A stretch of DNA of 42,515 nt. It comes from Comamonadaceae bacterium. GTDB taxonomy: Bacteria; Pseudomonadota; Gammaproteobacteria; Burkholderiales; Burkholderiaceae_C. Positions 1-42,515 of the stretch are shown here, in pieces (position 1 is the stretch's first letter; every line of letters begins with the position of its first letter). The translations under genes and the position numbers were made by a program. The stretch spans positions 1 to 42,515 of the forward strand of contig CANKXC010000001.1 of NCBI GenBank assembly GCA_947487355.1, given 5' to 3'. The notes beneath the pieces are model-generated. The model was not told the origin of the DNA. It worked only from the letters and a program-made list of their open reading frames with translations, and searched no databases.

Positions 1-368
1 ATGTCGATAGTGCCTTGGGCCGCCACCTGACGTGTGACGTATTTCACTTGCAAACTATCAGTGACATCGAGCGGGTAAAGCTCGAGTCGCTTGCCCTCTG
101 ATTCACTTTGCCTTGCCCATTCTGACAATGCGCCCAATTCACGCGCCGAAATAACCACATGCGCTCCGGCCGCTTGAAGTGCTTGCGCGCAGGCCAAACC
201 AATGCCACTGGATGCGCCCACCAGCCAAACCCGTTTGCCACGCCAATCTTGCAACGGCAGGTTGAAAGGCTGGCCAAAACGGCGAGGTTTGTTGACGGCT
301 GTGCTGGGCAGGCCGTCAAGCGTATTTCTGGCCACCAACTCGTTGGCAGGGCTTGCTGGAACGCTCAT
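1..368 (-). CDS. SDR family NAD(P)-dependent oxidoreductase, N-terminal part only (runs off the left edge)
   Basis: Not in the ORF track; translated by hand from ATG at 368 (ATGA overlap with the upstream stop): MSVPASPANELVARNT...DWRGKRVWLVGASSGIGLACAQALQAAGAHVVISAR...LDVTD. GxxxGIG Rossmann motif and DVT motif; frame is open to the window edge. Confidence 0.9.
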   Translation of the reverse strand, partial: MSVPASPANELVARNTLDGLPSTAVNKPRRFGQPFNLPLQDWRGKRVWLVGASSGIGLACAQALQAAGAHVVISARELGALSEWARQSESEGKRLELYPLDVTDSLQVKYVTRQVAAQGTID

Positions 369-970
369 GATTGGCCTTTGACGGTCATGGGTTTGCGGCG
401 CTTGAATGACAAGGTGACTTCACCCAAACGAACACCAAATTTACTCATCACCGCTTTGTTGATCATGACCTCTTCGTCCATCAAGAACATCCAATCGTCA
501 AACTCAACATTCCAAACTCGGCCGTCGACTGGCAAGGCCAAGGTGTACTGCCAGCGAAATGCGTTGCCTTTGACTTCACCTTGCGCCACACCCACCACAT
601 CGTCCGCGCGGCCTTCGTATCGGCCATTGGGCAGGGCTTTTAAGCGCCAGATGCGTTTTTGTTTGGTGCCATCTGAATACACAAAGTCTTCATCCAAGAC
701 GCCTTCATCACCTTGCCATTGACAGTTCATTTCCACTTTGAAGCGCTTGACCACCGCGCCGCTTCTATCGGTAAAAATGCCCCAGGCATCGATCTCGCCA
801 TTGAAATAGGTGCGCAAATCAAGCGCTGGTTTTTGCTGGCTGTAATCGGCTACTTGCGGCCCCGCACAACCCGTCACGCCCAAAGCAACACCGCCAATCA
901 GGCCTGATTTGAGTAGCAAAGGCGTCGTCAAACCCTGTGCCATTTTTTGAAGTGACTGTCGACGGTTCAT
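365..970 (-). CDS. DUF3833 family lipoprotein
   Basis: Lipobox VTGC; family-typical segments LDLRTYFNG, VKRFKV, LDEDFVYSDG, FDDWM, KFGVRLGEV; operon context. Confidence 0.88.
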   Translation of the reverse strand: MNRRQSLQKMAQGLTTPLLLKSGLIGGVALGVTGCAGPQVADYSQQKPALDLRTYFNGEIDAWGIFTDRSGAVVKRFKVEMNCQWQGDEGVLDEDFVYSDGTKQKRIWRLKALPNGRYEGRADDVVGVAQGEVKGNAFRWQYTLALPVDGRVWNVEFDDWMFLMDEEVMINKAVMSKFGVRLGEVTLSFKRRKPMTVKGQS

Positions 971-2304
971 GAAAGACTCCGATTGGAAGCGTTGGAAAAA
1001 TTGGAAGCGTCAGCTTTCGCTGAAGTGCGCCAAAACAAAAATAAAAGCAATGCGGCAAGCAATTTCAAAGCGCATGGGAAGAGGCCGTAGGCGGCACTTA
1101 GCGCCTGCAATCCGTTGGCATCATGGGTGCCTGGTGAATATCCCCACCATGACAACAAAGGCAAACTCAAACCAGCGGCCAAAGCCAAGTTAAATTTGCT
1201 GGCCAAGTTCCACCAACCCAAATACACACCTTCGGCCCGGCCGCGTTGACCCCATCGGTCAATCAGTCCATTCAAGATGGCGCCTGGCACCACCAAGTCT
1301 GCGCCCAGCGCAGTGCCGGATGCAACACAAATGGCAAAGTAGGCCCACTCATCACCCGCGCCCAATTGGCTCACGCCCATGAAACTGAGCACGGCCAAAA
1401 CCATGCCAAACAACCAAGCGCGCGGCAGGTCAAAGCGCTTGATGGCCATCAGCCACAAGGGGAGTGACAAAGCGCCTGACAAAAAATAAGCGCCAAGGAA
1501 CAAGGGTACATGCGATGCACTGACTCGAATTTGATCTTCGACAAAAAACAAGACCAAACTGGCAGGCACGGCACTGGCAATACCGTTCACCACAAAAATC
1601 AGCAGCAGTTTTGTAAATTGTTTTTTCTGAAAAGGCTCGAACAAGCCAAAGACTTGATGCGCTTGAGCATCGGCTTTTGAATTGGCGGCTGTTGAATTGG
1701 AAATTGTTGAGTGATGCGTCCAAGCAAATCGCCAACTGATGACACCCAACAATAACAACACACCCAACACAAGGGCATTGAGCGACCAGCCCAACCACAA
1801 CGGCAACATGGCCGCCAACACCACACCCCAAAGGCCTGCGCCTTCACGCCATGCCAAGACGCGACTTTGCTGCGCCGCTGTGCCGCCCAAACGCGTGACC
1901 CAAGCTTGATGAACAATGCACAGAACGCTGTAGCACAAGTGGCATGCCGTGACACACACAGCCACCCACATGGCATAGGCACTGGAACTTCCCCAAGCAG
2001 GGGGGTTGAACAAGGCAGCAAAGGAAAATGCCAAGATGACAGAAAAAATCAAAGCGGCCACAACAACTGCATGCATTGACTTTGCATACAGCCAATCACT
2101 GAAGCGGCCAATAAAGGGATCGGTCAGGGCATCGATCAAACGCGTGAGCAACAAAACGATGCCCAGCAAACTCAAAGGCACCGCATATTGCGTGGCATAA
2201 AGGTGCGGCACATTGACGTACATGGGCAAGGCCACAAATGCCAAAGGCATTGCAAGCAAGCCATACGCAGCAGCGTGTCGATGCAATATGCCCAAGGCGC
2301 TCAT
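967..2304 (-). CDS. MFS transporter, GPH/MelB-like (MFS_2)
   Basis: About 12 hydrophobic segments; RLIDALTDPFIGRFSD motif. Start placed at the ATG at 2304, which overlaps the upstream stop (ATGA). Confidence 0.85.
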   Translation of the reverse strand: MSALGILHRHAAAYGLLAMPLAFVALPMYVNVPHLYATQYAVPLSLLGIVLLLTRLIDALTDPFIGRFSDWLYAKSMHAVVVAALIFSVILAFSFAALFNPPAWGSSSAYAMWVAVCVTACHLCYSVLCIVHQAWVTRLGGTAAQQSRVLAWREGAGLWGVVLAAMLPLWLGWSLNALVLGVLLLLGVISWRFAWTHHSTISNSTAANSKADAQAHQVFGLFEPFQKKQFTKLLLIFVVNGIASAVPASLVLFFVEDQIRVSASHVPLFLGAYFLSGALSLPLWLMAIKRFDLPRAWLFGMVLAVLSFMGVSQLGAGDEWAYFAICVASGTALGADLVVPGAILNGLIDRWGQRGRAEGVYLGWWNLASKFNLALAAGLSLPLLSWWGYSPGTHDANGLQALSAAYGLFPCALKLLAALLLFLFWRTSAKADASNFSNASNRSLS

Positions 2305-2864
2305 GGCTTGTTCATCCAAGCTTGCCTGAGTTCAGGCGCAGAGGTGGCCTCATGAAGCCAAATGCCAAAAAAGAGTTTGGCAAATTGCGGGTCGGCGATC
2401 AGCCCCACCCGTTTTTGGTTGGTCCAAAATTCAGCGCCTTCGTTTGGCTTGTAAACACCCAAGAGCTTGTCGCCTTTGCCAACCGTTGGAAATATGTCGG
2501 TCATGGCTTTTAACCATTGGGCTTCTTGTTCTGCATTGAATTTGCCAACACGCTTCATTTCTTCAATAGAGCGTTTGGCAATTTCTTTGCCTTCAAATTT
2601 GCGCAAATAGGTGAGTTCCAGTCCAAAGCTTTGCGTGCTGTATTGCTGCACAGAAAACTCAGGGCGCGTCCATAAGCGTGCGTCGTAAATTTCAAAGCCC
2701 CAAATTTTTAGACGCTGCGCCTCGCTGGGCCGCAAGCCCGGCAAGATTTGTTCACTGGCGTGGGCACTAACACCGACAGTCATACTGGCGGTCACACTGG
2801 CCATCAAAACGACAGCCATCAAAATGCGCAGGCCCATGTGTTTAGACGGATTTGAAGTTGGCAT
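2301..2864 (-). CDS. Secreted chalcone-isomerase-like fold protein (Chalcone_3 family)
   Basis: Signal peptide ending AHA; GFEIYDARLW, LELTYLR, FFGIWL..TSAPELR motifs. Start uncertain (2864 or 2837); the ORF-track extension into cfa is probably not real. Confidence 0.8.
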   Translation of the reverse strand: MPTSNPSKHMGLRILMAVVLMASVTASMTVGVSAHASEQILPGLRPSEAQRLKIWGFEIYDARLWTRPEFSVQQYSTQSFGLELTYLRKFEGKEIAKRSIEEMKRVGKFNAEQEAQWLKAMTDIFPTVGKGDKLLGVYKPNEGAEFWTNQKRVGLIADPQFAKLFFGIWLHEATSAPELRQAWMNKP

Positions 2865-2883
2865 TGCGTGTGTGTTGGCCACG

Positions 2884-4107
2884 TTAAGCACGCTTTTGCA
2901 AGGTGAACTGAATGACGTCTGTATTGGACTCGTCAAAAGCAGCTTCGCAATACGCCAAATAAAATTCCCACAAGCGCAAGAATTTTTGATCAAAGCCCAG
3001 CTGCAAAACTTGCGCCTCTTGCGCCATGAAGTCATGGCGCCAGCGTCTCAAAGTTTCTGCATAGTCTGGACCAAACTTGAGTTCGTCAATGACTTCCAGT
3101 CCTGCCAAACGGGCTTGCCGACGAAACTCTTTGGGGCTTGGCAAACAACCCCCTGGAAAGATGTACTGTTGAATGAAGTCGGTTGACTTCACGTACCTGT
3201 CAAAATAGATGTCGTCAATCACAATGCTTTGGATGCACGCCTTGCCGCCTGGCTTAAGCAATTGACTGATTTTTTGGAAATAGGTTGGCCAGTAAGATTG
3301 CCCAACCGCCTCAATCATTTCAATGGAGCAAATCGCGTCATAGGGGCCATCTTGAATGTCACGGTAGTCCTGCAAACGCAAATCGGCATTCTCTGCTTTG
3401 CCGTTCCACTTCATTCGCGCATTGGCAAATGCCAATTGCTCGGTCGACAAGGTCACGCCAGTAACTTTGGCACCAAAATCAACCGTGGCCATTTCGGCCA
3501 ATGCGCCCCAACCACAGCCAATTTCTAAAACTCGGCTGCCCAACTCGACATCGGTCATGCGCAGTGCACGTCTGACTTTGGCCCTTTGTGCCGCCGCCAT
3601 TTCCTGATTGAAGTCACCTTCAAACAAGGCAGACGAGTAGTTCATCGTGCCATCCAACCACAACTCGTAAAAGGCATTGCCCAAGTCATAGTGCGCATGA
3701 ATATTTTTGCGACTGTTGGTTTTGTTGTTGCGATTGAGCAAGTGGCGAATGCGGTACGCCATGCGGCCCCACCATGAGCCATAAATAAGGTCTTCAACTG
3801 CGCGGCGATTTTGAATCATGACGCGAAGCAAGTCGCTCAAAGAGGGCGTGCTCCAATCGCCTGCAATGTAGGTTTCAGCAAAACCAATGTCGCCAGACTT
3901 CATGCTGGCAGAGAAAACTTCCCAGTTTTTCAAACTGATGGCGGCGTGGGGCAACGACGTATTGCCATACACCTTGGTGCTTCTGTCTGGAAACTGAATG
4001 GTCAAAGTGCCGTGTTCAATTTTTTCTAGCAGGCGCAAGACTCTGCGAGCCGCAGCTGGGGCCGATTGAAGGGCCAATTCTGAATGTGATGAAGAGCTTG
4101 TGTTCAT
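2884..4107 (-). CDS. cfa: Cyclopropane-fatty-acyl-phospholipid synthase family SAM methyltransferase (Cfa/UfaM-like)
   Basis: HYDLGN, MNYSSA, VLEIGCGWG, SIEMIEAVG, YIFPGG and YLAYCEAAF motifs. Confidence 0.93.
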   Translation of the reverse strand: MNTSSSSHSELALQSAPAAARRVLRLLEKIEHGTLTIQFPDRSTKVYGNTSLPHAAISLKNWEVFSASMKSGDIGFAETYIAGDWSTPSLSDLLRVMIQNRRAVEDLIYGSWWGRMAYRIRHLLNRNNKTNSRKNIHAHYDLGNAFYELWLDGTMNYSSALFEGDFNQEMAAAQRAKVRRALRMTDVELGSRVLEIGCGWGALAEMATVDFGAKVTGVTLSTEQLAFANARMKWNGKAENADLRLQDYRDIQDGPYDAICSIEMIEAVGQSYWPTYFQKISQLLKPGGKACIQSIVIDDIYFDRYVKSTDFIQQYIFPGGCLPSPKEFRRQARLAGLEVIDELKFGPDYAETLRRWRHDFMAQEAQVLQLGFDQKFLRLWEFYLAYCEAAFDESNTDVIQFTLQKRA

Positions 4108-4943
4108 GTTCCGCTGGATTTTGATGAGGCAATGGAAGGTGTATGACCCCGCGTGACAAGGCTTTCAGGCGGGGTAGGTTTCGTAAAAAATGGCACGCGC
4201 TTGAACCAAAGTTGCAAAGCATGCCAATGAATTCGTGCCATGACGGCAAACGTAAAAAATGGAAAGGACCACAAAGCCCGCTTCAAGGCTTTTGCGTTCG
4301 CAGGCACAAGTGTGCCGCTCATGCTGGTTTCGATCAGTGGGCCGTTTTCGTCAATGTGATCAACGCGCGCAACCAATCGCTCTTGTCCATTTAAGTTGGT
4401 GCGCATAAATCTAAATTGGTAGTGGCCGTTGACTTCACAAAAAGGTGACACATGGAACACCTTGCTGGCCACTTCGGTTTGACCCCACTTGGGAGCGTCT
4501 AACAAATAACTGTGCCGTTCACCAAACGTGTTGTGAACCTCGGCCACGATGGCAGCCAAACTGTTGTCTGCCCGATGGCAATACCAAAAACTAACGGGCT
4601 TGAAGGTGTAACCCAAGACGCGCGGAAAGGTTTGCAACCAAACTTCACCGCTTGCATCTTGAATGCCTTCTTTGTCCAGTATCTCATCTAGCCAAGCCAA
4701 TGCGCCGCCCTGCTCTGGCGAACGGCCATCACCATGGTCTACATCATGAAAGGACAAGAACGCTGGGCGGTTGATCGGCAAGTCTCGCAAGTTTCTTTGG
4801 CTAGGCGCGTTGTCATTTTGTTTTTGAATGCTGCGCATGGGCAACATCAAAAAATACGCGCCATAGTGAAAGGCGTGCACGGCCGGACGGCGGCGTACAT
4901 GCCTAACTTGGCCAAAGCCAATGAGCGCGTCAGCGTGTTTCAC
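4104..4943 (-). CDS. DUF1365 family protein (UfaO-like)
   Basis: H.R..P..H.F.Y, PRVLGYTFKPVSFWYC, EVHNTFGERHSY, KVFHVSPF and IHWHALQLW motifs. GTG start at 4943 overlaps the upstream TGA. Confidence 0.88.
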   Translation of the reverse strand: MKHADALIGFGQVRHVRRRPAVHAFHYGAYFLMLPMRSIQKQNDNAPSQRNLRDLPINRPAFLSFHDVDHGDGRSPEQGGALAWLDEILDKEGIQDASGEVWLQTFPRVLGYTFKPVSFWYCHRADNSLAAIVAEVHNTFGERHSYLLDAPKWGQTEVASKVFHVSPFCEVNGHYQFRFMRTNLNGQERLVARVDHIDENGPLIETSMSGTLVPANAKALKRALWSFPFFTFAVMARIHWHALQLWFKRVPFFTKPTPPESLVTRGHTPSIASSKSSGT

Positions 4944-6235
4944 CGATGCAAGTCCAACAAAATTTGTTTGGCCACATTCAGGCCAGATTTCAGGCCATCT
5001 TCGTGAAAGCCATAGCCCGTCCAAGCACCCGCAAACCAGGTGTGTTGTTGGCCCTGAATTTCGTGAAGGTGTTGCTGTGCATCGATGGCGGCCAAATCAA
5101 ATACCGGATGCGCGTAATCAATGGACTGAATGATCTTGGCGGGGTCAATGGGTTTGGTTGGGTTCAAAGAAACAACCACCGCTTGCTCGTAGGGCAAGGG
5201 CTGTAATTTGTTCAATAGATAGTGCAAGCAAACGCGTGCACTTTCCTGACCTTCTTCGAGGGCACGCTCATAGTTCCAAGCAGCCCATGCCTTGCGTCTT
5301 GAGGGCAAAACATTTTCATCGGTGTGCAGCACTGCCACATTGTCTTGATAGCGAATGGCCGACAAATAGCTTTGTTCTTTTTGGGTGGGGGCTCGCAACA
5401 TGCGCAAGGCCTGATCGGAATGCGTACAAATAACCACCTCATCGAATCGCTCTGCATGATATTTCGTCACGATGCGAACGCCTGACTCATCTCGTTCGAT
5501 CAAGGACACGGGGGTGTTCAATCGCTTGTCGGGCAAATCTTTGATAATTTTCTGAACATAATTTTTAGACCCGCCTTTGACAGTGAACCAGCGCGGCCGG
5601 TTGCTAACCTGAATGAGGCCGTGGTTGTGGCAAAAGCGAATCATGGTTGCCACCGGAAACTTCAACATTTGATCTGTTGGGCAGCTCCAAATGCAGCCCA
5701 TCATGGGCAAAAAATACCAATTCTTGAAAGCCTCGCTAAAGTTGTGCTGCTTCAAAAAGTCTGACAGCGGCTGACGCATTTCGCTTTCTTTTTGCTGCTC
5801 GGCAATTCGCGTGCATGTTTTGTTAAAGCGCAAAACATCGGCCAGCATTTTCAAAAACTTAGGGCGCAGCAGATTGGCTCTTTGAGCAAATACTGTGTCT
5901 AAGTTGCTACCGCTCCACTCCAGTGCCTCATCGCCCCAAACCTTGGGGGCCTGCACAGAAAATGACATGTCTGACAGCGCTGTTTCTACGCCCAAGTCAG
6001 CAAACAATTTGATCAGGTTGGGATAGGTTCTTTCGTTGAAAACCAAAAACCCCGTGTCGACACCATGTGTCACCATGCCTTGAGGTGTGGGCAAGGTGAT
6101 GTCAACTGTATTGGAATGGCCGCCAAAGTAGGCGCCGGCCTCATACAAGGTAATGTCTGCCTGACCCTTCAAACTGTGCGCCACCGCCAAGCCCGATATC
6201 CCCGAGCCAACGACCGCAATTTTTTTGTATGTCAT
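4940..6235 (-). CDS. FAD-dependent oxidoreductase, COG2907/amine-oxidase-like (UfaD-like)
   Basis: IAVVGSGISGL dinucleotide fold, GGHSNT, VDTGFLVFN..TYPN, GAWTGYGFHEDG. Confidence 0.9.
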   Translation of the reverse strand: MTYKKIAVVGSGISGLAVAHSLKGQADITLYEAGAYFGGHSNTVDITLPTPQGMVTHGVDTGFLVFNERTYPNLIKLFADLGVETALSDMSFSVQAPKVWGDEALEWSGSNLDTVFAQRANLLRPKFLKMLADVLRFNKTCTRIAEQQKESEMRQPLSDFLKQHNFSEAFKNWYFLPMMGCIWSCPTDQMLKFPVATMIRFCHNHGLIQVSNRPRWFTVKGGSKNYVQKIIKDLPDKRLNTPVSLIERDESGVRIVTKYHAERFDEVVICTHSDQALRMLRAPTQKEQSYLSAIRYQDNVAVLHTDENVLPSRRKAWAAWNYERALEEGQESARVCLHYLLNKLQPLPYEQAVVVSLNPTKPIDPAKIIQSIDYAHPVFDLAAIDAQQHLHEIQGQQHTWFAGAWTGYGFHEDGLKSGLNVAKQILLDLHR

Positions 6236-6242
6236 GTTGCGA

Positions 6243-6836
6243 TCAGGGCGTCTTCATCGCCAAACTTTTTTCGATAGCTTGAACCAAGCTTTTGCTTTCT
6301 GGGCTGGTCATACTGCCGTAGCTTTCAATGAGCTTGCCATCGCGGCCAATGAGGTATTTGAAAAAATTCCACTTGGGTCTTTGGCCAGGGTCTTGAGCCA
6401 ATTGCTTGAAGAAGGGCACTGCGGCATCGCCGGTCACCGATGTTTTGGTAAACATCGGAAACTTCACACCAAACGTGCTTTCACAGAAATCTGCAATGTC
6501 TTTGTTATTGCTTTTTTCTTGTGCGAAGTCGTTGGAAGGGAAGCCTAAAACCACAAGGCCGCGGTCTTTGTATTTGCTGTAAACACTTTCCAGCCCTTTG
6601 TATTGGGACGTGAATCCACAATAACTGGCGGTGTTCACCACCAAAATCACTTTTCCGCTGTATTGGCACAAAGACTGCGGCTTCTCATCTTGCAGCCTAG
6701 GAAACGTATGGTTTAAAAGCGCTGGACAAGCCGATTGAGCGATAGGGCTCGGTGCTGCCGGAGCGGTTTGCGCCGAAGCATTCAGCAACATGCCCAAGCC
6801 GATGACGCCATAAAAGATAGCCTTGAATTTGAACAT
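6243..6836 (-). CDS. Cys-type glutathione peroxidase family protein with signal peptide
   Basis: VNTASYCGFT (catalytic Cys, TGT codon), GFPSNDF..QE, WNFFKYLI; N-terminal hydrophobic stretch ending ASA. Confidence 0.92.
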   Translation of the reverse strand: MFKFKAIFYGVIGLGMLLNASAQTAPAAPSPIAQSACPALLNHTFPRLQDEKPQSLCQYSGKVILVVNTASYCGFTSQYKGLESVYSKYKDRGLVVLGFPSNDFAQEKSNNKDIADFCESTFGVKFPMFTKTSVTGDAAVPFFKQLAQDPGQRPKWNFFKYLIGRDGKLIESYGSMTSPESKSLVQAIEKSLAMKTP

Positions 6837-6851
6837 TGAACCGCCCGTTCT

Positions 6852-6872
6852 ATTTTATGACTGGACAGTTTA
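6852..6872 (-). promoter_or_regulatory. Putative operator abutting a -10 element (TAAACTGTCCAGTCA-TAAAAT) upstream of the gpx operon
   Basis: ACTG-N2-CAGT dyad followed directly by TAAAAT; 17/21 identical to 39346-39366. Confidence 0.55.
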
Positions 6873-6920
6873 CTTCTAATTTCTCAGCTTGTCACGTGCT
6901 GATTTTGCATCGCCTTTGGT

Positions 6921-9650
6921 CTAAAAAACGGCTCTCCAAAGTGCTAGGATGGCTTGCTTCTCGGGCTCCAAAACCGGCTGATTGACTTGTGTTGGCTCTT
7001 CATTCAGCCTGGCTTTGTGTTGCACACGACGCAATTCGCGATATGCAGAAGCCGCCGACAGACCCACACCGCTTGGCAACAAACCCACCGCTTCTGCCCG
7101 ATGCAACAAGGCAATATTGCCCACGTTGTCTAGCAAAGTTGGGTGGGCACTGGCATACATCAAGACGATAAATTGAACAGCAAACTCAGCGTCTACCATG
7201 CCACCTGAGCTGTGCTTCACATCAAACAAACCCGCTTTGATGGGGTGTGCTGCAAGCACCTTTTTCCGCATACCGACAATTTCATTTTTCAACAAGGCCA
7301 CATCGCGGGGCGCGCTGATGACCGCCCGCCGAACCTCATCAAAACGCTGACGCATGTGCTCGTCGCCCATTACAAAACGCGCCCGCGTCATGGCCTGATG
7401 CTCCCACGTCCATGCTGTATTGCTACCCCGTTGTTGTTGATAGTCGGCGTATGCACTGAAAGTGGTTACCAACAAACCTGAGCTGCCATTGGGCCTGAGG
7501 GCGGTGTCAATTTCAAACAAATCGCCTTCGGCGGTTTTAACTGTGAACCAGTTAATCAGCTTGCGGACAAAGCCCGCATACACCTCTTGTGCACGTTCAT
7601 CGGGGTCTTCAAAGACAAACACAATGTCCAAGTCGCTGCCATAGCCCAACTCTTTGCCGCCCAGTTTGCCGTAGGCAATGATGGCAAATTGAGGGACATC
7701 GCGGTGCCTATTTTTTAAGCAAGACCAACACCACTTGGCTGTTACTTTAAGAATGACGTCCGCCATGGCGCTTAAATCATCGGCCACTTGCTCAACCGTT
7801 AAGTTGCCCTCGACGTCGCGGGCCAAGGTCCGAAAAACTTCGGCATGGTGGGCACGGCGTAGCAAGTTCAACAGAGCTTCCTCGTCGTCTTCGCAGGTTC
7901 GCTTGAGTGCCTCACGCCGGGCCTCTAAGTCGGCCTCAAAGTCGGCCGCCACAAAGCGCAGCCGCAACACATCGCCATGGGCCAACTCGTCAATGACACC
8001 GGGGTGCTGAACCAAATAACGAGCGGGCCACTTGGCGGCACCCAACAAACGGAGCAAGCGCTCGTGAACTGCTGGCCGCTCTAACATCATGGCCAAATAG
8101 CTCTCGCGGCGCATCAAGGGCTCCATCCAATCGGCCATCCTGACCACCGCAATGGGCTCAACCTTGCCTTCTTTGAGCCACTGCGCTGTTCGCTGAAGCA
8201 AGCGCATCAGACGGGTTCGGGCTTCATCGCGCAAACCTTTGACCCTAGGACTTTCTTGCCAATGCGCCAAGCGTTCGCGGGCTTCGCCCTGAAACAAGTC
8301 CAGAACGGCCTCTAACTCTGGTAATTCACCGCCATTGGATTTTTGACAGCCTTTGCAATGCTGATCGCCACCTAACAGGATGTCAAATTCATGCGCAACG
8401 ATCTCTCGATGCGCATCTAAGTCGGTCAATAAATCACAGCTATCCCCATAGCCCATGGTGTGGGCAATCCAATTCAAATCGTGATCTTGAGTCGGCAAGA
8501 CATGGGTTTGCTGATCGTCCAAGTACTGAATTCGATGCTCGACTTTTCTTAAAAAAACATAGGCCTTGGCCAGGCTTTCAGCCGTCTCTGGCGGCATGAG
8601 TCCCGCTTTGGTCAAGCGTTTTAAGGCGTCAAGGGTGGGGCGTGTTCTTAGCTCTGGAAATTGACCACCGCGCACCACTTGAAGCAATTGGACGGTAAAT
8701 TCAATTTCACGAATACCCCCGCGTGAGAGCTTCACATCGTTGGCACGCTCTGGATGGCCGGCACTGCGTTTGGCCGCATGATCTCGAATTTGCTGGTGCA
8801 AAGTTCGCAAAGACTCAAACACGTTGTAGTCTAGGTAGCGCCTGAATACAAAGGGTAAGACCACCGAGCGCAGGGCCATGGCGGACCCATTTTGAATGGC
8901 GGCCTTTGGCGCAATGACTCGGCTTTTCATCCAAGCAAAACGCTCCCACTCTCGCCCTTGGACCAACAAATATTCTTCCAAGGCCCCCAAAGAGACCACA
9001 CTGGGCCCCGAATTGCCGTTGGGCCGAAGGGCTAAATCAATGCGAAAGACAAATCCGTGCTCGGTCGTGTCGCCTACCAAGCTGTAAATGGCCTTCACCG
9101 CGCGCGCAAAATATTCATGGACAGAGATGCGGTGAAGCCCCTCTGCATTGCCAGCCGTTTCACCGTCCTCATCGAAGACATAAATCAAATCAATGTCGCT
9201 AGACACATTCAGCTCTCGGGCGCCCAACTTGCCCATGCCAATGACCCAAAATTGAGCGCGTTGGCCTGCAGGCGTCAGCGGCTCGCCGTGGCGGGCATCC
9301 AGGGTTTCGAAGGCGCTTTGGCACGCTTTATCGAGCGCGAATTCTGCCAATTGGGTAACGCAAAGCGTGACGGTTTCTAGGGCTGCGTCTTGTTCACAGT
9401 CGAGCTTGATCAGCCGATGCATCGTCCATTGACGCAGAACTCGCAAAGCCGCACCCACCTCAAATTGGGCGCGCAGCGTGGTGTAGGCTTGCTCGAGCAC
9501 TTCACGCGTTGGGGTTGCCGGAGGAAGCGATGCAAAGACGTCGGCATAGCGCCGCTCTAGCCTTTGAAAAAAGCGGGAGCCCTCCGAAAGAGGCTTAGGC
9601 AGCCTTGAATCAGTGCGAATACCCGTCTCAAAGGGGTCTATGGCGGTCAT
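6921..9650 (-). CDS. glnE: Bifunctional glutamine synthetase adenylyltransferase/deadenylase
   Basis: Two nucleotidyltransferase domains: GMGKLGARELNVSSDIDL and YGKLGGKELGYGSDLD; DLALRPNG, GREWER, WTWEHQA, GGMVDAEF. Confidence 0.96.
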   Translation of the reverse strand: MTAIDPFETGIRTDSRLPKPLSEGSRFFQRLERRYADVFASLPPATPTREVLEQAYTTLRAQFEVGAALRVLRQWTMHRLIKLDCEQDAALETVTLCVTQLAEFALDKACQSAFETLDARHGEPLTPAGQRAQFWVIGMGKLGARELNVSSDIDLIYVFDEDGETAGNAEGLHRISVHEYFARAVKAIYSLVGDTTEHGFVFRIDLALRPNGNSGPSVVSLGALEEYLLVQGREWERFAWMKSRVIAPKAAIQNGSAMALRSVVLPFVFRRYLDYNVFESLRTLHQQIRDHAAKRSAGHPERANDVKLSRGGIREIEFTVQLLQVVRGGQFPELRTRPTLDALKRLTKAGLMPPETAESLAKAYVFLRKVEHRIQYLDDQQTHVLPTQDHDLNWIAHTMGYGDSCDLLTDLDAHREIVAHEFDILLGGDQHCKGCQKSNGGELPELEAVLDLFQGEARERLAHWQESPRVKGLRDEARTRLMRLLQRTAQWLKEGKVEPIAVVRMADWMEPLMRRESYLAMMLERPAVHERLLRLLGAAKWPARYLVQHPGVIDELAHGDVLRLRFVAADFEADLEARREALKRTCEDDEEALLNLLRRAHHAEVFRTLARDVEGNLTVEQVADDLSAMADVILKVTAKWCWSCLKNRHRDVPQFAIIAYGKLGGKELGYGSDLDIVFVFEDPDERAQEVYAGFVRKLINWFTVKTAEGDLFEIDTALRPNGSSGLLVTTFSAYADYQQQRGSNTAWTWEHQAMTRARFVMGDEHMRQRFDEVRRAVISAPRDVALLKNEIVGMRKKVLAAHPIKAGLFDVKHSSGGMVDAEFAVQFIVLMYASAHPTLLDNVGNIALLHRAEAVGLLPSGVGLSAASAYRELRRVQHKARLNEEPTQVNQPVLEPEKQAILALWRAVF

Positions 9651-9670
9651 AATTCCCTTCCTGAGTCAAT

Positions 9671-12600
9671 ATGCCCCAAACCCTTGTTCGAATGTTGAAA
9701 ATTTCTTCTTGGCCTCGCCTGATCGATGCAGGTTTTCGCCTGTTCGCATGGGGTCTTTTGACACTGGGCGTGGTTATGGGGATGGCTTGGTCGGCACTGC
9801 ATTTTTTGATTGTGCCGCGAATTGAAAATTTTCGCCCTCAGCTAGAAAATTTGGCCAGTCAAACCCTTGGGGTTCCGGTTCAAATGGGCCAATTGGTCGC
9901 CCTCTCCTCAGGGTGGATGCCCACATTTGAAATTCACAATCTGACACTGTTAGACCCTGAAGGACGCAGGGCATTGACCCTGCCCAAAATCACTTTTGCC
10001 ATCAGCGTCAGGTCGGTTCTCAATTTTGGCGTCGAGCAGTTGGTCATTGAAGCGCCCAGCCTTGACATTCGCAGAACCGCCGAAGGCGAATGGCGCATTG
10101 CAGGTCTGGCGCTCAAAAAAGACGGCGCCGTCGATTCGGCGGCCGCCGATTGGGTTTTTTCTCAGAAAGAAATCGTCATTCAACGTGGCACGGTGGTTTG
10201 GACCGACGATTACAAAAGCACCAACCTTGATAGACCGTCACTCCAGTTGAGCGATGTTTCTTGGGTATTGCGCAACTCGGCCTGGCACCATCAATGGCGC
10301 TTGGATGCCACGCCACCAGCTGGATGGGGCGATCGCTTTGTACTCATGGGCGACATGCGGCGCGGGTTACTGTCCACTCACCCCGGTCGGATTAAAGATT
10401 GGACTGGCCAAGTTCATGTGCAGTTTCCAGATGTTGAATTGGCGCAACTGGGCCCACATTTGCCGTGGAAGGTCAATGTCACTAAGGGCAAGGGTGCGCT
10501 GCGCATGTGGGCCGACCTTCAATCTGGCAGCCTGAAACAGGCAACGGCCGATGTGGTATTAGAAAACGCAAGCGCCCAACTCAATCCAGAACTTCAAGCG
10601 CTGACCTTCAAAAACATTGCAGGTCGCTTGGCTGTCAAATCTGTTCCAAATGGGTTCGACTTTTCAACCGAGGCTTTAAGTTTTGACACAGCAGACGGAC
10701 TTCATTGGCCGGGCGGCAATGTCAATTTGACCTACACAGAAAATGACAATGGGACGTTAGCGCAAGGCAAATTTCATGGCGACAAATTAGACCTGCTGGC
10801 ACTCAGAAACATTGCCATGCAGCTGCCGCTTCCCCAAGACTCACTTCAAGTTTTGCAAGCGCACAAAGTCATGGGAACCGTGAATACCTTGCACATTGAG
10901 TGGTCTGAGCAAAATACAGCTGAAGGCAAAAGCTACAAAATCGGCAATGCCAACGGCAACATCGAAAAGTTAACATTTGAGGGCGGCAAAGTAGGCGCAT
11001 CCAATGAGAGTTGGCCTAGCATCGAAAATGCCAATGTCATCTTTGACATGAACGCAGATGGCGGCCAAATCAAAGCCAACATCGAGCGTGGCGCCCTCAG
11101 CTTTCCACAAATTTTTGAAGATCCCCGTATTTCGCTGGACAAATTACAAGCGTCCATCAAATGGGTCAAGCAAAAGGGTCAAGTCACCGTGCCCGATTGG
11201 CAACTGAGCCTTAGCAACGCCGATGTTTTGGGGTCATGGCAAGGCAGTTGGAAACCCAGCGCCGAAGCAAAGAGTTTGGGCATCCTCGATTTGCAGGGCA
11301 GCATTGTTCGCGGCAATGCGAATCAGATTTACAAGTATTTACCTTTGGGCATTCCACAAAGTGTGCGCCATTACGTGCGCGATGCCGTTGTTTCAGGCAC
11401 GGTTCAAAATGTGGCCGTCAAAATCAAAGGTGATTTGTACAAGCTGCCTTTTGCCAACCCCAAAGAAGGTGAGTTTCGTTTTGCGGGAAAGGTCAATGAC
11501 GTTCAATATGCATACGTTCCTTCAGGCGGCGCAACTGGCATTACCGCTGCAAAACAAGCGCAGGCCGAGCCCAGCTGGCCCGTCATGAACAACGTCACTG
11601 GCGACATTGTTTTTGATCGACTGAACTTTAAGGTCAACAACGCAAGCGGCAAGTGGGGCAGTACGCCCTTCACGCAAATCAAAGCCGAAATTCCCAACTT
11701 GAACAGCAACCTGCTTGTGAATGTTCAAGGCGAATCCAAATCCAGCGCCAAACAGTTGTTGAGCGATTTACGGCTATCGCCAGTGGACAGCATGTTGGAC
11801 GGCGTATTAACCCAGGCCAGCATCACCGGCAATGTCGCCTCACGAATCAAGCTCAGTATTCCTTTGGCATCCATCGACAAAACGACGCTTCAAGGTACCG
11901 TCAATTTGTCGGGCAACGATGTTCGTATTTTGAACACTTTGCCCGTTTTCGAAAAAGCCCAAGGGGCCATCACATTCACTGAAAGTGGCTTTGGTCTGGC
12001 GGGAATCAGCGCGCAGTTTTTGGGCGGTCCCATCAAGTTCGATGGGGGCAGCCGAAAGCTCCCTGCAAAAAGTTTAGAAGCCAACCCATTCATTCGTGTT
12101 CAAGGCCAAGTCTCTGCCAACGGTTTGAAACAGGCGCAAGAAATTCCGCTGCTCAGTTTGTTAGGGCAACAAGCCAGTGGTTCAACCAACTACACCGCAA
12201 GCTTTGGCATCAAAGGGGGTCAGCCAGAGTTGAACATTCAATCTCAACTGCAGGGGCTGGCTTTGAATCTGCCGTCACCTTTGAACAAGCGTACCGATGA
12301 AATGGTTGCCCTTCGCTATGACAATGCCATTCAATCACTGAGCGCTGCGCCTGGCAATAAAGCGGTTCGGGACGTTTTGCAATTCAGTTGGGGTCGCACA
12401 TTCTCAGCAAGCTACAACCGCGACGTCAGTGGCGCAGAGCCCAAGGTTTTGAATGGGCGCTGGTGGGTGGGTGATGTTGTCGCGCAAGGCTCTACCGGTG
12501 CCGCAGAGACCGGCGTCATTGCCACCGTCAATCTGCCATCGCTCTCTGTTGACGATTGGATGCAAGTCGTTGCGCCTACCAAAAGCAACGCCACAGAAAG

Positions 12601-13747
12601 TGCAACACAAAACGCAATTTCATCTGCATCACAAGCGTATTTGCCGAACCGAATGAATTTGAAAAGCAATGAACTTTTGGTGCAAGGGCGAACGCTAAGA
12701 AGCGTCCTTCTTAATGCTTCGCGGGATGGCTTTGTATGGCGAACGCAATTGGACGCCAAAGAAATGAATGGCTATTTGGAGTACCGGCAGCCAAGCCCAC
12801 AAAACACGGCTCGAATTTATGCCCGCTTAAGCAGACTGAGCCTACAACCCACAGCAGATCAAACCGTTGAGTCTTTGTTGGAGGACTCCCCCGTTTCCAT
12901 CCCCGCGCTTGACATCGTGGTGGAAGAACTCGAATTACGCGGCAAAAAATTAGGCCGCGTTGAAATTGATGCCGTCAATACGGAAATCACTACACCCAGG
13001 TCCAACACGGGCCGCGAATGGCGCTTGAACAAACTCAATGTTACTGTGCCCGAAGCTAGCTTCAAAGCCAGTGGCAAATGGGTCACATCGCGCGAAGGCA
13101 CTCAGAAGGCCAGTACCGATATCAATTTCAAATTGGACATATCTGACGCCGGTGAATTGCTTAACCGCCTAGGCACCAAAGACGCCTTAAGAGGCGGAGG
13201 TGGCAAATTAGAAGGTCAGGTCAATTGGCAGGGCTCGCCCTTGACGCTTCATTACCCCAGCCTCACGGGCCGCTTCAATGTCAACATTGGACGTGGTCAG
13301 TTTTTACAGGCAGAGCCTGGCGTTGCCAAACTTCTGGGCGTCTTAAGTTTGCAAGCACTGCCGCGCCGCTTGCTGCTCGATTTCAGAGATGTTTTCAGTG
13401 CTGGGTTTGCATTCGATTCAATTCGCGGCGATGTCACCATTCAACAGGGCATTGCCAGCACCCAAAACTTGCAAATGAAAGGGGTCAACGCCGTTGTTCA
13501 AATGGAGGGAACGTCTGACATCGCGCGTGAAACCCAAAATTTGCGCGTCCTCATTTTGCCGGAAGTTGATCCAGGCACCGCCGCTTTGTTGGCGGGCTTG
13601 GCGCTCAATCCCGCCATTGGCCTGAGCACCTTCATTGCGCAACTGGTGCTGAAACAGCCACTTTTGCGTGTCAATACACAAGAGTTCATGATCGATGGCA
13701 CTTGGGCCGATCCCAAGGTCACCAAGCTAAGCGGCAGCGCACCTTAA
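9671..13747 (+). CDS. yhdP: YhdP family AsmA-like phospholipid transport bridge protein
   Basis: 1358 aa, single N-terminal TM helix, beta-rich body, C-terminal KLLGVLSLQALPRRLLLDFRDVF and I.GTWADP; divergent from glnE as usual in Betaproteobacteria. Confidence 0.9.
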   Translation: MPQTLVRMLKISSWPRLIDAGFRLFAWGLLTLGVVMGMAWSALHFLIVPRIENFRPQLENLASQTLGVPVQMGQLVALSSGWMPTFEIHNLTLLDPEGRRALTLPKITFAISVRSVLNFGVEQLVIEAPSLDIRRTAEGEWRIAGLALKKDGAVDSAAADWVFSQKEIVIQRGTVVWTDDYKSTNLDRPSLQLSDVSWVLRNSAWHHQWRLDATPPAGWGDRFVLMGDMRRGLLSTHPGRIKDWTGQVHVQFPDVELAQLGPHLPWKVNVTKGKGALRMWADLQSGSLKQATADVVLENASAQLNPELQALTFKNIAGRLAVKSVPNGFDFSTEALSFDTADGLHWPGGNVNLTYTENDNGTLAQGKFHGDKLDLLALRNIAMQLPLPQDSLQVLQAHKVMGTVNTLHIEWSEQNTAEGKSYKIGNANGNIEKLTFEGGKVGASNESWPSIENANVIFDMNADGGQIKANIERGALSFPQIFEDPRISLDKLQASIKWVKQKGQVTVPDWQLSLSNADVLGSWQGSWKPSAEAKSLGILDLQGSIVRGNANQIYKYLPLGIPQSVRHYVRDAVVSGTVQNVAVKIKGDLYKLPFANPKEGEFRFAGKVNDVQYAYVPSGGATGITAAKQAQAEPSWPVMNNVTGDIVFDRLNFKVNNASGKWGSTPFTQIKAEIPNLNSNLLVNVQGESKSSAKQLLSDLRLSPVDSMLDGVLTQASITGNVASRIKLSIPLASIDKTTLQGTVNLSGNDVRILNTLPVFEKAQGAITFTESGFGLAGISAQFLGGPIKFDGGSRKLPAKSLEANPFIRVQGQVSANGLKQAQEIPLLSLLGQQASGSTNYTASFGIKGGQPELNIQSQLQGLALNLPSPLNKRTDEMVALRYDNAIQSLSAAPGNKAVRDVLQFSWGRTFSASYNRDVSGAEPKVLNGRWWVGDVVAQGSTGAAETGVIATVNLPSLSVDDWMQVVAPTKSNATESATQNAISSASQAYLPNRMNLKSNELLVQGRTLRSVLLNASRDGFVWRTQLDAKEMNGYLEYRQPSPQNTARIYARLSRLSLQPTADQTVESLLEDSPVSIPALDIVVEELELRGKKLGRVEIDAVNTEITTPRSNTGREWRLNKLNVTVPEASFKASGKWVTSREGTQKASTDINFKLDISDAGELLNRLGTKDALRGGGGKLEGQVNWQGSPLTLHYPSLTGRFNVNIGRGQFLQAEPGVAKLLGVLSLQALPRRLLLDFRDVFSAGFAFDSIRGDVTIQQGIASTQNLQMKGVNAVVQMEGTSDIARETQNLRVLILPEVDPGTAALLAGLALNPAIGLSTFIAQLVLKQPLLRVNTQEFMIDGTWADPKVTKLSGSAP

Positions 13748-13768
13748 GGCCCTCACAAAGGTACTGGC

Positions 13769-15832
13769 ATGAAGCGTCCAAGCCAAGCTATAGAACCTTT
13801 TTTGAATGCGCTGTGGCCGTTTTTTAAATCTGCGACGCGCTCCTTCACCGACCGCCGCATCTCTTTGTGGTTTGCATTGGTTGCATTGGTGGTGGCCTTG
13901 TTGGTCACATTGGTTTGGCTGGCTGGCCGTTATGAGGCCAGTCAATACCAATCCGAGTTGGAAAGCGATACCGTCAATGCGGCCGGAGATATTCGGCGCA
14001 GTTTGACAAGTCACGCACTGACTTTGCAAAGTTTGAATGCGCAATCACTGAGTGCCAAATCTTGGCGTGCTGAAGCAGATCGCTTGATGGCTCAAAACCG
14101 CGAATGGTTGCGCGTTGAAAAACGAGACCTTCAAGGCTTGGTGAGTGAGTTTGTCATCTCCCCCTATCTTGAGCCTCTGTTTGATGGCAACACGCGGCTT
14201 AGCGAGCAGTCTGAAATTATTCAGACATGCATTCGGGCCAAACGTTTGAATGGCCCCGCATATTCTCGAACCTATTTTGTTCCGCAAGCCAGTGGGCTTG
14301 GTTTTGAAGTCATGGAAATGTGCTTGCCCTTGATTGAACACGGCGCAAGCATTGGGTACACCGTCATCACTTACAGCCTTCGAGACATCTTGGCTTCACA
14401 GCTCTCAGAAACGTATGGCCGCAGAAACGAAATTTCATTTGTCGAGCCAGACGGAACGCGATTGGCAGTCCACGGTACACCGCCCAGAAGCAAGCGACTT
14501 TTTACGGCCACTCAGTTGATGGACTTGCCGGGCAACACCCTGATGCTCCGAATGGATGGGCGTCGCGTCGGGCCTGATCTTTTTCCGAATGTCTTGCCCG
14601 CGCTCGTCACCGCCATGTCCATTGCCTTAGTTTCTGTGTTGGTTTTATTGGTCAAAGACTCCCGTCGACGTTTAAAAGCAGAGCAAGACTTGGCCGATGC
14701 TTTGGCATTTAGAAAAGCCATGGAAGATTCGTTGGTCACGGGTTTGCGTGCGCGTGATTTGCAAGGACGAATTACGTATGTGAACCCTGCGTTTTGTCAG
14801 ATGGTTGGTTTCAACGCAGAACAATTATTGGGCGCTGCCGCGCCCATGCCGTATTGGCCAACCGAAATGGTGGGCGAGTATCAACGCCGCCAAGCTGTCC
14901 GCTTGGCAGGCAATGCGCCACCTCGAGAAGGCTTTGAATCTGTTTTTGTCAGACAAGATGGCTCGCGCTTTCCGGTGCTTATTTTTGAAGCGCCGCTGAT
15001 CAATGCAGTTGGCAAACAAACCGGATGGATGAGCGCATTCTTAGACATCAGTGAACAGCGACGCGTCGAAGAAATGTCTCGCACCAGTCAAGAACGGCTT
15101 CAAGCCACCGCCAGATTGGCGACAGTTGGTGAAATGGCCTCATTGTTAAGCCACGAGTTAAATCAACCTCTGGCCGCTATTTCAAGCTACGCCACCGGTT
15201 CCTTGAATTTGATTGGTCAACATCAAAACTTGCTGGGTCAATCTGACCCTGCTGAGTTGAACGATTTACAGATGGCCCTCGAGAGAATTGCAGCGCAGGC
15301 GAGCAGAGCGGGCAAGGTGATTAACAGTGTTCATGACTTTGTGCGACGCAGGGATCAAGCGCGCGAAGCCGTGAGTCCTCGCGCCATTGTTGATGCTGTG
15401 CTTCCGCTGGTTCAATTGCAAGCCCGCAAACTGCATGTTCGATTGGCGGTCCAAATTGATGACCACCTTCGCAATGTCCTTTGTGATCGAACCATGGTTG
15501 AGCAAGTTCTGTTGAATCTGGCGCGCAACGGCATGCAAGCGATGGACCATCCCTCTTGTTTGAATCGCGTTTTAACCATCCACGTTAAACGCGCGGCTTC
15601 CAATCACGCTCAAGGTTGGATTGAGTTTGATGTGATTGATGAGGGCATTGGTATTTCTGAAGAAGTGGGTCAGCAGTTGTTCACGCCGTTTTTCACAACC
15701 AAATCGGAGGGCATGGGTCTGGGTTTGAGTTTGTGCCGAACCGTGGTGGAACAACACGGTGGTCATCTAGAGTTTGAGCCGTTTTTACCCACCGGCACTT
15801 TGTTTCGTTTTACGCTTCCTACCCAAGCCTAA
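13769..15832 (+). CDS. Membrane-bound PAS sensor histidine kinase (DctS/FixL-like)
   Basis: Two TMs with a periplasmic domain, PAS (ITYVNPAFC..PMPYWP), H-box SHELNQPL, N-box QVLLNLARNG, DEGIG, FFTTK..GMGLGL. Confidence 0.92.
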   Translation: MKRPSQAIEPFLNALWPFFKSATRSFTDRRISLWFALVALVVALLVTLVWLAGRYEASQYQSELESDTVNAAGDIRRSLTSHALTLQSLNAQSLSAKSWRAEADRLMAQNREWLRVEKRDLQGLVSEFVISPYLEPLFDGNTRLSEQSEIIQTCIRAKRLNGPAYSRTYFVPQASGLGFEVMEMCLPLIEHGASIGYTVITYSLRDILASQLSETYGRRNEISFVEPDGTRLAVHGTPPRSKRLFTATQLMDLPGNTLMLRMDGRRVGPDLFPNVLPALVTAMSIALVSVLVLLVKDSRRRLKAEQDLADALAFRKAMEDSLVTGLRARDLQGRITYVNPAFCQMVGFNAEQLLGAAAPMPYWPTEMVGEYQRRQAVRLAGNAPPREGFESVFVRQDGSRFPVLIFEAPLINAVGKQTGWMSAFLDISEQRRVEEMSRTSQERLQATARLATVGEMASLLSHELNQPLAAISSYATGSLNLIGQHQNLLGQSDPAELNDLQMALERIAAQASRAGKVINSVHDFVRRRDQAREAVSPRAIVDAVLPLVQLQARKLHVRLAVQIDDHLRNVLCDRTMVEQVLLNLARNGMQAMDHPSCLNRVLTIHVKRAASNHAQGWIEFDVIDEGIGISEEVGQQLFTPFFTTKSEGMGLGLSLCRTVVEQHGGHLEFEPFLPTGTLFRFTLPTQA

Positions 15833-15850
15833 GGCATTTTAGAATTCAGC

Positions 15851-16495
15851 ATGCAACCAACCCTCAACGCCTGTGTCTACATTGTTGATGACGATGCCAG
15901 TGTTCGCGATGCCATGGCGTGGTTGCTGCGCTCTCGGCATGTCATGAGTGAGACTTTTGAAAGTGCAGAAGCCTTTTCTGTCATGCTCAAAGATAAATTT
16001 CATCAGACCACCGCACCCAACCCTCAACAAGCGGGTTGCATTTTGTTGGATGTTCGAATGCCTGGTCAAAGCGGTTTGGCTTTGTTTGAGACGCTTTTGA
16101 CAAATGGTTTGGCAAAAGCTTGGCCAGTTATTTTTTTAACCGGTCATGCCGATGTGCCAACCGCCGTTGACAGCGTTAAGCGGGGCGCTTTTGATTTTTG
16201 TGAAAAACCATTTTCTGACAATGCTTTGGTTGATCGCATTGAACAGGCCTTGGCGCTTTCAAGCCAACGCTTGGCATCACAAGTTATGAGCGCGGATGTT
16301 GCATCTCGATTGGCGGAACTGACCGACCGCGAGCGCGATGTTTTGCGGCTGGTTGTCGAGGGCTTACCCAATAAGCTGATTGCCGATCAATTGGACATCA
16401 GCGTTCGAACCGTTGAGGTTCACCGCTCGCGCGTTTTTGAAAAAATGAGCGTGAAGTCAGCCGTTGAATTGGCCAACTTGTTGCGCGAGGTTTAA
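15851..16495 (+). CDS. FixJ/DctR-type response regulator (REC + LuxR HTH)
   Basis: IVDDD, LLDVRMPG, FLTGH, EKPF, LTDRERDV..G.PNKLIA..L.IS.RTVEVHR. Confidence 0.94.
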   Translation: MQPTLNACVYIVDDDASVRDAMAWLLRSRHVMSETFESAEAFSVMLKDKFHQTTAPNPQQAGCILLDVRMPGQSGLALFETLLTNGLAKAWPVIFLTGHADVPTAVDSVKRGAFDFCEKPFSDNALVDRIEQALALSSQRLASQVMSADVASRLAELTDRERDVLRLVVEGLPNKLIADQLDISVRTVEVHRSRVFEKMSVKSAVELANLLREV

Positions 16496-16514
16496 GCCCT
16501 TCGCTGGCAAACGC

Positions 16515-16664
16515 TTATGAGCCCTCTACGTCGTTCTGTTTGTTAGATTTGACGTCTTCTTTCGTTATCAGTTCACCTTTTTTTCTGCCAGAAAACATGG
16601 TCCACCACACGATCAGCAACAGCAGCACCAGTGCCAACAATGCTTCTAACAAAATCAATCCCAT
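16515..16664 (-). CDS. Small single-pass membrane protein, 49 aa (MGLILLEALLALVLLLLIVWWTMFSGRKKGE...)
   Basis: AAGGAG Shine-Dalgarno just upstream of the ATG at 16664; TAAAAT further upstream; TM helix followed by WW and a basic stretch. Confidence 0.65.
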   Translation of the reverse strand: MGLILLEALLALVLLLLIVWWTMFSGRKKGELITKEDVKSNKQNDVEGS

Positions 16665-17832
16665 GAAAAAGCTCCTTGGTTCATACATTTTAGGGAGCTT
16701 GTTAATTTCCCTGTCCCTGTTCTTAGTGGCCTGCGGCTCTCGGCCTGTTAAACCTACACCGCCTCGCGAAGAGGCCCCTGCCGTTGCCGCGCCCACGCCC
16801 AATGTCTCCGCCCCAAGCACAAGCACACCCAGTTTTGTCAATCCAAAAAGCAAATGGATTTTGGCTGCTTGGAGCGACCTTCCGGGTGTTGCCAATGACA
16901 ACTTCAATGAGGCTTGGACGGCCTGGTTACAAAGTTGCACCCGCAACACAACGGCACACAAACGGCTTTGCACAGAAGTGGCTCAATTGACGGGGCAACC
17001 CTCTTCGACTCAAAGAGAATGGCTCATCAAAAACTTTCAGCCCTATCGCGTTGAGACGCTGACGGGTGATGCCGCGCCATCTACGGGTTTGTTAACCGCC
17101 TACTATGAGCCGATTTTTGAAGCCACACGCATCGCCAAGTCCGGCTTTGAGGTCCCTCTTTATAGCGTACCTGCCAATTTAAAAAGTAAATCACCTTGGT
17201 TTTCAAGGGAGGAGATTCTCAAACTGCCTGCAGCACAAGCGGCCTTAAAAGGCAAAGAAATTGCCTACATTGCCGACCCTGTCGATGCCATGATCTTGCA
17301 CATTCAAGGCTCTGGCCGTCTTTGGGTCACACAGGCTGATGGCTCGCGGCGTCAAATTCGCGTCGCTTTTGCAGGAACCAACGATCACCCTTACCAAAGC
17401 ATTGGCAGATGGCTGTTGGATCAAAATCTGACCAAAGATGCCACTTGGCCTGGCATCAAAAGTTGGCTTGCCCAAAACCCCCGAAGAACCACCGAGCTGT
17501 TGTCGAAAAACCCACGCTATGTCTTTTTCAAAGAAGAAGCCCTCTTAGGCAATGACGCCCTGTTGGGCCCCAAAGGCGCACAGGGCGTGCCTCTCACGCC
17601 AGGTCGGTCTATTGCGGTTGACCCTGGCAGCGTTCCTTATGGCATGCCTGTTTGGCTCTCAAGCAATGGTCCCCAAACTCAGCTCAATCGAATGGTCATT
17701 GCGCAAGACACCGGTAGCGCCATCGTTGGCGCCGTTCGCGCAGATTATTTTGTGGGCTCGGGACAGGCCGCTGGTGACCTTGCGGGGCGTCTCAAACAAG
17801 ACATGAAAATGTGGGTTTTGCTTCCACGCTAG
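16663..17832 (+). CDS. mltA: Membrane-bound lytic murein transglycosylase A (lipoprotein)
   Basis: MKK-hydrophobic-LVAC lipobox; GLLTAYYEP, IQGSGR, NPRYVFF, SIAVDP, AQDTGSAIVG.VRAD.F.GSG..AG..AG (3D domain). Confidence 0.93.
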   Translation: MKKLLGSYILGSLLISLSLFLVACGSRPVKPTPPREEAPAVAAPTPNVSAPSTSTPSFVNPKSKWILAAWSDLPGVANDNFNEAWTAWLQSCTRNTTAHKRLCTEVAQLTGQPSSTQREWLIKNFQPYRVETLTGDAAPSTGLLTAYYEPIFEATRIAKSGFEVPLYSVPANLKSKSPWFSREEILKLPAAQAALKGKEIAYIADPVDAMILHIQGSGRLWVTQADGSRRQIRVAFAGTNDHPYQSIGRWLLDQNLTKDATWPGIKSWLAQNPRRTTELLSKNPRYVFFKEEALLGNDALLGPKGAQGVPLTPGRSIAVDPGSVPYGMPVWLSSNGPQTQLNRMVIAQDTGSAIVGAVRADYFVGSGQAAGDLAGRLKQDMKMWVLLPR

Positions 17833-17880
17833 GCCCAGTCGTTCTACACTTCGCCTTAATGCTTAAGAAAGTGGGTCTCC

Positions 17881-20800
17881 ATGAACGCACCCTTGCCTGA
17901 ACACCTGCGCCAAGCGCTGGCCAATGTCACGCTAGACGACAAATACACCCTCCAACACGGCATGGCCTTTATGAGCGGGGTTCAAGCCTTGGTTCGCTTG
18001 CCCATGCTGCAACAAGAGCGCGATGCTTTGGCGGGCAAAAAAACAGCGGCACTTATTAGCGGGTACAGAGGTTCGCCACTGGGTGGTTACGACCAAGCGC
18101 TCTGGAAAGCCAAGCCCCATCTGGAAAAACACAACATTGTTTTTCAACCTGGCGTCAATGAAGAGTTGGCAGCAACCGCGTTGTGGGGGACTCAACAGAT
18201 GGGTTTTGCACCTCCTGGAAGCGCCAAATTTGATGGTGTCTTTGGCATTTGGTATGGCAAAGGCCCGGGCGTCGATCGTTGCTCTGACGTGTTCAAACAT
18301 GCCAACATGGCGGGTACCACCCCATGGGGTGGCGTGTTGGCAGTCGCTGGCGATGACCATGTGGCCAAAAGCTCTACGGCAGCCCACCAAAGTGACCATA
18401 TTTTCAAAGCTTGTGGCCTGCCTGTTTTCTTTCCCGCCTCTGTTCAAGAAGTTTTAGATTTGGGTGTTCATGCCATCGCCTTAAGCCGCTTTGCTGGCGT
18501 TTGGTCCGGCATGAAAACCATTCAAGAAATTGTGGAGTCTAGTGCCACGGTGGACATTGAGGCTGACCGCGTGAAGATTGTTTTGCCCGAATTTGAGATG
18601 CCAGCAGGAGGCGTTCACATTCGCTGGCCCGACGCCGCTTTAGATCAAGAGGCGCGGCTTTTTGATTACAAATGGTATGCCGCATTGGCCTACATTCGTG
18701 CCAACAAGTTAAATCACAATGTCATTGAAGGCCCCAATGACCGTTTTGGCATCATGGCCAGCGGCAAGGCTTACAACGATACACGTCAAGCCTTGCTCGA
18801 TTTGGGATTGGATGTTGCCACATGCCAACGTTTAGGTATTCGTGTGCACAAGGTTTCGGTTGTCTGGCCTTTAGAGGCCCAAACAACGCGAGAGTTTGCG
18901 CAAGGTCTGAAAGAGATTTTGGTGGTCGAAGAAAAACGCCAAATCATTGAGTACCAACTCAAAGAAGAGCTCTACAACTTGCCTGATCATTTGCGTCCCC
19001 GGATTGTGGGTAAGTTTGACGAATTGGAAGGTGATGAATCGGGCGGTGAATGGTCCATTCCCAACCCTATTTCTCACCGACTGTTGCGCGCCAATGCCGA
19101 CCTCACGCCCACGCTAATTGCCAAAGCACTTGCCAAGCGACTGCAAAAATTAAATCTGCCTGCCGATGTGGTGGCCAAAATAGAAGCGCAACTTGGCATC
19201 ATTGAAGCCAAAGAACGCGCACAAAACAGCTTGGTTTTAAATCCGGCGGCAGACCGCATGCCTTGGTTCTGTTCAGGCTGTCCTCACAATACCAGCACCA
19301 AAGTTCCCGAAGGTTCTCGTGCCATGGCGGGCATTGGTTGTCACTTTATGAGTTTGTGGATGGACCGGAGCACAACGGGCTTTACACAAATGGGTGGCGA
19401 GGGCACGCCTTGGATTGGGCAACAACACTTCAGCCATGAAAACCATGTGTTTGCCAATATTGGCGATGGCACTTATTTTCACAGTGGCATTTTGGCCATC
19501 CGGCAAAGTATTGCTGCTGGCATCAACATCACCTACAAAATTTTGTACAACGATGCTGTGGCCATGACAGGTGGCCAGCGCGTCGGTGAGCGTGCTGAAG
19601 GTCACAGTGTGGTTCAAATTTCACAAAGCATGCGCGCAGAAGGTGCCGTTGTGATCAAAGTTGTCACGGACGAACCCGAGAAATACAACGGCATTGCATT
19701 GGCTGAAGGTGTCATGGTTCATCACCGCGATGAGTTAGATGCCATTCAACGGCAACTGCGAGAAATCAAAGGCTGTACGGTCATCATTTACGACCAAACC
19801 TGTGCCACCGAAAAGCGGCGGCGGCGTAAGCGCGGCACCATGGTCGATCCAGCCGTTCGGGTGATGATCAATGAATTGGTTTGCGAAGGTTGTGGCGATT
19901 GTGGTGTTCAGTCCAACTGTTTGTCGGTTGAGCCTTTAGAAACCGAATTGGGCCGCAAGCGAACCATCAATCAGAATACTTGCAACAAAGACACCAGTTG
20001 TTTAAAAGGTTTTTGTCCCAGTTTTATCACCGTAGAAGGTGGTCAACTGAAGAAAAAATCTAAAGGTCAAAAGTTTGATGCAACACGCTTACCTGTGCTG
20101 CCTCAGCCTGTCATTCCAAATTTATCCAGTCATGCGGCCTATGGCATTGTTGTTGCTGGTGTTGGCGGAACGGGTGTCATCACCATTGGTCAACTATTGG
20201 GCATGGCTGCCCACTTAGATGGTTTGGGCGTTGTGACACAAGACTCTGCAGGTTTGGCTCAAAAAGGTGGCGCAACTTGGAGCCATGTTTTATTGGCGCA
20301 ACATCAAGATCACATTCAAACCACACGTGTCAGTATGGCAGCAGCAGACCTCATTTTGGGATGCGATCCTATTGTGAGTGCTGGTAAAGAGACACTTTCT
20401 CGCATGTTGCAAGGCAGAACGCATGTTGCCTTGAATTCACACAGCACACCCACCGCTGCATTTGTCAAGAACACGCAATGGCTCAATCCTGCCGAGAGCT
20501 GTGCGGCTGAAATTGCCAACACGGTTGGCTTGGAAGGATTGGCAAGTTTTGATGCGGACAAAATGTCGACCCTGCTAATGGGTGACACGATTTACATCAA
20601 TCCCATGATTCTGGGTTATGCCTGGCAAAAAGGTTGGGTGCCATTGAGTTTGGAAGCCTTGCAGCGAGCCATCGAACTGAATGAAGTTGCTGTTGCAAAT
20701 AACCTGGCTGCCTTTGAGTGGGGCCGGCATGCAGCCCATCAAATGTCAGCTTTGGAAGCGCTTACTTCGCCGTCGCAGGTCATTGAATTTAAAAAACGCA

Positions 20801-21432
20801 CAAGCATTGATGATTTGATTGCTCATCGAATTGCGTTTTTAACTGACTATCAAAACAAAGAATATGCCAAAACATATGAAGATTTTGTATTGACCGTTAA
20901 AGCCAAAGAGTCTTTGTTAGGACAAACCACCCTCACTGAAACAGTTGCCAAACAATTGTTTAAATTGATGGCCTACAAAGATGAATATGAAGTGGCTCGA
21001 CTTCATACCGATAAACAGTTCCTAGAACGCGTTAAAACCCAGTTTGAAGGCGATTTCAAAGTTTTCTACCACCTAGCCCCTCCCTTGCTGGCAAAACGCA
21101 ATGAGAAGGGCCAGCTCATCAAACAGAAAATGAGCCCTTACATGCTCTTGGCTTTCAAGGCTTTGTCTAAATTGAAGTTTTTAAGAGGCACGTCTCTTGA
21201 CTTGTTTGGTCGCACCGAAGAAAGACAAACAGAACGTGCTTTGATTCAAGAATACAAAGACACTGTTCAAGAATTGCTAGTTTCTTTGAATGCACAAAAC
21301 CATTCGATGGCAGTCAATGTGGCCAAAGTCCCAGAACAAATCAAAGGTTTTGGCCATGTGAAAGAGAGACACATTGAAGCGGCCATGATTCAGTGGCAAA
21401 ACACCTTGGATCTTTTTAGAAAATCAATTTAA
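17881..21432 (+). CDS. Indolepyruvate ferredoxin oxidoreductase family protein (fused alpha/beta)
   Basis: SGYRGSPLGG, WYGKGPGVDR, FCSGCPHN, GDGTYFHSG (TPP binding), CEGCGDC and CLKGFCPSF Fe-S motifs, GVGGTGV, GLAQKGG, KLMAYKDEYEVARL. Confidence 0.94.
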   Translation: MNAPLPEHLRQALANVTLDDKYTLQHGMAFMSGVQALVRLPMLQQERDALAGKKTAALISGYRGSPLGGYDQALWKAKPHLEKHNIVFQPGVNEELAATALWGTQQMGFAPPGSAKFDGVFGIWYGKGPGVDRCSDVFKHANMAGTTPWGGVLAVAGDDHVAKSSTAAHQSDHIFKACGLPVFFPASVQEVLDLGVHAIALSRFAGVWSGMKTIQEIVESSATVDIEADRVKIVLPEFEMPAGGVHIRWPDAALDQEARLFDYKWYAALAYIRANKLNHNVIEGPNDRFGIMASGKAYNDTRQALLDLGLDVATCQRLGIRVHKVSVVWPLEAQTTREFAQGLKEILVVEEKRQIIEYQLKEELYNLPDHLRPRIVGKFDELEGDESGGEWSIPNPISHRLLRANADLTPTLIAKALAKRLQKLNLPADVVAKIEAQLGIIEAKERAQNSLVLNPAADRMPWFCSGCPHNTSTKVPEGSRAMAGIGCHFMSLWMDRSTTGFTQMGGEGTPWIGQQHFSHENHVFANIGDGTYFHSGILAIRQSIAAGINITYKILYNDAVAMTGGQRVGERAEGHSVVQISQSMRAEGAVVIKVVTDEPEKYNGIALAEGVMVHHRDELDAIQRQLREIKGCTVIIYDQTCATEKRRRRKRGTMVDPAVRVMINELVCEGCGDCGVQSNCLSVEPLETELGRKRTINQNTCNKDTSCLKGFCPSFITVEGGQLKKKSKGQKFDATRLPVLPQPVIPNLSSHAAYGIVVAGVGGTGVITIGQLLGMAAHLDGLGVVTQDSAGLAQKGGATWSHVLLAQHQDHIQTTRVSMAAADLILGCDPIVSAGKETLSRMLQGRTHVALNSHSTPTAAFVKNTQWLNPAESCAAEIANTVGLEGLASFDADKMSTLLMGDTIYINPMILGYAWQKGWVPLSLEALQRAIELNEVAVANNLAAFEWGRHAAHQMSALEALTSPSQVIEFKKRTSIDDLIAHRIAFLTDYQNKEYAKTYEDFVLTVKAKESLLGQTTLTETVAKQLFKLMAYKDEYEVARLHTDKQFLERVKTQFEGDFKVFYHLAPPLLAKRNEKGQLIKQKMSPYMLLAFKALSKLKFLRGTSLDLFGRTEERQTERALIQEYKDTVQELLVSLNAQNHSMAVNVAKVPEQIKGFGHVKERHIEAAMIQWQNTLDLFRKSI

Positions 21433-21684
21433 TTTCCAAACTGACTTTGTCTTTGTATTCTTCTTTTATATAGATTAATACATAGTAGTAGTAGATAAGG
21501 AGAGGCTTGTTCTGTGGACAAGTCTCTTTTTTCTTTATAGATCAACAAATTGGATACTTTTGAAGGATGTGCAAGGTGGTGCGTCCGAGGTGTATCCAAA
21601 AAGTGAACAAGTTTTGAAATGCTAGAAATCTGTGGATAACTCTGTAGTTATCCTTGAATTTTCCACACACTTGTTACTTGACAA
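21433..21684. other. oriC: Putative chromosomal replication origin (oriC)
   Basis: AT-rich tract to about 21482; (TAG)4 at 21483-21494; DnaA boxes TGTGGACAA 21513-21521, TGTGGATAA 21631-21639 (perfect), TTTTCCACA 21659-21667, plus weaker GTATCCAAA 21592-21600, AGTGAACAA 21602-21610 and TTATCCTTG 21648-21656; IHF-like gATCAAcaaaTTG 21540-21552; lies between convergent genes and near mnmG/parAB/parS. Confidence 0.85.
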
Positions 21685-22179
21685 TCAATGCCGCTTTAAG
21701 AATTTCTGAGTGTGTGTATCAAACACTTTTTGTTGTGCAGGTGTCAATGCGCCATAAAAGGTTTTGCTGGCGTTCATGCGCTTTGTAATTTCTGCATCGC
21801 GTTCTGCTTTGATCGCCATCATCTTGTCAATTCTTTCAGGTGTTGACATCTTTTCCATGTCGGCTGGAACGGCTGCCATGTGTCGTTTCATGGGCGGTTT
21901 CATCACAGTTTCAAATGCCGTCCATGCTGCTTCTTGAGAGGGTTGTAATTGAAGAAAAACCTTCAATTCACTCAAGTGCTTTTGGTGACGTTCGGCACGA
22001 TGTGCCTCTCGTTTTGGATCGTTCATCATGGCATGGCCACCGTGCATACCTTGCATGTGGTGGGGGTTCATCCCCATTGGGCCAGGTGTTTGCGCAAGAG
22101 CAGTCAAGGAAAAACCAGCAGACGTAACGATCATTGAGGTCAACAATGCGCTGCGAAATGAGTTGTGAACTTTGGACAT
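21685..22179 (-). CDS. Spy/CpxP family periplasmic chaperone (LTXXQ motif)
   Basis: Signal peptide ending ALA, His/Met-rich linker, LQLQPSQ..AW, TPERIDKM, FYGALTPAQQKVFD; SD AAAGGA before the ATG at 22179. Confidence 0.85.
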   Translation of the reverse strand: MSKVHNSFRSALLTSMIVTSAGFSLTALAQTPGPMGMNPHHMQGMHGGHAMMNDPKREAHRAERHQKHLSELKVFLQLQPSQEAAWTAFETVMKPPMKRHMAAVPADMEKMSTPERIDKMMAIKAERDAEITKRMNASKTFYGALTPAQQKVFDTHTQKFLKRH

Positions 22180-22234
22180 CAGGATTCCTTTCATTGAAAA
22201 GGACAGTTTGGCTTTCCTATGTGTCTGTATCTTT

Positions 22235-23125
22235 CTACGATTGTGATGAATTGTAAAGACCGGCCCTGAAATCATCGACAGCTTGCATCAGTTCTTCCCG
22301 AGTGTTCATGACAAATGGACCATACTGGGCAATAGGTTCGTTAAGTGGTTTGCCAGCAATTAAAAGCAGTTGACTCCCTGCGCTTGCAGCAATTTCAACA
22401 CCTGTACCCTCGTTCTGAAGAATGGCCATTCGATGAATGCCAACACTGGTTTCTTGATGGTCACTGATCACCTTGGCACTGCCACGATAAACATAAAGAA
22501 ACGCATTGTGTTCAGGCAAAAGGGGTTGTTGAAAACGTGCAGCCTGATCAAAATGAATGTCCAAATAAAGCGTTTGTGTGGGAAACAATTCAGCCGGTCG
22601 GTTTACTGCGCCACTGACGCCATGCGCTTCTCCAGCAATGACACGCAACTTGATACCTGATTGCAAAGATAGCTCGGGAATTTTGTCGCTTTGAATGTCT
22701 TGATATGCAGGCGCACACATTTTTTGGTGTGAGGGTAAATTGAGCCATAACTGAAATCCTTCCATCACACCTTCTTCTTGTTCGGGCATTTCGCTGTGAA
22801 CAACGCCGCGGCCTGCAGTCATCCATTGCACCCCGCCGTTTTGCAACAAGCCTTCGTTGCCTGCGCTGTCTTTGTGCCGCATGCGGCCTGCAATCATGTA
22901 AGTGATGGTTTCAAAACCGCGGTGTGGGTGATCTGGAAAACCGCCGCCGTAATCGTTGGGGTCATCGCTGCCAAAGTTATCCAGCATCAGGAATGGATCT
23001 AGGCGGCGTTGATGTGCTTGCGTTAGAACGCGTGTCAGTTTGACGCCATCACCATCCCGTGTGGCTTGGCCAATGACTTGTTGTTCGACACGACGACCTT
23101 GAAATTTGGTATTGGATTGATTCAT
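22235..23125 (-). CDS. Pirin family protein
   Basis: LDPFLMLD, FPDHPHRGFETITY, WMTAGRGVVHSE, FQLWLNLP, GPFVMNT. Confidence 0.95.
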   Translation of the reverse strand: MNQSNTKFQGRRVEQQVIGQATRDGDGVKLTRVLTQAHQRRLDPFLMLDNFGSDDPNDYGGGFPDHPHRGFETITYMIAGRMRHKDSAGNEGLLQNGGVQWMTAGRGVVHSEMPEQEEGVMEGFQLWLNLPSHQKMCAPAYQDIQSDKIPELSLQSGIKLRVIAGEAHGVSGAVNRPAELFPTQTLYLDIHFDQAARFQQPLLPEHNAFLYVYRGSAKVISDHQETSVGIHRMAILQNEGTGVEIAASAGSQLLLIAGKPLNEPIAQYGPFVMNTREELMQAVDDFRAGLYNSSQS

Positions 23126-23149
23126 GAGTTTGAATTTAGATGGAATTTC

Positions 23150-23163
23150 TTGATCTACGTCAT
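23150..23163 (+). promoter_or_regulatory. Possible FNR/CRP-family box (TTGAT-ctac-GTCAT)
   Basis: 8/10 match to TTGAT-N4-ATCAA in the pirin/hemerythrin divergent gap. Confidence 0.45.
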
Positions 23164-23242
23164 TTTCTGAAAATTTAAATGTCTTCAGACTATGTTCTAT
23201 AGAAGCATTGACCTGTTCAGTGTATTCAGAAAGTCACAAAAC

Positions 23243-23821
23243 ATGAAAAAAAGAAGCCTTCAAATTATTCGCGATGAGCATGCATCATTGGCGGCCATGC
23301 TGCGCTCGATGAGCCAGATGGTTGAAAGAGGCCCAGCCGAAGATGCGCGTCTGTTTTTTGAAGTCATGCGCGCCATGCTTTTCTACATTGATGAATTTCC
23401 TGAACAGTTACACCATCCCAAAGAGTCCAATTTACTGTTCCCTAAGGTGGTCAAAAAAGCACCAGAAATTATGGGCGCCGTAGATCGTCTTGAACGAGAT
23501 CACATGCACAGTGAGAGGGCTGTGCGCGACTTGTTGCATTTGTTGTTGGCTTGGGAGCTGTTAGGCACAACTCGCAGGGCTGCTTTTATGGACGCATTTG
23601 GCCCCTATGTCGAGTCTTATTTAGAACACATGAGAATGGAAGAGTTGGTGGTTTTGCCAGCCGCTGAATCTGCCTTGAGTGACGAGGATTGGACCGCCTT
23701 GGATTTGGCATTTGATCAAAATGCAGACCCCCTGACGGGCAAGCACGCACCAAGCGCAGAGTATGAAAAACTATTCACGAGAATTGTTTCAACTGCGCCG
23801 GCCCCCATCGGTTTGGGCTAA
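23243..23821 (+). CDS. Hemerythrin domain-containing protein
   Basis: EHASL, YIDEFPEQLHHPKE, LERDH, EHMRMEE metal-ligand pattern; start chosen at MKKRS. Confidence 0.9.
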   Translation: MKKRSLQIIRDEHASLAAMLRSMSQMVERGPAEDARLFFEVMRAMLFYIDEFPEQLHHPKESNLLFPKVVKKAPEIMGAVDRLERDHMHSERAVRDLLHLLLAWELLGTTRRAAFMDAFGPYVESYLEHMRMEELVVLPAAESALSDEDWTALDLAFDQNADPLTGKHAPSAEYEKLFTRIVSTAPAPIGLG

Positions 23822-23839
23822 AAAGGCGCAGGCATTGTT

Positions 23840-24964
23840 TTATGCCGCACTTAGAAATGGGTAATCGGTGTAACCTTTTTCAAGCCCACCATAAAAGGTG
23901 CTGCGATCAGGCTCGTTGAAGGGGCCGTTTTGATTTAAGCGCAGACCCAGATCTGGGTTGGCAATGAACGGCTTGCCAAACGCGATCAAATCTGCACCAT
24001 CGGCCAAAGACTGATTGGCCAGTTCTAGGGAATAAGCATTGTTCAGCATCCATGCGCCCGTTCCCCCTGCATCAACATAGGCGGCCTTCAGTGCGGCATA
24101 GTCAAAGGCTTGTGCACCTTGATAAAAGTCGCGCGCTGCGCCGGTTGCGCCTTCAATGGTGTGAACGTAAGCCAAGTTCAAAGTTCCCAAAAACTGCGCC
24201 ACATGTTCAAACAATACCTGTGGCTCTGGGTCTGCGGCATCATTGACCGGCGTCACGGGTGAAATTCGGATGGCGCATTTGGGTCCCCCAATTTCTTCAC
24301 AGACCGCGTGCATGACTTCTTTTAAAAATCGCGTGCGTTTTTCAACGCTACCGCCATAAGCGTCGGTTCGCAAGTTGCTACCCGTACGCAAAAACTGGTC
24401 AATGAGATAGCCATTGGCCGCATGAACTTCAACACCATCGAAATCTGCTGCAATGGCATTGCGTGCCGCCGTTTTGTAATCGTCCACAATGCCTGGAATC
24501 TCATCGATAGAAAGAGCACGCGGCTCAGACGTGGCCATAAAACTTGGCTCGCCATCGATCAGTTGGACTGTTTTTGTTTTTGCAATGAGCGCAGAAGGTG
24601 CGACAGGCGCTTGACCGCCAGGCTGAAAACAATGATGAGAAACCCGGCCCACATGCCAAAGCTGCATGACAATTTTTCCGCCTTGCGCGTGAACCGCGGC
24701 AGTGACGGGCTTCCATGCGTCGATCTGCGCCTGCGACCAGATGCCAGGCACATCCACATACCCTTGGCCTTGGTGGCTGATGGCGGTTGCTTCGGTGATG
24801 ATGAGGCCCGCGCCCGTTGCAGGGTTGGCGCGTTGCGCATAGTATTCAGTCATGAGGGCATTGGCCAATGCATGAGGTGCTCTGTTGCGAGTCAGTGGTG
24901 CCATCACAATGCGTGAGGCGAGTTGAAGGTCGCCCGCTTGGCAAGGTTCAAATAAAGTTTTCAT
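23840..24964 (-). CDS. nemA: Alkene reductase, old yellow enzyme (NemA-like)
   Basis: MAPLTRNRA, EYYAQRA, QLWHVGRVSH, EVHAANGYLIDQF, R.D.YGGS, FIANPDL, FYGG..GYTDYP. Confidence 0.92.
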   Translation of the reverse strand: MKTLFEPCQAGDLQLASRIVMAPLTRNRAPHALANALMTEYYAQRANPATGAGLIITEATAISHQGQGYVDVPGIWSQAQIDAWKPVTAAVHAQGGKIVMQLWHVGRVSHHCFQPGGQAPVAPSALIAKTKTVQLIDGEPSFMATSEPRALSIDEIPGIVDDYKTAARNAIAADFDGVEVHAANGYLIDQFLRTGSNLRTDAYGGSVEKRTRFLKEVMHAVCEEIGGPKCAIRISPVTPVNDAADPEPQVLFEHVAQFLGTLNLAYVHTIEGATGAARDFYQGAQAFDYAALKAAYVDAGGTGAWMLNNAYSLELANQSLADGADLIAFGKPFIANPDLGLRLNQNGPFNEPDRSTFYGGLEKGYTDYPFLSAA

Positions 24965-26192
24965 GACTCAAAATATCCGATGGATGACAGCCCTGGGCTT
25001 GTCTGTTTGTATTTCAATGGCCGCCGCGGTTTCTTTGGGAATGACGCGGTTTGCCTATGCGCTCTTGTTGCCACCGATGCGTGACGATTTGTTGTGGAGC
25101 TACACCTTAGCAGGTGCCATGAACACTTTCAATGCGGTCGGTTATTTGGTTGGCGCTTTGTTGACGCCTATGGCGCTTCGCCGTTTGGGTGCCGTTCGTG
25201 TTTTGATTTGGGGCGCCTTGTTTGCCACCCTCTTCATGGCCTTGACGGGGTTTTTAATAGACACCTCTGCCTTGTTGTTGCAGCGCTTTTTGGCGGGTGT
25301 TGCCAGCGCTGCCGTGTTTGTCTCTGGTGGCTTGCTTGCGGCCAGACTAGGCGCTCAAACGCCTTCTCAGTCGGGCTTGTTGCTGGGTATTTATTACGGC
25401 GGTACAGGCTGGGGCATTGTTTTGTCGGCGCTGATGGTGCCTGCTGCATTAAGTTGGGCGCAAGCACAGGGTGTCAATCACCCTTGGTCTTGGGCGTGGT
25501 GGACTTTGGCGGGACTCTGTTTGATGTTGACTATTTTGCTGATTGTCATTCGCTTGCCTTTGAATCGATGGGCACCAGATGCGCCGCTATCAACGATGGC
25601 TTCGACCAAATCACAGCCAACGGGTCAAGCCTTGCGCCAATGGTTTTTTGCGTTGCTGGGCTATGGGTGTTTTGGTGTGGGGTACATTGGTTACATGACC
25701 TTTGTGGTCGCCTTGTTGCGTGAGCAAGGTGCAACACCGACAGACGTCACCATGTTTTATGGGCTCTTGGGCATTGCCGTCGTCGTTTCGTCCAGGGTCT
25801 GGGCGGGTTTGTTGAATCGCTATCGTGGCGGTCAAGCGCTTTCCATCTTGAACGGCTTGTTAAGTGTGGCCACCCTCATTCCTGCCATGACTTCTGCATG
25901 GCCATTGATGATGTTGTCGGGCTTGATTTTTGGCGTGGTCTTTTTGTCCTTGGTTGCTTCAACCACGGCCATGGTCAAACATAACTTGCCACCAGAACAA
26001 TGGGCCTCTGGCATCAGTGTGTTCACGGTTATTTTTGCGCTGGGCCAAATTGTGGGGCCCGTGGTGGTGGGGTGGATTGCCGATGGCGAGGGCGGATTGC
26101 AAAGGGGCTTGTTATTTTCTGCGCTGGCCTTGCTCTTGGGGTCTTACTTTGCGTGGCAACAAAAACCCTTGACTGAAAAACCAAGTCCTTAA
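24963..26192 (+). CDS. YbfB/YjiJ family MFS transporter
   Basis: G.TRFAYALLLPPMR, NT.NA.GYL.GAL, GYIGYMTF, FALGQIVGP; 12 TM pattern. Start may instead be 24984. Confidence 0.88.
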   Translation: MTQNIRWMTALGLSVCISMAAAVSLGMTRFAYALLLPPMRDDLLWSYTLAGAMNTFNAVGYLVGALLTPMALRRLGAVRVLIWGALFATLFMALTGFLIDTSALLLQRFLAGVASAAVFVSGGLLAARLGAQTPSQSGLLLGIYYGGTGWGIVLSALMVPAALSWAQAQGVNHPWSWAWWTLAGLCLMLTILLIVIRLPLNRWAPDAPLSTMASTKSQPTGQALRQWFFALLGYGCFGVGYIGYMTFVVALLREQGATPTDVTMFYGLLGIAVVVSSRVWAGLLNRYRGGQALSILNGLLSVATLIPAMTSAWPLMMLSGLIFGVVFLSLVASTTAMVKHNLPPEQWASGISVFTVIFALGQIVGPVVVGWIADGEGGLQRGLLFSALALLLGSYFAWQQKPLTEKPSP

Positions 26193-26228
26193 GCAAGTCA
26201 GTCAGGGGCCTGCTGTGGCGCAATGTTT

Positions 26229-27014
26229 TTAAACATCGTAGCCAGGATTTTCACGGCCCAGTTTTCGCAACAATGACGGCCACACAAAAGCGCCGCCAAG
26301 GCCACCGGTCTGTACCTTCATGGCGTGTGCCACACCATTCAATATTTGAGGATTGACTTGAATGAGATCGCTGGCCTGTGTTTGCCCAGACAAAGCGTCC
26401 AGTTGAATTTTGCAAGTGCTTTCAAAAATGTACATTTGCAAAAAGGCGTCGGCAATGGTTTTTCCTGCGGTGAGTAAACCGTGGTTGCGAAGCATCAAAT
26501 AATTGGCGTCGCCAAGATTGGTTTTCAGTCGCGCCTTTTCTTCATCGCGTATGGCGACCCCCTCATAGTCGTGATAAGCCAGCGAACTCAAAACAAAAGT
26601 GCTTTGTTGGCTGATGCTCAAAACACCGTGTTTTTGGGCGCTGACAGCAACGCCTGCGCGCGTGTGCGTGTGCAAAACGCAGCCAATTTCGGGCCGCGCT
26701 TCGTGTACGGCGCTGTGAATCACAAAGCCCGCAGGGTTAACGGGGTGTACATTTTCAAGGTCTAGCTTTTGACATGCCATGTCGACCTTCACTAAGCTGG
26801 ACGCTGTTATTTCATCAAACATCAAACCATAGGGGTTGATCAAGAATTGATGGTCTTCGCCAGCCACAGAAGCGGGCAACTTTGCACTGATGTGCGTGAA
26901 GACCAAATCGCTCCAACCGTACAGCGCGACCAATCGATAACAAGCGGCCAAACTTACGCGGAGTGCCCATTCGTCGGGATGAAATTGGGCGGGGCTTGGC
27001 GGCGTTGTTTTCAT
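26229..27014 (-). CDS. Class II aldolase/adducin family protein
   Basis: [38 protein letters not shown]; SD AGGA before the ATG at 27014. Confidence 0.92.
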
Positions 27015-27176
27015 GGCTTTTCCTGGTCGAAGGTCCAAAGTGCTAGCTTAGCGCGAGCACGCATTGACCGTGGGTCGCGCACGGCACACTCGATGCAGAT
27101 AAAATCAAACCCCTTAGGCCACAGGCCTCCTGCGGCGCGGGCAGCGCCGGCCTTTTGGTCATGGACTGGTGAATAC

Positions 27177-29201
27177 ATGCTTTACCCACAAGAATTTGAT
27201 GTGATCGTTGTTGGCGGTGGCCATGCAGGCACGGAGGCGGCATTGGCATCCGCGCGCATGGGTTGTAAAACGCTTTTGCTTTCTCACAACATCGAAACCT
27301 TGGGACAGATGAGCTGCAACCCTTCCATTGGTGGAATCGGCAAAGGGCATTTGGTGAAAGAGGTGGATGCCTTGGGCGGCGCCATGGCCATTGCAACCGA
27401 TGAGGGCGGCATTCAATTTCGCATTTTGAACAGCTCCAAGGGCCCTGCCGTGCGAGCAACGCGGGCTCAGGCAGACCGTATTTTGTACAAGGCCGCCATT
27501 CGACACCGCCTGGAAAATCAAGAAAACTTGTGGCTTTTTCAGCAAGCTGTCGATGATCTCATGGTTGAGTCCAACGGAACAAAAGACCGCGTGGTGGGGG
27601 CTGTGACGCAAGTGGGTGTTCGCTTCCGTTCAAAAACGGTGGTGTTAACCGCGGGTACATTCTTGGATGGCAAGATTCACGTTGGCCTAGAAAACTATTC
27701 CGCGGGTCGTGCTGGCGATCCGCCTGCTGTTAGTTTGTCAGCTCGATTGAAAGAGCTGAAGTTGCCGCAAGGGCGTCTCAAAACTGGTACGCCGCCCAGA
27801 CTGGATGGGCGCACCATTGACTTCAGCAAATGCTTTGAGCAGCCTGGTGATGGCATGCCTGGCGGCTTGAATGAGGCCGCGGGTGTTCCTGTATTCAGCT
27901 TCATGGGGCGTGCTGAAATGCACCCTGCGCAAATGCCTTGCTGGATTACGCATACCAACGAGCGCACGCACGAAATCATTCGTTCGGGCTTTGACCGCAG
28001 CCCCATGTTCACCGGAAAAATAGAGGGTGTAGGCCCCAGGTATTGCCCCAGTGTTGAAGACAAGATCAACCGTTTTGCGGACAAAGACAGCCATCAGATT
28101 TTTCTGGAGCCAGAGGGCTTAACGACGCACGAGTTTTATCCCAACGGCATATCAACCAGCCTGCCATTTGATATTCAGTATGAGTTGGTTCGCTCAATGA
28201 AGGGCCTCGAGAATGCGCATATTTTGAGACCAGGCTATGCCATTGAGTACGACTACTTTGATCCTCGCTCACTCAAGAGTACTTTTGAGACGCGTCAAAT
28301 TGGCGGCTTGTTCTTTGCCGGCCAAATCAATGGCACAACAGGTTATGAAGAGGCCGCGGCACAAGGCTTGTTTGCCGGCATCAATGCAGCTTTGCAATGC
28401 CGCGCATTGTTGGGGCAGGGCAATGACATGGGCGGTGCTTGGTTGCCAACCCGTGACCAAGCGTATTTGGGTGTTTTGGTAGACGACCTCATTACCAAGG
28501 GCGTGACTGAGCCGTATCGAATGTTTACCAGCAGGGCGGAGTTTCGCTTGCAGTTGCGAGAGGACAACGCAGACATGAGGTTGACTGAACTTGGTCGCCA
28601 AATGGGATTGGTTGATGACGCGCGTTGGACTTCTTTTTGCACCAAACGTGAAGCTGTTTCACGTGAAACAGAGCGCCTGAAGTCGACTTGGGTCAACCCG
28701 CGCAACCTTCCATCTGCCGAGTCGGAGAGGGTGCTTGGCAAAGCCATTGAACATGAGCACAATTTGTTTGATTTACTTCGCAGGCCCAATGTTGGCTATG
28801 AAAGCTTGATGACCCTCGATGCTGGACGTTTTGTTGCTGATGCTGTTTCACGTGAAACACTGGGCGTTTTGTCCGCGGCTGTCATCGAGCAAGTTGAAAT
28901 TGCAGCCAAGTATTCTGGTTACATTGACCGTCAAAAGATTGAGGTCGAGAGGGCGGCGCATTTTGAGAATCTGAAGCTACCTGCCAAATTAGACTATCTA
29001 CAGGTGGCCTCCTTGTCTATCGAGGCGCGGCAAAAACTGGACAAGCATCGTCCAGAAACCTTGGGCATGGCCTCCCGCATTTCTGGCATTACGCCTGCCA
29101 CCATTTCCCTGTTGCTGATTCACCTGAAAAGAGGTGGTTTCAGAGAGTTTATGGCGGTCAAGCCTGAATTGCTTGAGGGCGTCGAAAGCCTGACTTCATG
29201 A
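27177..29201 (+). CDS. mnmG: tRNA uridine-5-carboxymethylaminomethyl(34) synthesis enzyme MnmG (GidA)
   Basis: [66 protein letters not shown]; start at MLYPQEFD. Confidence 0.98.
28655..28670. other. parS: parS site (TGTTTCACGTGAAACA)
   Basis: Perfect 16-bp consensus palindrome inside mnmG. Confidence 0.93.
28844..28859. other. parS: parS site (TGTTTCACGTGAAACA)
   Basis: Second perfect 16-bp palindrome inside mnmG. Confidence 0.93.
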
Positions 29202-29860
29202 GTTTGAATTTGGCGCACGATCTTGCATCGGGCATTTCTGCCTTGGGCTTGTCGGTTGATGGTCCTGCCCAGCAGCAGCTTTTGGATTACATGGCCTTGA
29301 TCCAAAAGTGGAACAAGGTCTACAACTTAACGGCCCTTCGTGAGCCTCAAGAAATACTAAGCCACCATTTGCTGGACAGTTTGTCTGCCATAGCGCCATT
29401 GATGCGCCAAGCGCAGCCGTTTGGAGAGGCTTTTTCATTCTTGGATGTGGGTTCTGGCGGTGGATTGCCTGGTGTGGTGATTGCCATTTGTTGTCCCAAT
29501 GTGGCGGTGACGTGTGTCGATGCGGTATCAAAAAAGGCCGCCTTTGTTCAGCAAGTGGCGGCCAGCCTGAGACTGAGCAATCTGAAGGGTGTTCATGCCA
29601 GGGTTGAAACACTCGAAGGCCCCTTTGACGTCATCGGTTCAAGGGCTTTTGCTTCATTGCCTGACTTTGTGACGTGGTCCGCGAGCGCACTGGGGGATAA
29701 GGGCATTTGGATGGCCATGAAAGGCAAGTTGCCAGAGGAAGAAATTTCGTCATTGCCATCCAATGCGCAAGTGTTTCACGTGGAACAACTCCATGTACCT
29801 GGTTTGAGTGCAGAGAGATGCATGATTTGGATGAAAAAATCCACACCTTTGACGGCATAG
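29198..29860 (+). CDS. rsmG: 16S rRNA (guanine(527)-N7)-methyltransferase RsmG (GidB)
   Basis: [38 protein letters not shown]; ATGA overlap with mnmG. Confidence 0.97.
29772..29787. other. parS: parS site (TGTTTCACGTGGAACA)
   Basis: 15/16 match to consensus, inside rsmG. Confidence 0.88.
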
Positions 29861-29915
29861 GCAAGTTGGAGTCAGCTTTCGCCCATTACACTTGGGCTAC
29901 ATAAGAAAGCCTCGC

Positions 29916-30530
29916 ATGTTTGGAATTTCTGATTACGGCGCCTTTGTGGCCGCCTTTGTTTTGTTGTTGTTCTTACCAGGGCCAGGCAATTTGGCTTTGA
30001 TTACCTCGACCAGCCAAGGTGGTGTTCGGGGTGGCTTTGCCTCTGTTCTCGGCTTGTTGTTGGGCGACCAAATTTTGTTGTGGCTCACGGTTGCAGGTGT
30101 TGCTGCCTTGCTTCAAAGCTATCCTCATTTGTTCATGGCCATGCAGTGGGTGGGTGCTGCCTATTTGGCTTGGTTGGGCGCGAAAATGGTTTTGGCCAAA
30201 CCTGGAGAAGGACCCGCCATCAAGATTACCCCCGGCAAGTATTTCAAAGAAACCATGTTGATCACCTTGTTGAACCCCAAGGCCATCATGTTTTACTTTG
30301 CCTTTTTTCCGCAGTTCATTGACCCCCAACAGCACCAAGGCATGACTACTTTTGTTTTCATGGCGGTCACAATTGCTGTTTTAGGCTTTCTGTATTGTTT
30401 TGGCGTGGTTTTGATCACGCACACCATGGCGGAGCGCATTCGAGCCAATCCTAAGATGTCAGCATTTCTGCAAAAACTAGCGGGCGTGTGCCTCATTGGT
30501 TTTGGCTTGAAACTGGCTGTCGGTAAATAA
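29916..30530 (+). CDS. LysE/RhtB family amino acid exporter (LeuE-like)
   Basis: LPGPGN, GAAYL.WLG, LLNPKAI.F..AFFPQF; start at MFGISD. Confidence 0.9.
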   Translation: MFGISDYGAFVAAFVLLLFLPGPGNLALITSTSQGGVRGGFASVLGLLLGDQILLWLTVAGVAALLQSYPHLFMAMQWVGAAYLAWLGAKMVLAKPGEGPAIKITPGKYFKETMLITLLNPKAIMFYFAFFPQFIDPQQHQGMTTFVFMAVTIAVLGFLYCFGVVLITHTMAERIRANPKMSAFLQKLAGVCLIGFGLKLAVGK

Positions 30531-30561
30531 GCGCATCAACCGAAAATTAATCGAGAAACAA

Positions 30562-31332
30562 ATGGCAAAAATTTTCTGTGTTGCAAATCAAAAAGGCGGC
30601 GTTGGCAAAACCACTTCGGCCGTCAATTTGGCTGCGGGTTTGGCCAAGGTGGGTCAACGCGTTTTGCTGGTTGATCTCGACCCGCAAGGCAATGCCACCA
30701 TGGGCTCAGGCGTAGACAAACGCCAACTTGAACTCAGTGTGTATGACGTTTTGTTGGAGTCGGCCAGCATTCAAGAGGCGGCTATTTTTTCTGAAAAATG
30801 TGGCTATCACGTTCTGGGCGCTAACCGTGAATTGGCGGGCGCTGAGGTTGAGTTGGTCGACTTAGAAAGACGAGATCAACGTTTGAAATTGGCGCTGGAG
30901 GTGGTTCAGCAAGATTTTGACTTTGTCTTAATTGATTGCCCACCCTCACTCTCCATGCTCACACTCAATGGTTTGTGTGCGGCACATGGCGTGATTGTCC
31001 CCATGCAATGCGAATACTTTGCTTTGGAAGGCTTGACCGATTTGGTGAACACCATCAAGCAAGTTCACGCCAATCTGAACCCCGATTTGAAAATTATCGG
31101 TTTGTTGCGTGTGATGTTTGATCCCCGAATTACCTTGCAGCAACAGGTCAGCGAACAACTCAAATCGCATTTTGGCGATAAAGTTTTTAACACCGTCATT
31201 CCGCGCAATGTTCGCTTGGCAGAAGCACCCAGTTACGGTTTGCCAGGCGTTGTGTTTGACCCATCCGCCAAGGGAAGCCAAGCCTTTGTCGAGTTTGCCA
31301 AGGAGTTGGTGCAGCGCATTCCAACTTTGTGA
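30562..31332 (+). CDS. parA: Chromosome partitioning ATPase ParA/Soj
   Basis: NQKGGVGKTT deviant Walker A, DLDPQGNAT, IDCPPSL, QCEYFALEG, IPRNVRLAEAPS.G. Confidence 0.97.
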   Translation: MAKIFCVANQKGGVGKTTSAVNLAAGLAKVGQRVLLVDLDPQGNATMGSGVDKRQLELSVYDVLLESASIQEAAIFSEKCGYHVLGANRELAGAEVELVDLERRDQRLKLALEVVQQDFDFVLIDCPPSLSMLTLNGLCAAHGVIVPMQCEYFALEGLTDLVNTIKQVHANLNPDLKIIGLLRVMFDPRITLQQQVSEQLKSHFGDKVFNTVIPRNVRLAEAPSYGLPGVVFDPSAKGSQAFVEFAKELVQRIPTL

Positions 31333-31350
31333 AGCGCCCATCAAATCAAC

Positions 31351-31905
31351 ATGCAGCCAAATCAAGTCCTTATTTTGCCTGGCTGGCAAGGGTGTGGGCC
31401 TCTTCATTGGCAAAGCAAATGGGTCCAAAATTATGCGTATCAGTTGGTAGAGCAGCACGATTGGATGCGCCCTTTGCGAGGTGATTGGTTGAGCAGATTA
31501 GACGAAGTGGTGTCTGATGTGTGCGGTCCCATTTATTTGGTGGCCCACAGTCTGGGCTGCATTCAAGTGGCGGCTTGGGCCAACATATCAAAACAAACGC
31601 ATCGAGTGAAAGCGGCTTTGTTGGTTGCACCTGGCGATGTTGAGGCACCAGCTTTCAAAGATGTGCTCAGCAGTTGGCGCCCCATTTGCCTCAAGCCGCT
31701 GCCGTTTAAATCTATTTTGCTGGGCAGCCAAAATGACCCGCACTGCACCCTAGAGCGGGCACAATTTTTTGCCAAATTGTGGGGTTCAGATTGGATCGAC
31801 ATGGGACCCAAAGGGCATCTGAACGCAGACTCTCAGTTAGGAGACTGGCCAGAAGGACACGATTTTTTGAATCAATTAATGAAGGTAGAAGAACATGGTC
31901 ACTAA
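31351..31905 (+). CDS. RBBP9/YdeN family alpha/beta hydrolase
   Basis: LPGW..G..HWQ, VAHSLGC nucleophile elbow, S.NDP, GHLN. Confidence 0.9.
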   Translation: MQPNQVLILPGWQGCGPLHWQSKWVQNYAYQLVEQHDWMRPLRGDWLSRLDEVVSDVCGPIYLVAHSLGCIQVAAWANISKQTHRVKAALLVAPGDVEAPAFKDVLSSWRPICLKPLPFKSILLGSQNDPHCTLERAQFFAKLWGSDWIDMGPKGHLNADSQLGDWPEGHDFLNQLMKVEEHGH

Positions 31906-32821
31906 AAAACCAAAAGGACTGGGTCGTGGTTTGGAGGCTTTGCTAGGCCCCAAAGTTCAAGATGAGGCCAGCTCGCCCCAAGCGGTTGAAGCCGCCGCAA
32001 ATCGAACACCTTCAGTTTTGAGCTTGGGCGATTTGGTGCCAGGCATGTACCAACCGCGGACACGCATGGACGAGGGGGCTTTGTATGAATTGGCCGAGTC
32101 CATCAAGGCCCAGGGCATCATGCAACCCATCTTGGTTCGCAAGTTGAGCGATGGCCCCAATGCCGGCAAATATGAAATCATTGCCGGTGAGCGTCGCTTC
32201 CGCGCGTCGCGCTTAGCGGGCTTGAACGAGGTGCCCGTGTTGGTTCGGGACGTGCCCAATGAGGCCGCTGCAGCCATGGCACTCATCGAAAATATTCAAC
32301 GCGAAGACTTGAACCCATTGGAAGAGGCCCAGGGTTTGCAACGCCTAATCAAGGAGTTTGGACTCACTCACGAAACGGCAGCACAGGCCGTTGGCCGGTC
32401 TCGAAGTGCCGCCAGCAATTTGCTTCGCTTGTTGAATTTGGCGGACCCCGTGCAAACCATGCTCATGGCGGGTGACATCGACATGGGTCATGCCCGTGCA
32501 CTTTTGGGGCTCGACAGGGCCGCCCAAATTACGGCCGCCAATCAGATCAGTGCCAAAAAAATGTCGGTTCGTGAGGCCGAAAGCTTGGTGAAAAAACTCA
32601 GCGCAGAGTTTTCATTGGTTCAACAAAAGCCCAAAAAAGAGAAGTCGCGAGACATCAAACGTGTTGAAGAAGAACTGTCAGACTTGCTGATGGCCGAGGT
32701 GGAAGTGCGCATTAAAAAGCGCGTCAAGCGCCACGGAAGATTCGAAGAGATGGGCGAGCTGTCCATCCAATTTGGGTCTTTGGATGAACTCAATGGTTTC
32801 ATTGAGCGGCTTCGTGGCTGA
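31895..32821 (+). CDS. parB: Chromosome partitioning protein ParB/Spo0J
   Basis: KGLGRGLEALL, YQPR, GIMQPILVR, IIAGERRFRA, IENIQREDLNPLEEA, HTH. Confidence 0.97.
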   Translation: MVTKKPKGLGRGLEALLGPKVQDEASSPQAVEAAANRTPSVLSLGDLVPGMYQPRTRMDEGALYELAESIKAQGIMQPILVRKLSDGPNAGKYEIIAGERRFRASRLAGLNEVPVLVRDVPNEAAAAMALIENIQREDLNPLEEAQGLQRLIKEFGLTHETAAQAVGRSRSAASNLLRLLNLADPVQTMLMAGDIDMGHARALLGLDRAAQITAANQISAKKMSVREAESLVKKLSAEFSLVQQKPKKEKSRDIKRVEEELSDLLMAEVEVRIKKRVKRHGRFEEMGELSIQFGSLDELNGFIERLRG

Positions 32822-32835
32822 CTGTCAAACAACGT

Positions 32836-34260
32836 TCAATGAAAGATTTTTCCGGGGTTCATGATGTTGTGTGGGTCCAGTGCCTGCTTGATGGTCTTCA
32901 TCATGCTGACCGCGCCTGCACCAGCCTCGGTTACTAAGAAGTCCATTTTGTGCAAACCAATGCCGTGCTCGCCAGTGCAGGTGCCGCCCAAGCGCAGTGC
33001 TCTGCTCACTAACTTGTGATTGAGGTCTTCGGCCACTTCTCTTTCGTGAGGAATCTCTGGATTGATGAGGTAGCCAAAGTGGAAATTGCCATCGCCCACA
33101 TGACCCACTAAAAAGTAAGGCAAGCCACTGGCGTCGGTTTCGGTGATGGAGTCGAGCAGACAATCGGCCAACTTGCTGATGGGGACGCAGGTGTCTGTGC
33201 TGATGGCGCGGCAGCCTGGCTTGCTTTGAAGCGCAGCAAAATAAGCGTTGTGGCGAGCCGTCCAAAGGCGAGTGCGCTCTTCGGGTGTGGTGGCCCATTC
33301 GAAGGCGTTGCCGCCATGGTCGCTGGCAAGTTCTTGTACCGTCTCGGCTTGCTCTTTAACGCCGGCGGGCGAGCCATGAAACTCCATCAACAGCATGGGC
33401 TCTTCACGCAGCCCCAATTTGGCATACGCATTCACCATGCGCACGGTGTTGTGGTCAATGAGCTCAACGCGGGCGATGGGAACACCCAACTGAATGATTT
33501 GAATGACCGTTTGAACGGCCGCCTCAATGCTGGGGAAGGAGCAGATGGCTGCCGAAATAGCTTCTGGCAACGGGTACAAGCGAACCGTAACTTCAGTGAT
33601 GACACCCAAGGTGCCTTCGCTTCCGACAAACAAGCGCGTGAGGTCGTAGCCAGCGCTTGATTTTTTGGCGCGCGTGCCCGTTCGAATGACTTCGCCCGAT
33701 GCAGTGACAACTTCAAGTGCCAGCACATTTTCGCGCATGGTGCCGTATCGAACTGCATTGGTGCCACTGGCACGGGTTGCGCTCATGCCGCCCAGTGTGG
33801 CATCGGCGCCTGGATCGATGGGGAAAAATAAACCTGTAGATTTAATTTCTTCGTTCAACTGTTTGCGAGTGACGCCCGGCTGAACGGTGACGGTCAAGTC
33901 TTCGGCGTTGATCGACAACACCTTGTTCATGCGTGTGAGGTCAATGCTGATGCCGCCTTGAACCGCCAACAAATGGCCTTCTAAGGAAGAGCCTACGCCA
34001 AAGGGGATGACCGGAACCTTGTATTCACTTGCCAACTTGACGGCGTCAGAAACATCTTGTGTGCACTCTGCAAAAACCACCGCCGAAGGTGGCGGCACAG
34101 GTGCAAAGGCGGACTCATCGCGGCCATGTTGCTCACGAATGACCAAAGCGGTTGAGCAGTTGTCGCCAAAGCGCTTCTTCAGTTCGTCGATGAAAGCCTG
34201 CGGCACGGGGCGGGCTTGTACCGCTGGGGCCAAGTGGGCTGCTTGAGTAGGTGCATTCAT
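32836..34260 (-). CDS. FAD-linked oxidase, D-lactate dehydrogenase (cytochrome)/GlcD-like
   Basis: PFGVGSSLEG, FPIDPGADA, SGTNAVRYG, GSEGTLG, GHVGDGNFH, TGEHGIG, MNPGK. Confidence 0.9.
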   Translation of the reverse strand: MNAPTQAAHLAPAVQARPVPQAFIDELKKRFGDNCSTALVIREQHGRDESAFAPVPPPSAVVFAECTQDVSDAVKLASEYKVPVIPFGVGSSLEGHLLAVQGGISIDLTRMNKVLSINAEDLTVTVQPGVTRKQLNEEIKSTGLFFPIDPGADATLGGMSATRASGTNAVRYGTMRENVLALEVVTASGEVIRTGTRAKKSSAGYDLTRLFVGSEGTLGVITEVTVRLYPLPEAISAAICSFPSIEAAVQTVIQIIQLGVPIARVELIDHNTVRMVNAYAKLGLREEPMLLMEFHGSPAGVKEQAETVQELASDHGGNAFEWATTPEERTRLWTARHNAYFAALQSKPGCRAISTDTCVPISKLADCLLDSITETDASGLPYFLVGHVGDGNFHFGYLINPEIPHEREVAEDLNHKLVSRALRLGGTCTGEHGIGLHKMDFLVTEAGAGAVSMMKTIKQALDPHNIMNPGKIFH

Positions 34261-34418
34261 GGTGGCGCTCCGATGTCAGGGTGCAGTGCAACAGCGCTGA
34301 AGAGTCAGCCAGTCGCGTTGGTGAATCAAGCTTGACGAAATCTTGTCAAACTCGGTCAAAATGAGAGTTTACGCGCAGACGCTCATTTTTGCAGTCGTCT
34401 CAGCACAGGGGAAACACC

Positions 34419-34973
34419 ATGGGTAATCGGCTCACACAAATTGCAACCCGCACGGGCGACGAAGGAACGACTGGTTTAGGCAACAACCAGCGTGTGTCCA
34501 AAAACAGCTTGCGCGTCCATGCCATGGGCGATGTCGACGAGTTGAACTCGCACATTGGCTTGTTGCTGTGTGAGGCCATGCCAGACGATGTCCGCACGCT
34601 TTTGGTCGAGGTTCAACATCAACTGTTTAACTTGGGTGGAGAACTGTCCATACCTGGCTTTGAGTTGTTGAAGGCAGAAGCGGTGGCGGTGTTGGACCAA
34701 GCCCTTGAAAAGTACAACGCACAGCTGCCCAAGCTCGAAGAATTTATTTTGCCTGCAGGCAATCGCGCTGCGTCTCAAGCGCACATTTGCCGCACAGTGG
34801 CCAGGCGTGCAGAGCGCGCCACAGTGGCGCTTGGCAATGAAGAGGCGTTGAATGATGCGCCGCGCCAGTATTTAAATCGGCTTTCTGACTTGATGTTTGT
34901 TCTGTCGCGCGTACTCAACCGAATGGACGGGGGTACGGATGTTTATTGGCAAAGTGAGCGCATGAAAAAATGA
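34419..34973 (+). CDS. pduO: Cob(I)alamin adenosyltransferase, PduO type
   Basis: TRTGD.GTTGL, GDVDELNS.IG, FILPAG, RTVARRAER, YLNRLSD. Confidence 0.93.
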   Translation: MGNRLTQIATRTGDEGTTGLGNNQRVSKNSLRVHAMGDVDELNSHIGLLLCEAMPDDVRTLLVEVQHQLFNLGGELSIPGFELLKAEAVAVLDQALEKYNAQLPKLEEFILPAGNRAASQAHICRTVARRAERATVALGNEEALNDAPRQYLNRLSDLMFVLSRVLNRMDGGTDVYWQSERMKK

Positions 34974-37138
34974 CAATACCGCCCAACGAAACTCTCATTG
35001 CCGCACCCACAGCGCATGCTGATTACGCGCCGCAAATTCGGCTTTATCAAAACTGGCTAAAGCAAAATCGCGGCCTCTCTTTTGAGCGCTATGAAGATTT
35101 GTGGCAATGGTCAATTTCGGACTTGGACGCGTTTTGGCAGAGCATTTGGGATTACTTTGATTTGCAATCGCCAACACCACACACGACTGTTTTGGCCAAA
35201 AATGCCATGCCCGGTGCGGTTTGGTTTCCTGGTGCCAAGGTCAATTACGCAGGTCAAGTATTGCGACACGTCGATGCGGCACATGCGGCAGGCTTTCCAG
35301 CCCTCATTGCACAAAATGAATTGGGCGTGCGACAAGAAATTTCATGGCCAGAACTGAGGCGACGAATTGCTTCCATGGCCCTGCACCTTCAAGCGCAAGG
35401 CTTGCAACCCGGCGATCGTGTGGCGGCTTATTTGCCAAACATTCCTGAGGCCATCATTGCCTTTTTGGCCACCATCAGCGTGGGCGGTGTGTGGAGCATT
35501 TGCGCCCCCGACATGGGCACCTTGGCCGTACTCGACAGGTTTAAACAAATTGAACCCAAGGTTTTGATTGCCTGTGATGGCGTGATTTATGGCGGCAAAA
35601 ACTACGATCGCATGAGTGTGGTGCAAGAGTTGAAAGACGCCTTGCCTTCGGTGCAACATGTCATCGTTCACGACAATTTAGGGGTTGCAGATTTGGCCAA
35701 CAACGAAGTGGCGGCAGCCATTCGTTTTTCACAAACCACTTTGCTGCAGGGGCCCTTGGTCGATCAATTTGCGCCCATGGACTTGCCCTTTGATCATCCT
35801 TTGTGGGTGGTTTACTCAAGCGGCACCACAGGCTTGCCCAAGCCTATTGTGCATGGCCACGGCGGCACCTTGATTGTGGCCATGGCTCTGAAAATTTTGC
35901 ACAACGATGTGGGCTGCAGTTATCAGCCCAACAGCTGGGGTGAGCGATTCCATTGGTACAGCTCAACCGGTTGGGTGATGTGGAATGCGCAAGTGGGCGG
36001 CCTCCTCAACGGTACCACCTGCGTCATTTACGACGGCAACCCTGGCGGCAGCAAAGGCCAGCCCGATTGGACAACGCTGTGGCGTTTTGCCGCAGACAAT
36101 CAGGTGACATTTTTTGGCGCTGGCGCAGCATTTTTTGCCAACTGTCAAAAGGCGGGCATTGAGCTCCTTGAGTGTGGTGATCTTTCAAAGGTTCGCGCAT
36201 TGGGCACCACAGGCTCACCCCTTTCGCCCGATACCCAAAAATGGGGCAATGCACAGTTTAAAAAAATCCAAAGTCAGTACAGCCAGTCAGACCATCTTCA
36301 CCGCGAAACGGATGGTGACATTTGGTGGTGCAACATTTCTGGTGGCACCGATTTTTGTGGCGCCTTCATTGGAGGCAATAGAGAACTGCCACAAGAACCC
36401 GGCGTTATGCAATGTCGTTTGTTGGGGTGCGCTGTAGAGGCTTGGAGCGAAGCGGGCGAGCCCGTGCATGGTGAGGTGGGCGAACTGGTTTGTGTGCAGC
36501 CCATTCCCTCCATGCCCTTGTATTTTTGGAACGATGCCAACAACGTGCGCTACTTGGCCAGCTACTTTGAAATGTACCCAGCGGGCCACGGCCGCAAGCC
36601 AGGCGGCGGTGATGCCGATGCATCGTTTGGGGGTGTTTGGCGACATGGCGATTGGTTGCGCATTGGTGCGGCGGGCCAAGGCAAAGAAGGGGGCGAAGGT
36701 TGCGTCATTTTTGGCCGAAGCGATGCCACCATCAATCGGCATGGTTTGCGCATGGGCACCAGCGAACTTTACAGCGCGGTTGAGGCTTTGCCCGAAGTGA
36801 TGGACAGCATGGTGGTGGACCTTGAATACTTAGGCCGCGAAAGTTACATGCCTTTGTTTGTGGTGCTCATGCCGGGTTTGAATTTAACGGAAGACGTTAA
36901 AAACAAATTAAACACCGCCATCAAAACGGCACTCAGTCCGCGCTTTGTGCCCAATGAAATTTTTCAGGTTACCGAAATTCCCAGAACCTTGTCGGGCAAG
37001 AAACAAGAGCTGCCCATTAAGAAATTGATGTTGGGACAAGCACTCGAAAAAGTGGTGAACAAAGATGCCATGGCCAATCCTGCGTGTTTGGATTGGTACG
37101 TTGATTTGGCCAAAAAACATTTGGCCAAATCAAGCTAG
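34970..37138 (+). CDS. Acetoacetate--CoA ligase
   Basis: WFPGAKVNYA, YSSGTTGLPK.IVHGHGG, GWVMWN, SGGTD, WRHGDW, GRSDATINR.G.RMGTSE, SGKK.E. Confidence 0.92.
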   Translation: MTIPPNETLIAAPTAHADYAPQIRLYQNWLKQNRGLSFERYEDLWQWSISDLDAFWQSIWDYFDLQSPTPHTTVLAKNAMPGAVWFPGAKVNYAGQVLRHVDAAHAAGFPALIAQNELGVRQEISWPELRRRIASMALHLQAQGLQPGDRVAAYLPNIPEAIIAFLATISVGGVWSICAPDMGTLAVLDRFKQIEPKVLIACDGVIYGGKNYDRMSVVQELKDALPSVQHVIVHDNLGVADLANNEVAAAIRFSQTTLLQGPLVDQFAPMDLPFDHPLWVVYSSGTTGLPKPIVHGHGGTLIVAMALKILHNDVGCSYQPNSWGERFHWYSSTGWVMWNAQVGGLLNGTTCVIYDGNPGGSKGQPDWTTLWRFAADNQVTFFGAGAAFFANCQKAGIELLECGDLSKVRALGTTGSPLSPDTQKWGNAQFKKIQSQYSQSDHLHRETDGDIWWCNISGGTDFCGAFIGGNRELPQEPGVMQCRLLGCAVEAWSEAGEPVHGEVGELVCVQPIPSMPLYFWNDANNVRYLASYFEMYPAGHGRKPGGGDADASFGGVWRHGDWLRIGAAGQGKEGGEGCVIFGRSDATINRHGLRMGTSELYSAVEALPEVMDSMVVDLEYLGRESYMPLFVVLMPGLNLTEDVKNKLNTAIKTALSPRFVPNEIFQVTEIPRTLSGKKQELPIKKLMLGQALEKVVNKDAMANPACLDWYVDLAKKHLAKSS

Positions 37139-37147
37139 ACAGGTCAA

Positions 37148-38131
37148 TTAGTTCTTGTGCAATTCGGCGTTTAAGCTGCCCCAGCTTTCTGTGCGGGGAA
37201 TGGCTTGAACGGCACCAGACTGTGAATCGCGGCGGAACAAAATACCGTTGCGACCTGACAGTTCGCGGGCTTTGACCACACTGCCATCGGGCATCTTGAC
37301 GCGCGTGCCGCCGGTGACATAGCAGCCTGCCTCAACCACACAATCGTCGCCCAAAGAAATGCCAATGCCCGAGTTGGCACCCAGCAAGCAACGCTTGCCA
37401 ATAGAAATAACTTCTTTGCCGCCACCCGACAGCGTGCCCATGATGGAGGCGCCACCGCCCACATCACTTTGATCGTCGACCAACACACCCGCACTGATGC
37501 GGCCTTCCACCATGGAGGTGCCCAGCGTGCCTGCATTGAAGTTGCAGAAGCCTTCATGCATGACGGTGGTGCCCGGTGCCAAATGCGCACCCAATCGAAC
37601 GCGGTCGACGTTGGCAATGCGCACGCCAGAAGGTACGACGTAGTCGGTCATGTAAGGGAACTTGTCGATGGCTTTGACGTCAAACACAACGCGTGCTGCA
37701 CGCGCACGCAAGCGCGCGGCTTCCAATTGGTCCAAGGGGCAAGGGCCCATGGAGGTCCATGCCAAATTGGTCAACATGCCAAAGATGCCGGCCAAATTGG
37801 CTTGATGAGGTTTGATCAAACAATGGCTGAGCAAGTGAAGGCGCAAAAACACATCGTGCGTGTCTTTGGCAGGTTCAGACAAGTTGGCAATGCTGGTTTT
37901 AACAGCGACCACATTGACACCACGCAATTCGCAAGGGCCCAATGCCTTGACAAAAGCTTCGCCCAAATGAGTTTTGACATCGGCCTCACTCAACACCTGG
38001 CTACCGGCTTCTTGAATGCCTTCGGCCAATTGGGGCGCAGGATACCAAGTATCTAAGATGACGCCGTCTTTGGACAGGGTTGCCAAGCCATAGGCTACAG
38101 CGCTACTTTGAATCATGGGAGGGGTTTGCAT
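37148..38131 (-). CDS. dapD: Tetrahydrodipicolinate N-succinyltransferase, long (actinobacterial-like) type
   Basis: GLAT...G..LDTWYPAP, LRLHLLSH, DKFP.M.DYVVP.GVRI, GTTVMHEGF.NFNAGT, EGRISAGV, GTLSGGG, LLGANSG. Start 38131 or 38116. Confidence 0.9.
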   Translation of the reverse strand: MQTPPMIQSSAVAYGLATLSKDGVILDTWYPAPQLAEGIQEAGSQVLSEADVKTHLGEAFVKALGPCELRGVNVVAVKTSIANLSEPAKDTHDVFLRLHLLSHCLIKPHQANLAGIFGMLTNLAWTSMGPCPLDQLEAARLRARAARVVFDVKAIDKFPYMTDYVVPSGVRIANVDRVRLGAHLAPGTTVMHEGFCNFNAGTLGTSMVEGRISAGVLVDDQSDVGGGASIMGTLSGGGKEVISIGKRCLLGANSGIGISLGDDCVVEAGCYVTGGTRVKMPDGSVVKARELSGRNGILFRRDSQSGAVQAIPRTESWGSLNAELHKN

Positions 38132-38189
38132 GGTGATCAGTGTAAAAATCAAAAAAAGAGATTATCGGGCTTTGTCGTGGGCTTTGCTT

Positions 38190-39290
38190 TTATTGCAATT
38201 CCGAAAGATCAATGCTTTGGCGCTTTAGCCATTCGCCTTGCGTATTTTGAAAGCCCAACTGAATTTGTTTTTGCGGCCAATTGAAGTCAATCAAGGCAAA
38301 GTGATTTTGCGTGACCAATTGACCGAGGCGGTTAGGGCCGGCCTCATTGGCATTGGCCCATGCGTGCGTCATGCCACTGGAGGTGAGCTCATACAAGGGG
38401 TAGTTGGTGTTGGTTTTGCTTTTGTAGACAGCACCAATGTGTCGATCACCGGACAAGAAAATAACCCCTTTGGCCTGGGTTTTTTGCACGAGCTGTCGCA
38501 TCTTTTCTAACTCATGTGGAAAGTTGCCCCACGATTCCCAGCCGTGTCCATCGGCCACCACCTGTATGCCAGAAACAATCAGTCGAACATCTGCCGCTTG
38601 TTTCAATTGCATCTCAAGCCACTGCCATTGGGCCGCCCCGAGCATGGTTTTTTTGGGGTCTGTGTCGGGCACATAGCGCTCTTTGCCGGGTGCGTTTCGG
38701 TCATCGGTCACTTTGGGTTCAGACTTGAACCAGCGGGTGTCTAACAAAATAATTTGCACGCGTTGACCCAGGGGGCCAATTTGAAAAGCTTGATAAAGAC
38801 CTTCTCTTTGTCGACGCGTGTCGTTGGCGGGCAATTCCCAAAATGCCATGAAGGCGTCTTTGGCGACTTGCTTGTGTGCAAAGCCTGCTCCACCATCGTT
38901 TTGACCCATGTCGTGATCGTCCCAAATGGCCATGTGGGGAACTTCACGACGCAACTGCGCGAATCCTTCTTGCGCCGCTTGCGTGGCGTAGGCTTTTTGT
39001 AATTGATCCAAATGCCAAGGCGGCCTGCTGGCATAAACGTTGTCACCGCCAAAAATGAACAGGTCTGGTTTTGTGGCCAGAATCGCACGCCAAATGGGTT
39101 GGGGCTTGTTTTGATCGATGCAAGAGCCAAATGCAATGCGTTGTATTTTTTGCGGCAATTCTGGCCCTGCAGTTGCAGACGCAGTTACCGATGTTTTGTC
39201 CTGTGCGTGTGCCAAGTTGGATACCCAGCTGCTCATCCCGCCCACCAAGGCGCTCAGGCTGAATGTTTTTAGCAAATGGCGACGTTTCAT
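38190..39290 (-). CDS. phoD: PhoD-like alkaline phosphatase/phosphodiesterase, Tat-exported
   Basis: KRRHLL twin-arginine signal; AFGSC, GDNVY, WDDHD, LDTR, LG..QW.WL, SGDRH; SD GGAG before the ATG at 39290. Confidence 0.88.
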   Translation of the reverse strand: MKRRHLLKTFSLSALVGGMSSWVSNLAHAQDKTSVTASATAGPELPQKIQRIAFGSCIDQNKPQPIWRAILATKPDLFIFGGDNVYASRPPWHLDQLQKAYATQAAQEGFAQLRREVPHMAIWDDHDMGQNDGGAGFAHKQVAKDAFMAFWELPANDTRRQREGLYQAFQIGPLGQRVQIILLDTRWFKSEPKVTDDRNAPGKERYVPDTDPKKTMLGAAQWQWLEMQLKQAADVRLIVSGIQVVADGHGWESWGNFPHELEKMRQLVQKTQAKGVIFLSGDRHIGAVYKSKTNTNYPLYELTSSGMTHAWANANEAGPNRLGQLVTQNHFALIDFNWPQKQIQLGFQNTQGEWLKRQSIDLSELQ

Positions 39291-39345
39291 GGCTGGCTCC
39301 GATGTGCGCCCAATGGGATGAACTGATAACCTAGACGTGCTGGAC

Positions 39346-39366
39346 ATTTTATGACCGATCAGTTCA
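39346..39366 (-). promoter_or_regulatory. Putative TetR operator abutting a -10 element (TGAACTGATCGGTCA-TAAAAT) in the phoD/tetR divergent region
   Basis: 17/21 identical to 6852-6872; also overlaps the expected -35 region of the tetR promoter (TGcTAAAAT at 39382-39390). Confidence 0.55.
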
Positions 39367-39396
39367 AATGTTTGGATCGCTTGCTAAAATGATTCG

Positions 39397-40065
39397 ATGA
39401 CAGCCCTCAAAGAACTCCCAAAGAAATCCTTCAAAACACAAATGCTGGAAGCCAGGGAGTTGGCCATCACAGCGTCCGTGAACCGATTGCTTTCAGAAAA
39501 GGGCTTTGACGCCATGACAGTGGACGAGGTAGCGGCAGAGGTGGGCATAGCCAAAGCCAGCTTGTACAAGCACTTCAACAGCAAGGAAGAGCTGGCATGT
39601 GCCGCCATGGTTCAGGCCATGCAAAAGGCACAAGCTTTTTTAGAAAACCTCGACCAACAAACAGGCGCTGACTTGTCTCAAGCGACGCCCAACGCAAGCA
39701 GCAGCCTGGCACTGAACAAGCTCATGGCCACCACGCGTTGGACACTGGAATTAAAACTGGCAGGCCAAATGCCCACACTGCCTAGCCAGAACTCAAGTTT
39801 GAGAGCCACCTTGATGGCCAGCCGGCCTTACATGGATGGCTTGATGCAGGTCAGTGAGTTGTTGGGCGCATGGATTGTTCAAGCGCAACAAGATGGCCAT
39901 CTCAATCCCGCTCTGCCGCCCATCGCAATTTTGTACACCTTGTTTGCCAGGGCCTGCGACCCAGTGGTTGAGTTTTTAAAAATGAGCGCGCTGCATTCGG
40001 ATGACGAAATCATTGAGATGGTGATGACCACTTGCTTTGCAGGACTCAATGCGCGGCAAAATTGA
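39397..40065 (+). CDS. TetR/AcrR family transcriptional regulator
   Basis: KGFDAMTVDEVAAEVGIAKASLYKHFNSKEEL HTH; three Cys beyond the HTH. Confidence 0.94.
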   Translation: MTALKELPKKSFKTQMLEARELAITASVNRLLSEKGFDAMTVDEVAAEVGIAKASLYKHFNSKEELACAAMVQAMQKAQAFLENLDQQTGADLSQATPNASSSLALNKLMATTRWTLELKLAGQMPTLPSQNSSLRATLMASRPYMDGLMQVSELLGAWIVQAQQDGHLNPALPPIAILYTLFARACDPVVEFLKMSALHSDDEIIEMVMTTCFAGLNARQN

Positions 40066-40074
40066 AGCTGCGTT

Positions 40075-40902
40075 TTAGACTTCTATTCGCACTATTTTTT
40101 GCGGGTCAAAGGCCTGCTGCTCATTTTTTTTTGCATAACCCAAGGGGTTTGCAATCACCCGACAACCTTGGCTGACGTAGTCATGCGCACAATGCAAATG
40201 ACCATGCAGCCAGTGCGTGGCGTATGGCAATAAATGATCGAGTGAATTGCAAAATCCAGCAGTGCCAGGGGTGAGGCCGTAACGCGGATCAGCACTTAAA
40301 AGACTGGGCGCAAAATGAGTGATGACCACCGTGGGTCCTTCAAAGGGCTCGGCCAAGGCTTGCGTCAACCAGGCTTGATCGGCCTCAGCTTGAGCCCGAA
40401 CTGCGCCCGATAAAAATGGCACGCCCTCAAAAGTTGTGCCCGTCTTTCGCAAATAAAAGTCTGCAGCACGCTCGGCCTTTTCTCTGGCTTTGAGCTGTTG
40501 CGTCAACGCGCCTTTGGCTGGCACCAAGGCTTCAAAATCGCTCCACAGCGTGCAGCCAACCAGACGCACACCACGAAAAACTTCTACGCGTTGGTGCAAG
40601 AAAATAATTTCTAAACGTTCGCATGTGGCCTTCAATCTTTCATGCGCAACTTCATAGGGCATACCGTCATATTCATGATTGCCCGGTACAAAATAAACAG
40701 GGACTGGCCATGCACCCAAATCTTTGCGGGGTGAGAAGCGCGACAAGCCAAAGTTTTCGTCCTGTCGGTTGAACAACATTGACCCTTCTTGATAAGACCC
40801 AATGTCACCCGCCAAAATCAGCACATCGGCCAAGGGCGCAACTTGAGGGATGAAGTTTGGATGAGTCTCCAAGTGCAAATCAGAAAGCAGTTGAATGTTC
40901 AT
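40075..40902 (-). CDS. Calcineurin-like metallophosphoesterase
   Basis: SDLHLE, LAGDIG, PGNHEYD, THFAP, HGHLH, NPLGY; the ATG at 40902 overlaps the LysR stop. Confidence 0.9.
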   Translation of the reverse strand: MNIQLLSDLHLETHPNFIPQVAPLADVLILAGDIGSYQEGSMLFNRQDENFGLSRFSPRKDLGAWPVPVYFVPGNHEYDGMPYEVAHERLKATCERLEIIFLHQRVEVFRGVRLVGCTLWSDFEALVPAKGALTQQLKAREKAERAADFYLRKTGTTFEGVPFLSGAVRAQAEADQAWLTQALAEPFEGPTVVITHFAPSLLSADPRYGLTPGTAGFCNSLDHLLPYATHWLHGHLHCAHDYVSQGCRVIANPLGYAKKNEQQAFDPQKIVRIEV

Positions 40903-41876
40903 GAGAGGCGCGCACCTTTGAAGACGTCGTGCGCAATGCCGATCAAAATCTCGCGCAACCAAACATGATCGCTTTGACTGTGTTTGCGCCGATGCCACAA
41001 GGCATCGACATGCAAGGTGGGCACCTTGAAAGGCAGATCGCACATAAACAGCTCACTTGAAATACCTGTGGTGGGCACAAAGTGTTTAGGTAACACCGTT
41101 AACAAGTCTGAATTCACCACCACGCGGCCCGCTGTAAAAAACTGATTCACGGTCATGACCACTCGTCGGTGCCTGCCGATCGAGGTCAAGGCTTCGTCAA
41201 TGAAACCATAAGGGCGCCCAGAAAAGCTGACGAGCAAATGCCGCGCGTTGCAAAACTCATCTAACGAAATATTTTTCTGCGCCAATGGATGACCGCGTCG
41301 CATGACACACACATACTCACCGTCGTACAAGCGGTGGTGCTCATACGCGACCGCTTCGCCAGATTGAGCCTTGGCAGTCAAGTCGGCCAACACGGCAGGA
41401 AAGTAGCCCAAAGCCAGATCGGCCACGCCCTCATTGAGCATGCTTCTAGGATCGCGCCTGGTCAGCGGCAGCACCCGAATCGACACCTTGGGCGCATGGT
41501 GTTCTAGCGCTTGCCCCAATCCGCCCATGAGTTCTGCTGCCGTGGCGTCCGCCATGGCCAAGACAAAGGCGTTGCGGGACTCTGCAGGTGTGAATTGCTG
41601 CGGTACTAAGGCCGATTGCAATTGATCCAATGCTTGGCGCACATGAGGCCAGAGCGTTAAAGCAAACGGGGTTGGGGCAATGCCGTGGCCATCGCGTCGA
41701 ACCAAATCATCGCCCAGGGTTTCGCGCAGTCGGCGCAATGAATTGCTGACGGCAGGCTGCGTGATAGACAAGTTGCGCGCAGCCTTGGTCAGGCTTCTTT
41801 CAGCCATGACTTCGTCAAAGACCCGAAGCAAGTTCAGATCTAAGGTTCGGAAATTGGTATGGACGGGCTCAATCAT
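40899..41876 (-). CDS. LysR family transcriptional regulator (NodD/LeuO-like)
   Basis: LDLNLLRVF..VM.ERSLTKAA..L.ITQPAVSN.LRRLR HTH plus a substrate-binding domain. Confidence 0.94.
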   Translation of the reverse strand: MIEPVHTNFRTLDLNLLRVFDEVMAERSLTKAARNLSITQPAVSNSLRRLRETLGDDLVRRDGHGIAPTPFALTLWPHVRQALDQLQSALVPQQFTPAESRNAFVLAMADATAAELMGGLGQALEHHAPKVSIRVLPLTRRDPRSMLNEGVADLALGYFPAVLADLTAKAQSGEAVAYEHHRLYDGEYVCVMRRGHPLAQKNISLDEFCNARHLLVSFSGRPYGFIDEALTSIGRHRRVVMTVNQFFTAGRVVVNSDLLTVLPKHFVPTTGISSELFMCDLPFKVPTLHVDALWHRRKHSQSDHVWLREILIGIAHDVFKGARLS

Positions 41877-42018
41877 TTCAGTGGTGAATGATAAGCATCA
41901 TGAATATAAAGTTGAACAACACTAGAGTAAACCCTAATATTCGGTCATGGTCAAGCAACAAGTGGTTTTTCACTTGAACAAAGTCGCTTGAGCCCAGTCA
42001 CATGAAGAGGAAGTCAAC

Positions 42019-42513
42019 ATGAACCGCAATTTTGTCCACGTCGAATATTCAACCAGCCACCCAGGCATCGAGCGCGCAGAACAGGCCGTGGCCAACCTCA
42101 AGCGCATGGGTGAGTCATTCAGCCCCACCCGCACTTTGGCTGCCATGTTGTTGGCGGCCGTGGTTGCAGCATTTGTGGTGGTTGCCGATCAAATGATTGA
42201 CACATGGGCCGATGGCCATCTGTTGGCCGCATGGGTAACCTTGTGGGCGGTGGCATTTGCAGCAGCGGGTTTGTTTGCTGGCACTTCAAAAAAGCTGGCT
42301 TCACAAATCAAAAATGGCTTGGACGCTTGGTCTGCCAAGCTTGCTCAAAATCGTGCCGATGATCGCATGTGGGCCATGGCTCAAACCGACACACGTTTGA
42401 TGGCCGATTTGCACTCCGCCATAGGCCGCAATGACGAACTGACAGCGCAAACCAAGAACCCAACCCAGCGCCGTGTTTCACGCATCTTGCGTGACCGTCA
42501 ATACTACATTTGA
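42019..42513 (+). CDS. Hypothetical membrane protein (two TM helices), divergent from LysR
   Basis: Strong SD GAGGAAG; two hydrophobic helices; complete ORF ending TGA at 42513. Confidence 0.8.
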   Translation: MNRNFVHVEYSTSHPGIERAEQAVANLKRMGESFSPTRTLAAMLLAAVVAAFVVVADQMIDTWADGHLLAAWVTLWAVAFAAAGLFAGTSKKLASQIKNGLDAWSAKLAQNRADDRMWAMAQTDTRLMADLHSAIGRNDELTAQTKNPTQRRVSRILRDRQYYI

Positions 42514-42515
42514 TT

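Follow-up and report, generated by a model that had tools for sequence, protein, structure and literature searches.

A candidate operator shared by a TetR-family repressor gene and a distant gpx/lipid operon in Comamonadaceae

The 42,515-nucleotide stretch of Comamonadaceae DNA analysed here (the window) holds two similar 21-mers, at 6852-6872 and 39346-39366, which an initial annotation paired as one operator linking a gpx/lipid operon to a distant phoD-tetR locus, raising the question of whether a regulon lies behind the resemblance. The pair is as described, with correct coordinates, 17/21 identity and both members between genes. In an exact scan of the 1.66 Mb assembly the 17 shared positions are found at these two places only (near-matches: one with 2 mismatches, three with 3). 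By itself, the raw 17/21 match is not beyond chance: about 0.58 such 21-mer pairs are expected among the window's 11 intergenic regions, at an empirical rate taken from 532 intergenic regions of the same genome with overlapping words counted repeatedly. The significance of the operator reading derives from conservation and presence/absence rather than from the raw match.

Architecture of the two sites

At the operon, the main dyad (6856..6873; GTAAACT-GTCC-AGTCATA on the minus strand) covers the -10 and predicted start site of a predicted minus-strand sigma-70 promoter (6867..6895) composed of -35 GTGACA, a 17 bp spacer and -10 TAAACT; a consensus promoter scan picks the same GTGACA/TAAACT pair (6895-6867). 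The dyad scores 10.9-17.0 bits at the same position in 25/27 relatives, with GTGACA kept in 22/27 and TAAACT, 17 bp on, in 25/27. Because one dyad arm is the -10 itself, part of this conservation reflects promoter constraint. The TAAAAT previously read as the gpx -10 is ruled out, being present in one of the 27 relatives (CAAAAT in 13, CAAAAC in 7), and the conserved -10 is the TAAACT inside the dyad. A second, weaker dyad (6836..6853) lies 20 bp downstream and ends at the gpx start codon, the G and T of its right arm being kept in 27/27 relatives. RNA contigs from 4 of 16 RNA runs have no DNA control, place no start site and rank no genes; over the operon they end at 6844-6856 in three of these runs, and in another they run across the promoter.

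In the phoD-tetR gap, the main dyad (39350..39367; TATGACC-GATC-AGTTCAA) overlaps the predicted tetR -35 (39363-39368), bearing out the autoregulatory layout proposed earlier. The predicted plus-strand tetR promoter (39363..39390) carries an extended -10, TG-n-TAAAAT, that lies 6 bp before the ATG, so that the transcript is probably leaderless; a spacing of 6 or 7 bp recurs in 34 of 66 near orthologues, the other 32 being unmatched by the pattern. A degenerate second dyad (39331..39348) lies 19 bp toward phoD and is weak in the window's genome (-2.4 bits), and GT is found at its offset in 25/25 close relatives (loci L117, L118 and L121 dropped).

One palindrome, many genomes

Upstream of 47 distant tetR orthologues, the palindrome consensus TTGAACTGATCAGTTCAA emerges de novo with a log-likelihood of 210.9, the next motif reaching 131.3, and 34 of these regions hold a site with a posterior of at least 0.75. 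Each class of site also predicts the other: with the window genome's own sites left out and loci L044 and L046 dropped, the gpx site comes 8th among 1,658,603 positions under a tetR-only matrix and the tetR site 5th under a gpx-only one, and these sites are the top intergenic matches in the window's genome with both matrices. A distant-only matrix ranks the gpx site just 93rd. The two window sites head the list of 1544 upstream rows and stand apart from the rest, the phoD-tetR dyad being the best in the assembly at 19.0 bits and the gpx dyad second-best at 15.9 bits. Tandem pairing can likewise be read directly from the sequence: each window locus has an additional weaker dyad 19-20 bp from the main one, and in 38/45 family loci the second-best site lies 19-21 bp away.

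Of 150 genera in the family, 85 have the TetR subfamily, as do 53 of 300 Burkholderiales genomes. A ufaD-like gene accompanies it in 53/53 order-level and 77/85 family-level genomes (8/85 lacking one at the threshold used), against a baseline of 131/300 order genomes overall and 28/65 TetR-less family genera. The regulator gene lies within 2 kb of the operon in 20/53 order-level and 12/85 family-level genomes, by distances read by hand. We scored 86 family genomes, one per genus, with the tetR-sites-only matrix over up to 1.5 kb upstream of the ufaD-like gene, leaving out G432 and G381 (upstream too short) and five unlinked-TetR genomes. A site of at least 10 bits stands before the operon in 45 of the 60 genomes with an unlinked TetR versus 1 of the 26 without a TetR (background 10.7%), a contrast whose Fisher p-values are overstated because kin are not independent. 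The TetR-less genomes are scattered on a quick tree of 41 rows, requiring 7 changes of which at least 3 are forced; the other 59 family genomes stand outside this tree. No site precedes the operon in 15 of the 60 TetR-bearing family genomes, and the site is found in 29/30 unlinked-TetR genomes without LitR and in 16/30 with it. There are exceptions within the genus: G032, 71% complete, keeps the site with no TetR found, and TetR-less G004 has a 12.2-bit match displaced by 4 bp (G004 and G022 are sisters and hence a single event). Beyond the family the association with the operon is weak, sites of 10 bits being predicted in 6/30 unlinked-TetR versus 2/38 TetR-less genomes (p 0.13), and with the distant matrix in 2/30 versus 0/38; this order-level test left out unlinked G206, G089 and G238 and scored 38 of 78 TetR-less genomes.

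De novo discovery, cross-prediction and co-occurrence all back the claimed operator common to tetR and the distant gpx/lipid operon, and the footprinting suggested as a check finds the palindrome conserved at both upstream regions. Very probably, then, the two sites are operators of the window's TetR, through which it is predicted to repress its own promoter and the gpx-ufaD-ufaO-ufaM-like operon. It is highly improbable that two AT-rich promoter regions merely resemble each other by chance; the 17/21 match is indeed of a kind expected about 0.58 times among the window's intergenic words, but cross-prediction, footprinting and tandem spacing oppose this explanation and the family presence/absence test contradicts it. 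That a different regulator binds the palindrome and controls both tetR and the operon is somewhat easier to entertain, given that TetR binding is predicted from sequence and that the window's genome is 58% complete, but it too is quite improbable: the site tracks this TetR across the family, accompanies tetR into unrelated neighbourhoods, and is matched by a near-invariant recognition helix, as a fixed operator requires.

Whether the gap site also governs the divergent phoD-like phosphatase gene (38190..39290, minus strand, probable start 39290), with dapD next, is uncertain. Repression of phoD and of dapD behind it through the TAAAAT -10 between the two dyads is unlikely on present evidence. 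In its favour, 24 of 36 loci, all from the close clade, retain ATTTTATGAC, and the second dyad is placed on the phoD side; against this, phoD is absent in 3 of those 24 loci, where housekeeping dapD faces the site, and in the other Limnohabitans clade the phoD paralogue is a different one, co-directional and about 22% identical. Furthermore, the promoter scan found no phoD -35, a phosphatase has no obvious place in either pathway, and at gpx this A-tract separates the two dyads without serving as a -10.

The operon, the regulator and known systems

The operon reads along the minus strand from gpx, of the glutathione peroxidase family (6243..6836; N-terminus resembling a signal peptide by eye from the sequence), to a flavin oxidoreductase that is UfaD-like by position and family (4940..6235; PF01593), a UfaO-like DUF1365 protein (4104..5024; PF07103; probably begins later than called) and a SAM-dependent fatty-acyl methyltransferase, UfaM or CFA synthase (2884..4107; PF02353), whose NCBIfam CFA-type matches are all under cut-off. 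These are followed by a chalcone-isomerase-like protein (2301..3035; PF16036), an RSP1089-like MFS/GPH-type transporter (967..2319), a DUF3833 protein from the domain search (365..970) and an RSP1087-like short-chain dehydrogenase truncated by the contig end (3..368), after which a SnoaL-like gene comes in the complete relative G006. The flavoprotein, DUF1365 and methyltransferase genes stand in ufaD-ufaO-ufaM order, as in RPA2571-2570-2569, and UfaO homologues bear DUF1365 (PMC7380195, in part). The operon resembles the furan-fatty-acid genes and is predicted to make furan-type antioxidant membrane lipids.

The regulator gene (39397..40065, plus strand) encodes a protein with an N-terminal HTH (PF00440) and a predicted structure that is wholly helical (pLDDT 87.6), including the C-terminal domain, with Foldseek matches that are all TetR-family; together with an own-promoter palindrome conserved with the gene, these features place it in the TetR family. 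W115, P126-x-L-P129, Y145 and C187-D-P are invariant. Three sensing cysteines had been suggested, and this number shrinks to one candidate: Cys187 (codon 39955-39957) is invariant, whereas among 47 distant orthologues C213 is found in 33 and C68 in 1. The CDP motif is present in 131/131 locus matches, redundant loci included, and invariant in 75 non-redundant rows. An invariant cysteine may also be structural, or line the pocket without reacting. Searches of solved structures, Foldseek and the protein atlas returned generic TetR relatives only, and a homologue search gave automatic names only. Many homologues carry the automatic database label AefR (Pseudomonas syringae, PDB 3cdl), with which the window's TetR shares TetR fold and HTH similarity; its match is significant over residues 20-74 in a single-sequence search and spans profile positions 11-149 of 198 in a profile search, so the CDP region falls outside it. 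AefR orthology was rejected, there being no full-length similarity that includes the ligand domain, and the label looks like annotation transfer. We found no published description of this regulator in the full-text literature, RegPrecise and most subscription papers lying outside that search, and it is apparently undescribed.

In R. sphaeroides the RpoE-ChrR (ECF11) regulon comprises RSP1091-1087, cfaS/ufaM, phrA and the fasciclin gene RSP_1409 (PMC6852236, PMC7074977, PMC7380195, each in part). The predicted TetR targets resemble it in flavoprotein, DUF1365, methyltransferase, GPH transporter, SDR and, where present, fasciclin, but are under a predicted repressor on a sigma-70 promoter with no sigma/anti-sigma pair, and photolyase has no site. 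LitR/CarH-type MerR regulators run ufaM clusters in light, as described for Pseudomonas class II PplR/PmlR and Burkholderia class III (PMC9758184). A LitR-like gene adjoins the operon in many Burkholderiales; the TetR is of another protein family, without a B12-binding domain. The two largely alternate at the operon, LitR lying within 10 kb of it in 1/20 TetR-adjacent versus 28/33 TetR-unlinked genomes (distances by hand), and both are present in half (30) of the 60 family genomes scored with an unlinked TetR. The remark that neither RpoE-ChrR nor a LitR-type regulator lies in the window agrees with what we found: the query used returned no LitR in the window's genome (58% complete) and one in 2 of 36 genus relatives, a case of which sits beside ufa in TetR-less G028, and ChrR (TIGR02451) is above cut-off in 0/5 near-complete relatives. 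In many Comamonadaceae-type genomes, Limnohabitans among them, the TetR seems to take the place of LitR or RpoE-ChrR; elsewhere TetR and LitR appear both to act on the operon, or TetR to retain only fasciclin or gpx genes.

FadP, a TetR regulator of fatty-acid degradation reconstructed by footprinting in Comamonadaceae, Ralstonia and Burkholderia (PMC5343134, in part), shares family, taxa and a link to lipid metabolism with the window's TetR. It is set apart here by listed targets, not by sequence or motif: those given in the material available are beta-oxidation and etf genes (32 of 43 FadP places compared), and the portion of its supplement available has 0 occurrences of DUF1365, cfa or btuE. 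FadP-type control also finds no echo in the genome scan, in which only tetR/phoD and gpx exceed 11.7 bits and the etf gap reaches 9.7. Escherichia coli NemR is a Cys-based TetR redox sensor. So is S. aureus GbaA, which is autoregulated, controls oxidoreductases and has its cysteines at 55 and 104 (PMC8693949, in part). The window's TetR resembles both, as far as that account goes, in a conserved regulatory-domain cysteine, predicted autoregulation and oxidoreductase targets, and differs from GbaA in that this cysteine lies near the C-terminus; its sequence link to solved structures is limited to the HTH.

In a neighbour scan that took in 68 of the 137 neighbour ORFs listed and 5 further ones, the unlinked tetR flanks fasciclin genes in 8 of 31 loci, with a site before them, and fasciclin genes are predicted to join the regulon where present; RSP_1409 is itself an RpoE target (PMC7074977, in part). 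The wide photo-oxidative regulon first envisaged did not materialise. Over the 1.5 kb preceding the matched domain, none of 14 photolyase/cryptochrome and 5 msrA loci holds a site of at least 10 bits; for photolyase this range reaches just ~600 bp before the gene, and more distant operon leaders would escape it. With photolyase and msrA lacking a site, the regulon is probably small in this organism; for peroxiredoxin, msrB and carotenoid genes the coverage is only that of the genome-wide scan, made on an assembly 58% complete. A second gpx at C42 scores 8.9 bits. In G018 iscR is preceded by a 16-bit site, which the window's genome lacks, and no further site recurred between genomes when 5 relatives were scanned with exact patterns.

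A possible switch and its signal

TetR dimers would occupy the paired palindromes and, by what we infer to be steric block of RNA polymerase, shut off the tetR and operon promoters. The trigger would be an oxidant or electrophile derived from lipid (a lipid hydroperoxide, an enal or an oxidised furan lipid) that enters the C-terminal pocket and modifies Cys187 at the end of helix 175-187. The dimers would then come off the DNA, peroxidase and antioxidant lipid would be produced, and the switch would be reset by autoregulation. Of the possible release mechanisms, such modification of Cys187 is the most likely, a proposal that we consider evenly balanced. The same regulon could instead be run by a TetR that senses fatty-acid composition non-covalently (acyl-CoA, acyl-ACP or a pathway intermediate), with Cys187 merely lining the pocket, a possibility to be taken seriously even if we lean against it. 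Its targets are acyl-chain-modifying enzymes, inviting comparison to FabR, DesT and Bacillus FadR; the invariance of W115, P126-x-L-P129 and Y145 points to a fixed hydrophobic pocket, and Bacillus FadR is among the first Foldseek rows (TM 0.64, 17% identity), but with flat E-values. Acyl sensing fits less well with a regulon that includes gpx and fasciclin, both singlet-oxygen-response genes in Rhodobacter, or with the alternation, at this operon, between the TetR and LitR, a light regulator. More tentatively, and with doubt prevailing, the subfamily may be a one-component sensor of a lipid-derived singlet-oxygen signal, in which an oxidised furan or unsaturated fatty-acid product reacts with Cys187 and releases the repressor.

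There is nothing unusual in a TetR regulon as such. Two regulators are known for the furan-lipid stress module, and the TetR is a third candidate, widespread in Betaproteobacteria and predicted to act at a distance in Limnohabitans, a common freshwater genus. It comes with a defined operator, a promoter overlap and one candidate sensor residue, and its alternation with LitR is a clean case of regulator replacement. The path from membrane oxidants to ChrR turnover is listed as open, and furan-lipid mutants activate RpoE poorly (PMC6852236, in part). If the proposed sensing is true, the TetR would be an independent third solution next to RpoE-ChrR and LitR and would offer a simple way to identify the messenger that sets off ChrR turnover. 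With a single soluble repressor of the same genes, the signal could be looked for by gel-shift assay.

Two probable operators and their predicted promoters

The two 21-mers of the initial annotation lie where it placed them, at 6852-6872 and 39346-39366, and have 17 positions in common. The first lies in the 84 bp that separate glnE from gpx (6243..6836, minus strand), heading a co-directional run of gpx, a flavin oxidoreductase, a DUF1365 protein, a fatty-acyl methyltransferase, a chalcone-isomerase-like protein, an MFS transporter, a DUF3833 protein and an SDR; the second lies between a phoD-like gene (38190..39290, minus strand) and the divergent tetR (39397..40065, plus strand). Exact occurrences of the shared 17-position pattern are limited to these two in the 1.66-Mb, 58%-complete assembly, whose nearest named relatives are Limnohabitans. 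Taken alone, the resemblance is weak evidence, since the empirical rate for intergenic regions predicts ~0.58 such word pairs inside the window by chance.

Upstream DNA was available for 27 of the 29 relatives' gpx loci. Among these, GTGACA is kept in 22 and TAAACT, 17 bp past it, in 25; the pair, the sole match of a promoter scan at gpx, is the predicted sigma-70 promoter. An AGTCA arm is conserved four bases downstream of TAAACT; besides its predicted role as the -10, TAAACT supplies the opposite arm of the palindrome (6856-6873). TAAAAT, previously proposed as the gpx -10, does not hold up (present in 1/27 relatives, with CAAAAT or CAAAAC in 20/27) and is an A-rich spacer toward a second, weaker dyad at 6836-6853, 20 bp downstream of the main one, with its G and T conserved in 27/27.

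At tetR, the main dyad (39350-39367) overlaps the predicted -35, in agreement with the autoregulatory layout first suggested. The extended -10 of this predicted promoter ends 6 bp ahead of the ATG; a 6-7 bp spacing recurs in 34 of 66 near orthologues, the other 32 being without a pattern match. On the phoD side of the main dyad, displaced by 19 bp, is a degenerate second one; GT is present at this offset in 25/25 close relatives (3 of 28 loci left out). The divergent gene varies: among 24 flank-keeping loci it is phoD in 21, and in the remaining 3 dapD directly faces the site. The genus's second clade has a different, co-directional phoD paralogue beside tetR. Two non-orthologous phoD genes (~22% identical) adjoin tetR by lineage, one divergent and one co-directional (relatives' loci L012:2194-3600, L017, L128 and L150, compared with window 38190-39290).

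Elsewhere in the window, a serine-hydrolase gene (PF06821; 31351-31905) of the gidA-gidB-parAB region separates parA from parB. A 164-aa ORF at 42019-42513 (plus strand), for which a hydrophobic stretch is predicted and Pfam and NCBIfam searches gave no match, is covered by RNA contigs in 4/4 runs, two of which contigs start at 41954-41962 with adapter letters.

The TetR subfamily and its motif

The subfamily is sharply bounded: matches at E 1e-32 or better occur in 53 of 300 other Burkholderiales genomes, none falls between 1e-32 and 1e-20, and 85 of the family's 150 genera carry it. The window's TetR is modelled with confidence as an all-helical TetR fold; searches of solved structures gave no convincing match past the N-terminal part, and the fold search was flat, Bacillus FadR ranking first. 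The near-invariant recognition helix fits a single common operator. Three cysteines had been proposed as sensors, of which C187, in a CDP motif, is invariant (75/75 aligned rows, 131/131 locus hits) together with W115, P126, L128, P129 and Y145; C213 is kept in 33/47 distant orthologues and C68 in 1/47.

Unguided palindrome discovery in 47 upstream regions of tetR orthologues below 63% identity returned TTGAACTGATCAGTTCAA. Over 1.66 million positions, the distant-orthologue matrix ranked the tetR site 2nd and the gpx site only 93rd. Genus-level matrices cross-predict the two sites well, a tetR-only matrix placing the gpx site 8th and a gpx-only matrix the tetR site 5th, with every better-ranked match inside an ORF or at the partner site. 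With the family matrix, the tetR site reaches 19.0 bits and the gpx site 15.9, the next best of 1544 upstream rows reaching 11.7. In several distant families (loci L061, L062, L266-L277) the arms become TACT-N4-AGTA, with the second dyad often extending over the start codon of tetR.

Association with the predicted furan-lipid operon

In R. sphaeroides, furan fatty acids are made by ufaM, ufaD and ufaO, UfaO carrying DUF1365; the R. palustris counterparts are RPA2571-2569 (PMC7380195). Our enzyme assignments are putative, made from protein family and the order of the genes rather than by comparing sequences with those of the characterised enzymes. A ufaD-like gene is present in 53/53 order-level and 77/85 family-level TetR genomes and lies within 2 kb of tetR in 20/53 and 12/85, respectively; adjacent tetR genes are mostly divergent from the operon, the gap holding dyads at 19-21 bp pitch.

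The decisive test of the operon link is the presence/absence comparison in genomes where no tetR adjoins the operon, using a matrix from Limnohabitans tetR sites alone and a threshold of at least 10 bits in the 1.5 kb preceding the ufaD-like gene. Across the family, in genomes that are kin and sampled one per genus, 45/60 with TetR carry an operon site versus 1/26 without, against a background chance of 10.7% per 1.5-kb window. A quick tree of 41 rows gives the TetR-less genomes 7 changes, at least 3 of them forced. The second-best site lies 19-21 bp away in 38 of the 45, and among unlinked TetR genomes the site is found in 29/30 without LitR and 16/30 with it. Within the genus, the gpx site scores lowest at its orthologous position in two sisters, G022 and G004 (6.4 and 7.5, versus 10.9-17.0 elsewhere), in neither of which a TetR orthologue was found. 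Two counter-cases are TetR-less G004, which has a 12.2-bit match displaced 4 bp, and G032 (71% complete), which retains the gpx site with no TetR found there.

The operator mostly lies ~260-390 bp ahead of the ufaD-like gene in the family-test genomes, suggesting that the operon begins with a long leader or with a small gene missing from the annotation. In two genomes (G339, L279:5838-6557; G306, L280:3490-4250) tetR sits within the operon, reversed relative to it, at the ufaD-like/DUF1365 junction, and a strong site precedes DUF1365. A ferritin-like desaturase/AurF-type gene (L205:4703-5572, L271:4336-5202, L098:520-1380) accompanies LitR and TetR cluster versions alike.

Extent of the regulon and proposed mechanism

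Beyond the family, unlinked TetR genomes are mostly without the operon site (6/30 versus 2/38 TetR-less genomes, p 0.13). In the order-level set, a LitR-like MerR-B12 gene lies within 10 kb of the operon in 28/33 tetR-unlinked versus 1/20 tetR-adjacent genomes. Where unlinked, tetR is often beside fasciclin genes (8/31 loci) or gpx, with a dyad ahead of them; both fasciclin loci of Limnohabitans G024 have sites (16.3 and 11.7 bits), and a scan of the G051 fasciclin locus gave none. The 14 photolyase/cryptochrome and 5 msrA loci scanned yielded no site of 10 bits or more. On this evidence, the regulon in this organism seems to comprise tetR, the gpx-ufa operon and possibly phoD-dapD. Genome G018 has a near-perfect 16-bit dyad ~110 bp ahead of iscR (L201:7677) that is absent from the equivalent position here, and contig G035:C25 (L199) has a ~6.7-kb direct tandem duplication containing integrase-like genes, which may be a mobile element or may reflect a repeat in the assembly.

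The paired dyads cover the predicted -10 of the operon and the predicted -35 of tetR, and track TetR. By analogy with TetR biology, TetR very probably represses the operon: two dimers on one DNA face would block polymerase, and ligand would release them. As to the ligand, we see about an even chance that it is an oxidant or electrophile of lipid origin and that it acts at Cys187. Non-covalent acyl sensing is a possible but less probable alternative. The oxidant or electrophile is favoured because the targets and alternative regulators belong to the singlet-oxygen and light response. In R. sphaeroides, RpoE targets include ufa genes and fasciclin RSP_1409 (PMC7074977), and RpoE is poorly activated in furan-lipid mutants (PMC6852236); in Pseudomonas light induces ufaM via class II LitR (PMC9758184). 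GbaA offers a precedent as a Cys-sensing TetR (PMC8693949). FadP, from the same taxa, controls beta-oxidation (PMC5343134).

Our literature search turned up no publication describing this TetR or its site; supplements of relevant papers or RegPrecise might mention them. Comparative genomics lends good support to a real TetR regulon, apparently undescribed, with the furan-lipid operon at its centre, and this would add a new variant to the regulation of a known stress module.
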